Positions 1 to 64,000 of a stretch of DNA of 64,000 nucleotides are shown here, piece by piece. This stretch comes from Tubulanus polymorphus (taxonomy: Eukaryota > Animalia > Nemertea). Below the pieces are notes generated by a model. That model ran no database searches, was not told where the DNA came from, and worked only from the letters and a program-made list of their open reading frames with translations. The DNA lies in NCBI RefSeq assembly GCF_964204645.1, contig NC_134034.1, positions 7,576,962-7,640,961 on the forward strand. The letters are read 5' to 3'. A program made the translations under genes and the position numbers. How positions within the stretch are numbered: the stretch's first letter is position 1; every line of letters starts with the position of its first letter.

Positions 1-1003
1 TAAGGACACAATTTTTGTGGCCCATCTCAACAAATCTTATATTATATGAAAGCCTTTTCTATTTTCTAATAAATGAACAACGAATCTGTGATGAAAATCA
101 TCTGGAAATGAGCTATTCTGTATCGTGATGAATGTAGATTTTCCCTGGAATGAGGAGTAATATACACTACATTAAGTGAAATTCCTCAATGTTAATGGCT
201 TAAAATTCCTTCCAAAACCATCCATTAATTATTAGTGCAGCTATTCTCTCTTCACGTTTTCCAATGCTAAGATCAAACTAAATGTGCTGCAATTCAAACG
301 CATGTAATTAAATCGGAGTCCAGGGACAACATGTCCACTTGGAAAGTAGTCTAAAATTCTTGACTATCGGTCTATTTCAAAAATATAGAAAATTGAAATA
401 TCTGATAAACAGTCAAGCCTGCTTAAGTTGGATATTTTGGATTTCGACATATGTTGTATGGTAATTAACTTACCTTAGGCCTGATATATTTCATTCAATT
501 TAACCTATAAATATGTACATTTTTTGTAGCTCATTTTATGCCCGGTTCAGAATCTACAGTATCCATTCATTTGTTTGGATCGAATAAGGTCAAGTTGGGT
601 ACTTTGATTTTGTTTTCCAGTTCCTGCAGATCCAGCAACAATCAAGATGTAGTGGTTCAATATAATCAAGATGCCCCTTGAATTAGTTAGATTTTACTGA
701 CATTACCAGCAACTATAGATAAGATTATTCTACATTATTACTGATCTTCGCAGATATTCCCGACTTAGGTCAACAGGGTCACATGTACATTCGCTAATAT
801 CAATAACTCACTGAGAATGCAGCAACTTTCTAAGTTGTATTTCACTCTTGTTGTATAAAAATAATTGTTTCCATGGCAGCTCAGACTTAGGCTGGCTTGA
901 CTGTAATACAATATTCAACTCCCCTAGGGTCAAAATAAAGGACCATAGTTCAAGTAGGATCAAGGTCCAGCACCGATTAGTAGAATGGGGAGAAAACATA
1001 GTT

Positions 1004-1430
1004 AAGGCCACACAAAAAAACAAATTCTGTTTCTCGGCAATTTTTTGGGAATACTTTTTAAAATGGGGTAGGTCACCTTATATACTTATTACTGGACCAA
1101 ATCTTTAGTCGGGAATATGATTGACCACAATGATAAAATGAAATTGACGTGTTTGCACAATTACTTAAAAAATATATTTTGAACATATTTCACGGAATTC
1201 CTGGAATTTACAATCCAAGGTCGATCAATGTCCAATAAGCAAAGTTGTCTGAGCATGGTTGCACCATTTCAGATTGTTAAATCCGATGCAATAAACTATT
1301 TTTATGACGTTGATCTCAGTGCCGACGTCACGATTTGATTAAAAAGAAAAAAATATTTACGATTGTTTGAAACGACGAAATATCGGGTCGGTCGGGCGCG
1401 AGAAACAGGATTTTCTTTTGGTGTGGCCTA
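1004..1430. mobile_element. MITE-like non-autonomous DNA transposon
   Basis: Imperfect ~30-bp terminal inverted repeats (aggccacacaaaaaaacaaattctgtttctcg / cgagaaacaggattttcttttggtgtggcct), TA at the flanks, non-coding interior. Confidence 0.6.
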
Positions 1431-2044
1431 CTCCTCAAAATACACTGGATGAGCCCGGCAATAATGAGGAGTGAAATGACACTGCAAACAATTATCAAAT
1501 CAAATCTGTTGATATTTTCCTAAAAAAACCTGTATTCAATCCAAGGATGAACTAACAGCTGTCAAGTGAATGCAGCCCACAATATAACCCAAGTATCAAG
1601 ACAAATAGTCAGTGTCTTCAAAACTATCAAAAATAATTGGATTTCATCTCAGAACGAATGAACAGACATTTCATAAGAGCATCTTCAAAACTTACCAAAA
1701 TAACCGGATTCCCGGATGGATAAGTGAACGCAGCCAGAAAATAAGAAGGCCAGCACTCTTTCTTATATTTGCAAGATTACACACTCTATTTCCATCATTG
1801 AAGCAGTTGTTCAGATTTCATGAAACTCGACTGAAATCCAATCTTTCTTCCAATCCAAATGTTTTGTAGAATCAACCTTTTTGCTATTATGTCACCATGT
1901 TTGCAAGAAAATCGACTGTGTTTTCTTGTTCTCTTATTCATTCTTACTCCATTACAAGAAAACTGTTTTTATCTGTTGAAGAAGCAGTTGGTCAGTTTTC
2001 AAGAAAATCTACTCTGATTAGAAATGGTTTGTGACTTTTATGTT

Positions 2045-2196
2045 AGTAATAGGGGTTTAGTTGTTCTAGATCAATGGTCGAAAGGTCGAGCTCATAAAAA
2101 ATGAAAAATAAATTCTTGCACGCTCGAATTTATTTTTCATTTTTTACTCACTCAACCTTTCAACCTTTAATCTAGAACACGTAAACCCCTATTACT
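2045..2196. repeat. Terminal palindrome/hairpin of copy A (152 bp)
   Basis: agtaataggggttta...taaacccctattact, arms complementary around loop ttgcacgctc. Confidence 0.9.
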
Positions 2197-2255
2197 CTTA
2201 AAATATTAATCTAATAACTTCTAAAATAAATGTTAATAAAAAATATGTTATTAAA

Positions 2256-2597
2256 ATGGAGAGTAAACAAGTACACAGTGAATTCTTAAATAGAATAAAA
2301 GTTAATACAAATGCTAAATCAGTAGATTATAAGTTTAAGAAGTTAAAAGAATTAACAATCCATAAGAAATATCTAGTTACAAATATTGTTACAGTTACTA
2401 ACAAATATGGAGATAAATTAGTTATACACTTAGAATATGAAGGATTAAAAGGAAATACATATAAATTCAGAACATATTTACCAGATAGATTTCATAGATT
2501 ATCAAGTGAAGATTAAGAAGAATTATGTTCTGGAGATTTCTATTTCATATACAAAGGTAAGAATGAAAACGGGCACCATGAAATAGATTTCGAATAA
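2256..2597 (+). pseudogene. Small conserved Polinton protein (homolog of 40020), premature stop at 2516
   Basis: Near-identical to the 40020-40437 product; homology continues past the stop. Confidence 0.75.
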
Positions 2598-2704
2598 GAT
2601 ATGTAAATTCATATTATAAAATTTATATTGTAACCTCAGTAATAATAAATAACCTTTTTAAGTATTTAGGTATGTATCTAATGCGTATCTTATACATTAA
2701 TACT

Positions 2705-3316
2705 TATTTTATAAATTTATATTCATATGGAAATTGTAATCTCAGTAATAATTTTGAACCTTTACTTTTCTTTAATTTATTCATATATTCATCATGTAAT
2801 TCAGTAGGTATAATTTGATTTACTTCCAATGATTGTTGCATAGATTTTCTATCTTTGTTATAAAATAAAACTAGAAATCTTATATTCTCCCTAAAGGCTT
2901 TAACAATTGAATTATATTTTTGATAATAAAACCCATGTTGTTATCCCAAAATGTCTCCCAGTGAAAGCTAGATAACATAATTCACTTTTTCTAATTTTTG
3001 AATCATGTAAATTTGCGCAATCATCTATAATGAATAATGTATTTAATCCTTTATAAATATCAATTGCTATTTCAATACAATTATCTAAATTTTCTTTTAC
3101 TGTTTTAGGATCTAATATAATAAACTTTTTTATCTTAACTATATCTCTATTATATGTTTTATTCATTTCATAAGTAGGACAAAATAATATTATATTATCA
3201 AAATGATTCTTATAAATAGTTTCTAACAAGTCTAATATGAAATGCGTTTTACCACAGTTGGTTACTCCAGTAACTAACATATTATGCGGTTCAAATATAA
3301 ATAAATCTTTATTCAT
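2705..3316 (-). pseudogene. A32/FtsK-like genome packaging ATPase, frameshifted
   Basis: Walker A GVTNCGKT, Walker B LFIIDD, GRH motif. Confidence 0.88.
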
Positions 3317-4430
3317 TTATTCTTTTAATTTTACTAGATAAAATCCATTCATTAAATTTATCATCATACCCTTTATATTTCTCCAAAGAATACTTTTTTC
3401 CTTTAAGAGTTTTTGTTTTCAATACTTTTTCTATTTTGTATTCTATTTCATCTGGATTTGGTACAAGTGATAATTCTTGTTCGTAGAAATAACCTAATAT
3501 TTCTTCATCTTGTAAATCTTCCAATTTATAAACAAATGGTTTAGTTAATATTATCTTTTTAATCTTGAATATTTCTTCAGTAAAATTTGGAGTATAACCT
3601 TTATAAAATGTTTTTCTATATTTAGATATTTTTACGTGTTGTCCTATTTTAAATTTTGGTTCAACAAAATCATGTGTAACAAACGCACCATATAAATTAT
3701 TCCAAACTATTTCTGAATTATCTTCTTTTCTAGCTTGTATAGGTTTCATATTTATAGAACTATGTTTAGAATTATTATAACCTTTCACTAAATCATCTAA
3801 TATATCGATATATTTATATGTTTCATTAGCAGTAAAATATTTCCACATTCTAGTTTTCAATGTTTTATTAAACGTTTCTATAATAGATGCTTTTTTATCT
3901 GATTGTGTTGAAAAATATTCTACATCGTTATCAGATAATAGTTTTTTAAGATGTTTGTTATAAAATTCTTTACCTTCATCAAATTGTATCTTATCTGGAA
4001 TAGCTTCTTTAAATATTGATTTAAAAACATTTGTTACTTCTATTCCAGTTTTATTTTTGATTGGAATTGACGCGTATCTACTGAATATGTCTATAACATT
4101 TGATATCCAGAAATATCCTTTGTTCTATTCTTCGAAGTTCTTCATATCAATTAATATCAGCTATATTCATATATTCAATATATTCATATCAGCTTGCCAT
4201 TGTTGATCGATATATGAAACCATTACTTTTCTTGTTAAATAGGTTTTATCCATTTTCTTGTGGATTTGATATGTTGGTTGATTTTGTAACCATAATCTTA
4301 ATTCACTATATTTTATATCACCATTTTCGTTATCAGATTTAATTTTATCCCATAATTCTGTAACGCTAGAATATGATACTTCACTTTCTGGGTTGTAATA
4401 TAACTCTCTTAAATATTGTTCTTTTTTCAT
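3309..4430 (-). pseudogene. Retroviral-type (rve) integrase with C-terminal chromodomain, disrupted
   Basis: WQAD, IQFDEGKEF and IIERFNKT motifs; YKIEKVLK...KYKGYDDKFNEWI chromo-like end; homolog of 48893-49970. Confidence 0.88.
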
Positions 4431-4920
4431 CTTATTTTAATCCATTAATAATAATTTAGATTTAGTTTCAATGACTTTATTATTTGACTTATTTTCTGGT
4501 ATAATAGGTTTATTATCATTGGAATCATCTTTATCATCAGATTTGAATTTTTATATTACACCAGAGAATATAATAACTGTTACTAATCCAATTGTAATAT
4601 ATAAGTAATTATTACTTCCAGCATTATAAGAATTAGATGGATTATTATTTGAATCAATATCAGATAATTTCTGTGATTCATTTATATCAGTTAATTTCTT
4701 TTTCTTAGCTTTTTTTTAATTCTGCAGATCTTTTACCTAATTCTCTTGCCCATATAATTTGTTTCTCGGATCTAGGCTTCTTCTTAACGTCACTGTGTGG
4801 GTGCCGTACGGAAACAACATCACTCATTTATTTTAATTAATTTTTGTTCTGATTCATTTTCTGTTTCACCGTTTGGGTGTCGTACGGCGCCATCTGTTTC
4901 GTTCTTACCCGATTTATATT

Positions 4921-5427
4921 CTATAGGTTTTTACTCGAAAATGTTATGACTCCAGTAGAAATTAATGTCATAACCGATCCTAATTGGAATGAAGCATATC
5001 CGACCCATTTTTGTAATTCAGTCATAACTAAGTAGTCAACTTTCAAATCACTATATAATTTATTTTCATCATCAATTGACATTAACCGGTTACATGATTT
5101 TGAATAACATTTTATAATACCATCTGAAATAGAATCATTTATTCGGGCCAATCTTGCCTCTTCATAAATCTTAAAATATTTTATTACTTTATCTGGTTTC
5201 ATAGAGTCTAATTCTTGAAAAGTAATGATCTTAGTTAAAAACTCTTTACATTTAGCACTAGCAATTAATAATTCTAGATGGTGCTTACAATATAAGTAGT
5301 ATTCATAATCAATATTACAATTAATATTATTTTCAATTTTGGTTGGAATATCCTTATTATCACTAATGCCCAAATCATCTAATGTTTTTTCAATGTCGGT
5401 ATAATTCTTACTCGATTTCTTTGACAT
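4921..5427 (-). CDS. Conserved Polinton hypothetical protein (homolog of 50336-50944), C-terminus frameshifted
   Basis: ORF nearly identical to its copy C homolog. Confidence 0.7.
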   Translation of the reverse strand: MSKKSSKNYTDIEKTLDDLGISDNKDIPTKIENNINCNIDYEYYLYCKHHLELLIASAKCKEFLTKIITFQELDSMKPDKVIKYFKIYEEARLARINDSISDGIIKCYSKSCNRLMSIDDENKLYSDLKVDYLVMTELQKWVGYASFQLGSVMTLISTGVITFSSKNL

Positions 5428-5754
5428 TTATATTATAGAACAAAGCGGAAAAAAATATTATTAAATGATACTAGCTAGTTAAAGTTAAAGAATTCTAGTA
5501 TTGACTACTGATACTAGCTATTTGAATTTAAAGAATTTCTATTTGAATCTATTCAAAATATAAAGTATTCTCCTTTTGAAAAGAAAATATTAAAAATATA
5601 ATAGAATTCACTGGTTAGTTGAAGTAATTGTTTTTTAAATACTTTTTATTTAAATTAGGAGTTAGATTATCTCACTACTATTGTTTATCTATTAGGAGAA
5701 GTTATTATAACTGTCCAGATAAGTCATTTCGAATCCTCGATAATAAATCCTCAA

Positions 5755-6246
5755 ACTGAAAATAAATTCAAAGAAACGACTGGTGGAATTACTATTTCAT
5801 AAACACATATATTTTATTCTACAATCATTATCGATTTCCACATTCCTCAACGGGCCTCTGAGGCCCGGCAAGTTATGCGTGGAATGCAGGAATCAATAAA
5901 GTATAATACAACATCTGTCACTGTAACCATTAACAACAGCTGAATGACGCAATTGAAATTGCGGCAAACGTAATGCATTGAAAGCCTATACAGTATGGCT
6001 AAACTGCTACAGTCTCATGAGTTGAAATATAGGTGCTTTTAACAACAAGCAACAGATGTTCTTTTATGATTAATCCTTTTCAACTGAAATAGCACGTTCG
6101 ATCAATATTCAAATGAGGTACACGCCATTCAACTGAATATAACTGCCGCAGATGTTTTTTGTAAACAACCTACAGCTAACCTAATACAATTGCATATAGG
6201 CAGTTTGACATAGATCGAGAGTAACCGGTTTTCTAAGCGCTTAAGC
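5755..6246. mobile_element. ~490-bp insertion in the 3' end of the HNH gene
   Basis: Flanks are contiguous in copy C (~51270-51285); tcaa on both sides; internal GC hairpin cgggcctctgaggcccg. Confidence 0.6.
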
Positions 6247-6894
6247 TTCAACGTATTTTTCATTATGTGTTGAATTCCATAATTCGACGAATGTCTTTGC
6301 TTTATCCAGTTGATCTAAATATAACTGTAAATCTAGTTTATTAGATTTAATTATCTTTTCCTTCTTTTCTAAAGGTCTTAAATTTTTCCAATTCCAAATT
6401 AGTTTTTTATCGTATTCATCACTCATGTCAAATTTAGAAATCGGCAACACGTGATCAATATGAAAGTATTCACCATAGTTTTTTTCATTCATTTCATCAT
6501 CAAACTGATATATTATCCATCATTTTAAGAATTCAACTGAACAACCCAACAAATTAGATAATGATTCTGAATGCGTTTTTTTGTTGAATAATTGTGTTAA
6601 TCTAGATCTTAAGCATTGTTTCAATCTAAAATTAAGATCTGTTTTATATCTTTCTCTCATATATTCTGTCATATAATCATTATAATGTTCTCTATTATCT
6701 GCTCGATATTGCTTGGTATATAGTTTAATACAAGTTTTGCAGCAATATTGAAAACCATCTTTGCTAATCTTACGCTTACTAAATTCTGTTATAGCTAATT
6801 TATCTAATTCACATTTAGAACATTTCTTGTAGTATATATTTATGACACCAGTGTTATTTGTAATATTGATAGTTTGTGGTTGTTCTGGTTCCAT
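6241..6894 (-). pseudogene. HNH endonuclease, internal stop
   Basis: CSKC...CKTC and HIDHVLP...NWKNLRPL motifs. Confidence 0.8.
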
Positions 6895-6947
6895 TTATTA
6901 TACATATTTTTACTAAATTATATACTCATATTTTTACTAAAATTTGA

Positions 6948-9900
6948 TTAACATGTTATAATCCTGTTCATTATTTCCTTTTCTTTTGTTTCTTCTCTTT
7001 TAAATCTTAAGTATTCATCTAAATTGCAACCATACGCGACTGTATGAATTCCGTCATCTAAAATATATCTTTTATCATCAAATGGGTTTGGACTTATCTT
7101 TTCAATTTCTTCAATAAACATCTCGTGGTACTCAGATCTTAAACATCGTATCTTATGTTTTCTAACTTCTTCATTGAATATACAATTGATGTAATCTTTG
7201 AAATGAATATTCTTTTCAACAACGCTTCTGGTAATTCCTTTTAATTTCTTTGATTCATGAGTTCTAGTTTTATAACTATACATTTTAGATACTATATATT
7301 TTCTAATACCAATGAATTCAATCATTTCTTCACCACCTAATTCATCTTTAAACTTCCCGGGAACTTTTTTATTATCATTGCTAAACAATTCATGATCTTT
7401 AGGATAGTAAGCGAAATCAAAATGATGTTTTAATGTTTTTAAATCATCTGTTATATTATTAGTTTTTATCTGTAATATGTAAGAATCAAAATATAAGATT
7501 TCTATATGTGTCAAAATATAAGATTTCTATATGTTTTCCAAAATGAGGTTGTAATATGTTATAATAGAATTCATACATTAATAACTTTGATAATTCTAAA
7601 ACTGTAGCTCCAACATTAATTGGTTTATTAAATTTCATTGATGTTCTTCTCATTTTAACAGCGGCTAAATTTTCATCAAATATTTTGTTACCCATAAATT
7701 TAGGATATGTTTGTAAATGTCTAATTCTTTTACCATTACTAACTAACTCAATATCATTTCTATTTCTAATATTTTCACAAGTCTTACCATAGAATGCATT
7801 ATTCATTAACTTTTTAAATCTTTTTCGAAATCAGTTGTAGCTTTAGTTCTCTGTTTTGTGTTAAAATCTATATATTTTTCTAACCATTTAGATTGACTGA
7901 ATGAAATATATCTATGTACTTTTTTTAGGATCATACCTTGTTTTAGATATAACTTTAACATTCTATAATGTACTACATAATTATATTTATCTTCTTGAGT
8001 TACCATTAACTTTTCTGTATGAATATGATTTTCGGGTTTAATTCTTTTTAGTAATTTGATAATTCTTCATGTGTAACAGTTTTATGTTCTGGACAGTATG
8101 CTAGATTTCTAGATTTAAATTTTTTATCATCAGGATATTCCAAGTCTACAACAAAGAAGTAACCAGTATCTGAATCATCTTCAATATCTAGAATTCTATT
8201 CTTCCAATCAAATTTATCATTATTTTCATGTTGTAAAACTTCACTTATTTCAAATACTCCATCAGGTTGTGGTTCCATCATTGCCCATCCATAAAGATTA
8301 TTTGCATCTATATATAATAACTTATATCCAGGATTGTCATTTACATTGAAATATCTATCGCCTAATACACCTGAAACTCCTCCTCTTACAGATTTTTCAA
8401 ATAATAATAATTGATCTATATTTGTCAACAAATCCATTTTTATATCTGTAAATTTTCAACCACAATCCCAAGTTAATCCTGGTGAAGAATAACAATGGCA
8501 AGGATCCATATTAAAATATTTTAGATTTACATCTCTAAACCTTTCAAATATATCCGATAATAATAATACATCTGATTTTAAATATAAATCTACTAAGTGT
8601 CCATGATTTGTTATTTTATAATGATTCCAAATATTCAATGTTCTATTATAGACTTCATATTTAACATATTCGTTTTTTAATTCATCATAGAATTGTTCTA
8701 TAATAATTCAGTTATATTGAAATCATTATGTGATTTATAAAATGAATATGGAATTGCGCCTTTATATCTCATTAATTGAAAATCATCATTATTTGGGTAG
8801 TGTTGTTTTAATATTTTTAATTCATCATCAACTAATGATTTTGATAAATTATCTAATGAACTACCTAAAAATCTATATGAATCTATAAATCTTAGGCACC
8901 CAAATTGGAACAAAGTTAATTTTCTTAGCTTGTAAGTTACAATTCTCATGCGCTGCGCATCTAAACTTTCCATTTAAATGATCATGGTCTCTTACTTTTT
9001 TATCTTTTAGATTAAATATCTTTTCACAATAATGACATTTATCTGCAAACTCAAATGCTTCTTTATCTTCTTCTGTCATTATAATTTCTATATTTGCATC
9101 TAATAGTTTACTAAATTTTATTTCATACTCAATCAATAAGTCACAAAAATGATTGATAACATTTTCATTTCTATAATGATAATATTCACTTTTAATTAGT
9201 TCTGGATAATCAGATTTTATATATAACCAAAAGCTGCAGCTGATTGATGAATCTTTTTAATAGTATTTGTTATTAGGGGATCTGAATAATCAATTATATC
9301 ATTTTCATCAGAATTTAATTTCTTTCTTTTATGATATATTTCTTTTCTATCTTCGATCAGTTAATTCTTTATTTATTGATTCAAAATCTCCATATATTAC
9401 AAATGGTACTTTATTCTTGTAATCATATTTTTTGAATTCTAATACTTTATCCTTTTCATTTGGTAAAACTATTTTACAATAATCATGATTTTCACATAAT
9501 TGTTTATGATTTAATAATGCACTTTCGGTTCTGAATTTAGTTATACATTCTCTACATAGATATATTTTATTATCAAAATCATTTTCTGATTTGAAAAATA
9601 AATCAATACGTTTTATCCACATATAATGATTCTCATAATATAGTATATCTATAACATCATTTGATTCATAATCTTTTGCTAAGTATAAAGGTTCTAATGT
9701 ATAATGTTTAATATTATTACCTTTTGTTTTTGGCAATTTGACTAAATAAAACACATTTATCTTTATATTATTTTATTTGATTTAGTTAACTTATTATATT
9801 TTGTGTTATAAACATGTAAAGTCATAAATATTATTTCATCAAATATTAAACCTGATCCTTCAAAATATTTCTTTTCTATTTTACTTTTTATTTCATTAAA

Positions 9901-10542
9901 ACATTTATCTAATTTATCATCTATATGTTGTTTAGATATAATATGTTGTGAATGGGAATTTATATTATATATTGGTTTATCTTCAGATTTTATAAACTTT
10001 ACTTTAGAAGATATGCTAATTTTAGGGTATTCAACATCTGTAATTATTTTTATAATATTTTTTATATTTTCTAAATGTTTTTTATTTTCTTCTAATGTTT
10101 TTCCTTTATGAAATTTAAACTCAATAGCTGCTGGACCAATATCACTTTTAAATGCTTCGGTTATCTCTATTTCCTTTTTATTATCTAATGAATTAATATA
10201 TTTTCTTGCATCTTCCATGTATGGCCTTTTATTGTTTAATTTATTTTTTATTCTTTTAATTGTCTTCTGTTTCTTATCATTATCTTTATCAAAATAATCC
10301 TCACCTAAAATATCATTATTCTTATTTCTAATTTGACTTTTAGATTTTAAATGTTCTTTATAATATCTTTTGTATGTTTATTTTTCATTCTTTAATTCAT
10401 CTAATTTAGTTTCTAATATATCATCTTTATATTTTAGCTTTAATTTATTTTCTAAGTGAGATTTAGTTTTATTGTGCCTTGCTTTTTGAGATTTATGTAT
10501 ATTTATTTTACATGTTGGACAGTAGTATTTATTTGCTTCCAT
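6948..10542 (-). pseudogene. Protein-primed family B DNA polymerase, fragmented (copy A), intein-free allele
   Basis: ORF fragments with YIDANNLYG, NNAFYGKT, YFD(T)DS and EndoVII-like RDHDHLNG..AHENCN. Confidence 0.9.
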
Positions 10543-10787
10543 TTTAATACTAAATTTTTTATTAAAATTTATTTTCAAATAATACATATTAGATACCTCA
10601 ATACTTAAAACCCCATATCTCTAAAATATATATTACTTATTTTAATTTTTCAACTAAGTTTGAAATAATAAAGGTTAGATACGTATTAGATATGTATTAG
10701 ATATGTATAAGATACGCATGAGATACATAAATACTTAAAACCCCTTTTTTATTAACTATGTTTTTATACAATTTTCAACTGATATTA

Positions 10788-11582
10788 TTATTTGAGTGTT
10801 AGATAATTATCATTACTATCTGAATCACTTTCATCATCATACCCTAACAATGTATTCAAATTCTCTACCGTATCATCATCAATAGTTGTTTTATTGACAT
10901 ACTTTTTCATCCAAACTGTATCTTTATTTTCTACTTTATGTTTCATAGAATCTTCATTATCAATATGCTTTCCAGTAACTATATTTTCATTGTCATCTTT
11001 CATAGTGTTTGACTCCAACATTTCATTTACAAGGTTTGATCCTAATATTTTCTTAGCAGCAGATAAATCTAATTTATCATTACTAGGTTCCTTAGATGAA
11101 AATTCACCTAATAAATCTTTATATAAATCTTTACCATTTACTTTTTTATTTGAAACAAACTTAGTTATATATATAAATGGGAGTTCTATAAATTCTCTTA
11201 TACCTACACGCTCTATTACATTAGTAATATGTGAAGCTGTATTCATATGATTATTCCAATTTGATTGACTGTTTGAAAATTCACCTTTACAGTAGCCAAA
11301 ATAATTTCTATTTTCACTAATATTTAATATTATTTCATTATTTGATGTAGAAGGTAAAACATTATTTGATGTAGGAGGTTAAACATTATTATCAATTTCA
11401 TTACTTAAATTATCAGCAACTTCACTTTTATTATTATCGATTTCTATTAGTTTAGTTTTATAATTTTTGAAAATAGGATCAAATATCAAAGCTATATTAC
11501 AAGGTATTTCATAATATAAGCCATCATTATTTTCATGTTTATCGATGTATGGAATATGTTTATATACTTTACCTGCATCCAT
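10788..11582 (-). pseudogene. Polinton hypothetical protein(s) downstream of MCP
   Basis: ORFs 11379-11582 (TAAATG start) and 10788-11246; no recognisable motif. Confidence 0.45.
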
Positions 11583-11614
11583 TTATTATATAAATTTTTA
11601 TTAAAATTAAAATT

Positions 11615-11890
11615 CTAATACATAACACTATTTATTTGAGAATTTACAATATTTGATTGTGCGTCAGATATAATATAAATGTGCATTTTGAAATTTTTGA
11701 TTCCCTTTTTCTTTTTCATGAATAATTGTATTCCATCTTTAGTGTTCTGTAATTTTTTTCCAGAACCATGTAATAAGTTATCCTCTGTTGTTCTAAAATC
11801 TAACCATAATGCATATTTATTACCGGTATAATAATCAATTTGATTAATATTACAATTTTCAGATGATTTTACTTTTTGATTCATAAAATG
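11615..11890 (-). pseudogene. Major capsid protein C-terminal fragment
   Basis: Near-identical to the last ~90 aa of 45495-46742. Confidence 0.85.
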
Positions 11891-12713
11891 AGCGCCTAGT
11901 ATGCAAATCAAATAAGTTATAATTGATTGATTTATTCTTTGTATACCAGCTTTAGTAAAACCTTCACTATTTTCTAAAATAAAATAAACCCAAACATTAT
12001 TGTTTTCTTGTTTTAAATTATCATAGAATTTCGGTAATTTATTAAAATCTAATGTTTCTGAATCAATATTTTCTATTTTACCATAAACTAATTTATTATT
12101 ATAGATATTATAAAAACTATTAGATGGGATGGGAAGTGTGCAATATCGTTAAATATTTTCAGGACAAGGAAGTGATCTTATTGTTCCAAGTTTTGTTCTA
12201 AAATCAGAATTATTTATATCTATATTAAATTCATTACAAATTTTTTAAACTTTGATAAATTAATATTATTATCTAACTTTTAAAATACCTAGATCCTGGT
12301 AAAAGGGTCTCTAATTCATTTAATATTTATCTTATTTGAAAATAAGTATGAAATCTAAATAAACTTTGAATTAATTTATATTTAGAATTATTCAAATGAT
12401 CATTCCAACTAATTCCACATCCTGTTGTTGCACAATAAACTGCAAAATTTAATTGGTTCTGCCAATATTTCATATAAGATTTTAATAACCATTGTTTTTC
12501 ATCTTTCAATTTTTTAAAATTAATTAAATAAACATGAAATATATTTTCCATCTCTGCATTAAAATTATTAGTTTCAGTAACATAAATATCTAAATTAATT
12601 AATGAATTTAAAACTTCATTTCTATATGAAATATCTTTATTAAAATCTATTGCAGGAATATTATATTTAATTGATTTATTATATTGGAAAGCTTTTGGAA
12701 AACTATCTACCAT
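11891..12713 (-). pseudogene. Conserved Polinton protein (YWQNQLNFAVYC family), truncated by deletion
   Basis: Homolog of 42706-44004. Confidence 0.8.
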
Positions 12714-12756
12714 TTATATAATAAAAAAATTAATAATGTATTAATTCTTGTAATAA

Positions 12757-13400
12757 TTACGGTTTTCTGTTACATCACAGAAAACCCTATTGAGATTCGC
12801 GTGTTTCTTCTTATTATTATTTTATGTCACACTATTTTCACTAAAAGAACTAAGGCTTTGTTACCTTGCCGTTGTTGTCGATACAATCCGTATGATATCG
12901 TTCAGCTCACTGAGATCTACAAATACCCCGCGTCTTTTTTCACGAATCATCGTTACAAAAGCACTGTCGAGCCGTAAACATCGAAAATTTAGCCCCATTC
13001 GATGGGGCGACATGTTTTTCGAGTCGTCATCCCGAAATCAACCCGATAGTCGCTTCGATTATCAATTCAAGTATAAATGAACTAATTTATTGCCACAGAC
13101 TTCACATTCAGCCGCGGTCTTCAAAATGTAATTTTAACAATAGCCCATTTTCTTCATCAAATCATATTACCGATACACTGGAAATTTACTACTTAAGATT
13201 TTAAAAGCACTTTCGAGCCGTAAACATCAACGAATCGACGTGTGTCACTACATCGTCGTTCCGGGGATCAGCTGCGAGTTTCTCCTCATCATGAGAATCA
13301 AATCGAGTACAAATTAATTTGTTACTACCAGTGATTTGGCTGCGGGTTTCAAGGAGTTAGTTTAACAATACCTATTTTTCTTTACCAAATTAACCGTGTA
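12757..13400. mobile_element. Non-autonomous repeat (Helentron/HINE-like) truncating copy A
   Basis: Subterminal hairpin ggttttctg-ttacatca-cagaaaacc, short tta microsatellite, internal repeat aaaagcact.tcgagccgtaaacatc about 248 bp apart; right end uncertain. Confidence 0.4.
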
Positions 13401-13959
13401 TTTATTAAAATAAATCTTTAGTGTACCGGGGAGTCGTAGGCCTAAACTAAACACGCCGAAGAGATATAGCGGAGAAAAGCTGTTATGTCGACGAGGTATC
13501 AAAATAAAAGAATATATTACTTTATTCGGCCACGGGCTTCAACCTCTATATCAATACCATCAATTCTCTATATTTCCTACAGTACATACCGATCATTGTC
13601 AAATGCACAAGGTATTTACTAAATACAAGTATATAACACACTCCTATCCGTATGTTAGACTCACACTTGATATTCGGAGTAAGCGTTCGCTTGGGGGGAA
13701 AGGGGGTCGTTCGCTGTGTCGCTTGAAGTGTTTATCGAGTTTTACGCGACCTTAAGGCTTTAGGCCTACCGGTACTGACATTTACTGTCTCAAACAAACA
13801 CAGTATAAATGTTGCGGTTATTAACGGACTCATTGGATTGAACTTCAAAACAAAATTTACGATATTTAGGAGGGTTTTGTATTCAATAGGCTTACGACAA
13901 ATCTGTCCGGATGTTAGGCCTACGCATATACATAGGCCTACATAGGCTAGTAGCCTCTA

Positions 13960-14676
13960 AAGTCTATCCCAGTGGTTATGATCGCGGCATTTCCACTCTC
14001 AAAGAGCCAGTATCAACAACAATTTAATTGATACTGACAGCTGTAAGTGGTCAAACTCACCATGAGCATCGCTGACTCGCTGGACCCAAGCTGCTTGTTA
14101 CTATAGTTACAGGCAAGAGTGAATAAAGAGCAAAACTTTTCGAAGCTTACACTAAGAAAATGAAGAAATTAGCAAGGAAAAATTAGTTTGAAGTCTTGTT
14201 GCATTCAAGAGTGAATATTTTCCGAGGATACCAAAGTCAATGTTTACATTAGAAAGTGTCAGAACTAATTTTCAAGTTGAAACATTATATTTGGACGGTG
14301 TGTAAGCAAAATAGCAACACAGAACGTACGACTCATGAGATGATAATCAAATCCACAAATAGTCATTTTAACATATTTGTGCATGTCTAGCTTTGTTAAG
14401 AGCACAAAATAAGAAATTAATCCTCGAAATTCCATGCTTAAATACATTTTAAGTAATCGGTGTTCTTTGAGAATATACAAGAAAAAACCAAATCTAGAGG
14501 AATAAAGAGAAGTGAATGGCCAGGATGTGAAAACTTTAGTATTATTCACTCTTGAATGTAGTAGTTGCCTGACCTCAGTTACTTGCAGGGTTGAACACAT
14601 AGAAACCACAGGGTTCCAGATCCGCGATGATATGAACTGTTTGATGCACCGCGATCATAACCACTGGGATAGACTT
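13960..14676. mobile_element. MITE with ~28-bp TIRs and TA target duplication
   Basis: aagtctatcccagtggttatgatcgcgg / ccgcgatcataaccactgggatagactt flanked by TA. Confidence 0.8.
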
Positions 14677-14867
14677 TACTAGGTTAAGCGTTCGCTGTGG
14701 GGGAAATGAGATCGTTCGCCGTGTCACTTAAAGTGTTTATCGAGTTTTACGCGACCTTAAGGCTTTAGTATGGTGGCTGATAAGGGCCATGCGTAAAAAA
14801 ACACTAATATGCAAATGAGGGCGACATTATGACATAAACGACAAAACTAAAATAATGCGACAAAACA

Positions 14868-15245
14868 ATAATTTTGGTTTTGTCGCCCGCGACAATTCAA
14901 TATTTTGGTTTTGTCGCCTGTGACAATTCAATATTTTGGTTTTATCGCCAGCGACAATTCATTATTTTGGTTTTATCGCCCGCGACAACTCATTATTTTG
15001 GTTTTATCGCCAGCGACAATTCATTAGTTTGGTTTTGTCACCCGCGACAATTCAATATTTTGGTTTTGTCGCCCGCGACAATTCATGATTATGGTTTTAT
15101 CGCCCGCGACAATTTATTTTTTTGGTTTTGTCGCTCGCGACAATTCAATACTTTGGTTTTATCGCCAGCGAAAATTCGATTATTTTGGTTTTATCGCCCG
15201 CGACAATTGATTATTTTGGTTTTATCGCCCGCGACAATTGATTAT
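14868..15245. repeat. Minisatellite, ~32-33-bp unit, ~11-12 copies
   Basis: ttttggtttt(g/a)tcgcccgcgacaattc units with an internal palindrome. Confidence 0.9.
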
Positions 15246-15401
15246 TCATATTTATGTCGTTTTTATGAGTCGTCATATTTATGTCGATATATCGCGATAT
15301 ATCGTGTCAAGTCGCCATGAATATGTCGACATATCGTGACGTTTTGACGACATATTTCGTTTTCACGACCATTTTCCTCGCGACAACTCATTCGTCATAT
15401 T

Positions 15402-15890
15402 ACTGGCGTCCTCATCTTACATTTAGACGTGTCTTCAAATGACGGCTTGTCCCGTGGAAAATGGGCGAAAAAGCGAAATTTGTCTTGATAACGTCACGAT
15501 ATATCGACATATTCATGTCGACTTGACGCGATATATCGCGGTATGTCGACATAAATATGGCGACTTGTCGAGTTGGAACGCGACATCTCGAGGCCCCTTA
15601 TCGCTTCCGTGCGAGGCTCTTTATAACGACGAAATTATGTCGAACAAACGTGATTACGGAAGCGATAAAGGGCCCCATCTCTGGTGTCCTCATCTTACAT
15701 TTCGACGTGTCTTCAAATGACGGCTTGTCCCGTGGAAAATGGGCAAAAAAGCGAAATTTGTCGTGAAAACCTCACGATATGTCGACATATTCATGTCGAC
15801 TTGACGCGATACATCGCGGTATGTCGACATAAATATGACGACTTGTCGAGTTGGAACGCGACATCTCGAGGCCCCTTATCGCTTCCGTAC
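15402..15890. repeat. ~279-bp tandem duplication rich in gtcgac/tcgcga palindromes
   Basis: gtcctcatcttacattt.gacgtgtcttcaaatgacggc at ~15408 and ~15687. Confidence 0.8.
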
Positions 15891-16458
15891 GTGATATATC
15901 GCGATTCATCGACATAATTAAGTCAATATATCGTGTTAATATCACGATAAATCGTTATACGGATCACGCCTTTCACCAATGTCGACATCTGTATCTCAAT
16001 ATCCGCGTACCGTCGACATAATTATCACTCCTTTAGCTAAAATGTCGTGATACGTATGGCAATTTATTGAGACAATATCGCAAAAAGTCGACATAAAAAT
16101 CACGACATTTTAAATAAGGTCTTCCTAGTAACATCGATATATTGAGATAGTTAACCTAATTTCAATAAGGGGACGCATCGTTAATGATGTTTAATGTTAG
16201 ATGAATATGAAAGAAGAAATGAAGTTGGCAGAAAAATGAAAATGACTTTATCATCACCAGAATCTGGTGGACATATTGAATGATGGGGCTCAAGTAGAAT
16301 GACCCCAAATGCTGGGGCACAATATAGTGTTCGGTACATGGTCGATGAACTAAATAGGTAATTCGCATCAATACTTTGTCACAATTGATTTGCGGTATAT
16401 TTTGGATTTCTGTGTATGTCATTTGTCAGGACATTAAACAGTAGACGACTTTGGATAC

Positions 16459-17268
16459 TATTATGGAGACTTTGATGAAATAATTAATGAAAATATTAGC
16501 TTCCAAGTAGATCTATGAAATTATATCAACAAGCCTTTAGGAAACACATTAGTAGGTTTCAGTTGTCAGCATTTAAACAAAATCAACAAGTAATATACAG
16601 AAGCGGGAGTTCATGGCCAGCAGTGCAGTTACCAGACAACCTGCCTGGATATGTACGTCGTACATAAACATAAATAGAAATTATATAAATAAACAAGTCT
16701 GGAAGTGACGTATGTGTCAACGTAGGAAGAGCTAATATGGTCCGGTTATGCGCTCCGTTGAGTGCGGAAATATATTTATAGAAAATTATGACGTGTGCAG
16801 ATACGTCAGCGCCCATACATGGATGGAAGGAATGTTGTGACGTATAAATACGTCACAAGCAATGAATTCCAAGCCATGTGTGGAAGAGGACCTGCACACG
16901 TTAAAGTTATATAAATAGGGAGGAATGTTGTGACGTATAAATACATCACAAGCAATGAATTCCAAGCCATGTATAGAAGAGCTCCGGCACCGGTTATACA
17001 AGAGAAAGTTAGATAAATAAGGGGGTTTTTAGTAAGCACGGGAGTTGAGCTCCGGGGAAGAATCTGTAAACAACGAGTTAAGAGATAATAAACGAATATA
17101 TAATGTAAGAAGTAGTTAAGTTATATACGGGAGCCAAAGTCAAGAACTGGGAAGAAAGACCTGGCCTAAAGACAGATCCTGCACGACATCGCTGGTAGAG
17201 AAACGCAACCATAACAGTGGTAGAGATCACAACAGAAGCGGACAACTTCAAAATTCAACGCCACAACA
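16459..17268 (+). repeat. 5' LTR
   Basis: Direct repeat of 26643-27452; starts TATTATGG, ends CCACAACA. Confidence 0.96.
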
Positions 17269-17269
17269 C

Positions 17270-17288
17270 TGGTGGAGAATAGCGGCAG
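17270..17288 (+). promoter_or_regulatory. Primer binding site, tRNA-Ala-like
   Basis: tggtggagaatagcggca 1 nt after the LTR; resembles the complement of a tRNA-Ala 3' end. Confidence 0.7.
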
Positions 17289-17289
17289 G

Positions 17290-17893
17290 ATTCCGGTCTC
17301 GCAGCCAAGCTTGTGGCCAAACAGTAGACAATTTCGCAGACGATGTTAAACGGAGAGCGAATGAATTGGAATGACCTGCACACGTGACGCTAAGTACGTT
17401 TATTGATGGTCTCTCCGCGGACATACGCAAAATTGTTTGGACGCAGATGCCAGAGGATCTGGACAAAGCCATCAAAATGGCTAGTAACGTAGTCCAGATG
17501 ATGAAAATGGATGGCCCTGGTATTCATCAAATCGAAACGGCCAACGCGGGGATGGACGAACTAAAAGAAAGAATTAATCAACTAGAGATTAGACAACGAA
17601 AGGGGGAGACGGTGGCACAGGAAAATCAAACTTTTACGGGAATACAACAACCATTTGGAGCGATGACATACGCGCGAAATGGAGCTACAAACAGTAGATT
17701 CCGTTACCCTACGTTTAGAGGGCGATGTTACAGGTGTAATATAATTGGACATATGGCTAGAAATTGCAGGGGACCTGCGAAATCCACTTTTGCAACGGAA
17801 AATAGAAACATCATTTGTTATCAATGTGGTTTACCTGGACATGTTAGCAGATATTGCCGTCGGAATACGAATCGACAACAACGGACTAATTAG
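17290..17893 (+). pseudogene. gag: Gag, N-terminally deleted, two CCHC zinc knuckles
   Basis: Capsid CTD-like SQACGQTVDNF...TFIDGL; CYRCNIIGHMARNC and CYQCGLPGHVSRYC; in-frame TGA at 17372. Confidence 0.85.
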
Positions 17894-20800
17894 GACTGGA
17901 GCAAGGATGGCTTAGGGCAGCTATCCAGAGCTATACAAACAGATAATGCCCAAGTATTGTATGAGGTAGGATCGGGGATATCAGGGGATAGTGGGCGCTC
18001 ACAGACAAAATTGAAATCTCACACACAAAAATTGACAAAAAAGAAAATTTTGAAAGAAAAACCAAAAGTTTTATGCTCTGAGCACCCGCTATCCTTGAAT
18101 TGTGTTATTTTTGATGAACAGATGGATGTTTTAATTGATACAGGAGCAACTCGAAGTGTCATATCGTATGAATACTTTTTAAAATTAAGATCCACGGTAT
18201 TAGTTACACCGTTAGAATATGGCGGTTATAAATATGCTACAATAGCTGATGGGGGTACATTAGAAATATTCGGTATTGTTAAATTAAATCTTAAAATGGA
18301 ATCAAGGGTTGTTCAGCAAGAATTTCTAATATTAAGGAAATTGGCTCACCCGTGTATTCTAGGCATGGATTTCATTAACAGTCAGGGTGTGGTTATTGAC
18401 ACTCCGAGAAAGCTCCTACATCTGTCATCCGGTCACTCAATACCTCTTCGCGAGGGGGCAAAGGTACAATTACGAATTTGTATAGTAGCTAACGATACGG
18501 TCACAATTCTGCCTGGTGCCCAGGTGCAGATAAAAGCAAAAATGAAGGGGACGGGAAGAAAAGACGGTGTAGGTTTTGTTCAACAGTCCGCAAGATTATG
18601 GGATAAAAATGGTATTATGGGTGCGGCTAGTATATCTAATATTAAAAGTGGGGTATTACCTGTACAAGTTTGTAATCCGTCAAAATTCTCAAAACGATTA
18701 AAAAAGGGTGCCATTTTGGGAGATGTTACTCTCATCGATTTAGATGCCCCTATCGCAGACAGGTCATATATGACGATTGATAGTGAAGGTATTTCTACGC
18801 CTCGACCTAAAAATCAAAACGATATATCAGATAGTGTGGAAACGGGAGACATATCGGTACAGCAAAAAGCTGATTTAAAATCATTATTGGAAGAATACAG
18901 AGATAGGTTTGCAGAAGGAATATTGGAGTTAGGAACCGCAAAGGGGGTTGAGTGCAATATTGAAACTGAAAATGAGGTGCCTATTCGGTCACGACCATAT
19001 CGGGTGCCATTAGCGTTGAGGGATATTCTAGATAAGCAGATTGATGAACTTAAAAAGCAAGGCGTTATTGAAGATTCAAATTCAAATTATAGTTCCCCTG
19101 CACTTTTGGTTCCGAAACCAGATGGGTCATATCGTTTGTGTATTGATTTTAGGCGATTAAATAAGGTATTAAAATTGCAAACGTTACATCCAATACCTCA
19201 TATCTTTGACACTTTAACTATGTGTGGTACCGCTAGGCCAAAAATATTTTCTTCTCTAGATTTAAGAAGTGGTTATTTTCAGATTCCGATTTCACAAGAG
19301 TCTCGTCACAAAACGGCGTTTGTAACGCCTACTGGTAATTACCAATTTACTAGATTGCCCATGGGCATAGCATCGGCCCCTAGTATTTTTCAATCCATCA
19401 TGGCTCGTCTCTTACATTCATTAGGGGACTCTGTTTTGGTTTATTTAGATGACCTTTTAGTATTTTCTACATGTTGGGAGGACCACTTACAACATTTACG
19501 TCAACTTTTTGAAAGATTACGGGTGGCGGGTTTGACACTTAAACCCAGCAAATGTTTTATTGCTCGACCAAACTGTAAGTTTTTGGGTTTCTATTTAGAC
19601 GGGGATGGCATTAGAACTAATCTCGAGAAAGTAAATGTTATTCGAAACTGCCCTGTGCCTACAAATCAAACTCAGGTTCGGTCCTTCCTAGGGGCTGCTA
19701 ATTTCTATAGAAAATTCATTAAGAACTTTTCGGGGCGAGCACGACCATTGACACTATTGACAAGAAAGGGTATACCATTTCTATGGTCTGACGATTGTCA
19801 AAAAGCATTTGATGACTTGAAACAGGCACTTATAACGGCACCCGTGTTAGCGTATCCTTCTCTGGAACGCAAGTTCAAGGTTCACTGCGACGCATCGAAT
19901 TTTGCGATGGGATATTGTCTTGTACAGGAAGGAGACGATGGTCAAGAACACGTAATTGCATACGGTGGACGAGCGCTAACAAAACAAGAACAAGCATATT
20001 CAGCTAGTGAGCGGGAGTGTCTGGCACTAATTTCAGCCATTAAGTATTATAAAGTATACCTGTATGGAAATCCTTTTACGGTGGTCACAGATCATAAGGC
20101 ACTGTTGTGGTTAAAAAAGATGGAGGTCGATGGTCTCGCCTCAGGTCGGCTACAACGATGGTGCATCTTCCTACAAGGATACCAATATGATGTTGAGTAT
20201 CGGGCAGGAGTACAACATGCAGATGCGGATTTCTTGTCTAGATTAAGGTATCCAGAAATAGTGACTGTTGACACAGGTAACGACGGCGTCTTAGTGAATT
20301 TGCCCGTTGAACAACGTAAAGATGAAGAATTACGACCTATCATTAATTACCTATTAGACGGATCATTACCAAAAAATGATCATTTGGCACGAAGAATATT
20401 GTTGTCGCACGATAGGTATATTCTGGACATCGAGGGTAGACTTCAATACTTACAACATTTAAATCGTCGCCAATCTGTAGACTTCTCTCCCTGCTATGTG
20501 ATACCAAAACAACTTCGCTTACAAATACTGCAAGAAACACATGAGGTGTTTGGAGGACACAGTGGTGTGAAATCAACGTATATGCGTCTGAAAAATAGGT
20601 ATTATTGGAATGGTATGTTTTATGATGTAAAGGATTTCTGCTTACGATGTGATGTCTGTCAAAGAAAAGGCTTGTCTGCAAAAGAGGCTACTAAGGTTCC
20701 AATGCAAACGGTACGGGTGGAGCCAATTTTCCATAAATTTGCCATGGATATGGTGGGTCCCTTTCCGGTGTCTGACAAAGGGCATAAATATGTGTTGACA

Positions 20801-21961
20801 TGTATTGAAACTTTTTCATCATATATGGAGGCATTTCCGCTTAAGACGGCATCGGCAGAAGAGGTCGCCGAAAAATTGGTGGATGGTATCATTTTGAGAT
20901 ATGGGATGTTTTCTACTATACTTACCGATAATGGGTCGAACTTTATCTCAAAAGTCTTTCAACGAACGGCCATCCTTTTGGGGGGTAAAACAAAAACTAC
21001 GTCCTCATATCATCCACAGGCGAATGGTGCTTTAGAAGTACAGCATAAACAATTAAACAAATCAATAGCTAAGTTATTAGATGGACAAAGCCCGGGAAAG
21101 TGGGACTTATATCTGCAATCTGCAGTATTCGCAATGAATTCCTCAAATAATATCAATTCGACGTCATTCACGCCTTTTGAAATTGTTTTTGGGCGGATGC
21201 CTAAATTGCCCATGGAACTAGCCATATCAGCTCCAAAAAATGAATATGGGTCTCATGTGGCCTATTTTCAACATTTAATTAAAAAGATGGATATAGTACA
21301 TGACATAGTTCGCAAAAATCGAGAACTGAGCAAAATAAAAATGAAGCAGCAGTACGATAGAAATGCTAAAGATATTCAGTTTGAAGTAGGGAGTAAGGTT
21401 TTTCTTTATTACCCACATTTGCCTACTGGGGCATCAAAGAAATTACATTCATTTTGGCTGGGCCCATATGAAATTATTGAAAAAATAGGGGAGGTTAATT
21501 ACAGATTGAGGACGGATGATAATCGAAAGGTTAAAACATTAGTTCATGTAAATAGGTTGCGTCCGGTTTATGAATCTAAGAAACCGCCTACTTACAACTT
21601 ACCGCAAAATATTGAAAAATTAGATGACTTACCAGGGAACCTCGCCATGGATGAAATCGTTTTGCCCCATAAAGGTCGCCATGTCAAAATCGGCATGACG
21701 CCCGCAATTGAACCTCCTACTTTGACGCAGAGAGACATGACGTTATCAAAGGGTCGCGAAAATATTGACGGGAAAGACGAGTCGATATACACTGTGTCTC
21801 GAATACTCAAACATAGAAGACGGGGAGGCAGGTTGTATTATTATGTCGCTTGGGAGGGTTATGCGGATAAGACTTGGGAACCGGAGGAGAATTTCTTGGA
21901 TAGGTCGATCTTGACGGCATATCATCAGAAAGCCAAGAAAAGACGGAAACGACGTGCATAG
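17894..21961 (+). CDS. pol: Pol polyprotein: protease, RT, RNase H, integrase, chromodomain
   Basis: LIDTGA, YLDD, HCDAS/TDHKAL, HHCC, D,D(35)E, YYYVAWEGYADKTWEPEENF; intact ORF in frame with gag. Confidence 0.97.
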   Translation, partial: DWSKDGLGQLSRAIQTDNAQVLYEVGSGISGDSGRSQTKLKSHTQKLTKKKILKEKPKVLCSEHPLSLNCVIFDEQMDVLIDTGATRSVISYEYFLKLRSTVLVTPLEYGGYKYATIADGGTLEIFGIVKLNLKMESRVVQQEFLILRKLAHPCILGMDFINSQGVVIDTPRKLLHLSSGHSIPLREGAKVQLRICIVANDTVTILPGAQVQIKAKMKGTGRKDGVGFVQQSARLWDKNGIMGAASISNIKSGVLPVQVCNPSKFSKRLKKGAILGDVTLIDLDAPIADRSYMTIDSEGISTPRPKNQNDISDSVETGDISVQQKADLKSLLEEYRDRFAEGILELGTAKGVECNIETENEVPIRSRPYRVPLALRDILDKQIDELKKQGVIEDSNSNYSSPALLVPKPDGSYRLCIDFRRLNKVLKLQTLHPIPHIFDTLTMCGTARPKIFSSLDLRSGYFQIPISQESRHKTAFVTPTGNYQFTRLPMGIASAPSIFQSIMARLLHSLGDSVLVYLDDLLVFSTCWEDHLQHLRQLFERLRVAGLTLKPSKCFIARPNCKFLGFYLDGDGIRTNLEKVNVIRNCPVPTNQTQVRSFLGAANFYRKFIKNFSGRARPLTLLTRKGIPFLWSDDCQKAFDDLKQALITAPVLAYPSLERKFKVHCDASNFAMGYCLVQEGDDGQEHVIAYGGRALTKQEQAYSASERECLALISAIKYYKVYLYGNPFTVVTDHKALLWLKKMEVDGLASGRLQRWCIFLQGYQYDVEYRAGVQHADADFLSRLRYPEIVTVDTGNDGVLVNLPVEQRKDEELRPIINYLLDGSLPKNDHLARRILLSHDRYILDIEGRLQYLQHLNRRQSVDFSPCYVIPKQLRLQILQETHEVFGGHSGVKSTYMRLKNRYYWNGMFYDVKDFCLRCDVCQRKGLSAKEATKVPMQTVRVEPIFHKFAMDMVGPFPVSDKGHKYVLTCIETFSSYMEAFPLKTASAEEVAEKLVDGIILRYGMFSTILTDNGSNFISKVFQRTAILLGGKTKTTSSYHPQANGALEVQHKQLNKSIAKLLDGQSPGKWDLYLQSAVFAMNSSNNINSTSFTPFEIVFGRMPKLPMELAISAPKNEYGSHVAYFQHLIKKMDIVHDIVRKNRELSKIKMKQQYDRNAKDIQFEVGSKVFLYYPHLPTGASKKLHSFWLGPYEIIEKIGEVNYRLRTDDNRKVKTLVHVNRLRPVYESKKPPTYNLPQNIEKLDDLPGNLAMDEIVLPHKGRHVKIGMTPAIEPPTLTQRDMTLSKGRENIDGKDESIYTVSRILKHRRRGGRLYYYVAWEGYADKTWEPEENFLDRSILTAYHQKAKKRRKRRA

Positions 21962-22023
21962 GATATTTGCCACGCACCCAATAGTTGTTGCGAAGTTAAT
22001 TAAGGATAATAACAGAAATAATT

Positions 22024-24531
22024 ATGAGTATAAAGTTGTTGTATTTTAAGAGATCGTTAGGAAATCGAGGAGTTATGATTTATATTGTTGTTTTAGGAAC
22101 CATGGTTCGGAGTATAGTTTATATCGTTATGATTTGGTCGTGGATAGGACCAATGGCTGCATGGGATGCAGAGCTACGGATGGGGGCTGGAGTAGTGTTC
22201 CAGCCAGTTGACGAGATAAATGTAGCAGCAACAAAATGGGAACATAGTGTTATGATTCCTTTAGTAGATGTTTCCCGGTTTTCGATGACAATTCCTAATA
22301 TGACGTGTGGAATGCCCAATGCCGAATGCCGACAAATAGAGAAAATGTTTCGCCTAATGCGTTTGCGTAAAATCCGAGCTGATCAAAAATTTAACAGTTC
22401 CAGGCGTATGATTGAATCATTATTACCTGTTGAAATTCCGAGTACAAGAAGAGAAGGCCGTATGAAACGAACACCACTATCATTCATCGGAGATGTCGCC
22501 AGTTTGATTTTTGGGGTCGCCACTACTGAGCAGTTACAAATAGTGGAAAGACATATGAATAAGTTTGATGCATTACACAAATTAGATCATAAAGCTATTG
22601 TCCAGTTACAAGAACGGTTAACTAGCTTTGCCAACGTAACAGATTCTAGATTTAAGTTAGTTAAGTCTCTAGTACGACAAAACAGAGATTATATGTCAAA
22701 ACTTTCGGAATTCGTTGTAAATAATACTATGAATCAGGCTCGTTTACAGGCAAGGGTACATGCACTATCATACGTAGTGCGGTATTCCATTAATTATGGG
22801 GATGTTATTGAGGCTATCAGCAGCCACATGGCCGCGTGGTTGCGCTCCACTAACGTTTTACTATCAAATAGACTACCTGTAGAGTTAATTCCGGTAACAA
22901 GTCTCCAGGAAATCTTATCAAAAATTCGCGTTACATTGAAGAATTTTTACCCCATGTTTGAGCTGGCACATCAAACCCCGAGTTATTATTATTCGCACGC
23001 GCGAACGTTTACTGTCAGGACTCGTGAATATATAGTGGTTCATATGCAGATCCCAATACAAGCAAAAAATACGCATTTTCGTTTGTATAATATATTATCT
23101 TTTCACCTTCCGGTTAATGCAACCGCTACGGTGTATACAAAAATAATTAACCTCCCACGCTTCTTTGGCGTTAGTAAGAATTTGCAAACTTACGTGTTGA
23201 TTGATGAAGCCACTTATTCGCTTTGCCAAGGACGTTATATACAGAATTGTGCAGATGGATTACCTATCTATACTCAAACACAAAAATCATGCGCGTCTGC
23301 ACTTTTCTTTGATAACCCTAAGGATCTAATTGGGCAGTGTGATCTGACATATACTTCCGTGGCGCCTCTGTCTCAGGCGGTCCTGTTGACAACCAATAAA
23401 TATTTGATATCTATTCACGACAAGCATGATGATTGGATTTCCCAATGTGGACTGGATCCACCAATTAGGGTTCCGGTCTGTAATTTTTGTGTTGTCACCT
23501 TGCAATGTCATTGTGGGTTGAATTCAAAATACTTTACGCTTTCGCCGACTTTAACAAATTGTGAAAAAGGTCATGATAGAATAACTCGATTATATCCCGT
23601 TAACATACCGGCGGCATTGCTTTTGGGTAAAGAGGATGATATTGATAATATGCAAACAGAGGTATTATATTCTAAAATTCCGCGTATCACACTGCCTGAT
23701 TTTAATATAGAGGGACATGAATGGGAAAATGTGATACGGGCTGAAAACGCTAAGGAAGCTGATTTTAAAAAATTGGCGCAGGCTATAGGCCGTGACAAGA
23801 TAGCGTATACAAGTAGGTCCGATTATTTGCGATCAGAAATTAGGGGGACACATAATTCTTTGAAAATCGGTGGTTATATTCTGATTTCGTTAGTAATTGT
23901 AACAATAATAGTATCGGCGGTTTTATGCAAACGATATAGGGCATGGGCGGCGGCAGGGACCGCTTTAACAATGGTTAAAAGTGTAGAGGCAGGGAATTTG
24001 GACATAGTTCACGAACAGTTAAATATTGATTTGTCTGCAATAGAAAAGGTATCAAATACTTTGTTGGATTGGGAAGCTATAGTAGAATGGGGTGTAGTGG
24101 GTATGGTCGTATACTCGACACTGCGATATTTCTTTACTGATGGGTGGCGGTTTATGAGTAGCCGTCGGTGGCAAGTATCACTTGCACTGTGTTCTTCTCC
24201 TAGGCTATCAGCGGAGATCTTAGCTGAGCTATATAATAATGATGGTGCGTCGGCTGTTTTACATTTGGGTTTTGTATCTCCCCATTTATGGGAGGAAGTC
24301 AGATCTATTCAAAATTTGGCGGTTATTCAGTTAAAAACATACGGTCCATTAGTTATTATCACTGTTAAATATAGCGAGGATATCACTTGTGCAAAAAGTT
24401 TGATTAAAAAAATTTACGCCAGTCGGCTTTTTAATAAGCCACTGAATCGATTGTGTAATGGTGAATTTTCTACACACTTTTGGATGGTGCATCGTCGTGA
24501 TGCAGTATTGTTGAATGAGGACCTCCCATAA
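22024..24531 (+). CDS. env: Envelope glycoprotein, class I fusion (F-like)
   Basis: Signal-like hydrophobic N-terminus, RMKR furin-type site then fusion peptide TPLSFIGDVASLIFGVAT, heptad region, Cys-rich ectodomain, TM YILISLVIVTIIVSAVLC. Confidence 0.88.
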   Translation: MSIKLLYFKRSLGNRGVMIYIVVLGTMVRSIVYIVMIWSWIGPMAAWDAELRMGAGVVFQPVDEINVAATKWEHSVMIPLVDVSRFSMTIPNMTCGMPNAECRQIEKMFRLMRLRKIRADQKFNSSRRMIESLLPVEIPSTRREGRMKRTPLSFIGDVASLIFGVATTEQLQIVERHMNKFDALHKLDHKAIVQLQERLTSFANVTDSRFKLVKSLVRQNRDYMSKLSEFVVNNTMNQARLQARVHALSYVVRYSINYGDVIEAISSHMAAWLRSTNVLLSNRLPVELIPVTSLQEILSKIRVTLKNFYPMFELAHQTPSYYYSHARTFTVRTREYIVVHMQIPIQAKNTHFRLYNILSFHLPVNATATVYTKIINLPRFFGVSKNLQTYVLIDEATYSLCQGRYIQNCADGLPIYTQTQKSCASALFFDNPKDLIGQCDLTYTSVAPLSQAVLLTTNKYLISIHDKHDDWISQCGLDPPIRVPVCNFCVVTLQCHCGLNSKYFTLSPTLTNCEKGHDRITRLYPVNIPAALLLGKEDDIDNMQTEVLYSKIPRITLPDFNIEGHEWENVIRAENAKEADFKKLAQAIGRDKIAYTSRSDYLRSEIRGTHNSLKIGGYILISLVIVTIIVSAVLCKRYRAWAAAGTALTMVKSVEAGNLDIVHEQLNIDLSAIEKVSNTLLDWEAIVEWGVVGMVVYSTLRYFFTDGWRFMSSRRWQVSLALCSSPRLSAEILAELYNNDGASAVLHLGFVSPHLWEEVRSIQNLAVIQLKTYGPLVIITVKYSEDITCAKSLIKKIYASRLFNKPLNRLCNGEFSTHFWMVHRRDAVLLNEDLP

Positions 24532-25115
24532 ATACATGGCAGCTGGCCTGTCTAATTGCAACGACTCTCAGCCACAAATAGCAGTACACGTTATCCCTGC
24601 CTAGACTACGGATAAATGTGCTTTCTGAGGCAATAGGCGGGGACTAGCAGCTGACATCTCAACAATACGAATGTACGCGTACGGTATATTCATTTTTAGG
24701 TAAATTTCGGATCGACTTTGTAATAAGCGCTTATTAAAATTATTGTGAAATTAATCATGAAATTATTGTTGAACATGTCTGTTGCCAACATGTGCTGGGC
24801 ACACGATAATCAGCTAAATGATGTATCTGACATCTGTATTAATTTACGTCGTTGATTGGAGTCGGGACAGGTTGGGCGGACCATCTAAATATCGGTTAAG
24901 ATCGCAGCTGTGAGTTGATGAAAATAGGAGATACACGGGTTTGCGATAATAAGTCTAGACATAGAGAATGCGCTACTTACAACGGTTTTTGTTGTTGTTG
25001 TTAACGTATCGAGAACAAGGAATTTAAATATTATTATAAGGGTGATATTTATTTATTGTAATGGATATATAAAATAGAAAAAAATCGATGGGTATAATAT
25101 ATGATGTTTTTCTTT

Positions 25116-26315
25116 TTATTCTTCTTGCTCTGAAATAGTAAGGGGAATATTGTGTTTTATTGTGAGTTAAAATTATTTGTGCATGAATTTTAAATGAAAA
25201 CTATGGGGTTAACACTATATTGGATCGGAATGAAATTTGTGTGTATTATAATTAGATAATGTAGTATGTATAATTAAGAAGTGTTCTTACCAGATTCTGA
25301 TGAACTATAGCGGGGCGAAAAAGGAGAAAAAAGGGAAGCCAGCGAGGGAAGGTGACTGGAGAAACTATCGGAACTGTCCAAAGAAGGACTTGGCGGGGGT
25401 ATAGGATAGACAGGGACGCCAAGGGACGTTGGGGGATTAAGTGATAAATCAAGGAAAGGGACAGGACTGGATGAGGGGGTATTGGGATTAGAAGAGTCAC
25501 TACTGATGATTATAGGGTTGAGGGAGCATGCTGGATCGTCAGCAAAGGGCAGTAGACCTAAACCAGATGGTACAGGATCTACACCCCGACTTGCTGACGG
25601 GTTGGAAGGTCGGGAATAGGGATGGGGGCGAGTGGAGTGGCTGCTGGACTTCCCCTTTCCCTTTCCCTTTCCCTTATTCGTCCGAGGGTCAGATGAAGGT
25701 CCAGGAGTTTGAGCCCTGGGGGCACGTCCAGGGTCAGATGAGGCTGAAAGTTTGATTTAATTGACAATTGTGTATTTATTATAATTTGAAAGATTATAAT
25801 TATGTTAAAAATTGTCAATATTATTATTAAGCGAACTGTTACGAATTGGCAAGTGAAAAAAAAAAAAAAAAAAAAAAAATCAGTAAATGAATAAATTAAT
25901 ATTAGTTAAGTTCTATACCTGGATCCGATGCACTACTGTCATTGATTGCCCTCAGTATAATTGCCAGTAACCGATATCGGTTACCTAAATTGAAAATAAT
26001 ATTGTTACCCAATGGTTAAGAAAAAAAAAATTAAACTTGTAAAATTGATATCAGTAAATAATGAATGATGTTAGTACATAGTTTATTGGTCTTACCAGGC
26101 TGGGCGGCAATGAAACCGTACAGCATATTCAGTACCAAATAGGCTAAAATAAAAGAAAAAAAAAAAAGAAAAAAGAAGAGGAATAAAATAAATGATGGAT
26201 TCAAGATACATATTGTATTGAAAACAGAGTTAGGAATAAAGGTATAGAGATAGGACTTTAGGACTTAAAAAGAAGAGATATAGTGTTGCTTACCGAAGAA
26301 GTCAACGGAATTCAT
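25116..26315 (-). CDS. Predicted five-exon antisense accessory gene (~200 aa, Ser/Pro-rich, KG repeat)
   Basis: Exons 26315-26294, 26143-26096, 25984-25919, 25743-25291, 25129-25116; all introns GT-AG and phase 1; no internal stop. Confidence 0.7.
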
Positions 26316-26628
26316 AGTAAATCCTTTAAGTGTAAAATTTGCGTGTTCGTTGGATGAAGAATTGTGTGTTATACTGACTAAAAGATTTTTGGGGTCGTAC
26401 TTCTTGGTTATGAAGTATGTATATTTTTAGCAGAGATTGTGTTGAGGAAAATGACATTATGTTTTATTGCTTTACGGTTGAGTTCAAGAGAAAATGAATG
26501 TTGTATTCGTTTATTGTGTACTGATGATGTTTGGTATTGGCAGCTGATACCTGGCGTTTTAACATCAATTTTAGGGGTCTTCTGAAAATTCGGACTGCAT
26601 TAATTTTGTCGTTTGAGGGCAAACGACC

Positions 26629-26640
26629 TGGGCCGGGGGA
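26629..26640 (+). promoter_or_regulatory. Polypurine tract
   Basis: gggccggggga immediately before the 3' LTR. Confidence 0.65.
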
Positions 26641-26642
26641 TA

Positions 26643-27452
26643 TATTATGGAGACTTTGATGAAATAATTAATGAAAATATTAGCTTCCAAGTAGATCTAT
26701 GAAATTATATCAACAAGCCTTTAGGAAACACATTAGTAGGTTTCAGTTGTCAGCATTTAAACAAAATCAACAAGTAATATACAGAAGCGGGAGTTCATGG
26801 CCAGCAGTGCAGTTACCAGACAACCTGCCTGGATATGTACGTCGTACATAAACATAAATAGAAATTATATAAATAAACAAGTCTGGAAGTGACGTATGTG
26901 TCAACGTAGGAAGAGCTAATATGGTCCGGTTATGCGCTCCGTTGAGTGCGGAAATATATTTATAGAAAATTATGACGTGTGCAGATACGTCAGCGCCCAT
27001 ACATGGATGGAAGGAATGTTGTGACGTATAAATACGTCACAAGCAATGAATTCCAAGCCATGTGTGGAAGAGGACCTGCACACGTTAAAGTTATATAAAT
27101 AGGGAGGAATGTTGTGACGTATAAATACATCACAAGCAATGAATTCCAAGCCATGTATAGAAGAGCTCCGGCACCGGTTATACAAGAGAAAGTTAGATAA
27201 ATAAGGGGGTTTTTAGTAAGCACGGGAGTTGAGCTCCGGGGAAGAATCTGTAAACAACGAGTTAAAAGATAATAAACGAATATATAATGTAAGAAGTAGT
27301 TAAGTTATATACGGGAGCCAAAGTCAAGAACTGGGAAGAAAGACCTGGCCTAAAGACAGATCCTGCACGACATCGCTGGTAGAGAAACGCAACCATAACA
27401 GTGGTAGAGATCACAACAGAAGCGGACAACTTCAAAATTCAACGCCACAACA
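26643..27452 (+). repeat. 3' LTR
   Basis: Direct repeat of the 5' LTR, followed by TSD ATAC. Confidence 0.96.
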
Positions 27453-28648
27453 ATACTACCTAGCGTGACTCCACTAGTTAGACCGACTTATTCCAAGATG
27501 AGGCGTTCCGTTGATTTTGGCTATAAGTTTTCGTTCAGAGATAACTGCTGAGCCACTTGGGCATATCATTGATACTGTTTCCTAATAGCCTGTTTAGTTA
27601 GTAATGGCTGATGTTGTGCCTTATCAAATGCTTTGTCGAAATCCACCGATGAACAGGATTCTAAGACAGCAGAAAACCCGTTATAGCTGCTTTGTTCTTC
27701 AACTGTTATATTACCATTTAAACTTATTATATAATCTAATGTATTTTTTAATTTATTAATTTCTTTTATATTAGATTTTATTTTTTCTTTATAACTTTTT
27801 ATATTTAATTTTGAACTCATTGCCGGTTAATACACTGGAACTTAAACCTAAAGCTCCAATTGAGATAGCTAAAGGTGTTAATGGTGAGAATAATGCTAGA
27901 AATGTTATTACAGAACTAATTGTAACTGAACTACTAATAATAAAATAATATATAATTTTACATTTTAAATTATTTTTTCTTTTTAACTTTTAAATCATTT
28001 TCAAATTATAATATTTGTTTTTCCAAATATAATTTTAATTTAGTTTTATTTATATCATGAGGAATAATATCAATATTATCAACTTTATCATCCATTTATT
28101 TAGAAAAGATATTACTAGTTAGTAAATTTATAAGCAACAAATATTACAATAACTGTTCCTCCTAAAATCCAAATTATTTCATATTTTTGTTTTTCACTAC
28201 TTGGTGTATAATAATCTGATAATTTAGGTTTATATAGATGTAATTTATCTCTTTATTTGTTACTGCGTTATATAAACTCATAGCTTCATCAACTGATTGA
28301 AAATCTCTGTGTAATTTTCTGATTATATAATTCTTTATTAAGATAATCCATATAATTTTGTCTCTTTTCTCTATATTCTTCTGCAGCTTTATTATATTTT
28401 TCTAATGCTAAGTTATGTCTTCTTTGTTCTGCTAATGAACTATTTTTATCAATATGCTTATCGATATTATAATTCCATTTGATGAATTAACGAACAAAAA
28501 GAAACAAAGAGAGCTAGATGAAGTGGATGATGTGGAATAATATAGAACTTCATTTAAATGAGAAAAATGAAATGGAAGAACCTAAACAATTAAATGATAA
28601 TGAAGAAGCCAATAGTGATTTCGAGTATGGTGATATTGATTTTCTTTT

Positions 28649-31600
28649 TTAATGGCCATAAGGTAATGTTTTTATTCCATCACCCGAAATATATCTTTTA
28701 TCATCGAACGGATTTAAACTAGTTTTATCAACTTCATTAATGTACATCTCGTGATCTTCTGATCTTAAACAATTCATTTTATGTTTCATTACAATTGAGT
28801 AATATAAACACTTTATATAATCTTGAAATTCTATGTGTTTATCAACCACATGTTTTGTTATTCCTTTTAACTTTATAGCTTCATGATCTTTTGTTCTATA
28901 ACTATACATTTTACTTCTCATCCCAACAAATTCAATCATTTCATCGCCCCCTAATTCATCTTTAAATTTACCAGGAATTTTTTTATTATCATTGCTAAAT
29001 AGTTCATGATCTTTTGGATAATTGCTAAAGTCAAAATGATGTTTTAATGTTTTTAAATCTTTTGTTATGTCATTTGTCTTGATTTTTAGTATGTAACTGT
29101 CAGTATTCTTTAGGAATAATGAAAATCCACAATTAAATATACCAACTTCAGTTGTTAAAACATTAACATATTCTATAGGATTGTATATTTCAAATAAAAC
29201 TTTAACTTCTTCTGTTAGTTCATTTTCTACATGCGTTAATTGAAATACATTTGGTTTTTCCTTTCTAATATTAACTAACATATTAAATCCTAATGAATTG
29301 CATAATATATTTAATCCTGATATAGCAACTTTTCCTTTTTGTGTCAAAGATATAGTTTTCTGTTTTGTATAGTTTTTTGAACCATCTGCAGCATAGAATC
29401 CAATGAAGAACCATTTTCTTAAATTATCTTTTGCATTTAATACATAATCTGGTACTATCTTTTCTTTAGTTGAAGCATTACTTTTAACTATTGCATGAAT
29501 ATAGAATTCATCATTATATTTAATTGCAAAATCTTATTTACATGTATTCTATAAACTGCTGATGATTTCATAACATGTATGATTTTAAATGTTTTATTTG
29601 GATAAACTTCTTTACAGTATTTCTTTATTCTTTCTAATAATTTCAAATCTTGATTGCATAAACACCAACAATATTGAGTTTGATTAACATACTTATACAC
29701 ACCTGCTGAACCATCACGCATAAAAAATCATTTAATAAAATATTCTTTTTCTTCTAATGTTTCAGGTTCTGTGTTATAAATATTATAAATTATTTCATCA
29801 AATGACATATGATCCATTCTTTGGAAAAATATTTTATGTAATAATTCATCTCCAATTTTTATATCAGTTGGTTTTATTTCATCACTATTTTGTTTAATAT
29901 AACTATGATCTTCAGTAACATCAACGAATCCTAGTTTGGTTCTAACTCTATAGATTTTCTTATTTGTTTTATGCCTAATAATATTCTTTAATTTCTTCCA
30001 TCCATTTCTTGTCCAAGCATCCATTAATCCCTTTATTTGTATTAATTCTTTTTCACCATATGAAATATAAAGTTCATTTTGTTTTGGAATTATTTCTGAA
30101 ATTCTTCTTATCAATATTTGGTTATTGTATTTTGATTATATTGGGGTATCAGCTGTTACAGAATCAAAATATAATATTTCAATATGTTTTTCCCCAAAAA
30201 GTGGTTGTAAAACATTATAATAAAAATCATACATTAATAATTTTGATATTCCTAAAACAGTTGAACCAATGAATATAGGTTTATTAAATTTCATTGACGT
30301 TCTTTTTAAATTTACCGCTGTTTAATAATCTTCAAATCTTTTATTTCCTAAATGTCTAAGACTTGATTGTAAATGTCTCAATCGTTCAGAATTATTTACT
30401 AATTCAATATCATTTCTATTTCTAATATTTTCACATGTTTTTCCATAAAAAGTATTATTCATTAATTTAAAGAAATCTTCTTCAAAATCTGTTTTTGATA
30501 CGGTCCTCTGTTGAGTATCAAAATCTATATATTTCTCTAACCACTTCGATTGATTAAATTCAATATATCTATGTACTTTCTTTAATTTCATTCCTTGTTT
30601 TAGATAAAATTTAAACATTCTATAATGAACAATATAATTGTATTTATTATTTTGAGTAAGTATTAATTTTTCTGTAAAAACATGATCTTTCGGTTTTTAT
30701 TTTATTCTGGTATTCACTTAAATAACTATCATCTACGGCTAAATGTCCTGGGCAATATGGTAAGTTTCTTGTTTTAAACTTAATGTTATCAGTATATTCT
30801 AAATCAACTACAAAGAAATAACCAATTGGTGCTTCATCTTCTAAACTCATAATTGCGCTTTCCCAATTAGTTTTATCATCATTTTCAACTTCTGTTAATA
30901 TAAAATTTTTATATGGTTGGTTGCATCATTTCCCAACCATATAAATTATTAGCGTCAATATATAATAATTTATATTCATCATTTGCTTTAAAATACCTAT
31001 CTCCCATAACACCACTAATTCCACCTCTAATTGATTTTTTAAATAATAAAACCATGTCTGGTTCTTTTAATAAATCTAATTCTACATTTGTATATTTTAA
31101 ACCACATTGCCAGGTTAAACCAGGACTTGAATAACAATAACAGGGATCAACATTAAAATGATTCAAATTAAATTCTCTAAATTTTTCAAATATATCAGCC
31201 AATATCATAAAATCTGATTTTAAATATAAATCTACTAATTCACCATGATTTTTTATCTTAAAATGATTCCAAATATTTAATGTTCTATTAAACACTTCAT
31301 CTTTCACATACTCCTCTTTTAATTGATCATAAAATTGTTCTTTTAATAATTCTGTTACATAAAAATCATCATGTGTTTTATAAAATGAATAAGGAATTGC
31401 ACCTTTAAATCTCAATAATTTAAACTCTTCATTTGGATAATAATGTCGAGTTATTATAAAATCAACTAAACTTTTTGCTAAATTATCTAATGAACTTGCT
31501 AAAAATCTATAAGAATCTAAAAATCTAATGCAACCAAATTGAAATTAAATTTGATTTTCAGATGTCTTAGCTAATAGTTCAAAATCATATTTTCTTACAT

Positions 31601-33711
31601 TTGCGCCATTCATAGCATTATATTCTTCTATTTCTTGATTAATTGCGCCCAATTTTCCTGATAATTGTTTTATAAATAGATGGGTGTCATAGCCTGATAA
31701 ATTATGAAATAATATTGGTACGAAATTAACTTTCTTAGCTTGTAAATTGCAATCTTCATGAGCAGCTACACGATATTTTGAATTTAAATGATCATGATCT
31801 CTAACTTTTTTTTATCAAATGAATGAAAACGTTTTTCACAGTAACAACAATGAGTTGCATAATTAAAATCAATTTCATCTTCTTTTGTCATAACTATTCT
31901 TTTATTTTTGTTTGATAATTTTGCAAAATCATTTTCTATTTCAATTATTTTATTATAAAATTCAATTACTACATATTCACCTCTAAAAGAAATATATTGA
32001 CTTTCATATGATTCAAACTAATTTGATTTTATATAAATTCCATAAGCAGCAGCTCTTTGATGAACTTTTTTAATTGTATTTATAATTGGTGGTCTTGAAT
32101 TATGTCTTCATTTAATTCATTTCGTTTGTCCATTGATTTTAGAAATTGCTTTTTGTTATATATTTCTTTTCTATCTTGATCAGTAAATTCTTTATTCAAC
32201 GTTTCAAAATCTCCAAATCCAAATAAATTACAAATGGTACTATTTATTTAAATTTTCGATTAATAAATTTCAACTTACAACCTTTTTTGTTGGCATTATT
32301 ATTTTGCAAAAATCTTTATTATCACGTAATTCTTTATGTTTTAATAATGCATTCTCAGTCATAGATTTAGATAAACATTTTCTACATAGATAAATTTTAT
32401 CATGATGATCACTTTCTGTTCTAAAGAAAAAATCATTTGTTTTAACCACATATAATGTTCATTTTTATCTTTTTTTGTAATATAACAAATCTACAACATT
32501 TTCGTAATCATCATAATATTCTGTTAAATATAAAGCTTCTAATGTATAATCTTATAATGTATAATTTTCACCTTTTGTCTCTGGTAATTGCATTTATTCG
32601 AAAACATTAATTTTTAAATTATTAACTTTTTCTATTTTAGGAATCATGTTTATAGTTACTGGATATTGATCAATTTTATATAATGTTTCATATTTCCGGT
32701 AATCTCTTATTCTAAAACTATGCGTAATATCTTCTGTTGGTGTAAACAACTAATAATTGACCATAGAAAACATTTATTATCTTCATTTTGAGCATGTATT
32801 ACTGCTTTTGTTGAAAATGGTAATTTAATATAAGATGATGCTTTTATATCCTTTTCTGTTGTAAAGTTTGAATCATTTTTAAACATTTTATTACTTTTTG
32901 ATGTTTTATTTCTCTTTGTATTATAAATATTTAAATCTAAAAATATAATTTCATTCAATGTTAAACCAGAACCCTCAAAATATCTTTCCTCAATATGACG
33001 TTTAAATTCATTAAATACTTTTTCTAACTTCTCTTTTATTTGTGTTTTTGAAATTATTTCTTCAGAGTGTGTTTGAATATTGTAATCCATTTTTACTTCT
33101 GATTTGATAAAACTTACTTTTCGAGAAATACTATGGATATTCAACATCTGTTACAAAATCTATTATTTTTTCCATGATTTCAATAAATTTACTATAGTCT
33201 TCTATTGTTGCTCCTTTAAAAAATCTAAATATAATAGCTGCAGGCCCAATTTTACTACGTAATGTTTCTAAAATTTCAATTGTATCTTTTATTTCTAGTG
33301 AATCAATATAATTTCTAACATTTTCCATATAAGGTTTATTTGAAATAGATTTAGTTTTTGAAACTGGTTTTTTTACTTGTTCAAGTTTATCATCAAAATA
33401 TTCTGTTCCTAAAATATTTTTATTCAAATTTTGTTTGTGTTTGTGTAATTCGAGATGTCTTTTATAATTCCTTTTTGCTATAAATTCATTACAAACATTA
33501 CATTTAATTTGATCCTTTTTCATATTTTCTAATTGTTCTTTTCTTTCATTGGAATTTTCTGGTGTCTCAAAATCTATAACATTTTTTGTATAATTTGCAG
33601 TTTCTTCATGTCGTGCTTTATGAGATTTATCAATGTATTTTTTGCAATATGTACAATAATATTGATTTTCATTAACATCAATTTTTCTGTATGTTGTTCA
33701 CTCTCTCCCAT
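28649..33711 (-). pseudogene. pPolB with intein, many stops and frameshifts
   Basis: YIDANNLYG, LMNNTFYGKT, YFD-[insert]-TDSY, PGKFKDE motifs. Confidence 0.9.
29105..30162 (-). mobile_element. Intein with LAGLIDADG homing endonuclease (~350 codons), degraded
   Basis: Starts SVTADTPI after YFD; block B VDVTEDHS; FFMRDGS and FFIGFYAADGS; ends FLKN followed by TDS. Confidence 0.92.
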
Positions 33712-34413
33712 TTATTAGGAAAAAAATTACTTGTGGTGATGAGTGGTGTGTCGCCCTCTCGCCCTCTGGTATGAAACCCTGATATTCCAATTACTAACAT
33801 TTACATTTCATGAAACTATAAAACTTCATCCCAATGCGCAATTCAGTGGCGTATATTTCCTTGACCCACTCCCTCACGAAAAACCGAATCCCTTGCCCGC
33901 TTTGTACGAATTTAATTTCGGTTTGACATCGGTTTTCGTGATATTAAATACGATGCCACATCTGTGAGACACACAGGAGGCCACCTGTATATGCCCTCCG
34001 CCTCCGACAACCACTCATAATTAGCTCCGATTAATGGATCGGCGAAGTAAATGCCATCCAATGAAAGGAAGCTCTTTTTTCTCAGTTCTGCTTTATCTAA
34101 AGCAGTTTCGACAGGCTGAATGCCGAATTCCGCAGCTGCAAAAGGGATTCGACCCTAAACATCAAAACGTAACGGCTCCGTAGAGGTTTGTAAAAGCCGT
34201 ATTGTGCTGCCATGTAGCGGCAACAACCCCGCTGTACACGATTAAACCAAGATGACGCGACGATCGAAATCGACTGACGCTTCGTTTGTTTTTGGCTCTG
34301 GTTTATATGTGAGGTGTATTTGACGGAACCAATCGCTATTTGAAAATGATGTATACACATTGTTGTTATTGACATATCTTGGAAAAGATGAGTGAGTGTA
34401 TAAAATGCTTACT

Positions 34414-34785
34414 AGTAATAGGGGTTTAGTTGTTCTAGATCAAAGGTCGAACGGTCGAGAAATTTTCCAAATGTGAAAATAACAATAATTTCAACTTGAA
34501 TTAGTCGCGCACACTCCTAATTCAAGTAGAAATTATTATTATTTCACATTTGGAAAATTTCTCAACCATTCAACCTTTAACCTAGAACAACAAAACCCCT
34601 ATTACTCTTAAAATAATCATATACATGAATAACATGTAAATTGACGGATTATTCAATATAAAAGTGTGAGCTCTTATAGAATAGATAGATAGATATATTT
34701 TAAACCATATTTCAATATTTATATTTGTATGAGTTAGATTTTTAAACATTAAAAGTGTTAGTAAAGTGTGATTGAAATAATTCAT
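34414..34785. repeat. Left TIR with 193-bp terminal hairpin (34414-34606)
   Basis: Self-complementary arms; inverted match to 53244-53542. Confidence 0.92.
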
Positions 34786-34838
34786 ATTTAAATCATTGAA
34801 CTTCTAAAATCAATTTAAAAAAAAAATTTAGTATTAAA

Positions 34839-37800
34839 ATGGAAGCAAGTACTACTGTTCACCATGTAATATCAATATAGATAAATCCCAAAAATCAAGA
34901 CACAATAAAACTAAAACACATTTAGAGAATAAATTGAAATTAGAATATGAAGATGATATATTAGAAACTAAATTAGATGAATTAAAGAATGAAAAAGAAA
35001 CATACAAATGTGATACATGTAATCAATCATTCAGTGATAAAAGATATTATAAAGAACATTTAAAATCTAAAAGTCATATTAGAAATAAGGATAATGATAT
35101 TTTAGGTGAAGATTATTTTGATAAAGATAATGATAAGAAACAGAAGACAATTAAAAGTATAAACAAGAAAATTAATTTTAGAAAATTATTTGACGCCTGG
35201 GAAAAAAATGTAGAATTTCTGGGCTAAGCTAATGTGGAATTGCAAATTTGAAATCGAAGTTTTAAGAAATTTGGGGAATGATGAGATTTGGCGATTTGGT
35301 AGATGATACAGGTCTTCGACTCTAGTAGTGGTTTAAATTTTTTTATTGAAAATTCTCAATAATTGATCGCGAACTTGCGACCGACTTCATTTACTTATGC
35401 CTCTAAGCTGGTCTGCAACTTCATAGCCTCCATGGATGAAGAAAGAGCTCCTCTGATGTCTGCTTCATCATGACTTCGATCATATCGTGTGGCCTAGCCA
35501 GCCGGCCCGGTCCCCGGGCCCGGGCCACGGGTTTGGCTGTCACTCGATATCCTAGAGTCTTGAGTCTGGGTGGGTTGAAGTAGACATTGTCATTTAAAAT
35601 AACATGCTTATGTTGTTCTGTATGAATTACCCGTGTGTCATGTATGTTGTATTAATTTATTTTAAAATTTGTATTTATTGAATTTGGGAATTTTATCCCG
35701 GAATTTCAATGTAATAAGGATCAATAAAGAATTGAATTGAATTGTCACCTAATACACATGCCATCAGAGGACACGGAGCCGTATAAGACAGCTATGCTAT
35801 TATAAATTGCTAATCTCACGAAACTTGCATACTCCTAATATCAAACATATTTTCACAAACGATTGAATATTGAAATTATATGTTTACACATTTTCATATT
35901 GACCGCTTGTAGCCGCTGATGAAATTCACGCCGGCCCTACACACATCGTAGATAGCTTCGTCATTCCACCGGCATGCCCACGTCAGGGTCTGACTTTTAT
36001 ATCAGACTTCCGCATCGTGTATACATCCGCCATTTAACCGAATAATCCGATTTACTTATCATTTCTATTTATGCCTGCCGCTTCTGATACAATCATACAT
36101 CCTTTACTATTACAATACGTCTTCTAATGATATTCAATGCAATATAACATTTCGACGTTCAAATATAGGTCATTATATAATCACAGGAAGCCATTCTACA
36201 TCTATGTCAATAATATTTTGCCAGATAGCTTGTTTGTGTACACATAAACCTGTGACGTTTTGCACATCGATTTACGGCTGTCGTTTGTAAAATGACGCTG
36301 AATGGTAAGCATTGTTTAGGTTTCATAATGGTAACGTTTTATAAGGCGTCAAAAAATAAATTTAACAATAAAAGACCATACATGGAAGATGTAAGAAAAT
36401 ATAGTAATTTATTGGATAATAAAAAAGATATAGAGATAACCGAAGCATTTAAAAGTGATATTGGCCCAGCAGCTATCGAGTTTAAATTTCATAAAGGAAA
36501 AACGTTAGAAGAAAATAAAAAACATTTAGAAAATATGAAAGAAATAATGAAAATAATAACTGATGTTGAATATCCTAAAATAAGTATTTCATCAAAATTT
36601 AAATTCATAAAATCTGAAGATAAACCAATATATAATATAAATTCTCATTCACAACATATTATATCTAAACAACATATAGATGATAAATTAGATAAATGTT
36701 ATAATGAAGTAAAAACTAAAATAGAAGAGAAATATTTTGAAGGATCTGGTTTAATATTTGATGAAATAATATTTATGACTTTACATGTTTATAACACAAA
36801 ATATAATAAGTTAACTAAATCAAAACCCATAGATGAAAATAATGTATCATATTATAAAGAACCAGATATTGAAGCATCGAGTTATATTAAACTACCATTT
36901 AAAACTAATGCTGTTATAAATGTACAAAATGAAGATGATAAATGTTTTCTATGGGCTATAATTAGTTGCTTACATCCTGCAACTGATAATATTTGTAGAT
37001 TAACTCATTATAAACCATTTGAAAATAATTATAAGATAGATAAGTATCCTGTTAGAATTAAAAATATCCAAAAAATAGAAAGAGATAATAATATAAAGAT
37101 AAATGTATTTTATTTAATCAAATTACCAAATACAAAAGGTAACAATATAAAACATTATACATTAGACCCTTTATATCTATCAAAAGATTATGATTCAAAT
37201 GGTGTTATAGATATATTATATTATGAGAATCATTATATGTGGATTAAAAGAATTGATTCATTTTTTAAATCAGAAAATTATTTTGATAATAAAATATATC
37301 TATGTAGAAAATGTTTACATAAATTCAGAACTGAAAGTGCATTATTAAATCATAAACAATTATGTGAAAATCATGATTATTGTAAATTAGTTTTACCAAA
37401 TGAAAAGGATAAAATATTAGAATTCAAAAAATATGATTACAAAAATAAAGTACCATTTGTAATATATGGAGATTTCGAATCATTAAATAAAGAATTAACT
37501 GATCAAGATAGAAAAGAAATATATTATAAAAGAAAGAAATTAAATTCTAATGAAAATGATTTTTCAGATGAACCACCAATAACAAATACTATTAAAAAGA
37601 TTCATCAATCAGCTGCAGCTTTCGGGTTATATATTAAATCTGATTATCCAGAACTAATTAAAAGTGAATATTATCATTACAGAAATGAAAATGTTATCAA
37701 TCATTTTTGTGACTTATTTATTGAATATGAAATAAGATTTAGTAAATTATTGAATAAAAATATAGAAATTATAATGACAGAAGAAGATAAAGAAGAATTT

Positions 37801-39939
37801 GCGTTTGCAGATAAAAAAGTAAGAGACCATGATCATTTGAACGGAAAGTACTTACAAGCTAAGAAAATTAATTTTGTACCAGTTATATTTCATAATCTAT
37901 CAGGATATGATGCACATTTATTTATCAAACAGTTATGTCATAAAATAGAAGAAATCAATAATGAAATAGACATATTAAATTCAAATAGATCAAAAGATAA
38001 AATACCAACTTATAAATTTAGAATGTTAGCTAAAACATCTGAGAATTATATATCATTCCAATTTGGTTGCCTAAGATTTATAGATTCATATAGATTTTTA
38101 AATAGTTCATTAGATAACTTATCAAAATCATTAGTTGATGATGAATTAAAAATATTAAAGCAACACTACCCAAATATTGATGATTTTCAATTAATGAGAT
38201 ATAAAGGCGCAATTCCATATTCATTTTATAAATCACATAATGATTTTAACATAACTGAATTATTAAAAGAACAATTCTATGATGAATTAAAAAATGAATA
38301 TGTTAAAGATGAAGTATATAATAGAACATTGAATATTTGGAATCATTTTAGAATGAAAAATCATGGGCAATTAGTAGATTTATATCTAAAATCAGATGTA
38401 TTATTATTAACCGATATATTCGAAAGGTTTAGAGATGTAAACCTAAAATATTTCAATATTGATCCTTGTCATTGTTATTCATCACCAGGTTTAACATGGG
38501 ATTGTGGATTAAAATTTACAGATATAAAAATGGATTTGTTAACAAATATAGATCAATTATTATTATTTGAAAAATCTATAAGAGGAGGTGTTTCAGGTGT
38601 ATTAGGTGATAGATATTTCAATGTAAATGATAACCCCGGATATAAGTTATTATACATAGATGCAAATAATTTGTATGGTTGGGCAATGATGGAACCACAA
38701 CCTTATGGAGTATTTGAAATTACTGAAGTTTTACAGTATGAAAATAATGATAAATTTGATTGGAAGAAAAGAATTCTAGATATTGCAGATGATTCAGAGA
38801 CTGGTTACTTTTTTGTTGTAGATTTAGAATATCCTGAACATATTAAATCTAAATCTAGAAATCTAGCATACTGTCCAGAACATAAAACTGTAACTCATGA
38901 AGAATTATCAAATTATCAAAAAAGAATTAAACCCGAAAATCATATTCATACAGAAAAGTTAATGGTAACTCAAGAAGATAAATATAATTATGTAGTACAT
39001 TATAGAATGTTAAAGTTTTATCTAAAACAAGGAATGATCCTAAAAGAAGTACATAGTTATATTTCATTCAGTCAATCTAAGTGGTTAGAAAAATATATAG
39101 ATTTTAACACCAAACAGAGAACTGAAGCTAAAACTGATTTCGAGAAAGATTTCTTCAAGTTAATGAATAATGCATTCTATGGTAAGACTTGTGAAAATAT
39201 TAGAAATAGAAATGATATTGAGTTAGTTAGTAATGGTAAAAGGATAAGGCATTTACAATCATATCCTAAGTTTTTAGGTAACAGAATATTTGATGAAAAT
39301 TTAGCTGCAGTTAAAATGAGAAGAAAATCTATGAAATTTAATAAACCAATTTATGTTGGTGCTTCAGTTTTAGAATTATCAAAATTACTAATGTATGAAT
39401 TCTATTATAATGTATTACAACCACTTTTTGGAGAAAAACATATAGAAATCTTATATTTTGATACTGACAGTTACATATTAAAGATAAAAACTAATAACAT
39501 AACTGATGATTTAAAAACATTAAAACATCAGTTTGATTTTAGTAACTATCCTAAAGATCATGAATTGTTTAGCAATGATAATAAAAAAGTTCCAGGGAAG
39601 TTTAAGGATGAATTAGGTGGTGAAGAAATGATTGAATTCATTGGTATTAGATCTAAAATGTATTCATATAAAACTAAAGAACATGAAGCTAAAAAGTTAA
39701 AAGGAATAACCAAAAGTGTAGTAGAAAAGAATATTCATTTCAAAGATTACATCAATTGTATATTCAATGAAGAAGTTAGAAAACATAAGATGAAATGTTT
39801 AAGATCTGAAGATCATGAAATGTTTATTGAAGAAATTGAAAAGATTAGTCTAAACCCATTTGATGATAAAAGATATATTTTAGATGATGGAATTCATACA
39901 GTTGCTTATGGTAATTTAGATGAATACTTAAAATTTTAA
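34839..39939 (+). pseudogene. pPolB (C2H2 fingers, OTU-like DDKCFLW..HY region, exonuclease, EndoVII-like insert, polymerase), interrupted by an insertion at ~35170-36351
   Basis: Open from 36352 to 39939 with YGDFES, FHNLSGYDAH, YIDANNLYG, NNAFYGKT and YFDTDS; N-terminus matches the copy A start. Confidence 0.95.
35191..36351. mobile_element. Unclassified ~1.16-kb insertion in PolB
   Basis: Flanks contiguous in copy A; short inverted ends tgacgcct/aggcgtca; contains a LINE-tail-like aataaagaattgaattgaattg; no clear TSD. Confidence 0.65.
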
Positions 39940-40019
39940 AGAGAAGAAACAAAAGAGAACGAGATAATGAAAAGAATTCTAACGTGTTAATCAAATTTTA
40001 ATAAAAATATGTATTATAA

Positions 40020-40437
40020 ATGGAGAGTAAACAAGCGCGCAGTGAGAACAACAAATCATTTCTAGATAGAATAAAAGATACTTCAAATGTCAAATCAGTA
40101 GATTATAAATTTAAGAAGTTAAAAGAATTAATAATTCATAAGAAATGTCTAATTACAAATATTGATACAGTTACTAACAAATATGGAGATAAATTAGTTA
40201 TACACTTAGAATATGAAGGATTAAAAGGAAATACATATAAATTCAGAACATATTTACAGGAAATTAAAAGAAATTAAATTAGGATTAAAAGGAAATACAT
40301 ATAAATTCAGAACATATTTACCGAATAGATTTCATAGATTATCAAGTGAAGATCTAGAAGAATTATGTTCTGGAGATTTCTATTTCGTATGCAAAGGTAA
40401 GAATGAAAAAGGTCACCATGAAATAGATTTCGAATAA
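40020..40437 (+). pseudogene. Small conserved protein disrupted by a ~40-bp duplication
   Basis: Homolog of 2256; aggattaaaaggaaatacatataaattcagaacatattta repeated. Confidence 0.75.
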
Positions 40438-40451
40438 AATATGTAAAATAA

Positions 40452-41204
40452 ATGGTAGAACTAAAAGAATACAGAATATTTGTTGATTCAAGAAAACTTA
40501 CAAATTATAAATCTCATAATTTACTTATACAATTGGATAGAGAATTCAAGAATTGTGTTGATTTAAAATTAGTTAATATAAGTTTATGTAATTCTTTTCA
40601 TAATATATCGAATAAAAGTCTTGATCATTTAGCTTTTAAAATTTATGTAAGAAATTTGAATAAATAGTTTCATCTTTATCTAAAACCAGGATTATATAAT
40701 TTAGAAACATTAGCGCAAGAAATTAATGAAAGAGCTCGTTTAAAAATGGGCTCAGATCTCGATTTGAAATTAAATTTATCAAAAATGATAGTTCGAATAA
40801 AATAAGAATAAAGTTAACTAATGAACAACATAGATTTTTAGTAAGAAAACCTTTAGCTAAACTGTTTGGAATTCTTCCGGATAGAAATTATTCAAGTATC
40901 GAAACTTATACAAATATAATGACTTTTACACACTTTTATATTTATTGCAATTTAATTAATCCTACAAAAACATTTGAAGCAACTAAAGATACAATTTGTA
41001 ATTCTAGTATATTAAATATTTTACCATTAAAAATGTTAAACAATTTGGAACTCAAATAAATTATAATTTAGCTGAATGTGATTTTAAACCTTGTATTCCT
41101 CAATTTGATAATTTTAAATTAGAAATAAGAAATCACAATGGTTATTTAATTGATTTGAATAACTTTCCTGTAATTTATGAATTAGTTATAAGATGTAGAG
41201 GGTA
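40452..41204 (+). pseudogene. Minor capsid (penton-like single jelly-roll) protein, disrupted
   Basis: VDSR...NSFHNI, PGLYN, FYIYCNLI, EIRNHNGYLIDLNN pattern typical of PLV minor capsids. Confidence 0.65.
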
Positions 41205-41220
41205 ATTTTTCACTATATAA

Positions 41221-41568
41221 ATGAATATAACTGTAGGACCGAGTATATGTTTTGGGTTTGATTTTATACGTGAGAAAGAAATGAAATTTAACATTACTGA
41301 TGTAATTACACATATTAAAAATATTGCATTTTCCAATGAAACAACATTAGAGTATGAAAAAACAATAGATAAAGAAACTTTAAATGTAGAAAAGATTACT
41401 AATTTAATTAGAGAATCTTTAAGATTTTATGAATTAGATGAAGATTTTATCATCGATGATATTAAAAAAATAATAATTGAAATATATACAAATGAAACTA
41501 GTAATGAAATAAATGTTGATTTAATCATAAATAAGTTAACTAAATATTTTGATGTAGTAATTTTTTGA
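41221..41568 (+). CDS. Hypothetical protein
   Basis: 115-aa ORF with TAAATG start in the gene array. Confidence 0.55.
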   Translation: MNITVGPSICFGFDFIREKEMKFNITDVITHIKNIAFSNETTLEYEKTIDKETLNVEKITNLIRESLRFYELDEDFIIDDIKKIIIEIYTNETSNEINVDLIINKLTKYFDVVIF

Positions 41569-41576
41569 TAAATAAA

Positions 41577-41794
41577 TGAGTGATAATAAGTGGATAATAA
41601 CTGGATTATATAATGGAGCATTACTATCAGTTGGAACTGTTGGTTATTCAATGGTATTAAAAAAGTATTCAAAATGGAAAGTGTTAATGTTGATAGATTT
41701 GATATAAATGATATTTTAAAATTAACATTAGCAGTTACTTTATCTAATTTAACTATTGATTATTTGGAAAAACAAAAATATATTCCTCCCATAT
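41577..41794 (+). pseudogene. Small hydrophobic protein, -1 frameshift in an A-run
   Basis: TAAATG start; two hydrophobic segments once the frame is repaired. Confidence 0.5.
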
Positions 41795-41820
41795 AAATAC
41801 ATAATTATTTTACTAAATAA

Positions 41821-42243
41821 ATGGCTTCTGCAGTTATAACTATTATAGGATCAGCAATTGTTAATGCTTTAGCATTTACTGGTGGCGGTTATTTATTTAA
41901 GCATATTGATAAAAATAGTTCATTAGGAGAACGAAAAAGATATAACTTAGCATTAGAAAAATACAATAAAGCAGCAGAAGAATATAGAGAAAAGAAGCAA
42001 AACTATATGGATTATATTAACAAGGAATTATATGATCAGAAGATTTCACATAGAGATTTTCAATCAGTTGATGATGCAATGTGTTTATATAACGCGGTAA
42101 CCAATAAAGAAAAATCACATCTACATAAACCTAATTTATCAGATTGTTATACCCCAAGTAAAGAACAACAGAAATATGAAATAATTTGGATTTTAGGTGG
42201 AACAGTTATTGTTATATTTGTTGCTTATAAGTTTACTAATTAG
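41821..42243 (+). CDS. Conserved membrane/coiled-coil protein
   Basis: Hydrophobic N- and C-termini; homolog in copy B. Confidence 0.7.
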   Translation: MASAVITIIGSAIVNALAFTGGGYLFKHIDKNSSLGERKRYNLALEKYNKAAEEYREKKQNYMDYINKELYDQKISHRDFQSVDDAMCLYNAVTNKEKSHLHKPNLSDCYTPSKEQQKYEIIWILGGTVIVIFVAYKFTN

Positions 42244-42263
42244 TAATTTTTTTTGCTAAATAA

Positions 42264-42689
42264 GTGGATGATAATATTGATATTATTCCTCATGATATAA
42301 ATAAAACTAAATTAAAAATATATTTAGAAAAACAAATATTAGAATTTGAAAGTGACTTAAAGATAAAGAAGAAAAAATATTTAAAAAGTAAAATTATATA
42401 TTATCTTATTATCAGTGGTTCGGTTACAATTAGTTCTGTAATAACATTTCTAGCAATATTCTCACCATTAACACCTTTAGCTATATCAATTGGTATATTA
42501 GGATTAAGTTCAAGTGTTTTAACTGGTATAAGTTCAAAATTAAATATAAAAAGTAATAAAGAAAAAATTAAAACTAATATAAAAGAAATTAATAAATTAA
42601 AGAATACACTAGATTATATAATAAGTTTAAATGGCCATATAACAGTTGAAGAACAAGATAAATTATTAAAAGAATTAGTTAATTATTAA
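42264..42689 (+). CDS. Two-TM protein
   Basis: Paired hydrophobic helices; homolog in copy B starts with ATG. Confidence 0.65.
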   Translation: MDDNIDIIPHDINKTKLKIYLEKQILEFESDLKIKKKKYLKSKIIYYLIISGSVTISSVITFLAIFSPLTPLAISIGILGLSSSVLTGISSKLNIKSNKEKIKTNIKEINKLKNTLDYIISLNGHITVEEQDKLLKELVNY

Positions 42690-42705
42690 TTTTTCAATTA
42701 TATAA

Positions 42706-44004
42706 ATGGCAGATAGTTTTCCAAAAGCTTTCCAATATAATAAATCAATTAAATATAATATTCCAGCAATAGATTTTAATTAAGATATTACATATAGAAA
42801 TGAAGTTTTAGATTCATTAATTGATTTACATATTTATGTTACTGAAAGTAATAATTTTCATGTAAAGATGGAAAATATATTTCATGTGTATACAATTAAT
42901 TTCAAAAATTTAAATGAGGCAAAACAATGGTTATTAAAATCTAATATGAAGTATTGGCAGAACCAATTAAATTTTGCTGTTTATTGCAGAACAACAGGAT
43001 GTGGAATTAGTTGGAATGATCATTTAAACAAACCAAGTTTACCATTGATGTTATCACTTTTTAGATTTCATACATATTTTCAAATAAAATTAATATTAGA
43101 TGAATTAGAATGTCCTTTACCAGGTTCAAAATATTTTAAAGAATTGAATAATAATAATAATTTTTCTAAGTTTTATAAAATATGTAATGAATTTAATATT
43201 AATTCAAATAAAGATTTTAGATCAAAAATTGGAACGATGGGTGGATTAGGAATATTATGTACTAAAGAATTTGGAAAAGTAATGACAAATTCAGATATAA
43301 GAACACTAAATTGGAATGAATTACCAAAATATTATAATAATATACAACAAAAAAACAATAATGGTTGGGTTTATTTCATTTTAGAAAATAGTGAAGGTTT
43401 TACAAAATCAGATATACAAAGAATAAATCAATCTATTAGAACTTATTTGATATGTATTTTAGGTGCGCAAGTTGAAACAAGATCCCCAATAATTGGAAAT
43501 GCGCAGAAACAATTCAAAGTATTATTTGAAGATTCCATTCATAATGATAAAAATAGATCGATTCCAGAAAACATTGTAAGATATCAAAATTATTTAGATA
43601 AATTACATATTAGATTAAATTATTGTATAGGCCCTAATCTATTAATTATTTCTAATGAAGTATAAAAGATGGGAAATATAATTGGTTATAATAATCTAAT
43701 TAAAACTGCAACAATAAATAATTCATTTGGATTAAATGATATAAATAAAAAGATTATTATTGCTCCAAAATTAATGGAAGGTGAAAAAAATAAAAAATAT
43801 ATTCAATCAACAGAAACTAAAACTAAGAATATTAAATTGGATAATGATTCTAAAATAAAAGATTACAATACATCAGAAAATATTAAAACTGATAATGTTC
43901 AACATGAAATAATTAAACTAAATGATGATAATAAATCCCATGAAAATACTAAATTAGCTATAACTTGTATAGGAATTGCAATCGGAGGAATATTATATCT
44001 TTAA
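42706..44004 (+). pseudogene. Conserved Polinton protein (YWQNQLNFAVYC family), internal stops
   Basis: Homolog in copy A. Confidence 0.7.
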
Positions 44005-44026
44005 TTTTAATTTTTTTATTATGTAA

Positions 44027-45474
44027 ATGGCAGAAGGTGGAGAAGATATTGGAATTGATACTTTAGATGAACCTGGTATAAGTGATGAACAACCACCTGA
44101 TTTTGATGAAACAAGTTTTAGTAATGATAATAAAACAGAATATAATACTAATTTACCAGAAGTTGTTCCTGGTTATAAAGCCCCGTCAACAGATGAATAT
44201 ATTAGAGGAGCTAAATCGAGGATATATTGAAAATGAAGATCCAGAAAAAACAAAAAAAGAATTAAAATATAATGAAATTACTCATGAATTTAAACCGATG
44301 TTAAAAATCTGGTTTCAATGTAACAAATAAAGCTATGGAATATTTAGTCGAAGGTTTAAAATATTCAAATGGTGATTATTATTGGCATTTGAAAGATGAC
44401 TATTATTTTAAGATTTCTTCTAATAAAAGTCTCGATAAAATAATAACAAAATCAACTTTAATTAAATTAGAACAATCTAGAATTAAGAAAATCATTAATG
44501 ATGTTATAACTGATGTTACAGAACGAGAGATAAAACTAAATAGAAAAGATTTTAATAAAGAAAATGTTAAATTTTTGAAAATAATTAATGAAAATTTAAG
44601 ACCAAAACAAATTCCTAAAGAAGCTGATAATTCCAAAACTAGTAAAGTTAAATCAACCGAAGTTCAAACTGAAAAACTTTTACAAAATGGGTTACTTGAT
44701 GCAACAGATCAAGAATTAGAAGATTTAAATATATTTTCTGATGAAGCAATTAGAGAAATTATTAGTATAAGAAATGAAGCTGATAAAATTGCACATAATA
44801 AAAGTATAAGAGATATTAAAATTAGTACTTTAGAAAAAGAATTAACTGATAAAAATAAAGAGATAGAACAACTAAAGTATGATTTAGACCATCAAGCAAT
44901 TGGTGAAATGGAATATAGGCAAAAAGAATTACGTTTAGAAAAAGAAATTGATAATTTAAAAGATAATTTAGAAGTACTGAAAGGTGAAAGAGATACATTA
45001 TTAAAAGAATATGGTAATAATTTTAAAAGATTAAAAGATGTTTTTAAAGATTTGTTGATAAAACCAGATTCTAAAATATCATTGAAAGATAGAATAAAAT
45101 TATTATTTAAATTAGAAGGAATAACAATTCTTTCAATTCTAACATCTGTAACTATGTTATTTACAACAATTGGTTTAGCTTTGTCAAATGCTTTAAAATC
45201 TACTCCTACTCCCAATAAACCAGATAAACCTCCAGATAATAATTCTATACAAGATAAAGTTAAGGATGGTTTAAAGAAATTAGCAAAATATTTATGGGAA
45301 CTATCTAAAAAATCTGCTGCAGCATTACCAGGAATTATTGCATCGATTGTTGGTTTTATATTGAAATCTGCAGGAAACATTATTAACTTTGCTGCTGAAC
45401 ATATTATTTTATTTTTAATTACAGTTGTAAGTGCTATTATTTTTGGATTAGTAAACATGATAAAAAATAAATAA
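44027..45474 (+). pseudogene. Coiled-coil protein with C-terminal membrane helices, N-terminus frameshifted
   Basis: ORF 44335-45474 plus upstream fragments; sits before the MCP. Confidence 0.65.
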
Positions 45475-45494
45475 TTAATTTTTTTGTTAAATAA

Positions 45495-46742
45495 ATGAGT
45501 GGGAGTTATATCAATCCTTCTAAGAATCATAGAATATCTAATGCTATTAAAGCAGAAAGATCACATCATATAATTACTCATTACCCTTCTAATATTAATC
45601 CTGATGAAACTTTATATGTTAGAATTCCGAGATTAACACAAAATACTTTTTTTGTTCCAAATAGTATTTATTTATCAGCCGATATAAAAGTAACCGGTAA
45701 TAATAATAATTATGTTGTTGATAATGTTGGAAGATATTTGATTAAAAAATTAACAATAAAGATTGGTCCGGAAACAGTTTTCTCATTAGATGATTATAAT
45801 TTATTTATGCATTATAAAGATTTATGGTTAACTAAAGAAAATAGAAATAATATGATATTTCAAGGCATCCAATCAGAAAACCAAAATAAATTAAGATCAG
45901 AAGCACATAATGCAATATTAACCAATGCTATAGATAAATTGATAAAAAGTATTTATGGAAGCAAATATAAAATTCCATTAGACTTTGAATTGATAAATAA
46001 TAATGCGCCTTTATATAAATACGCAATTCAAGAAGATGTTATATTTGAGATAACATTTGCTCCTGTTAATGAAATTGTAAAATCTAGCGTTAATAAAGAT
46101 ATGGGTTATAAATTATCAAATATATGTTTAGAATATGATACAGTAACTGATGAAAATATTTCAAGTATAATTCAAACTCAATACAATCAAGGATTTTCAT
46201 TATTATATGATTATATTGATAAATTTAAAACTGTAACTATTAATGCAAATGATGAAATAATTAATGAGAATATTAACTTCCCAAGAAGATCTATTAAAGG
46301 TATATTAATATTTTTTACCATTGCAACATATACTAATGGTGCAATAAATGTTGATAATTATTATAATCCTGAAATAACAAAAGTAGAAATAACTATCGAA
46401 GGAATAGCAAATAAAATATTTTGTCAAGGAATGAGAATGATTGATCAATGGCCAGAAATTAGAAAACATTTTATTTATGAAAAAGTGAAATCATCTGAAA
46501 ATTGTAATATTAATCAAATTGATTATTATACCGGTAATAAATATGCATTATGGTTAGATTTTAGAACAACAGAGGATAATTCATTACATGGTTCTGGAAA
46601 AAAACTACAGAACACTAAAGATGGAATACAATTATTCATGACAAAGAATAAAGGAATCAAAAATTTTAAAATGCACATTTATATTATATCTGACGCACAA
46701 TTAAATATTGTAAATCCTCAATTGAATAGTGTTATGTATTAA
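45495..46742 (+). CDS. Major capsid protein (double jelly-roll)
   Basis: Intact 415-aa beta-rich ORF, NVGRYLIKKLTIKIG motif, Polinton context. Confidence 0.78.
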   Translation: MSGSYINPSKNHRISNAIKAERSHHIITHYPSNINPDETLYVRIPRLTQNTFFVPNSIYLSADIKVTGNNNNYVVDNVGRYLIKKLTIKIGPETVFSLDDYNLFMHYKDLWLTKENRNNMIFQGIQSENQNKLRSEAHNAILTNAIDKLIKSIYGSKYKIPLDFELINNNAPLYKYAIQEDVIFEITFAPVNEIVKSSVNKDMGYKLSNICLEYDTVTDENISSIIQTQYNQGFSLLYDYIDKFKTVTINANDEIINENINFPRRSIKGILIFFTIATYTNGAINVDNYYNPEITKVEITIEGIANKIFCQGMRMIDQWPEIRKHFIYEKVKSSENCNINQIDYYTGNKYALWLDFRTTEDNSLHGSGKKLQNTKDGIQLFMTKNKGIKNFKMHIYIISDAQLNIVNPQLNSVMY

Positions 46743-46774
46743 AATTTTAACTTAAATAAAAATATATATAATAA

Positions 46775-47716
46775 ATGGAAGGTGGAATATATGAAATACA
46801 AACTCCAAGTGAAATGATATCAGGTATATATTATATATTACCTTATGATGAATACATTAAGTATTTTGGAGATTACTTTAATCAATTCAAATATAGAATA
46901 AGTAAAATAAAAGATAATATTGAAACTAAAATAGAAAATAATATTGAAACTAAAATAGAAGATAAGAATGATATTGAATATAAAATAGAAGATAATATTG
47001 AAACTAAAATAGAAGATAGTAATAATATTGAAACTAAAATAGAAGATGTAACAGCATCTAAATCTTATAATATACCCTCTACATATGATATTGAATCAAA
47101 AAAAGATTATTATAATCCAAAATATTGTGATGTATGTAAGAAATATATATCATATAAAAATTGGGCATCACATAAGAAATCAAAGAAACATATAGAAAAA
47201 GAAAAGAATAATAATGATAATAATATATCAGTGAGTAATATAAAAGATAATGTTAACCCAATTGAAACTAATGATACCATATATAATATAACAGATAATG
47301 TAATAAATAATGTTAACCCAATTGAAACTAATGATAATGATATAACAGATAATGAAATAATTGATGATTCTAAAAAACATTGTAACATTTGTAATTTAGA
47401 TATTTCTAAAAGTAATTTTTCTAATCATAAAAAATCTAAGGGGCACATAGAAAATGAAAAAGAATTAATATGTGATTATTGTAATAAAAAAATTGAACTT
47501 GTTGATAAAATTACTCATTATAAATCAAAATCACATCTAATTAATGTTTATAAAGATGTGGGTATGTTACCATTGTTAGATGAACCAAAGAAATATATCA
47601 AATATTTTAATCCTGATACTAAACAATATTATATATTCTTTAAGTTGTTATTTGATAAATTATTAGCTTATGCAGAAGATAATCCTGACCAAATATATAA
47701 ATTAGCGTATAAATGA
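46775..47716 (+). CDS. C2H2 zinc-finger protein with NIETKIED repeats
   Basis: Three CxxC...HxKSKxH motifs; tandem coding repeats. Confidence 0.75.
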   Translation: MEGGIYEIQTPSEMISGIYYILPYDEYIKYFGDYFNQFKYRISKIKDNIETKIENNIETKIEDKNDIEYKIEDNIETKIEDSNNIETKIEDVTASKSYNIPSTYDIESKKDYYNPKYCDVCKKYISYKNWASHKKSKKHIEKEKNNNDNNISVSNIKDNVNPIETNDTIYNITDNVINNVNPIETNDNDITDNEIIDDSKKHCNICNLDISKSNFSNHKKSKGHIENEKELICDYCNKKIELVDKITHYKSKSHLINVYKDVGMLPLLDEPKKYIKYFNPDTKQYYIFFKLLFDKLLAYAEDNPDQIYKLAYK

Positions 47717-48151
47717 TACCTAGATTTATTTGATTTAATAAATGATTTTGAATTTGATTTTGATGGTGATAATTCTTAGGATTACTTTGAAAAATTAAGA
47801 ATAAAAGCTGGATTAAGTGATGATGAACGTAGAATGAAGGGTGAAATAGAATTAATAAATATGCCAAAGACTTATGGAGAATTTGATATACACGAAGATG
47901 ATTTTATAAATGTATTAAAAACAAAATTAGAATAATTATTAGAAAACTATTTATCTATCTTTAAAGATATTTATATATCTATGCGCTAGACGTATGAGTA
48001 AGAAAGTAAGAATCCAAGAATCCTTGCCAAGAAATATAAATTATAAAAATAAATTATAAACATAAATTATAAATATAAACTATAAACATAAATTATAAAC
48101 ATAGTTTTAATATATAATTTATTCATTATTATATATTTCATTTAATAATTC

Positions 48152-48255
48152 ATATTTCTATGGACTAGACGTACGTAAGAATCCAAGATTCTTGCCAAGA
48201 AAGTAAAAAGGTAAGAATCCAAGAATTCTTACGTACGTCTAGTATATAGAAATAT
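48152..48255. terminator. Inverted repeat between convergent gene blocks
   Basis: Perfect 19-bp arms actagacgtacgtaagaat / attcttacgtacgtctagt. Confidence 0.45.
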
Positions 48256-48357
48256 AAATTAGTTTCTATAATATTCCAAATTAGGATTTTTTTTTATAAA
48301 TTTATATTCATAGGGAAATTGTAGTCTCAGTAATAATTTTGAACCTTTATTATTCTT

Positions 48358-48900
48358 TTATTTATTCATATATTCATCATGTAATTCAGTAGGTATAATT
48401 TGATTTTCTTCCAATGATTGTTGCATAGATTTTTTATCTTTGTTATAAAATAAAACAAGAAATCTTATATTCTCCCTAAAGTCTTTAACAATTGAATTAT
48501 ATTTTTGATTTAAAACCCATGTTGTTATCCCAAAATGTCTCCCAGAGAAAGCTAAATAACATAACTCACTTTCTCTCACTTTTGAATCATGTAAATTTGC
48601 GCAATCATCTATAATGAATAATGTATTTGATCCTTTATAAATATCAATTGCTATTTTAATACAATTATCTAAATTTTCTTTTACTGTTTTAGGATCTAAT
48701 ATAATAAACTTTTTTATCTTAACTATATCTCTGTTATATGTTTTATTCATTTCATAAGTAGGACAAAATAATATTATATTATCAAAATGATTCTTATAAA
48801 TAGTTTCTAACAAATCTAATATGAAATGTGTTTTACCACAGTTTGTTACCCCAGTAACTAACATATTATGCGGTTCAAATATAAATAAATCTTTAGTCAT
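48358..48900 (-). CDS. A32/FtsK-like packaging ATPase (premature stop near C-terminus)
   Basis: GVTNCGKT, LFIIDD, GRH, VLNQ motifs. Confidence 0.9.
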   Translation of the reverse strand: MTKDLFIFEPHNMLVTGVTNCGKTHFILDLLETIYKNHFDNIILFCPTYEMNKTYNRDIVKIKKFIILDPKTVKENLDNCIKIAIDIYKGSNTLFIIDDCANLHDSKVRESELCYLAFSGRHFGITTWVLNQKYNSIVKDFRENIRFLVLFYNKDKKSMQQSLEENQIIPTELHDEYMNK

Positions 48901-49970
48901 TTATTCTTGTAATTTTACTAGATAAAATCCATTCATTAAATTTATCATCATATCCTTTATATTTCACCAAAGAATACTTTTTCCTTTAAGAGTTTTTGTT
49001 TTCAATACTTTTTCTATGTTGTATTCTATTTCATCTGGATTTGGTACAAGTGATAATTCTTGTTCATAGAAATAACCTAATATTTCTTCATCTTTTAGAT
49101 CTTCTAATTTATAAACAAATGGTTTAGTTAATATTATCTTTTTAATCTTGAATATTTCTTCTGTAAAATTTGGGGTATAACCTTTATAAAATGTTTTTCG
49201 ATATTTAGATATTCTAACGTGTTGTCCAATTTTAAATTTAGGTTCTCCGAAATCATGTGTAACAAATGCTCCATATAAATTATTCCAAACAATTTCTGAA
49301 TTATCTTCTTTTCTAGCTTGTATAGGTTTCATATTTATAGAACTATGTTTAGAATTATTATAACTAAATCATCTAACACATCGATGTATTTATATGTTTC
49401 ATTAGCAGTAAAATATTTCCACATTCTAGTTTTCAATGTTTTATTAAATCTTTCTATAATAGATGCTTTTTTATCTGAGTGTGTTGAAAAATAATCTACA
49501 TCGTTATCAGATAATAGTTTTTTAAAATGTTTGTTATAAAATTCTTTACCTTCATCAAATTGTATCTTATCTGGAATAGCTTCTTTAAATATTGATTTAA
49601 AAGCATTTGTTACTTCTATAACAGTTTTATTTTTGATTGGAATTGACCATGCGTATCTACTGAATATGTCTATAACATTTAATATCCAGAAATATCCTTT
49701 GTTGTGTTCTTCTAAGTTCTTCATGTCAATTAAATCTGCTTGCCATTGTTGATCGATATATGAAACCATAACTTTTCTTATTAAATAAGTTTTATCCATT
49801 TTCTTGTGGATTTGATATGTTGGTTGATTTTGTAACCATGATTTCAATTCACTATATTTTATATTTTCATTATCAGATTTAATTTTATCCCATAATTCTG
49901 AAACGTTAGAATATGATACTTCACTTTCTGGGTTATAATATAACTCTCTTAAATATTGTTCTTTTTTCAT
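48893..49970 (-). pseudogene. rve integrase with chromodomain, frameshifted
   Basis: WQADL, IQFDEGKEF and IIERFNKT catalytic D-D-E. Confidence 0.92.
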
Positions 49971-50079
49971 CTTATTTTAATCCATTAATAATAATTTAGA
50001 TTTAGTTTCAATGACTTTATGATTTGACTTATTTTCTGGTATAATAGGTTTATTATCATCGGAATCATTATTGTTATAA

Positions 50080-50343
50080 TCAGATTTGAATTTTATATAT
50101 TACACCGGATAATATAATAACTGTTACTAATCCAATTGTAATATATAAGTAATTATTTCTTCCACTATTAGAAGAATCAGATGGATTATTATTTGAATCA
50201 ATATCAGATAAAGTCTGTGATTCATTTATATCAGTTAATTTCTTTTTCTTAGCTTTTTTTACTTCTGAAGATCTTTTACCTAATTCTCTTGCCCATTTAA
50301 TTTGTTTCTCGAATCTAGGCTTTTTCTTAACGCCATCACTCAT
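50080..50343 (-). CDS. Small basic protein with C-terminal TM
   Basis: Homologous remnant in copy A (~4440-4830). Confidence 0.6.
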   Translation of the reverse strand: MSDGVKKKPRFEKQIKWARELGKRSSEVKKAKKKKLTDINESQTLSDIDSNNNPSDSSNSGRNNYLYITIGLVTVIILSGVIYKIQI

Positions 50344-50944
50344 TTATTTTACTTAATTTTTGTTCTGATTTATTTCCTGTTTCGACGTTTGGTTGTAGTA
50401 CATCTGTTTCGTTCTTACCTGATTTATATTCCATAGGCTTGATATTCGAAAATGTTATGACACCAGTAGAAATTAATGTCATAACCGATCCTAATTGAAA
50501 TGAAGCATAACCAACCCATTTTTGTAATTCAGTCATAACTAAGTAGTCATTTTTCAAATCACTATATAATTTATTTTCATCATCAATTGGTATTAACTGG
50601 TTACATAACTTAGAATAACATTTGACAATACCATCTGAAATAGAATCATTTATTCTAGCTAATCTAGCTTCTTCATAAATCTTAAAATATTTTATTACTT
50701 TATCTGGTTTCATAGCATCTAATTCTTGAAAAGTAATGATCTTAGTTAAAAATTGTTTACACTTTCCGCTAGCAATCAGTAGCTCGAGATGGTGTTTACA
50801 ATATAAGTAGTATTCATAATCTATATTACAATTAACTTGAATATTATTTTCAATTTTGGTTGGAATATCCTTATTATCACTAATACCTAAATCATCTAAT
50901 GTTTTTTCAATATCAATACTATTCTTACTCGATTTCTTTGACAT
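50336..50944 (-). CDS. Conserved Polinton hypothetical protein
   Basis: Homolog at 4921-5427. Confidence 0.7.
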   Translation of the reverse strand: MSKKSSKNSIDIEKTLDDLGISDNKDIPTKIENNIQVNCNIDYEYYLYCKHHLELLIASGKCKQFLTKIITFQELDAMKPDKVIKYFKIYEEARLARINDSISDGIVKCYSKLCNQLIPIDDENKLYSDLKNDYLVMTELQKWVGYASFQLGSVMTLISTGVITFSNIKPMEYKSGKNETDVLQPNVETGNKSEQKLSKINE

Positions 50945-51245
50945 TTATATTAGAGAAATTTGATAAGAAAAATATTATAAGTATTATAAGATGATACCAG
51001 TATCTCTTTAGATTAATACTAGCTTAGTTAAAGGTAAAGAATTTTAGTATTAGTTATTGTTTTTTTAGTATTTTTTATTTGTGATATAAAGTATTCTTTT
51101 TTGAAAAGAAAATATTAAAAAAACCTTAACTAATACTAGTTAGTTGAAGATGTGTAATTTTTAATATATTTTATTTGAATTCTATTTGATATCTCACTAC
51201 TTTTGTAAATCTATTAGGAGCAGTAATTATAACTGTCCAGATAAG

Positions 51246-51923
51246 TCATTTCGGATCCTTGATATCAAATTCCTCAACATATTGTTCATTATTTGGATTA
51301 TTGTTCCATTGATCAATAAATTTCTTTGCCTTTGTTAACTGTTCTAAATATAGCTGTAAATCTAGTTTATTAGATTTGATTTGATTTTCTTTCTTTTCTA
51401 AAGGCCTTAAATTTTTCCAACCCCAAATAAGTTTTTTATTGAATTCATCATTCATGTTAAATTTAGATATTGGTACCACGTGATCAATATGGTAATAATC
51501 CCCATAATTATCTATATTCATTTTATCATCGAATTGAAATATAATCCATGATTTGAGAAATTCATCTGAACAACCCAACAAATTAGATAGTGTTTGTGAA
51601 TGTGTTTCTTTACTGAATAATTGTGTTAATCTAGATCTTAAGCATTGTTTCAATCTAAAATTAAGATCTGTTTGATATCTTACTCTCATATATTCTGCCA
51701 TATAATAATTATAATGTTCTATATTATCTTCTCGATATTGTTTGGTATATAGTTTAAAACAAGTTTTACAGCAATATTGAAAACTATCTTTGCTAATCTT
51801 ACACTTACTAAGTTCTGTTAAAGCTAATTTATCTAATTCACACTTAGAACACTTCTTGTAGTATATATTTATAACGCCGGTGTTATTTGTAATATTGATA
51901 ATTTGTGGTTGTTCTGGTTCCAT
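51246..51923 (-). CDS. HNH endonuclease
   Basis: CSKC/CKTC, HIDHVVPISKF...WKNLRPLEKKENQIKSN. Confidence 0.85.
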   Translation of the reverse strand: MEPEQPQIINITNNTGVINIYYKKCSKCELDKLALTELSKCKISKDSFQYCCKTCFKLYTKQYREDNIEHYNYYMAEYMRVRYQTDLNFRLKQCLRSRLTQLFSKETHSQTLSNLLGCSDEFLKSWIIFQFDDKMNIDNYGDYYHIDHVVPISKFNMNDEFNKKLIWGWKNLRPLEKKENQIKSNKLDLQLYLEQLTKAKKFIDQWNNNPNNEQYVEEFDIKDPK

Positions 51924-52057
51924 TTATTATACGTATTTTTTTTACTAAATTGGTTAATATTTTAGAATCCTCTTCCATATCTTCGACCAACGTCATCCTT
52001 TTTCATTCCTCGCTGCTTTTGATAAGTTGTTTCGATTCCTTGATATCTAAATCATAC

Positions 52058-52515
52058 CAGTTACAATACCCGCGTCACATGCGGGCATTCAGGCGCGCTT
52101 TTGCTTAATGCGCATGCGTTAATCATAATTATATATTCATTCTATAAATTCTGTAAAATAGAAACAACCGACATAAAATATCAAAATGTGTTCGCATTAG
52201 GCAAAAGCGCGCATACAGGCGCGCTTTTGCTTAATGCGCATGCGCTAATCATAATTATATATTCATTCTGTAAATAGAAACAACCGACATGAAATATCTA
52301 AATCATACCACTAGGCAAGACCGGGCATTCAGGCCCGGTTTGGATCAATGCGCATGCGCTAATCATAATTATATATTCATTATGTAAATTCTGTAAAATA
52401 GAAACGACCGACATAAAATATCAAAACGTGTTCGCATTAGGCAAGACCGGGCATTCAGGCCCGGTTTGGATCAATGCGCATGCGCTAATCATAATAGAAA
52501 CGACTGAACATAAAA
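52058..52515. repeat. Subterminal tandem repeat (~110-130-bp units, 4 copies) with GCGCATGCG palindromes
   Basis: aatgcgcatgcg(c/t)taatcataat occurs four times. Confidence 0.85.
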
Positions 52516-53243
52516 ATTCACCAAACAGATTTACACAATACATTATACAAGTTATTCAGTTGTTTCTTCCAATACATCATTTGATTTCTATAAATACAAT
52601 TTATAATTACAAACATTTTTTCAATTGCTGGTAAATATTTAACTACATCAACAAATGTTAAACTTAATCATTGGAGTCTCAATGTTTTTGAAATTCTTAT
52701 ATATAGTTTCTTCTTCGATCTTTTGGTGATTCTTGTGTTTCTTGTGCCAATTTCTATTGGTTCGATATCCATTGCTGTTGATTCCTCAGTCAGAAAGAGT
52801 ATCTTGAGTTTCTCTATCACTTCTTGATGCGTATGGCGTTTTATTAATCTAAAAGATATTAGTGGCAACTCTAGCCATCTAAAAGATATACTAAATACAC
52901 TTAAATATATCTAAAGGTTTCATATTTAATGGCCCCAATGACTACAAAAAACAGTACTTACATTTAGATTTAGAATTGTAAACTATAAACTCCTAATTGC
53001 GTTTCTAGAGAGAATATCCTAAGCGTTATGTTACAGCGTCTATTCAGTTCCGGTGCAATTTCGAGCCACGTCATCTGGTTCCGGTTCTAGAATGTTCTAC
53101 GCGTTTGTAGTATTATGACTCATATGTCTCGGCGTCATAGTAACAGCTGTAACAGCTGTGAATTTATAGATTTATTCCATAGCTCTTTACATGGAATGTA
53201 TATAGTCTCAAATAGAATCATGTTCTAGTATAAACAGCTATGT

Positions 53244-53542
53244 ATTATTTCAATCACACTTTTAATGTTTAAAAATCTAACTCATACAAATATAAATATT
53301 GAAATAATGTTGTAAATATATCTATATATCTATTCTATAAGAGCTAACACTTTTATATTGAATAATCTGTCAATTAAAATGTTATTCATTTATATTTTAT
53401 TCATGTATATGAATATTTTAAGAGTAATAGGGGTTTAGTTGTTCTAGGTTAAAGGTTGAACGGTTGAGAAATTTTCCAAATGTGAAATAATAATAATTTC
53501 TACTTGAATTAGGAGTGTGCGCGACTAATTCAAGTAGAAATT
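53244..53542. repeat. Right TIR of copy C, outer hairpin arm mostly lost
   Basis: Reverse complement of ~34490-34785. Confidence 0.9.
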
Positions 53543-53685
53543 TATAAACAGTTCATTTCTATAGCGGCCGGGACTATTATGGTAAAATTGATCACGATTT
53601 AAAAAAAAGTAATGTATAGGGTAGATAGGCGGCCGGCCGGGTCAATCTCGATGGTTTTGTATGGAGATGTGCCTTTGCTATTCCC

Positions 53686-53826
53686 CTATTACCCTTATGT
53701 AAAATGGCTGGGATCGAGGGGTGGTGTGTGCGTGGATTACCCTTATACAGAGTGGCTGGGATCGAGGGGCAGCGTGTTTGCGTGGATTACCCTTATATAA
53801 AGTGGCTGGGATCGAGGGGCTGCGTG
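53686..53826. repeat. 50-bp minisatellite, ~3 copies
   Basis: attacccttat....agtggctgggatcgagggg repeated. Confidence 0.85.
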
Positions 53827-53854
53827 CTTCCATCAGTTGATTTTCACAATCAAG

Positions 53855-53980
53855 ATTGTAGACATTGTCGACGAGTAGAATCGGTCGACAATCGGGGTTG
53901 TAGACATTGTCGACGAGTAGAATCGGTCGACAATCGGGGTTGTAGACACTGTCGACGAGTAGAATCGGTCGACAATCGGG
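53855..53980. repeat. 42-bp minisatellite x3 with internal hairpin
   Basis: ttgtagacattgtcgacgagtagaatcggtcgacaatcgggg. Confidence 0.88.
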
Positions 53981-55280
53981 AACCGAACCACTCACTTCAT
54001 TAAAGAAACCCCACCACGACGGAACTATATTGACCTATTCTGGAGTTGAACCAATAGGTGAATGAAGGACTACAAAATGATTTTGTGTAATTTTCAGAAT
54101 ATTTACAAAGAATATTCACAGAATATTGTCAAAAAATGTTATTTTTAGTTCGTATTTCTCCGTAGAAACCGATTGGAAGACAGGATTCGAATCCCACAAA
54201 AAGCACAGTCCCTTAGCAATAGGTCGACATTTTTTTAGAATAACAAGCGCGCCGGTTTCACAGCATCACTAAGGGTCGAGTCCCGGAGAATAAGGCGTGC
54301 GCGCGGTCTGCGTGTTACAAAATGACCGTCTGACTGAAGTACTGACCCAGCTAGCACACAACGTTCATACAACACTCAGAAACGTTCGTGAAACGTTTTC
54401 TGTTGGTGTTCTAAACGTTGTCATCCAAGAGCCTGCAGCAAATTAATAATTACGTCAGATATCATCAATATAGTGATCCGCAGCAAGATTTCGTAGTAGT
54501 TAAAAATGTTTGTAATGTTGATTTCCTGTATGCGTTGGTGGTTACACAGGCACTTGAATATGGGCTTTGATAATGGATAAATATTTAATGATTCACCAGC
54601 GATACGTTGTTCCTACTTCGATAATCCGCCATGTTTTATAATATTTTACCCATGATTAACTATACTATACAGAAAGGCTGGAAACGATCCTATTTTTTGT
54701 AAAATGTTAATACTAGCACTCTAAAGTTTCTCTTGTTGTATACGTCTGTTGGTAATTCGCAAAGAGTAGTTGTTCTCTTAACGATGATAAGCAAGGAGTG
54801 AGTAAATCATTCCGCGTCATGACAGGAGGGTTGGAAGGAAAAAGTTAGTTTAGCAAATCAGTTTTGAAAATAATTTTAGATCAGCGAATCATTAAGGCTA
54901 AATTCTACATGACCAAAACAGTCATGACAGTTAGGTTGCTGCTCCTTGCCAAAAGTCGAGTGGGAGAGTCGGTATTCTAAGAATGTCGATTCTTTCTATA
55001 AAAGGGACCCGCAGTCTTGGGAGAGCAGACACTCAAAAGACACTCGATAGACACTCGTTGGAGATCGATTGGGAGGTTATATTTCAAGACCTTGTTTATA
55101 GAGTTTTGTTACCAACAGGAGTGTACGCTAGTAATCATTTTAAGAGCTTGGATCTGGATTGTGTTCTAACTGGAAAAAGCTTCGGCTACTTATCAAGGTA
55201 AATCAAATTCGTTTTACTATTATTATATTCAGTCAAATTTCCGGTATTCTAGTTTTACATGGGGTTGTGAGGTGTAACAT

Positions 55281-55295
55281 TGGTGCCGAAACCCA
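55281..55295 (+). promoter_or_regulatory. Primer binding site, tRNA-Phe-like
   Basis: tggtgccgaaaccc after the LTR end. Confidence 0.75.
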
Positions 55296-55399
55296 GTCTG
55301 TTGATTAACATTGATGCCGAAATCCGGTCTGTTAATTATTATTAGTGCCGAAACTTGTACTTTTAATCTATTGTGCTGGAACCTTTTATATTGATTATT

Positions 55400-57439
55400 A
55401 GTAATAGGGAATATGTTGTTTCAGATCAAAGGTCGAACGGTCGAGTTCATTAAAAACAAAACATGAAAAGTAATTTAAAACTATAATATATTTTCATAAC
55501 CGTGTGCATTTTATATTAAAACTAAATATTTATTCTAAGATATCAATAATTTTAAAAGCATATTGTATTGTAAATAAATCAATTGGTCGCTCCACTTCGC
55601 TACCGCTCCGCTCCGCGACCAATTGATTTATTTACAATACACACATTCATATAATCAAATATATTCAAATAATAATAATATTCAACTGAAATACACACGG
55701 TTATGAAAATATATTATAGTTTTAAATTACTTTTAATATTTGTTATTAATGAACTCGACCATTCAACCTTTAACCTGAAACAACATATTCCCTATTACTC
55801 TTAAAATATTCATATATATGAATAAAATATAAATGAATAACATATAAATTGATAGATTATTCAATATAAAAGTGTGAGCAAAGTGTTAGTAAAAAAGTAA
55901 CGAGTAATTAACGAGCTCTTATAGAATAGATATATAGATATATTTTAAACATTATTTCAATATTTATATTTGTATGAGTTAGATTTTTAAACATTAAAAG
56001 TGTTAGTAAAGTGTGATTGAAATAATTCATATATAAATCATTGAATATTTATATGCGTTAAATTCTTATTTTCAATATAAAAAGTAACGAGTAATTAACG
56101 AGTGAAATAATTCATATTTAAAACAGTGAATATTTATATTTATATGCGTTAAATTCTTATTTTTATGTTTAAAAGTAACGAGTAATTAACGAGTTGATGA
56201 AAATATCAATTTTAATAACAAAATTACTTATAAATATGAATGAACAGATACTACATTTCAAAGATATCGATTTAAATGAATTAGAAAAATATTTTACAAT
56301 TAAAAATTTCATTCCTATTAAAGATTTGATTAAAACTGCGCGTCTTCGTTTTCAAGTGAAAAATATTACTGAATTAGTGTTTAAAAATCATTATCTAATG
56401 ATAGAGTTATCGAATGATAAAGATAAAATCTTATTCAATACAATAATTCCAAAATTCACAACATTTGATGGAATAGATAAACATTTAATAATTACAGATG
56501 AAATGCAATCACTTTTTAATAATGAAAATTCACATAAAACATTATTTTTACACTTACGTTATTGCCCATTCAGAGAATGCTATGTTATGTTTTTCAGATT
56601 ACAAGAAAAGAGATTTATCCCTGACATTCCAAATGAAAAATCATATAAAGATGTTGGAATTCAATGTAATTTAGATAATGAAATCGTTGCACCTAAATAT
56701 AATCCTAATGAAAGCGTTTTATTTAATTGTGGAAAATATTATACTCGAAGCAATAAATCACACCATCTTAAATCAAAATATCATAACACATATCAAAGAT
56801 AAAAACTAATAACATAACTGATGATTTAAAAACATTAAAACATCATTTTGATTTCAGTAACTATCCTGAAAAAATATAAAATAAACTATCCATAAAATAT
56901 ATCTATATATCTATTCTATAAGAGCTCGTTAATTACTCGTTACTTTTTTACTAACACTTTGCTCACACTTTTATATTGAATAATCTATCAATTTATATGT
57001 TATTCATTTATATTTTATTCATATATATGAATATTTTAAGAGTAATAGGGAATATGTTGTTTCAGGTTAAAGGTTGAATGGTCGAGTTCATTAATAACAA
57101 ATATTAAAAGTAATTTAAAACTATAATATATTTTCATAACCGTGTGTATTTCAGTTGAATAATAGAATAATTATTATTATTAAAATATATTTGATTATAT
57201 GAATTTGTGTATTGTAAATAAATCAATTGGTCGCGGAGCGGAGCGGTAGCGAAGTGGAGCGACCAATTGATTTAATACAATATGCTTTTAAAATTATTGA
57301 TATCTTAGAATAAATATGTAGTTTTAATATAAAATGCACACGGTTATGAAAATATATTATAGTTTTAAATTACTTTTAATGTTTTGTTTTTAATGAACTC
57401 GTTCGACCTTTGATCTGAAACAACATATTCCCTATTACT
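55400..57439. mobile_element. Complete 2040-bp non-autonomous Polinton derivative (copy D)
   Basis: AGT...ACT termini, ~550-bp TIRs each with a ~400-bp hairpin, 6-bp TSD ATTATT, ~68-bp PolB remnant at ~56800-56867. Confidence 0.93.
56194..56802 (+). CDS. Hypothetical protein with degenerate C-terminal zinc finger (likely ATG at 56236)
   Basis: CGKYYTRSNKSHHLKSKYH; only ORF inside copy D. Confidence 0.55.
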   Translation: MMKISILITKLLINMNEQILHFKDIDLNELEKYFTIKNFIPIKDLIKTARLRFQVKNITELVFKNHYLMIELSNDKDKILFNTIIPKFTTFDGIDKHLIITDEMQSLFNNENSHKTLFLHLRYCPFRECYVMFFRLQEKRFIPDIPNEKSYKDVGIQCNLDNEIVAPKYNPNESVLFNCGKYYTRSNKSHHLKSKYHNTYQR

Positions 57440-57750
57440 ATTATTCGTTAATGAGATGTGGGATTCGAACCCACCAACCACACAGCAATCTGAAATACTG
57501 CACGCCCCACTGCACGCCCATGTGTAATACCGGAGGAGTGTCGGGGACCTCTGTGGGATTCTAACCCACTCGCCATGCAGGTCGATACCGATGGGGCTGC
57601 ACTACAGCCATTGAGGGGTTCGAACCCTCCGCCTTCTGAATTGCAAAAACCGACCAGCCAGTATGGGGGATCGAACCTACATCTGTTTTTTTGGGGTTAG
57701 ACATTTAAAAAAAATGTTATTTTAGATTATTATTCGTTTAAAGATATACA

Positions 57751-58861
57751 ATGTCGACAGGAGGGGGGACGACGTACGGCGCGGGTGGCTCACAGGAACG
57801 ACCCGCTGTAAGCAACGACACTGTTCTGCAGGCCCTCTCTGGCATTCGCGAACAGGAATACACAGCCACGGCGTTCATGAATTTCTCTATGCTCCCTAAA
57901 TTTACGGGACGAAACGACCAGTGCGTCTCTGATTGGTTCAAAGGATTTGACCGTTTGGACGATCTAATGGGTTGGGACGATGACGCTAAAAAGAAACAGT
58001 TGTATTGGTTTTTGGCTGGCCCAGCCCTGGTCTTATTTAATGATCTTCGAATTGATCAGGGTATCGATGCGAAATATTGCCACTCCCTGGGAGCATATTG
58101 TTCATGCATTTTATTCACAATTTAGCCCCAGCTCGTGGGCCTTGGTCAAGGAGTCGACCTTAACGACTATGAGACAGGGAGAGACACAACCGGTCGATAG
58201 GTTTACGGAGGAGATTGATCGTGTGGCCTCAAGTTTGAAATTTTCAGACCATCAGAAAAAGATGTTATTAATTAATAACTCCCGCCCTGATATTTCGGTC
58301 TATTTGCTGTCACAGCGTCCTACGACGTTTAGGGGTGCATGGGAAGCAGCAAGGATGGCTGAACATATTGAACAACGAAAGGCTCTGTCGTCCCCCAATG
58401 TATCGCAAATTGGGACCGAACCAAATAAGGCGATAGGAGATGTCATGACTGAGCTACGGGACATGTTTCGCCAGATCATGGACTAACAAAAATCTACCCG
58501 TACTCAGCGAAATGATAGAGGGACCTACAATAGTGAGAACCGTCCATCACAAAGGTCACAAGATGGGCAGGTGGTGTGCTAACATAGTCACGCCCCCGGT
58601 CATTACGCCATGAATTTTCAAACTTGGCGTTACGACCAACAAAGGTCACGGGTCGCGCCAAACCGGGACGCATTTCAGCGTGATATACGCTGTCCCCAAA
58701 ATTCTGGTAGGGGTCAGTTTCGGCCACAGAATATTGGGCGTGGTTCCCAAGGGGTTAATCGAACACTTGGTCAGGGAAACGACCAGAGACCTCATCATAT
58801 GGACCGACAAGGGTGGGGTCGCGCAATGAATGGTCAACTGAGCCCTCGCCAGATTCGTTAA
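57751..58861 (+). pseudogene. gag: Gag remnant, frameshifted
   Basis: LPKFTG...DWF, LAGPA, MRQGETQPVDRF capsid motifs. Confidence 0.75.
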
Positions 58862-59538
58862 GAAGGAGTGATTATTGGTGGGAGGACACATATTCGGATT
58901 ATCATAGATATGACAATGACAGTCCGGTAATTGAAAATTATATTTTTGATGATGATGATTATTTTGAGGACAATAGGGATGATACATTTGACATGTCATT
59001 TGATCAAGGCGACATGCTAGCTGATTCAGTTGACGATTATTTTGAACCTGAGGAAGACTGTACTGCGTATTACTTTCATGACGATGAGTCTCTTGATTTA
59101 GATAGGCTTGTCGGCTCTCACACTCCTTCATTGGGTGCCGATGACGTTTATGACATTCAAGATCGTAACTTTGGGGACAGATGGAGGGACAATTCCCAGT
59201 TGTCGTTATGTGAAAATTTTCATATGGACCAGGGATCCAATTTTGAGGACAACTGGAGGAATAATTCCCAGTTGTCGGTTACTAAAGAGCCTGTAAATAG
59301 ACACAGGAGGGTCATGTTCGGCGATCCGGTTGAATTGCAGGAGGTACGTACTAATATGGCGTGCTCGGGTGACAAGTTTGGAATTGATAGGTAACACCCT
59401 AGAGGGGTTAATGGTCCGACGGTTTCGGCAGAAGATGATCTTTTTAGAGATAGGAAGTCTCATTTAGATTGTCACGAAGGCGCTTTTGATCAGTATAGGT
59501 ACCCAGCAACCTCCGAACCAGCAATACAATGTGATCTT

Positions 59539-60624
59539 GTGTCATCACTTTCAAGTAGTAGTAATAATTCACGATCGGAATGTCTTAATGATCAGAGTAA
59601 TATGAAAACTATTTTGTTAAAGATATCTAGTCAGGAATCAATGTCGGAGAATTTGTGTCACTCGTTTGAAAGGGGACAGAACTTTCCTGTCACCTCAAAT
59701 GCCAGCCGTTTTCACCATCTAGTTGGGGATGGAATGTCCAATGAACAGGACAGAGGTCAAGTTGTCCCTACGTCTAAACCGAATATGCCAATCAACGACA
59801 ATGTTGGGATAGGAGATTCGAACTCCGAGTCCCAACCAACTGTTCACTGTCAGGAACAACTTCCACATGTTACGACGACTTTAACACGTCACACGTCAAC
59901 CAATGACATAGGGTCCTTTTCCAGTCGGAACAACACTATTGGACAGGAGGCTTATTCCCCGTCAATCATGGCAACTGCCACCAACCGAGTGACTGGTAGT
60001 CATTTAGGGACACCGTTAAACCTTTTGATTGATACGGGTGCCGAAATTTCTGTACTGTCAAACAATTACTTCATCAATCATCCTCAGATATCGAATGGCC
60101 CTTTGCAGGAGGGACAATTTCAGTCCGCCCGTGGGGTAGATGGTACTAAATTTGATTTAAAAGGTGTTATTTCCGTAGATTTTGTATTAGGAAATTTGGA
60201 CGTGTCACATTCTATGTACGTGGTGGATGGAGTCACCTCGGACTTTATTCTCGGAGCTGATTTCCTGGAACAAAACCAGGCAGTTATCGATTATGCTAAA
60301 AAGGCTCTCTTGTTGCCAGGCGCCGACATAATTTACTTTAGTAATGATGTCATCTTGGGAAAATCTTCGTCGGTTAAAGTCACGCGTATGACTATTATTC
60401 CCCCTTCATGCAATGTCACCGTAGACCGTAAGTGTTTAATTGACAAGTCTCAGTCATCGATTGCGGTCTCTGAGCCTGTTAATCATTTGAGAATGAGTGA
60501 TCTCATGAGCGCAAGTCAGTTGTTAGCGTCATGCCATCAAGGCATCGGCTTCGGGTCACGAACCATACGTCACGACACGTCACCATCTGGGTTTAATTTA
60601 ATACAGGAGATAAAGACGAGATAA
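59539..60624 (+). pseudogene. Retropepsin-containing ORF
   Basis: LLIDTGAEISVL and FILGADFL. Confidence 0.75.
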
Positions 60625-61374
60625 TCTCTGTGTTTTTCTTTGATTTTAAGGTACCCGTATCGGATGTGTGAAGATGAGACCGTCGAGATATGACATCACT
60701 AGGATGGAAGAATGTCTTCTTCTGTCAACCGCAATAGATGTTGACGGATACCCACTGATAGTGACCATATGGAGATGGGGACTTGTTGGGAGGTATCCTG
60801 AAACTCGACGCAACTGATAGTATGATAAACCAGCAACTGGTATGATCTGGCCGAGATGGGTGATACTAATTCGCCGATTGGTCAAATAACGAGGAAACGG
60901 AGCGAATATACGACCTACAATAGCGAACTTTGGGCGTTGGTTTTAACGGGTTGGATTCATGCTCGATGTTAGTCATGCGATTATGGCCATGGTTAGCGGT
61001 GATTGTCACCCTCGAAGAATGCGTTTTGCTGTACTAACGACGTAGCAATACGCGCTGCGAGGAACTGCGGTGGATGACGTCATTCGTCCGTCCATGACGT
61101 ACCTTGTTGTGGCTGGTAACTATTGCGTCACTTCGCGGTGAATTTCAAACTCAAACTGTGAACTGTTTTGTGCTTGACATTTTCTTTGTTTAGTGTGCGG
61201 AGGCAGCGGTCGCAATGTACTTTTTTCGATTGGGTATCCTGAACTCTAATACGCGTTGTTATGATTGAACTTTAAACATTTACTCGTATAGCATGAATTG
61301 TGTCTTTTATTGATGTTCTTTTTCAGGATCTGTCTAGGGAGGTTTCAGCGTGATGGTAATTTGATATAACTTGA

Positions 61375-61841
61375 TCCATTTATATTATCATCTTTATAAT
61401 ATGATAAATGATTTTCATCAATTGGTTTTTATTTAGTTAACTTATTATATTTTGTGTTATGAACATGTAAAGTCATAAATATTATTTCATCAAATATTAA
61501 ACCTGATCCTTCAAAATATTTCTCTTCTATCTTATTTTTTATTTCAAAATAACATTTATATTATATATTGGTTTATCTTCAGATTTTAAAAATTTAACTT
61601 AGCCGATATACTAATCTTAGGGTATTCAACATCTATAATTATTCTTATAATATTTTTCATATTTTCTAAATGTTTTTTATTTTCATCTAATGTTTTACCT
61701 TTATGAAATTAAAATTCAATTGCAGCTGGTCCAATATCACTTTTAAATGCTTCAGTTATATCTATTTCTTTTTTATTATCTAATGAATTAATATAATTTC
61801 TAACATCTTCCATGTATGGTCTTATTGTTTAATTTATTTTT
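61375..61841 (-). pseudogene. Isolated pPolB N-terminal fragment
   Basis: PYMEDVRNYINSLDNKKEIDITEAFKSDIGPAAIEF, matching 36352-36870. Confidence 0.85.
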
Positions 61842-63299
61842 AGGCCGGCCGTAGGCTGAGCCTATTACTATACAAATGGAGCGAATTTAAATTACATGGT
61901 TTCCACACAAAAGGCTCTTTTGCTTGCCAAGTGAGGGCATATTCGAACAAATCACGTTTTTAAGCGTAATCCATTCTCGGAATCGTAGCGAGCAGAATTT
62001 TGAAATAGGGTCTCATAAAAATGTTTTCTGCATTTTTCACGAAAGTTAAATCGGGAAAATTTCAATTTTTATCAGCCAATCAGGAAGTTGTGTCTTCCCT
62101 GTGATTGGTTTATCTGAAAATATCAGCAGCTGTTCACGTGAATTATCGCGATTTCATTACTGGCGCTTTTGCGCATGACGTCATGTATCAACACGCGACA
62201 ATACTTCCGCGTTCGCTACGTGTTCGCTGATTGGCCCATTTACTGGGAAATTCCACAGAAGCCTAATGTGGTTTGTTACAAGCGCTGTGATTGGCCCGAC
62301 CCGATTCTGGCATGGCTTTAGCTTAGTGGGTTCGAATCCCTTGACGGGTGAAGATGATGGATCCTATCAATATCTATTGAAACAAATAAGTTTCCCGGTT
62401 GGGCAGCCGCGGATATCTACCGGAAGTGTTCTGGTTCGATATTTCGAGGTTTCTTTGAATTTTGGAGTGATATTGAAATCCGGTAAATACCAGCGGTAGA
62501 TTGTGAAAACCCATTGCATGATATTTGTATTACTTAGAAAAGCGTCGGGCCCGCGCCGGGAGTTTTCGTGATTCAAGTAGCACAATAGCCTACTTCTTCG
62601 TGTTCGTCCACCTCAATTTTCATTCCGCCGATTTCTGACACGGCTCTGTCCCCGTCGGCGCTGTGATTGGACTTTCGTACCACCAAAATTTTTTATTTCT
62701 ATATCAGGGAGGTCTGGAGAATAAAAAAGTCAAAATTTGGATATCACATAGGCCTGATTTCATCGAATAAGTCGACCATGGTCGTTACGTTTCCGTACTT
62801 ATTACCACCTAAAACCGTCTGAACAATTTTGTCACAACCAACATTTCGTTTACAGAAATCAGGGTTCACGTGAACCCGCGGTATCGTCTACTGTTTTACT
62901 TCCGGGTTTTATTTTAAGATTTAAAATTGTATTTCAAGATCGATTTCTATGAAATCTTTAGTTGATTTGGTGTTTGGGAGGAATTTTTATTTGCTCTACA
63001 GAAAATTCATCCTTGACAATTGCGCAAGGTTCGCGAAAAAAATGGTTTTACCAAATCGGGTGTATGATCTTGATATGCTAATTAGCCATGTGCCCGAATT
63101 GCAAATTCAATCAAATTTTATTCTGCCAAAAAAATGTTAAATACAATTCGCTTTCCGAGAGTTAATGGTATGCTGCATGGAACAAAGTTGTTTTGAGATG
63201 GGTCTTGAAGCTATTGAGGTCGAGAGATAACCATCTAGATAGTTCGTGAGAGTTCCAAAGTTTTGAAGAGGCTTCAAGGTAATGTCTTGATATTTGGTT

Positions 63300-64000
63300 T
63301 ATACGTCTATCTACCCTAGACACATCTTCAGGCTAAAAACTGGCCCTGTCAGATTCAAGATGGCCGACTGGCAGCCATTGTTGTTCGCCAAAATCAGCAC
63401 TTTTTACACATTTTTGAAGTTTTCGAGGGAAATTTTGAAGACACTTTTATCAATAACCTTGATCATTCGTATATATTTGTTTCCCCCGAGGGCCCATCGG
63501 CATGAGAAAAATTGGGTCGATCGGACTCAAGATGGCCGTACTGTAACCTTTTTTGTTCCCAAAAATGTCAATTTTGGCCTGAATTCTGAGTACTGTAGCT
63601 TTCTAATGGTGTGCCATGTTTCATTGCAATTTGTAATGGGTATTCTTTGGAAAGGGATCTTTTATATCCGAGAGGGTATTTTTGACCAGGCAATTATGAC
63701 GCACTTGGCGGCCATCTTGGAGTCATCAGTACTCATTCGTAGGTGGAAAAAAGTTTTTCCACATCATAATTGATACTTAAGCATATTTTGCTACTATAAT
63801 TAATTGGAAAGTTGTAGCTCATGACATGTTCTATGATCGAGGTGAGTTTCAAGCTCATTGGTTTTTGTTTATGGCCACCAGGGGGCGTTGAACAATACAA
63901 TAACTTAGTATATCTATATTACATTCATATGCATATTTTGCTACCACAATCAATTGGAAAGTTGTAGCTCATGACATGGTCTATGATCTTGGTGAGTTTC
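63300..64000. repeat. Interspersed repeat with caagatggc motifs and a 150-bp tandem unit
   Basis: 63781-63850 repeated at 63931-64000; caagatggcc / gccatcttg motifs. Confidence 0.55.

Follow-up and report, generated by a model that had tools for sequence, protein, structure and literature searches.

The closest described relatives of the elements analysed here are the beta adintoviruses, or pPolB2 Polintons (Starrett 2021, PMC8502044; Jeong 2023, bioRxiv 2023.08.22.554363). Passages of these reports describe a pPolB with an OTU domain and an HNH/EndoVII-like insert, an rve integrase, an A32 ATPase, a capsid-like ORF, AGT-starting TIRs and target-site duplications (TSDs) of 6 bp, and the elements studied here are alike in all of these. 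Unlike the elements as described, those here have a self-complementary palindrome with strand-biased mismatches as the outermost 104-400 bp of every TIR. The passages mention no hairpins in either report and no palindromes in bioRxiv 2023.08.22.554363. The replication model for Polintons, a panhandle plus protein priming, is an in silico one, reproduced in a 2026 preprint (bioRxiv 10.64898/2026.07.28.741278).

Passages of the same preprint describe terminal palindromes in Halocafeteria seosinensis virophages and PLV subtype 4 that, as here, lie inside TIRs and adjoin the TSD. Those palindromes (52 nt in the example given) are found in a protist host and preferentially with non-pPolB replication genes, whereas the palindromes here are 2-8 times longer and accompany a pPolB that keeps a terminal-protein-like domain. 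The passages contain no discussion of strand asymmetry or orientation. Streptomyces telomeres, as portrayed in sections of PMC5449611, are protein-capped ends of linear DNA with 3' strand fold-back, sheared G:A pairs and fold-back-templated end repair. They differ in their unrelated Tpg/Tap proteins, in combining an internal origin with end patching, and in having several short palindromes, not one long hairpin; we use them as a working analogue only. Parvoviruses and poxviruses (sections of PMC8242256 and PMC8956199) also end in imperfect hairpins, 100-400 nt long, whose mismatches are conserved. These viruses differ in relying on HUH-nickase rolling-hairpin replication or closed flip/flop ends; here, the ORFs scanned included no HUH nickase or SF3 helicase gene, and the assembled termini included no flop isomer. 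In the open-access literature searched, we found no description of whole-terminus, strand-asymmetric hairpins in pPolB Polintons.

The window, meaning the whole 64,000-nt stretch of DNA analysed, contains Polinton copies designated A to E (Table 1). The gene content is that of Polintons/Mavericks: a protein-primed-type PolB, a retroviral-type integrase, a packaging ATPase and a capsid, the last by a weak match. The ends agree, with TIRs on copies B and D, a 6-bp TSD at copy D and an AG/AGT-type end motif; AG/AGT-type motifs and TSDs of 5-8 bp are given for Polintons in section 7 of PMC8097293. No Pfam match to an adenain-like maturation protease or a minor capsid protein was found among the ORFs scanned, and the copies are degraded. 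Judged by sequence, the N-terminal OTU domain and the HNH-type insert (broken in copy B) within a divergent PolB probably place the elements with the beta adintoviruses/pPolB2.

Table 1. Features of the Polinton copies, in window coordinates
Feature	Position	Strand	Details
Left terminal palindrome, copy A, 152 bp	2045..2196	.	
Left terminal palindrome, copy B, 193 bp	34414..34606	.	5 basal G.T wobbles and tandem G.A apex, bottom strand
Left TIR of copy B, inner part	34607..34786	+	Inverted match to 53239-53422
Family B DNA polymerase, copy B, beta/pPolB2 type	36292..39939	+	Exonuclease and polymerase motifs present
Terminal-protein-like domain (predicted), beta0-beta1-alpha1-beta2-beta3-alpha2-loop-beta4	36424..36792	+	Predicted linking Ser152 at 36745-36747
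OTU-like protease domain (Asp215, Cys218, His314)	36904..37266	+	Cys in 90/90 rows, His in 89/90
EndoVII/HNH-like insert, copy B	37774..37881	+	Both Cys pairs missing
Major capsid protein-like ORF	45495..46742	+	Weak Capsid_N match (E 0.007), below cut-off; 35% to relative in L172
A32-type packaging ATPase	48358..48900	-	Pox_A32, E 1e-11
Retroviral-type integrase	49335..49970	-	rve, E 5e-10
Right terminal palindrome of copy B, truncated	53423..53542	-	
Left target-site duplication, copy D	55394..55399	+	ATTATT
Left terminal palindrome, copy D (non-autonomous), 400 bp	55400..55799	.	
Inner TIR, copy D	55800..55971	+	Inverted match to 56872-57040
ORF of copy D, 201 aa	56197..56802	+	No Pfam match
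Right terminal palindrome, copy D, 399 bp	57041..57439	.	Orientation as left end
Right target-site duplication, copy D	57440..57445	+	

Four termini in the window are complete palindromes, and the copies that host them encode a beta/pPolB2-type polymerase. All four start with AGTAATAGGG and finish with CCCTATTACT, and the coordinates assigned to them in a first-pass annotation of the window proved exact. That annotation also held that every Polinton terminus is a hairpin, which is true of the ends still present; neither the right end of copy A nor either end of copies C and E was found in a search of the window. It overlooked a fifth terminus, the truncated right end of copy B, which comprises the inner arm, the loop and ~18 bp of outer arm and carries inner-type letters at stem positions 26, 28, 35 and 43. 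It was wrong to call the loops unrelated, as they share an apex that is C-rich and of CTCGC/CTCC type when read on the 5'-end strand, and right that both ends of copy D have the same orientation, with no flip/flop. At the left end of copy B, the 3'-end strand folds at -77.5 kcal/mol (z = -21.4) and the 5'-end strand at -65.9 kcal/mol (z = -19.1), with 0 of 200 shuffles as good for either strand. The 3'-end strand of the copy A palindrome is the more stable by 7.1 kcal/mol.

Mismatches in the basal stem are strongly strand-biased. Read on the 3'-end strand, 15 of the 19 mismatches in the complete window termini are G.T and none is A.C, the right end of copy D being counted over 38 columns, up to a 4-nt gap. 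The earlier statement that almost all mismatches are G.T on this strand is true of only half of those in copy A (3/6, versus 5/6 in B and 4/4 and 3/3 at the left and right ends of D). Matching positions in three subfamilies had also been proposed; wobbles at stem positions 28 and 35 do recur in all four complete termini, but the remainder are confined to subsets (26 in B and D, 39 at the left ends of B and D, 43 in A and B). Genome-wide counts for the host of the window come from reads only. About one quarter of the raw reads listed under the same species label differ at positions 26 and 28, so these two wobbles are not family-wide.

The bias is also seen across 12 independent termini, a set that leaves out the right ends of copy D and of G001:C67 as duplicates and L019 as uncertain as an end. 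On the 3'-end strand, mismatches containing G outnumber those containing C by 88 to 14, with a G-class majority in 11 of the 12 (sign test p 0.006), although, with the termini forming roughly three related groups, these counts overstate independence. When the strands were folded separately, the 3'-end strand was the more stable in 12/12, by 0.4-11.6 kcal/mol. The one exception to the mismatch bias is L129, where C-class mismatches outnumber G-class; L019, whose status as a terminus is uncertain, also leans the opposite way. Of 14 termini, eight have a tandem GA/AG motif near the apex of the 3'-end strand and none has one on the 5'-end strand. Within the palindromes the 5'-end strand has a C:G ratio of 428:332, and the skew is opposite (470:603) over the next 300 nt inward. 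The basal stem leaves the 3' end perfectly paired (19 or 25 bp; 15-25 matches).

We considered whether the palindromes are by-products of template switching, with the G.T bias arising from cytosine deamination on an exposed strand. C-to-T changes on the 3'-end strand would indeed give G.T pairs, three of the five basal wobbles occur at an outer-arm CpG, and the patchy distribution of hairpins suits template switching. However, this reading explains neither the tandem G.A apices, nor a bulge at position 20 in relatives, nor the recurrence of identical wobbles between subfamilies and at either end, and non-terminal palindromes in the same loci have roughly balanced mismatch classes. The covariation reported below already strains a by-product reading, which we judge very improbable. 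We also rejected an origin of the wobbles in host CpG decay, which would leave mismatches at random: CpG o/e in the host flank is 1.0-1.1, with no signature of decay.

Whole-terminus palindromes also occur in nine distant relatives (PolB ~35-41% identity where measured). There, a bulge at position 20, made by a single extra base in the inner arm (8/9), and tandem apical G.A pairs mostly take the place of the G.T wobbles; the bulge is absent from the three window subfamilies. G.T wobbles are the version of the asymmetry used by the window family, and the general rule is that non-canonical pairs favour the 3'-end strand, in one constant orientation. The extra base resembles the extrahelical bases that determine strand choice at IS200/IS605 ends and integron attC sites, and by analogy the hairpin could be a strand-selective integrase signal for single-stranded DNA excision or integration. 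This is doubtful, given that the window subfamilies lack the bulge and that retroviral-type integrases work on duplex ends.

The stems show covariation. In seven aligned related termini, 11 of 29 pairs are altered on both sides and 96% of cells are paired (0/500 shuffles; slid controls <=3 pairs), and a comparison of the window subfamilies shows both arms changed at six basal columns. Re-copying one arm from the other also yields two-sided changes. Orientation is fixed in 15/15 assembled termini (5 in the window and 10 from relatives), all of them in integrated copies, and among the reads listed there is no sign of a flop isomer at stem position 35. These results bear on the suggestion that the ends derive from covalently closed telomeres, like those of poxviruses or N15, that were opened, with the EndoVII-like domain as resolvase. 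Mismatched hairpins and a junction-resolvase-like domain would fit such ends, but flip/flop is expected of them and the terminal-protein-like domain has been kept; we regard this origin as highly improbable. Because the bias holds in 11/12 termini, stem changes are two-sided, orientation is fixed and no CpG-decay signature is seen, the 3'-end strand is supported as the strand built for folding.

The copy B polymerase is a 1215-aa ORF in which spacers of 166 aa (motif A to B) and 99 aa (motif B to C) leave room for TPR1 and TPR2. It has 4415 homologs, and Pfam itself gave no match. The protein-primed PRD1-like terminal-protein fold, in the passage that describes it, has a linking Ser or Tyr between alpha2 and beta4, with Gly or Pro nearby. 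A model of the N-terminus adopts a terminal-protein-like fold (mean pLDDT 83.6), and between alpha2 and beta4 a Ser occurs in 87 of 90 rows and a Gly in 82 of 90 (predicted Ser152-Gly153). The Ser-Gly motif was also found in seven hairpin-bearing relatives. The best structural matches are the N-termini of adintovirus, MELD-virus, bidnavirus-like and mavirus polymerases (predicted models); when PDB folds were searched, none matched with an E of 0.001 or lower. From topology, motif and matches to predicted models, we predict that the polymerase N-terminus is a PRD1-like terminal-protein domain with a linking serine.

The EndoVII-like motif is present in the broken copies A (8903-9241) and C (31650-32101), and Pfam Endonuclease_7 was detected in close polymerase homologs (E 7e-6 in P0005). 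The case for EndoVII resolution of the ends, raised in the first-pass annotation, is weakened, as elements with candidate termini that show no fold-back (n=8) carry the insert too, and in copy B it lacks both Cys pairs. The annotation had further proposed fold-back self-priming; that this replaces protein priming is not supported, given the terminal-protein-like fold, the near-invariant Ser-Gly and the retained OTU protease.

Self-priming could nevertheless take another form, possibly with protein priming alongside: the folded 3' end would prime, and one orientation would be kept either through asymmetric resolution or because the integrase or the EndoVII-like insert nicks the arm/interior junction. 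A perfectly paired 3'-OH followed by template is an ideal primer, and A, B, D and L041 have similar bases next to the inner edge of the arm, but the junction sequence is not conserved among ACAC-type termini. Single-form ends are known in some bocaparvoviruses (a passage of PMC8242256), hairpin priming is proposed in a passage of the Halocafeteria preprint (bioRxiv 10.64898/2026.07.28.741278), and HNH or VSR inserts are recorded in passages on pPolB2 enzymes. We consider this form unlikely: hairpin-bearing elements conserve the terminal-protein-like domain and the protease, the nuclease insert exists without hairpins and is broken in copy B, and simple hairpin transfer should produce flip/flop. 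A hybrid cycle, undescribed for any element, would join protein priming at the end with strand-specific fold-back self-priming, a polymerase-fused nuclease, EndoVII-like in these elements and VSR in other pPolB2 enzymes, nicking at the conserved wobble or bulge and resetting the end without flip/flop; this seems unlikely. EndoVII-like and VSR nucleases act on mismatches or branched DNA, and Vsr on G.T.

We favour protein priming together with a fold-back 3' telomere over self-priming, and well over opened hairpin telomeres, because the terminal-protein-like domain and the OTU protease are kept and the EndoVII-like insert occurs also without hairpins and is broken in B. Specifically, the terminal palindrome would be a fold-back telomere on single-stranded intermediates of a genome that is predicted to be still terminal-protein-primed (probability roughly 0.5). 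We infer the following functional steps. As the polymerase synthesises by strand displacement, a single strand of full length would be set free, the 3' end of which would snap back onto its own inner arm. The snap-back would shield the terminus, offer the next protein-primed start a local origin in duplex form with no need of a 19-kb panhandle, and serve as template for re-copying nibbled 3' bases, as shown in Streptomyces telomeres. Good folding would be confined to the 3'-end strand by the G.T, G.A and G.G pairs together with the bulge, these features would also distinguish outer from inner arm, and linear copying of both arms would keep the orientation fixed.

Alternatively, the mismatched hairpin may be a packaging or maturation signal and not an origin. 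The elements encode an A32-type ATPase, and vaccinia hairpin mismatches are required for maturation and dispensable for DNA synthesis (a passage of PMC8956199). With both arms in a duplex genome, however, a hairpin needs a single strand or a cruciform to form, and it is missing from relatives whose virion genes are the same, which leaves such a role very unlikely. As a fold-back telomere on a protein-primed genome, the hairpin would be a short, defined substrate that makes the Polinton replication model testable, with predictions built in: one strand should fold and the other less well, orientation should not vary, and the named serine should prime. It would show virus-like elements converging upon the Streptomyces telomere solution. 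Terminal palindromes, reported for protist virophages that lack pPolB, are in any case extended to Polintons that encode it.

Not every pPolB2 element needs a hairpin, since eight candidate termini of related elements (L105, L038, L083, L033, L101, L014, L022 and L010) show no fold-back (best inverted 19-mer match 10-15/19), L105 being the only one with a verified TIR pair. A terminal-palindrome scan of 165 loci (1.36 Mb) matched seven, versus 0 matches in 0.65 Mb of shuffled sequence; most of the 165 loci contain no terminus, and the matches are no measure of hairpin frequency. The seven comprise termini (L037, L041 and L129), the uncertain L019, and internal palindromes (L043, L063 and L105). 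The termini of L079 and L127 fell below the scan threshold and were recognised by eye. Eight long contigs of G002 (20 stretches) hold nested, degraded copies with no clear termini. An IMG/VR scan with a single protein gave no match. The IMG/VR match of L032 to the terminal DNA pattern was dismissed as chance, and two further pattern scans were empty; run X1 was rejected as habitat evidence (small share; 8 contigs). In the polymerase tree, hairpin-bearing elements are scattered and adjoin hairpin-free ones.

The element in the window is a beta/pPolB2 Polinton, named for a group of protein-primed family B DNA polymerases, and we identified at least five related copies. A soft coral provides the one named eukaryotic homolog of the polymerase among the 120 matches listed (36% identity), which makes an animal host likely. 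Copies A (2045-12760) and B are ~90% identical and differ in how their genes are ordered from the left terminus. A higher-GC stretch of ~1.07 kb (35220-36290) splits the 5' part of the copy B polymerase gene, setting its zinc-finger N-terminus apart from the remaining polymerase. The window also contains a Ty3/Gypsy-type LTR retrotransposon (16453-27452), a recent insertion with 816-bp LTRs at 99.8% identity, a 1279-aa pol with chromodomain, and, downstream, a possibly env-like 835-aa ORF that has no Pfam match. A 31-bp tandem array adjoins a 300-bp host palindrome in which the mismatch classes are balanced (14806-15271 and 15268-15891).

Polinton copies identified in the window
Copy	Position	Description
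A	from 2045	degraded Polinton
B	34414 to about 53542	1215-aa family B polymerase, capsid-like ORF, A32 ATPase, rve integrase
C	about 27700-33500	degraded Polinton
D	55400-57439	non-autonomous element, 2040 bp, 6-bp TSD
E	61340-61840	fragment

All four terminal palindromes described in the first-pass annotation are present where it placed them. Folding of the left end of copy B gave z of about -21 and -19 for its two strands, and the strand carrying the element's 3' end (3'-end strand) is more stable than the 5'-end strand by 11.6 kcal/mol. The reported G.T bias of the 3'-end strand holds for 15 of 19 basal-stem mismatches, none being A.C; the other four are not G.T. Wobbles recur at matching positions in part: 28 and 35, counted from the terminus, are shared by all four palindromes; those at 26, 39, and 43 are not constant. 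Inner-type letters at 26, 28, 35, and 43 survive in the truncated right end of copy B (53423-53542). Nearby host sequence has a CpG o/e of 1.0-1.1, and host methylation decay is therefore ruled out as the source of the wobbles.

Terminal hairpins are real and conserved beyond the window genome. Polymerase searches returned 31, 54, and 80 loci, many of them apparent eukaryotic contigs inside bacterial bins. The 54 loci L033-L086, which come from GTDB bins of bacteria and archaea, encode this eukaryotic-type polymerase and are apparently host contamination; one bin, G002, has 163 matches. In nine related elements the whole terminus is a palindrome, 104-159 bp long. Of these, seven start with ACACACAT (ACAC termini: G001:C67, G003:C243, G001:C9, G001:C50, G002:C265, G002:C154, and L129), G001:C67 at both ends, and two (L041 and L127) with AGTAG. 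The polymerase or its N-terminal motif lies beside the end in seven of the nine; G001:C9 and G002:C265 were assigned by terminal sequence alone. G001:C67 is a complete 19.4-kb element with eight genes in common with copy B (24-41% identity). Among the seven ACAC termini, both partners have changed in 11 of 29 basal pairs, and the share of cells that pair is 96%; that the palindromes are a by-product seems very unlikely. One extra base at inner-arm position 20 occurs in eight of the nine relatives and is absent from the window family. The fixed orientation (no flip/flop, the swapping of two hairpin orientations) first noted for copy D is common to every terminus of the window and the nine relatives, and it is highly improbable that the ends are opened closed telomeres. 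Locus L019 has a 176-bp palindrome (4661-4836) that starts ACTACT ~830 bp upstream of a pPolB2; its strand bias is opposite to that of other termini, and it is only a candidate end.

The claim that every Polinton terminus is a hairpin fits the window palindromes and fails at eight candidate termini of pPolB2 elements, where no fold-back was found within 1.5 kb; one (L105) is a verified TIR pair and seven were deduced from an AGT-type start. Most of the 165 loci lack any terminus. The GGTTCTG-like motif of the hairpin families recurs in the non-hairpin elements L038, L083, and L033, and two have virion-module genes in common with those families. Elements with and without hairpins interleave in the polymerase tree, a midpoint-rooted FastTree with no clade test that omits L083 and L127. 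Strong sub-terminal hairpins occur in two elements without terminal fold-back, L101 (134-260, 24-bp stem) and L105 (250-415, 42-bp stem).

The G.T wobbles of the window family are its version of a wider strand asymmetry. On the 3'-end strand of 12 independent termini, G-containing mismatches number 88 (40 G.T, 35 G.A, and 13 G.G) versus 14 C-containing, counts that take in apex columns with imperfect alignment. The G class is ahead in 11 of 12 termini and the 3'-end strand is the more stable fold in all 12; p-values overstate independence because the termini belong to roughly three groups of relatives. In 8 of 14 termini the apex of the 3'-end strand is closed by tandem GA/AG, a motif known to form stable sheared pairs; the 5'-end strand has it in 0 of 14. 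The interiors adjoining the palindromes have the opposite base skew, and mismatch classes are roughly balanced in ten non-terminal palindromes (most uneven, 14:25).

We mapped ~12% of a genomic run labelled as the same species onto copy D. Termini of this type are abundant, as read depth is ~2,900 over the outer (terminal) arm versus ~11 on the flank. At 55400, 433 reads enter the element from flanks of dissimilar sequence (agreement 0.36). Stem position 35 (55434) and its partner (55765) are absent among the 40 of 122 read differences listed (smallest away from edges, ~220 reads), and none of the 6 of 195 loose-end clusters listed is at the inner-arm end; within these subsets, the pattern is suggestive of that expected without flip/flop. 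At positions 26 and 28, 23-25% of reads differ, tracking a further abundant subfamily with a different basal sequence; some may be flop isomers.

The arms stay complementary as sequence changes, and fixed inter-arm differences are retained without ever swapping. We give a probability of about one half to the simplest reading, in which selection favours folding of the 3'-end strand and the genome is copied linearly, starting at protein-primed ends. The displaced single strand would fold back at its 3' end, and the hairpin would shield that end, supply a local duplex origin, and template end repair by analogy with Streptomyces. Excerpts of a Streptomyces telomere paper (PMC5449611) cite sheared G:A pairs and describe 3' fold-backs that template end repair. 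Because the fold leaves a paired 3'-OH ahead of template, self-priming by the folded end, with a resolution that keeps orientation, is a tentative alternative of low probability. It is unlikely that the hairpin is an integrase signal, and a role as packaging signal is decidedly doubtful.

In the literature searched, pPolB Polintons are nowhere described with hairpins that span the whole terminus, keep one orientation, and carry strand-specific non-canonical pairs. In the available part of one report (10.64898/2026.07.28.741278), terminal palindromes and a hairpin-priming model are described for virophages of protists and for a single PLV subtype, in most cases lacking pPolB, whereas the window Polintons encode it.

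Potentially relevant to protein priming, an alignment-based model of copy B polymerase residues 45-345 (pLDDT 83.6) has the predicted order beta0-beta1-alpha1-beta2-beta3-alpha2-loop-beta4, then an OTU-like domain. As modelled, the N-terminus has the topology of PRD1-like terminal proteins in the definition of Krupovic et al. (10.1101/2024.03.18.585575), excerpts of which place the linking Ser/Tyr in the alpha2-beta4 loop with Gly or Pro nearby. That loop has Ser152 in 87 of 90 rows and Gly153 in 82 of 90; the OTU-like protease retains Cys in 90 and His in 89. Structure comparison matches the model best to the N-termini of other eukaryotic pPolBs. The Ser-Gly motif is kept in seven hairpin-bearing relatives and two elements without hairpins; L019 and the sequence upstream of the L105 polymerase yielded no such motif. 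The model (window 36424-36792) also weakly matches Y-family polymerase chains (110-130 columns, E about 0.002-0.004), including an isolated little-finger domain, which probably reflects the terminal-protein-like domain.

Copies A and C have an EndoVII-like insert, as do 126 loci, non-hairpin ones among them; that of copy B lacks both Cys pairs. The parts consulted report HNH or VSR inserts in pPolB2 (Jeong et al., 10.1101/2023.08.22.554363) and interpret inserts of this sort as homing endonucleases derived from intein invasions (Krupovic et al.). In copy B, two in-frame deletions (37774-37881) remove exactly both Cys-containing halves of the insert, and the polymerase is otherwise open.

Follow-up and report, generated by a model that had tools for sequence, protein, structure and literature searches.

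The question raised by this locus is whether the apparently non-coding DNA between the env gene and the 3' LTR of an invertebrate retroelement conceals a gene. The window, the whole 64,000-nucleotide stretch of Tubulanus polymorphus DNA that was analyzed, contains an LTR retroelement spanning positions 16459-27452. A sequence-only reading of this DNA had placed a five-exon gene antisense within the element and likened it to HBZ of HTLV-1. We regard the gene as real with high confidence. As judged from the element and from diverged copies of it, the gene is very likely spliced, under selection, protein-coding, and an integral part of the element. The element is composed of the following parts:

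16455..16458 (left) and 27453-27456 (right), no strand: 4-bp target-site duplication
16459..17268, plus strand: 5' LTR, 810 bp, with one mismatch to the 3' LTR
17270..17287, plus strand: primer-binding site, beginning TGG
17375..17893, plus strand: gag remnant with two zinc knuckles; its 5' part is absent, with a stop at 17372-17374
17894..21961, plus strand: pol, encoding protease, reverse transcriptase (RT), RNase H, integrase, and a C-terminal chromodomain, in the same frame as gag and behind a TAG
22000..24531, plus strand: F-type env-like ORF, 843 codons from stop to stop
26630..26642, plus strand: polypurine tract
26643..27452, plus strand: 3' LTR, 810 bp

The LTR pair, primer-binding site, polypurine tract, and target-site duplication are those of a Ty3/gypsy LTR retrotransposon, and pol has the corresponding domain order PR-RT-RH-IN, with the chromodomain (PF00385, E 2.3e-9) lying C-terminal to the integrase. 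The primer-binding site is presumably tRNA-Ala-like. LTRs that differ at a single base, together with the 4-bp target duplication, indicate a recent insertion. Because gag is 5'-truncated and has an in-frame stop, this copy is likely non-autonomous. The primer-binding site is followed almost directly by mid-gag sequence, the LTRs are one base apart, and pol and env are both open; lacking a Gag of its own, the copy likely moved recently with a helper Gag. The gag and pol sequences share one frame and are parted by a single TAG (17891-17896), suggesting stop-codon readthrough. The LTR begins with TA instead of TG and ends with CA. With pol and env open and gag broken, this copy falls outside the errantiviruses sensu Chary & Hayashi, whose inclusion rule is an intact gag-pol-env.

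The ORF behind pol contains a basic furin-like site, a hydrophobic stretch resembling a fusion peptide, and a transmembrane-like stretch, and two homologs share 48% and 32% identity with it. One of these homologs (P0002) matches the Baculo_F profile at E 2.2e-4, below the curated cut-off. The Atlas neighbors of env fall in Baculo_F, Gypsy-env, and paramyxovirus-F (Fusion_gly) clusters at 0.90-0.93, with Baculo_F reaching up to 0.93. The weak profile match of the homolog and the Atlas clusters thus identify the ORF as an F-type env, the type of env expected of errantiviruses, in keeping with the env named in the sequence-only reading. The ORF of the window itself has no Pfam match, its predicted structure is of low confidence (pLDDT 37.6), and env searches returned neither a PDB match nor a locus in viral contigs or metagenomes. 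In env and both homologs (23900-24531), a second hydrophobic segment and a conserved C-terminal domain of ~130 residues lie behind the transmembrane-like stretch, a long domain that is unusual for the tail of an F-type env. The RT had no match in viral contigs. A metagenome search with the integrase gave five loci at 30-36% identity, in which tblastn detected neither env nor the antisense gene, and an integrase protein search at the strict cut-off of E 1e-60 gave 0/4020.

The element is flanked by decayed Polinton-like DNA. Decayed, AT-rich Polinton/Maverick-like copies occur in both orientations at ~2000-13000, 28000-34000, and 36000-52000, and include a protein-primed polymerase B with intein/LAGLIDADG pieces (28649-31544) as well as A32 ATPase, integrase, capsid-like, and GDSL-lipase-like ORFs recognized by weak Pfam matches. 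A tandem array with a 31-bp period (14806-15271) lies ~1.2 kb to the left of the element, and at 57742-60624 lie the decayed gag and protease remains of a second Ty3/gypsy element, which include a long acidic insert.

Exon-intron structure of the antisense gene

On the minus strand between env and the 3' LTR, four GT-AG introns, all in phase 1, define an open frame of 200 codons followed by TAA (603 nt). The features of this strand are:

26581-26551, minus strand: possible upstream exon, untranslated or in frame, with a weak donor
26324, minus strand: possible acceptor, which would start exon 1 at 26323
26315-26294, minus strand: exon 1, coding part, 22 nt, with the ATG at 26315-26313
26143-26096, minus strand: exon 2, 48 nt, encoding a hydrophobic predicted helix ending in Gln-Pro
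25984-25919, minus strand: exon 3, 66 nt, encoding a predicted amphipathic helix
25743-25291, minus strand: exon 4, 453 nt, encoding a Lys/Gly-rich basic run, R-x2-PY (codons 65-88), and an acidic Ser/Pro-rich tail
25129-25116, minus strand: exon 5, 14 nt, ending in the stop and recognized by sequence signals only
25048..25057, minus strand: two overlapping AATAAA words, the likely poly(A) signal of the antisense gene

Recomputation reproduced the five exon coordinates, the four phase-1 introns, and the frame of ~200 amino acids given in the sequence-only reading, along with the AATAAA words it had seen at the stop and near 25050, which lie on the minus strand at 25120, 25057, and 25053. The possible 5' exon that it had proposed at 26581-26551 fares less evenly: the acceptor is good, the donor is off consensus at +4 to +6, and the intron that follows has no branch-like word. 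Positions 26551-26570 of this candidate exon are aligned in two diverged contigs. The frame lies antisense between pol/env and the 3' LTR, the arrangement termed aORF-3R, and the 64-kb window contains no second copy of the region.

The introns measure 150, 111, 175, and 161 nt and are 74-82% A+T (18-26% G+C). Exons 1-4 have 41-53% G+C and coincide with GC-rich islands, and the internal exons (48, 66, and 453 nt) are each a multiple of three. Such a pattern could in principle arise with no gene at all, from chance splice-like words in an AT-rich spacer around a GC-rich cis element. Donor-like words are not enriched on the coding strand (5 minus versus 7 plus), no RNA run among the public runs was found to contain the element, and the conserved blocks could be cis signals. 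Shuffle and shift nulls argue against chance, as does conservation that tracks exon borders and codon positions. The exon-intron GC step of 0.28 is reached by 3/1230 circular shifts of the exon mask, all of them at most 2 nt from the true register, and the step computed without exon 4 is reached by 3/777. Exon 4 is open in one frame of six, and a fully open frame appears in 37/2000 shuffles. A simple splice-chain search, with patterns composed after the sites had been seen and an acceptor rule that missed acceptor 2, recovers a 3-intron, 178-codon chain on the minus strand and a 1-intron, 34-codon chain on the plus strand. The same search yields at most one intron in 500 dinucleotide and 500 block shuffles. 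Across the window, chains of at least three introns occur in 1/124 tiles, the tile that holds the antisense gene. That the region contains no gene is therefore extremely improbable.

Contigs from public runs X2 and X3 cross donor 4 and acceptor 3 unspliced. They carry an added inverted piece of 11-12 nt at a GATC site (25534-25538), which resembles a proximity-ligation adapter. Since these contigs look like DNA libraries, their unspliced crossing carries no information on splicing.

Conservation in diverged copies

Relatives of the element were available as diverged DNA copies, present as contigs in public runs X1-X3 of one study; a fourth run, X4, possibly of RNA, gave no contigs and weighs neither for nor against splicing. 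These contigs cover the exons in part, and up to 30 letters past each aligned part were also compared. The sequence-only reading had named splice-site and frame conservation and dN/dS among relatives as a check on the gene, and these hold for the sites and fragments covered, apart from one frameshifted fragment. Among the matches listed, four of the eight splice sites are kept in diverged copies, namely donor 1, acceptor 1, donor 3, and acceptor 3; diverged coverage does not extend to donor 2, acceptor 2, acceptor 4, or exon 5, and donor 4 is covered by near-identical copies only. Exon 1 with donor 1 is covered by at least five X1 contigs. Among the best 40 of 59 rows, exon 1 shows a single synonymous substitution and two replacements, Asp to Glu and Asn to Asp, and the ATG and the donor-1 GT are unchanged in diverged contigs.

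Five distinct loose ends of the contigs reach exons (among the best 18 of 23 rows); four are in frame and one is shifted. At 26198, the intron is shorter and its pyrimidine tract differs in sequence and length, but its AG directly precedes the same first four residues of exon 2, one of which has a synonymous codon. The loose end at 25930 covers the 3' half of exon 3, which aligns colinearly without a stop; its donor is kept next to an intron with a 5-nt gap, and Ile33, Leu34, Ala36, and Ile37 of the hydrophobic face are retained, two through synonymous codons. Ten codons are colinear at 25624, where all three changes are synonymous, including that in the Arg of R-x2-PY. Ten codons are likewise colinear at 25702, open and still basic, with 7/10 residues changed. 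The loose end at 25727 (X1 record 6) apparently lacks one base at 25726 and would thereby run out of frame into a stop. Either this copy has decayed, the reading we favor, or retention of the frame is not universal; the result counts as negative evidence.

The four in-frame ends give a dN/dS of 0.30 (pS 0.54, pN 0.24, Fisher p 0.004; Nei-Gojobori), counted by hand over 37 codons pooled from different contigs, with the frameshifted end and four adapter-like X2/X3 loose-end rows left out. By codon position, the tally for third positions is 18/37 (p 0.04), and all 14 distinct indels listed in 25030-26640 lie outside exons. Constraint is uneven along the frame: pN is 0.40 in codons 60-69, and the Ser/Pro part changes fast, with 3/4 of the changes listed in codons 96-101 altering residues. 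In one diverged contig, exon-4 sequence is linked to exon 1 and to an LTR-like piece of 30 nt, suggesting that the gene travels with the element family.

These data bear on two further explanations. In one, a host gene fragment was captured in reverse, is carried passively, and is now decaying. Reverse orientation offers a captured gene a way to keep its introns, the introns here are host-like in being short with poly-T tracts, and the window copy is itself defective in gag. No host homolog appeared among the proteins searched, and because splice sites and frame are kept where introns have diverged beyond alignment, this explanation would still need selection after capture; passive carriage is very unlikely. 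In the other, the transcript rather than the protein matters: spliced antisense RNA would dampen the element by way of dsRNA or small RNAs, and the reading frame would be a by-product. Non-coding antisense RNAs are described from micropia and others in the accessible part of a review (PMC7264820), one relative is apparently frameshifted, and no protein homologs were found. The excess of synonymous change, the uniform phase with three internal exons in multiples of three, and the placement of the listed indels outside exons count against a by-product. In addition, the antisense unit ends before env, so its RNA would pair only with the 3' untranslated part. A role for the RNA alone is likewise improbable.

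The predicted protein and its possible role

The predicted protein of 200 residues has three parts. Residues 1-45 are neutral and comprise a weak hydrophobic stretch, a Gln-Pro-Gly-Asn turn, and an amphipathic helix, forming a predicted helix-turn-helix start. Residues 46-100 are basic (11 K/R, 2 D/E, 44% S/P/T), and residues 101-200 are acidic with 48% Ser/Pro/Thr. In exon 4, a Phe-Leu-Asp-Leu-Ser stretch at ~25459-25439 (minus strand), beyond the reach of the diverged copies, resembles PxDLS, the motif through which viral and cellular repressors bind CtBP. A transmembrane or FAST-like N-terminus was considered and ruled out by crude hydropathy (peak 1.54, Hessa sum +4.9). Codons 65-88 match the basic PY-NLS pattern of PMC2408616, as do 185/10000 residue shuffles; in the accessible part of that study, 11/20 fragments predicted by the pattern bound the receptor. 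A relative keeps the R-x2-PY core in its basic region, and its last Lys lies 6 residues before the Arg, compared with 2-5 in the strict pattern.

Homolog searches were run exon by exon. For the exon-4 frame, none of 249 candidates was a homolog and there was no usable Atlas match. Three matches of this frame among 1.84 billion representatives were set aside as compositional, all being long repeat proteins. The frames of exons 2, 3, and 4 have no Pfam match, which includes no bZIP, TRP28 (PF04195), or SMC, and those of exons 2 and 3 have no PDB sequence match, a search with little power for 21-residue pieces. Exon-frame searches thus found no homolog, domain, or fold that would back a role in transcription.

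Three signals of the element enter the discussion of function:

26890, 26973, 26987, 27022, 27034, 27115: CRE-like hexamers in the 3' LTR
26964, minus strand: TATA-like word in the 3' LTR
24540..24900, plus strand: long predicted RNA stem-loop behind the env stop (z -3.25, reached by 0/100 shuffles)

The six CRE-like hexamers compare with a shuffle mean of 0.36, and 0/2000 shuffles reach six. They lie partly within a 79-nt direct repeat whose palindromic core surrounds a TATA-like word. The 3' LTR is likely the promoter of the antisense gene, as we infer from these words. Given a real gene, we lean toward the view that its product is a nuclear regulator. The best overall explanation, drawn by analogy with HBZ, is a spliced antisense gene whose predicted nuclear protein regulates transcription from its own LTR, and we give this full account about an even chance. 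Under this model, the CRE-rich 3' LTR would fire backwards, and the RNA would be spliced and polyadenylated near 25050. The introns would persist through replication, being antisense relative to the plus-strand genomic RNA; survival of such introns through reverse transcription is an established principle, which the sequence-only reading had invoked correctly. The basic PY-type signal would carry the protein into the nucleus, the N-terminal helical hairpin may dimerize or dock on a host factor, with co-regulators perhaps recruited by the acidic Ser/Pro tail. The protein would then tune transcription from the LTR or protect it, acting in cis or serving sister copies in trans. Five plus-strand AATAAA words lie inside the antisense introns (25890, 26148, 26182, 26187, and 26235). 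The genomic RNA must read through them, and that they could cut it short is a point against the nuclear-regulator account.

A real gene could instead encode a protein that acts on RNA or particles, either in Rev/Rex-like export or packaging of unspliced genomic RNA through the stem-loop, or by helping the pre-integration complex to enter the nucleus. The Lys/Gly-rich basic run suits such a protein. The structured 360-nt segment at 24540-24900 is common to sister copies, and since diverged contigs pile up there, it may act on the genomic RNA as a conserved cis element. The segment has no Rfam match, and no Arg-rich RNA-binding motif of the Rev type is apparent in the protein. Moreover, Rev and Rex are sense-strand genes. 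Help with nuclear import has been proposed for plant antisense ORFs in the accessible part of PMC7264820. On balance, action on RNA or particles is unlikely.

The N-terminal 40 residues might also mimic the DPY-30/PKA-RII docking-dimerization domain and so hijack COMPASS-type histone methylation or AKAP-PKA-CREB signaling for LTR activity. At the level of residues, the N-terminus appears, to our eye, similar to DPY-30/RIIa domains. It consists of a 17-residue hydrophobic stretch, a Pro23 cap, a turn of four residues, and a second helix that is amphipathic (moment 0.76) and whose hydrophobic-face residues are kept in a relative; the LTR has CRE-like words. By predicted spacing, this anatomy of ~40 residues, with a helix, a Pro-capped short turn, and an amphipathic helix, fits the description in the accessible part of PMC12203939. 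The fit is inexact, with the Pro 2-3 residues earlier than in the described 8+17 layout, and such spacing is found in any two-helix hairpin. Exons 2 and 3 scanned singly, as underpowered 21-residue pieces, match these domains in neither Pfam nor PDB. Mimicry of this domain is distinctly unlikely. An equally low estimate attaches to its extension, in which the errantivirus would be an independent "complex retrovirus" whose nuclear DPY-30/PKA-RII mimic steers histone-methylation or cAMP-CREB machinery onto a CRE-rich LTR and thereby escapes silencing. On that view, annotation by ORF being blind to genes of this kind, an entire tier of retroelement accessory genes would have gone unnoticed.

Comparison with known systems

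Chromodomain-bearing "ancient errantiviruses" with F-type env are described from Cnidaria, Mollusca, and Annelida (Chary & Hayashi, eLife 2026, PMC13524379, in the part of the paper available). The element shares their gag-pol-env Ty3/gypsy layout, the chromodomain behind the integrase, and an F-type env with furin site and fusion peptide, a comparison made by layout. The main text of that paper, as available, has no mention of "antisense" or "accessory" and describes no fourth, spliced antisense gene.

Maize Grande (gene23), rice RIRE2, Retand (TRP28 ORFs), and Botrytis Boty (brtn) carry antisense ORFs in the interval from the coding region to the 3' LTR, according to the accessible parts of PMC7264820 and PMC11963269. 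The former describes GENE23 of Grande as nuclear and the function of the plant and fungal antisense ORFs as unknown, and calls for a search for spliced antisense transcripts. The gene described here shares with these ORFs the antisense orientation, the site before the 3' LTR, an orphan protein, and, in four of the five exon-overlapping fragments, a frame retained across copies. In contrast, the plant and fungal elements have no env described beside the antisense ORF in the texts available, whereas the present gene has an F-type env as its neighbor, in an element likely of animal origin. The TRP28 domain of the Retand ORFs is missing from the exon 2-4 frames. Boty brtn is reportedly a multi-exon gene. 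Ty3/gypsy elements of plants and fungi thus already provide examples of antisense extra genes before the 3' LTR, a point absent from the sequence-only reading, and the present case is the less novel for it. No animal precedent for such a gene was found in the literature searched, from which most subscription papers were absent, and the accessible parts of papers on Oikopleura Tor and bdelloid elements describe none.

HBZ and APH-2, -3, and -4 of deltaretroviruses are nuclear and act on CREB-family factors, as set out in the accessible part of PMC10186651. The same text has HBZ and APH driven from the 3' LTR, with CRE-type elements in the LTR. The gene shares with them the spliced antisense layout, ~200 codons, and a position near the 3' end, and differs in lying beside a Ty3/gypsy pol, in having no bZIP, and in showing no similarity in its exon frames. 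HBZ overlaps sense genes and has few exons, whereas the present gene occupies a non-overlapping 1.2-kb slot and has four short, host-like introns. The HBZ analogy of the sequence-only reading accordingly stands for position, strand, splice layout, and predicted nuclear import, and fails for bZIP and homology.

Invertebrate env-bearing Ty3/gypsy elements have been described as plain gag-pol-env, and this one would add an accessory gene of the kind found in complex retroviruses. Its spliced antisense form escapes ORF finders and transposon libraries. The gene also suggests a re-screen of the 1512 published errantivirus copies for spliced antisense genes. With exact junctions and a small protein of defined modules, the function of antisense extra genes becomes testable. 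What is likely new, on the sequence evidence, is a spliced antisense gene behind env in an invertebrate errantivirus-like element, a kind of gene known from plants, fungi, and deltaretroviruses.

Follow-up and report, generated by a model that had tools for sequence, protein, structure and literature searches.

A decayed motif C intein in a Polinton DNA polymerase and its relatives in other Polintons

The pol-c site of PolB enzymes and the 351-residue intein that occupies it in Mimivirus were described by Ogata et al. (2005, PMC549080), and 67 viral DNA polymerase inteins appear in Green et al. (2018, PMC5784728). In the available portion of the latter survey, eukaryotic viral inteins are listed only for NCLDV families and unclassified viruses, and inteins are stated to be absent from metazoan genomes, in line with the remark in a preliminary description of the present locus that they are essentially unreported from animal nuclear genes. 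Fungal and Anaeramoeba inteins also reside in eukaryotic nuclear DNA (Green et al. 2018; Gallot-Lavallee et al. 2023, PMC10710043); as far as the available text of these papers goes, they sit in cellular genes, whereas the carrier here is an endogenous virus-like element of a likely animal.

Nucleases are known from Polinton polymerases. HNH and VSR nucleases fused to the Polinton polymerase, pPolB, were reported by Jeong et al. (2023, 10.1101/2023.08.22.554363), and one sentence in the available text of Krupovic et al. (2024, PMC11071308) holds that nuclease insertions in Polinton pPolBs 'result from intein invasions'. The word intein is absent from the available main text of Jeong et al., the source behind that suggestion. 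Like the insert described here, these HNH and VSR domains place a nuclease within a Polinton polymerase, but in the accessible account they are fixed and lack Hint, whereas the insert belongs to a family of complete Hint plus LAGLIDADG inteins in motif C with filled and empty alleles. The preliminary description knew of no intein in a Polinton pPolB, and we likewise found no report of one in the literature searched; supplements, Repbase and InBase lay outside this scope and could hold an annotation. Term look-ups in the available text of PMC12220804, PMC3671162, PMC13768754 and PMC5718144 returned no Polinton intein, and the word intein is absent from PMC11131425 and PMC8502044.

Like the Mimivirus and NCLDV PolB inteins, the insert occupies a YxD|TDS site, spans ~350 residues, starts with Ser, ends with Asn before Thr+1 and carries TxxH and LAGLIDADG motifs, the Mimivirus intein being compared through its partly available published description. 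Unlike the NCLDV inteins, whose hosts are RNA-primed, Pol-delta-like enzymes, it lies in the protein-primed PolB (PF03175) of an integrating Polinton, a multicopy element of a eukaryotic nuclear genome. Our reading, to which we assign a probability of about 0.72, is that the insert represents, in decayed form, a family of motif C LAGLIDADG inteins specific to Polintons, likely an old acquisition from a giant virus, and that intact copies are predicted to splice out and to home into empty Polintons.

The insert, its carrier and the surrounding DNA

The window, the whole 64,000-nucleotide stretch of DNA that was analysed, contains three Polinton copies, A, B and C. The pPolB of copy B is interrupted on the minus strand by a 1058-bp insert at 29105-30162, which splits the YFD|TDS sequence of polymerase motif C precisely at the D-T boundary. 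The junctions read ILYFD|SVTADTPI at 30162 and GFSLFLKN|TDSYILK at 29105 (minus strand). The earlier assignment to the pol-c site is supported.

The insert (29105..30162, minus strand) reads as a decayed pol-c intein of ~352 codons with a Ser start, a block B TxxH, two LAGLIDADG motifs and a C-terminal Asn followed by a +1 Thr. Its N-terminal Hint, or splicing, region (29830..30162, approximate boundaries) opens with block A and includes block B at ~29905-29925; the first LAGLIDADG motif lies at approximately 29704..29739, the second (FFIGFYAADGS) at 29378..29410, and the C-terminal Hint blocks F and G at 29105..29175, all on the minus strand. Two LAGLIDADG motifs are thus flanked by splicing halves as in a maxi-intein, the first of them being damaged in copy B. 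The residues that define class 1 inteins (Ser/Cys1, TxxH, terminal Asn and Ser/Thr/Cys+1) occur in copy B and in 10 of 10 unbroken Polinton relatives described below, with His, Lys or Ser as the penultimate residue. As also expected of this class, the insertion has no counterpart in homologous empty alleles and its junctions are exact; the frame is broken in copy B and is kept across the insertion in the unbroken relatives.

Pfam searches of the insert's natural open stretches returned Intein_splicing at E=0.007, under the curated cut-off, LAGLIDADG_3 at E=1.2e-4, just above it (22.8 bits against 22.5), and Hom_end at E=6.5e-4. A tblastn comparison with a giant-virus intein scored 138 bits, against at most 20.8 bits for 60 codon shuffles, and comparison with the intact relative P0002 gave E=9e-121. 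Taken together with relatives at the same site and a structural model of one of them (P0258) that matches solved inteins, these results confirm the preliminary identification: judged from its sequence, the insert is a real Hint plus LAGLIDADG intein whose resemblance to known inteins goes beyond chance.

This intein is decayed. Stops fall at codon 9 and at ~codon 145, comparison with P0002 places one frameshift in the region 29533..29545 (minus strand), the first LAGLIDADG motif carries an in-frame stop and a substitution, and block F, also substituted, lacks residues that the ten unbroken relatives retain. By these defects the copy B intein is dead: its frame cannot be read through, and it can neither splice nor cut. 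Its G+C content (0.24) is not separable from that of the exteins (0.23-0.26), and there is therefore no compositional sign of a recent foreign origin.

The carrier enzyme is a Polinton pPolB, as had been proposed. The N-extein of copy B (30163..33364, minus strand) is broken by stops and frameshifts, and one piece of it matches DNA_pol_B_2 (E=2e-9); the C-extein (28655..29104, minus strand) begins TDSY. Copy B is a partial element. In copy C the pPolB (36256..39939, plus strand) is an open frame of 1227 codons with an empty site between 39462 and 39463 and an uninterrupted motif C, ILYFDTDSYILK; the flanks of the intein site in copies B and C are identical over 12 nt on the upstream side and 15 nt on the downstream side. 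This pPolB has no Pfam match of its own and was assigned through 68% identity to the copy B piece that matches PF03175. Copy C further encodes a major capsid protein (45495..46742, plus strand; weak Capsid_N match, E=0.007), an A32-type packaging ATPase (48358..48900, minus strand; E=1e-11) and a retroviral-type integrase (49335..49976, minus strand; rve, E=5.5e-10), so that pPolB, integrase, A32 ATPase, capsid and terminal inverted repeats, the hallmarks of a Polinton/Maverick, are all present.

The pPolB of copy A (7002..10257, minus strand) is broken and has no intein. Copies A and C are ~91% alike, and B and C 71-80% alike; on this low likeness the empty neighbours A and C belong to another subfamily. 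The preliminary description had presented them as empty alleles: they are indeed without the intein, but they are alleles of a different subfamily, and the copy A site has been altered: at ~7488-7506 (minus strand), 3 nt beyond the intein insertion point, 19 bp of upstream sequence are duplicated, a feature overlooked earlier.

Several features of the surrounding DNA were recorded alongside. Polinton-type ends (AGTAATAGGG...) occur as palindromes of 150-430 bp at 34414-34610, 2045-2196, 55388-55809 and 57037-57443, and the terminal repeats of copy C (34487-34786 and 53239-53542) contain half of such an end hairpin. Copy C also has a free-standing HNH-like frame at 51246-51923 (YHIDHVVP...WKNLRPL...N, recognized by eye) with no Pfam match. 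A young Gypsy element at 16453-27452, with 816-bp LTRs that are 99.8% alike, adjoins copy B; it encodes gag, a pol with a terminal chromodomain and an 843-codon env-like third frame. The CpG observed/expected ratio is ~0.5 in Polinton DNA (28000-33500 and 36000-52000) and 1.0 in Gypsy elements.

The genomic context is eukaryotic, and the intein likely lies in an animal nuclear genome, a view that derives from the env-bearing Gypsy neighbour. It is unlikely, in our estimate, that the carrier genome is instead that of a fungus, a protist or another eukaryote, in which case the intein would be in a Polinton and not in an animal genome. No host gene was found in the window, and the atlas matches of the neighbouring Gypsy Pol, with Chordata first, also include Basidiomycota, Streptophyta and Oomycota at 0.95-0.97, both of which would suit such a carrier. 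Against it, in the Gypsy env-like frame a stretch resembling a fusion peptide comes directly after a basic furin-type site, an arrangement typical of animal errantivirus and baculovirus F envelopes; no useful Pfam profile or PDB match was obtained for this frame. In addition, the relative P0259, labelled as part of a symbiont bin of the clam Ctena, may reflect carry-over of clam DNA.

Raw reads under the species label of the window (run X5, 12% of which was read) indicate how widespread the insert is. Depth per mate class was 90-128 in the N-half of the intein and 114-184 in the flanks. Exact omission of the 1058 bp was seen in 29 reads from 21 starts, and 16 more reads omit the insert with other TDS codons. 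Only 25 of the 3806 reads reach 99% likeness with copy B; by rough arithmetic this suggests on the order of a hundred related filled copies, although the sequenced individual may lack copy B. Many filled copies, and empty ones besides, are thus present under the species label. About half of the reads at the frameshift position differ from copy B, and hence the break is not family-wide. At 29116-29270 depth falls to 3-5, from ~100 in the N-half of the intein, so that the C-terminal segment of most copies must be less than 88% alike to copy B; this drop suggests a mosaic or two intein alleles. A further 62 reads enter the intein from copy-C-like flanks and may stem from the B subfamily. Loose-end reads at the copy C site were considered as proof of homing from B to C and rejected, since the B flanks are ~91% alike to C there.

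An intein family with filled and empty alleles

A search with the N-terminal half of the insert matched 127 of 788 candidate proteins. Highest in identity (46-63%) are inteins of Polinton-type pPolBs, and most others lie in PF00136 PolBs; the nearest unbroken Polinton inteins are 61-63% identical to the insert. The intact relative P0002 retrieved further family members as query, and a 50%-representative search added just three Polinton-type intein fragments. Of 33 matches picked by hand as Polinton-like, all but one have a better score with Polinton inteins than with those of 'NCLDV-type' (32 of 33). Loci from a metagenome scan (80 in all) reached no more than 48% identity and included no Polinton locus; atlas matches for the P0002 region were all below 0.9 and serve as leads only.

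Intact copies, which the preliminary description had envisaged, do exist. Ten unbroken inteins occupy the same site in other Polinton pPolBs, each with blocks A, B, C, E, F and G retained; Hint matches among the relatives scanned (PF14890) have E 2e-9 to 1e-5. Five of the ten (P0002, P0003, P0147, P0158 and P0159) lie within full-length open pPolB frames; the four of these frames that were profile-scanned match PF03175 or endonuclease VII in addition to intein and LAGLIDADG profiles. A model of the intact relative P0258 (pLDDT 73, from a 13-row alignment) shows a Hint fold that agrees with solved inteins, and it matches TliVMA (7qsu, E=3e-16), PI-PkoII (2cw7), PI-PfuI and PI-SceI over the whole length (E 3e-16 to 2e-9, TM 0.43-0.66). 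These archaeal and yeast maxi-inteins differ from P0258 in sequence (11-19% identity), host protein and site. The intein family is thus solid, and the insert is one member of it, not a single event.

As the intein parts the two motif C aspartates, PolB chemistry implies that polymerases so interrupted would need splicing, and from the open full-length frames with a split motif C we infer that the unbroken relatives splice. In the pathway that we envisage, Ser1 would attack the upstream bond, Thr+1 would receive the N-extein and the terminal Asn would free the intein; excision would rejoin both catalytic aspartates, such that a filled Polinton would replicate only when splicing works. Once free, the endonuclease would cleave the vacant YxD-TDS site in a different Polinton copy, which would be converted when repaired from a filled one. 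Donor and target could meet in one cell as members of hundreds of integrated copies or as co-replicating linear genomes.

Filled and empty alleles coexist in two protein clusters. In the cluster of P0004 (121 members, 15 listed), the members listed include a filled (P0125) and an empty (P0128) protein whose exteins are 99.7% alike; the residues flanking the site are the same in both, and this family accordingly gives no escape signal. The cluster of P0147 (136 members, 15 listed) holds at least seven filled and at least six empty proteins among the members listed. Five empties that were compared are 94-98.7% alike to the filled exteins, and the filled P0372 differs from each of them at 8-11 positions within 15 residues of the site, where 0.5-1.9 would be expected (p 3e-10 to 5e-4). 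The empties carry three site variants, with DCDS or DTDA replacing DTDS; compared with each other at the site, 7 of 10 pairs differ at p<0.05, and the remaining three pairs have one variant in common. Co-conversion from the donor could explain the differences between filled and empty alleles, whereas escape from cleavage, or recombination, would fit those among the empties. A second TDS codon form in empties was considered as escape recoding and set aside, since giant-virus flanks use the same codon form. The proteins P0377, P0375, P0378, P0379, P0381 and P0382, all empty alleles in a family that also has filled members, are full-length or long Polinton polymerases with DCDS or DTDA as motif C, forms that are unusual for PolB.

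Within the window, the duplication in copy A is the largest of 11 indels that separate A from C over 3203 aligned bases and the sole duplication among them, and it lies 2-3 nt from the intein site. By post hoc arithmetic, the chance of the 19-bp event falling within 10 nt of the site is ~0.6%, and that of any of the 11 indels doing so ~7%. The duplication resembles templated repair of a break and is a candidate break-repair scar, a suggestive single case. Together with the diverged empty sites, it forms a set of homing traces that are suggestive only.

The spread of the intein among Polinton lineages appears to combine inheritance with transfer. A 14-row extein tree recovers the same four groups as the intein tree, from which it follows that most of the history is old and vertical; among HNH-type pPolBs the two trees are largely congruent, and plain inheritance with loss also explains this congruence. 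P0003 departs from the pattern. It is a polymerase of a distant type with a VSR-like domain (recognized by eye), 30% identical to copy C over 192 residues, and its intein is 45-49% identical to that of P0002. That intein groups with those of P0002 and the window (98/91 in a 60-row ML tree, 95/60 in a rooted 41-row tree), and the branch lengths are ~3.0 changes per site for the extein and 0.7 for the intein. An AU test placing the P0003 extein with the window's group did not reject that placement (p=0.18). The branch lengths nonetheless point to a sideways transfer of the intein into a very distant polymerase type.

The same observations bear on a history in which the intein family is real but homing is over: a single entry into an ancestral Polinton polymerase, retained because splicing is obligatory, with empties that arose by precise loss or by recombination with lineages never invaded. 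The broadly congruent intein and extein trees of HNH-type pPolBs, similar in depth, are what such a history predicts, and the site-clustered differences could be a recombination tract. We nevertheless consider it improbable. Both LAGLIDADG motifs are retained in 10 of 10 unbroken inteins, although these are only ~40-76% alike between groups; no mini-intein occurs among the Polinton matches, whereas mini forms are common among the giant-virus matches; the empties vary among themselves at the site, motif C included (DCDS, DTDA); and P0003 is discordant in branch length. Homing among Polintons is probable on three lines of sequence evidence: i) filled and empty pairs, ii) divergence of the target sites, and iii) one jump to a distant polymerase type.

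Origin of the Polinton inteins and what it implies

Of 276 extracted inteins, 219 had at least 315 residues, and 151 remained at 80% identity, to which two were added by hand. The 11 Polinton inteins fall on one branch both in a FastTree of these 153 rows (support 0.83) and in an ML tree of 60 of them (85/71). A rooted mixture-model tree of 41 rows combined 36 of the 60 with five pol-b-site inteins as outgroup and contained no archaeal pol-c intein; its eight Polinton rows group together (87/57) and lie within the giant-virus-type pol-c inteins, behind nodes supported at 98/92, 95/94 and 92/98. That the Polinton inteins form one clade thus has moderate support.

Forcing the Polinton inteins outside the giant-virus inteins costs 33.6 log units, with a borderline AU p of 0.045 in the absence of archaeal rows. 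Polinton inteins are 40-45% identical to the giant-virus inteins found. Two neighbouring rows are tied to giant-virus bins through GVMAG contigs (P0181 at 100% and P0010 at 70-93% identity); the link extends to these two only, the other neighbours being classed as giant-virus-type by their PF00136 domain and their likeness. All 8 of 8 Polinton inteins have the signature G[FT]P at the C-terminal end, as do 20 of 143 others, which all belong to the adjacent giant-virus clade. Taken together, the trees and sequence likeness make a giant-virus origin of the Polinton intein clade likely. When the 18 nt that surround the site are compared with seven flanks of giant-virus type, 9-12 positions agree, which indicates that entry was probably a rare event and not routine homing.

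The likeness to giant-virus inteins noted in the preliminary description therefore holds, and transfer from a giant virus is favoured, if only at a borderline AU value. The transfer was not a single recent one into this genome, as that account might suggest, since the clade is old, Polinton-specific and largely follows the polymerase tree. We instead envisage a single entry from a giant virus, the intein then being inherited with the polymerase, repeatedly lost and re-homed, and jumping at least once to a distant polymerase type. The donor may, as was proposed, have been a co-infecting virus.

The immediate sister of the Polinton clade is not a giant virus: in the rooted tree this place is taken by two long-branched inteins whose host PolBs have a DTDG motif (P0073 and P0096, 92/92), a position that may reflect long-branch attraction. 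These are large PolBs with a related intein at the same site, one of them on a 347-kb contig, and phage-like by impression. That the donor was a large phage or prokaryote of this group, that the Polinton inteins branch as sister group of the giant-virus pol-c inteins as a whole, or that transfer ran from Polintons to giant viruses is quite improbable: the DTDG-motif inteins are sister to the Polinton clade in the FastTree, 60-row ML and rooted trees, and the AU value is only 0.045 on a tree lacking archaeal pol-c inteins, but the pair has a stem of 1.58, is ~29-32% identical to Polinton inteins (against 40-45% for giant-virus inteins) and lacks the G[FT]P signature, and one weak match (27%) among 50,697 phage records, no match among 72,556 plasmids and none in two low-sensitivity GTDB pattern scans speak against a phage or prokaryote donor. 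An IMG/VR pattern scan with P0258, likewise insensitive, also returned no relative.

Complete inteins in Polinton polymerases widen the range of the pol-c allele to include protein-primed enzymes and, probably, the nuclear DNA of animals. They suggest that in animals, which have been regarded as free of inteins, these elements travel as passengers of integrated viruses. With the likely origin set out above, the family would provide direct sequence evidence that genes have passed between giant viruses and Polintons, a point relevant to whether the Polintons of animals encounter giant viruses or live as their parasites. For tests of homing and escape, the nearly identical filled and empty alleles, with their diverged target sites, are ready substrates, and the mesophilic inteins and homing endonucleases newly described here may prove functional in animal cells.

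A bolder reading is possible, and we hold it tentatively, at somewhat short of even odds: animal genomes would harbour active, homing, self-splicing inteins, a giant-virus intein having colonised Polinton pPolB and reached several hosts and the two major polymerase types, with an ongoing arms race in which targets escape even via the catalytic motif (DCDS, DTDA) and with copy A scarred by the endonuclease. If true, this would amount to a natural gene drive among endogenous viruses of animal germlines, and to a trace of unseen giant-virus co-infection in Polinton hosts.

Close relatives of the pol-c inteins were also observed outside polymerases. Five type II topoisomerases (P0045, P0048, P0055, P0058 and P0154) carry such inteins at a DxD|TDG site, and in the trees these are nested among the PolB inteins.

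Follow-up and report, generated by a model that had tools for sequence, protein, structure and literature searches.

TAAATG at the gene starts of a Polinton clade resembles a poxvirus-type late promoter and points to helper-virus transcription

The window, a 64-kb stretch of DNA, contains a decayed, capsid-encoding Polinton copy. Polinton terminal inverted repeats begin with AG and are accompanied by a 6-bp target duplication. The outer edge of the left repeat (34414..34786, + strand) is marked by 371 reads, unrelated in their flanks, that stop at 34414; the repeat matches 53239-53542 at 87%, and its first ~193 nt (34414-34606) fold into an imperfect hairpin (fold z = -20). The right repeat (53239..53542, - strand) is truncated. 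The element family is high-copy in the host, all of its copies within the window are broken, and a 2-kb derivative at 55400-57439 has a 6-bp duplication.

Genes on the + strand begin with a protein-primed PolB (34839..39939), which starts with TAAAATG at 34839 and is split by a ~1.2-kb insertion at ~35161-36350. Reads skip 35160-36351, and the N-terminal regions of intact relatives align to 34838-35173 and resume at 36355. The window PolB protein itself had zero Pfam matches and was identified through close relatives that carry DNA_pol_B_2. The genes that follow start with TAAATG unless stated: a broken small gene (40017..40431, start 40020), a frameshifted putative minor capsid gene (40449..41205, start 40452; 48-64% to intact L003:565-1329), whose single-sequence model was too poor for a fold search (pLDDT 39), a gene of no assigned family (41218..41568, start 41221), a frameshifted small hydrophobic gene (41573..41796, start 41576), a conserved 140-aa gene (41818..42243, start 41821; 75% to its L003 homologue), a conserved gene that in this copy has TAAGTG at its start (42261..42689), a broken, conserved ~440-aa gene (42703..44004, start 42706; 76% to L003:2996-4324), and a broken coiled-coil/membrane protein gene (44024..45474, start 44027). 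The double jelly-roll major capsid protein (45495..46742) is intact at 415 aa, and its model (pLDDT 83) matched the SGIV, PBCV-1, and mavirus capsids in Foldseek (E 4e-17 to 1e-11). A typical promoter-like element lies over its start codon (45472..45497, + strand), with a T-run, a short spacer, and TAAATG. A zinc-finger/repeat protein gene (46772..47716, start 46775) completes this strand.

Genes on the - strand comprise an A32-type packaging ATPase with a premature stop (48292..48903, start 48900; Pfam Pox_A32, 1e-11), an RVE integrase in pieces that starts with TAAGATG (48899..49970; Pfam rve, 5e-10), a small membrane-anchored gene (50080..50346, start 50343), a conserved ~200-aa gene (50336..50947, start 50944; 63% to its L003 homologue), and an HNH-like endonuclease gene (51246..51926, start 51923). 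Intact integrase relatives start with TAAATG (L001) and end in a C-terminal chromo-like domain. For the HNH-like gene, viral contigs L080 and L081 contain 30-37% relatives, and the L001 homologue gave a weak Pfam HNH match (E 0.0055). No RNA polymerase or capping enzyme is encoded by the element.

Together, the protein-primed PolB, RVE integrase, A32-type ATPase, and double jelly-roll capsid place the element among the Polintons/Mavericks (Polintoviricetes sensu lato). The Ulp1/adenain cysteine protease of adintoviruses and classical Polintons had no Pfam match in 16 element ORFs and six proteins of L001 and L003, two related loci that are intact elements. A dNK gene was found in L003. The 415-aa capsid groups with Polinton-type capsids, including one from a mollusc (P0103), and lies outside the virophage-type lineage, with the mavirus capsid ~10% identical to it. 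No capsid relatives were found in the viral contigs.

The first-pass annotation had reported TAAATG at 14 gene starts. The motif is present at every one, with two coordinates corrected by a single position (41576 and 47713), although the site at 47713 overlaps the stop codon of the gene that starts at 46775, opens just 6 codons, and is no validated start. Leaving out 47713 and the GTG start at 42264, TAAATG occurs at 13/15 ATG starts of the window copy versus 20/407 other coding-strand ATGs (4.9%; Fisher p = 3e-14). Composition yields far less, as ORF-first ATGs in shuffled DNA carry TAAATG in 7.0% of cases (n = 2137). Across the whole window the motif barely exceeds chance (130 versus 111 ± 11 expected), which together with the strong enrichment at starts implies that the signal is positional. 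A T4 or A4 run precedes 12/13 window TAAATG starts and 27/32 clade starts, versus 34/116 non-start TAAATG sites (start versus non-start p = 3e-11). Genes are tightly packed as described, with eight of nine measured tandem spacers spanning 7-32 nt and the ninth 80 nt.

PolB and integrase in the window copy's family depart from TAAATG, and these exceptions were correctly called: TAAAATG stands at the true PolB start, 34839, and the integrase TAAGATG recurs in the copy at 4430. Likewise, 42264 reads TAAGTG while its homologous start at 28095 (- strand) reads TAAATG. We thus confirmed that TAAATG at these Polinton gene starts is real. An interpretation of the two deviant starts as baculovirus-type TAAG was ruled out by homologues that carry TAAATG, and one as a trans-splice acceptor by the lack of an AG ahead of the ATG.

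The motif is conserved well beyond the window. Related elements (clade A) have TAAATG at 32/36 starts, compared with 137/2204 in the background; the 36 are 37 homology-validated starts minus one antisense ORF (32/37 before its removal). Capsids in this clade are 51-75% identical and GC content ranges from 20 to 44%, with TAAATG retained at 3/4 listed ORFs in each of two loci of 40-44% GC (L006, L007). In a capsid tree built without four loci that were too short and without L033-L042, the TAAATG-bearing elements form one clade (support 98/93). In contrast, outgroup elements have TAAATG at 0/48 starts (0/31 in clade B and 0/17 in clade C). Curation changed the clade B starts from 30 to 31 (five mis-started ORFs removed, six added by hand) and the clade C starts from 34 to 17, chiefly by taking out frameshift fragments; TAA before ATG is zero in both clades in curated and uncurated sets alike. 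One outgroup, a neighbouring clade, instead carries an ASFV-like T-run and TATA at 25/31 starts versus a 9% background, hinting at helper switching among Polintons.

Start context also separates the clades. A purine occupies -3 at 3/36 clade A starts versus 28/31 and 16/17 outgroup starts (44/48), and the available text of a survey of 47 eukaryotes describes A/G as favoured there in all of them (PMC2241899). Since T at -3 breaks the eukaryotic purine rule that the outgroups follow, TAAATG is no translation context, in a comparison that uses the general eukaryotic rule and the outgroup elements. In six of seven head-to-head gene pairs (~four independent cases), spacers of 19-30 nt are bounded by TAAATG on either side, which argues against stop-start coupling. 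Hence, neither composition nor ORF definition accounts for the frequency of TAAATG, and neither does Kozak context or stop-start overlap.

Upstream of the clade starts, a T-run lies 8-12 nt beyond TAAATG. T peaks at -12 to -15 and occupies -12 in nearly all of 45 starts, and a spacer of ~7-8 nt leads to TAAAT. The vaccinia late promoter, in the accessible part of its description, consists of a T-containing core, a 5-7 bp spacer, and TAAAT(G/A) (PMC5294985). Both poxvirus-type features are present in the clade, namely TAAAT overlapping the start codon and an upstream T-containing core, as judged against the published promoter description rather than poxvirus DNA. The likeness extends to the short spacer and to tolerated TAAA variants, going by the available sections of three sources (PMC5294985, PMC6211774, PMC4542343). 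Unlike in vaccinia, the motif covers ~90% of genes, including the replication genes of relatives, and the spacer slightly exceeds the quoted range; the likeness is one of DNA motifs.

The earlier identification of the motif as a poxvirus late promoter therefore holds for the two-part layout but not for specificity, as TAAATG is shared with iridoviruses and other giant viruses. Invertebrate-iridovirus loci (L084, L203-L222), which carry MSV199/DUF3627/DUF5757 families, have TAAATG at 50/166 starts, and other giant viruses at 50/337 (15%) versus a 5.7% background. In the invertebrate iridoviruses TAATAAATG is strict and the core, at -13 to -16, is A-rich, whereas the Polinton clade has a T-run at -12, and the clade's upstream profile is uncorrelated with those of iridoviruses or other giant viruses (r = 0.18 and 0.08).

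Processing signals on coding strands were also compared with shuffled expectations. AATAAA is undepleted (110 versus 106 expected over 36 kb; 41 versus 40 in the window) or, under a looser shuffle, mildly depleted (0.88, z -2.3); LTR ORFs, an inadequate nuclear control, gave 2 versus 4.5. TTTTTNT is depleted (10 versus 30 expected, z -6), while in the window copy alone the depletion is not significant (6 versus 7.1). An apparent AATAAA depletion in clade B vanished once junctions were controlled for. Among splice donors in clade B, GTAAG is depleted (3 versus 12.8) and GTGAG is not.

With no RNA polymerase of its own, the element likely relies on a nucleocytovirus helper, as mavirus does on CroV, and the coverage of nearly all genes in a vaccinia-like layout points to helper-virus transcription. 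We consider it probable that the T-run and TAAATG form a late promoter used by a nucleocytovirus RNA polymerase during co-infection, and that the element is a virophage-like parasite. About half of that probability would belong to a poxvirus-like helper, which appears to fit the T-rich core best, and the rest to an iridovirus-like or other nucleocytovirus. On the vaccinia model, transcription would begin inside TAAAT and polymerase slippage would append an untemplated poly(A) leader. This leader would place A at -3, which we propose as the explanation for the anti-Kozak context of the DNA. All genes, including PolB and integrase of intact relatives, would stay silent until a helper brought late factors, with mavirus and EMALE04 under CroV as the model for such helper-gated expression.

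The first-pass annotation had also argued for nucleocytovirus transcription. Its case stands on motif, layout, and near-universal coverage; the intein that it cited sits in another copy. The window copy's PolB has no intein and its motif C is intact; a decayed intein (29105..30162, - strand) instead lies within motif C of the PolB in a divergent Polinton copy, and that PolB starts with TAAATG at 33711. Its nearest relatives are other Polinton inteins, and its insertion site is the motif-C site of non-pox giant-virus PolB inteins. It resembles giant-virus rather than poxvirus inteins and is a sign of old contact with nucleocytoviruses, not with poxviruses.

Precedents exist for parts of this arrangement. 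According to the available text (PMC10945749), mavirus and the type-4 EMALEs of Cafeteria burkhardae are likewise small integrating DNA viruses with protein-primed PolB and RVE integrase, their genes bear the late promoter type of the helper CroV, a precedent (EMALE04/CroV) for helper-type promoter dependence, and the motif differs by clade, as in the Polintons here. The Polinton clade differs in its Polinton-type capsid lineage, in carrying TAAATG rather than the CroV motif, and in its probable animal host; it is known from sequence alone, whereas reactivation and protection lie on the mavirus/EMALE side. The entomopoxvirus-associated Polinton-like elements AHEV_PLV1/2 and CBEV_PLV1 are a further precedent, having been proposed as poxvirus hyperparasites, but, compared by description, have a cysteine protease and no RVE integrase; the accessible text holds no match for 'promoter' and hence no promoter analysis (PMC11296320). 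Yeast linear plasmids pGKL1/2 share protein-primed PolB, an initiator of the form TAAAN, and poly(A) leaders that arise by slippage, but in the portion available they lack a capsid gene and code for an RNA polymerase and a capping enzyme of their own (PMC6211774), whereas the window Polinton has neither enzyme.

Viral contigs were scanned twice for the motif (120 and 115 loci, best 5-7 of each inspected), and no helper virus emerged. No scanned virus had near-universal TAAATG, the best with at least 10 ORFs reaching 5/10 and 5/17. Giant-virus contig L267 fits the pattern in part; the pattern was also its selection criterion.

Alternatively, TAAATG could be an initiator for host RNA polymerase II that produces near-leaderless mRNAs from an autonomous element. 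Some protists do have very short 5' UTRs and almost leaderless mRNAs, and the high copy number of the family means frequent integration. Astyanax Polintons are transcribed in animal tissues with no helper reported in the text available (PMC8502044). We nevertheless regard this as unlikely, as an LTR element with a baculovirus-F-like env in the host (a lead) and the molluscan outgroup capsid suggest an animal host, outgroup elements follow the Kozak rule, and 3-4 AATAAA per kb on sense strands fit poorly with nuclear 3' processing. Other clues to the host were scant: relatives of the LTR Pol reach at most 36% identity over most of their length, Rfam returned no match, and some records in the capsid clusters carry Bartonella labels and look like contaminants.

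Less likely still is that the motif is a relic of former helper dependence, with genomic copies now spreading or decaying without a helper. Broken copies throughout the window, drift at some starts, and the empty helper scans fit this idea, whereas maintenance over 25-50% capsid divergence and 20-44% GC needs selection until recently, and the intact L001 and L003 exist. Stop-start coupling, a translational context within polycistronic mRNA, or chance in AT-rich DNA is very improbable and largely refuted, for although one L003 start's TAA doubles as an upstream ORF stop and two more have an upstream stop at -6, 0/13 window TAAs end an upstream gene (≤20 open codons), head-to-head pairs have no upstream gene, shuffling yields only 7%, and T at -3 is anti-Kozak.

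Animal Polintons may be autonomous viruses or parasites that depend on a helper, and a clade-wide motif bears on that question because, among sequence features, promoter mimicry marks helper dependence best. The reports of such mimicry that we found concern protist virophages, EMALEs, and transpovirons only, and no title or abstract on TAAATG or poxvirus-type late promoters in Polintons was found in a literature lacking most subscription journals. A late promoter of poxvirus type shared by a whole clade would point to poxvirus-like or iridovirus-like viruses of these hosts that are so far unsampled. More speculatively, and with doubt, this invertebrate-integrating clade might be a hyperparasite of undiscovered poxvirus-like viruses, with lineages swapping helpers by rewriting all promoters, T-run and TAAATG being the poxvirus type and T-run and TATA the asfarvirus type. 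If so, the giant virus that infects a given host could be predicted from start motifs, and endogenous defence of the virophage type would reach animals.

The decayed Polinton at window positions 34414-53542 is bounded by terminal inverted repeats and encodes a protein-primed PolB (start 34839, split by a 1.2-kb insertion), a double jelly-roll capsid, an A32 ATPase, an RVE integrase, an HNH-like gene, and about ten conserved genes without an assigned function. A Pfam search of the element's ORFs detected neither a cysteine protease nor an RNA polymerase. The window also holds at least three further broken copies and one 2-kb derivative, and 94,332 of 12.9 million DNA reads from a run with the same species label mapped to the 18-kb Polinton, mostly at 90-99% identity, which implies a high-copy family. 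The non-autonomous derivative (55400-57439) has both termini, a 6-bp target duplication, and a single 201-aa ORF matching no Pfam family. Each terminal repeat opens with a long imperfect hairpin (34414-34606, 55400-55799, and 57023-57439; z of -20 and -22), with arm mismatches at identical places in two different subfamilies. They recall hairpin telomeres, which would not be expected in an element with protein-primed replication. A Ty3/gypsy LTR element at 17447-24531 has a chromodomain in its integrase and an intact env of 835 aa similar to the F proteins of baculoviruses, and its best full-length Pol relatives are only 36% identical. The presence of this env-bearing element suggests that the host is an invertebrate.

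The first-pass annotation listed TAAATG at Polinton gene starts, and the motif was present at 14 of 14 sites, although 47713 is not a validated start. TAAATG marked 13 of the copy's 15 ATG starts but only 20 of the 407 remaining ATGs on coding strands (p = 3e-14), while ORF definition alone yields 7%. The first-pass observation is confirmed, with a stronger signal than it described. A capsid alignment search returned 40 loci from metagenomes and 2 from a genome collection, among which the relatives L001-L014 (51-75% identical) had TAAATG at 32 of 37 homology-validated starts against a background of 6.2%, including in loci with 40-44% GC. Together with the window Polinton they form a single clade (support 98/93, midpoint-rooted tree), whereas the two sets of remaining elements had TAAATG at 0/30 and 0/34 starts (0/31 and 0/17 after curation). 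TAAATG is therefore a trait of the clade maintained by selection rather than an effect of composition. One close relative, L003, encodes a deoxynucleoside kinase (10340-10981; Pfam dNK, 2e-31) with a TAAATG start. The clade's capsid (P0045 cluster) is also annotated on short contigs in several Bartonella assemblies, which is probably eukaryotic contamination.

TAAATG does not serve as a translation signal. The motif imposes T at -3, a position where all 47 eukaryotes surveyed by Nakagawa et al. (PMC2241899) prefer A or G; a purine occupied -3 at 28/31 and 16/17 outgroup starts versus 3/36 starts in the TAAATG clade. Six of seven head-to-head gene pairs in the clade (about four independent cases) had TAAATG at both ends of spacers of 19-30 nt, too short for ordinary promoters and leaders. 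Stop-start coupling is ruled out at these pairs by the motif's presence at both spacer ends, and none of the 13 TAAs in the window copy terminates a preceding gene.

True starts differed from 116 non-start TAAATG sites in having a T peak at -12 to -15 and A at -6 and -4 (p 1e-6 to 3e-11). In the published description of the vaccinia late promoter (PMC5294985), TAAAT(G/A) overlaps the start site and is separated by 5-7 bp from an upstream core that contains T; slippage on the three template Ts of this promoter generates an untemplated poly(A) leader (PMC6211774). A leader of this kind would put A back at -3 of the clade's mRNAs. On coding strands, AATAAA occurred at 3-4 per kb and was not depleted (110 vs. 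106 expected), or mildly so under a looser shuffle. TTTTTNT was depleted (10 observed vs. 30 expected) and TTTTT was the most depleted among 920 five-mers; the window copy by itself had no TTTTTNT depletion. The pattern appears to fit a viral polymerase stopping at T-runs better than nuclear processing, for which LTR ORFs gave a weak control (2 observed vs. 4.5 expected).

Scanning for divergent TAAATG pairs led to an invertebrate-iridovirus-like contig. TAAATG occurred at 50/166 starts in 20 such loci and at 50/337 starts in other giant viruses. Iridovirus-like starts (L084, L203-L222) combine a strict TAATAAATG with an A-rich core and are uncorrelated with the Polinton clade profile (r = 0.18). 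The TAATAAATG start motif does not appear in the iridovirus promoter descriptions consulted. A second scan of viral contigs (115 loci), this time for the pattern of the Polinton clade itself, yielded no virus that matched. In a neighbouring Polinton clade (L015-L020, L022, and L023), 25/31 partly hand-curated starts had TATA no more than 18 nt from the ATG, versus a background of 110/1181, and 22/26 had a T-rich patch 10-15 nt upstream. This arrangement resembles the ASFV late promoter, described as TATTT at -15 to -11 and TATATA at the start site (PMC5294985).

The NCLDV-type intein invoked in the first-pass annotation is absent from the PolB of the 34414-53542 copy and present in a divergent copy (29105-30162, minus strand). 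It lies in PolB motif C, the site of giant-virus PolB inteins, and is closest to other inteins from Polintons (62% and 47-50%), followed by giant-virus inteins (38-43%). Along with the Polinton inteins P0268 and P0299, which share this site, it has a LAGLIDADG-type endonuclease. The intein shows that nucleocytoviruses were partners in an old exchange, but does not show this for poxviruses.

The clade's closest working likeness is to mavirus and EMALE04, in which the helper's late motif is described as marking the reactivable type while other types bear other motifs (PMC10945749), but the window Polinton's capsid lineage is not that of a virophage. Poxvirus-associated PLVs exist in insects (PMC11296320), although their gene content is unlike that of the window Polinton and the text describing them contains no promoter analysis. 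TAAATG had initially been read as the poxvirus late-promoter core, with virophage-like dependence as a possibility. Least secure in this interpretation is the assignment to poxviruses, as TAAATG also occurs at iridovirus and other giant-virus starts. A poxvirus-like helper, with poxviruses compared through their published promoter description, carries about half of the probability we assign to helper transcription as a whole. Transcription of these Polintons by the late machinery of a helper virus is itself likely.
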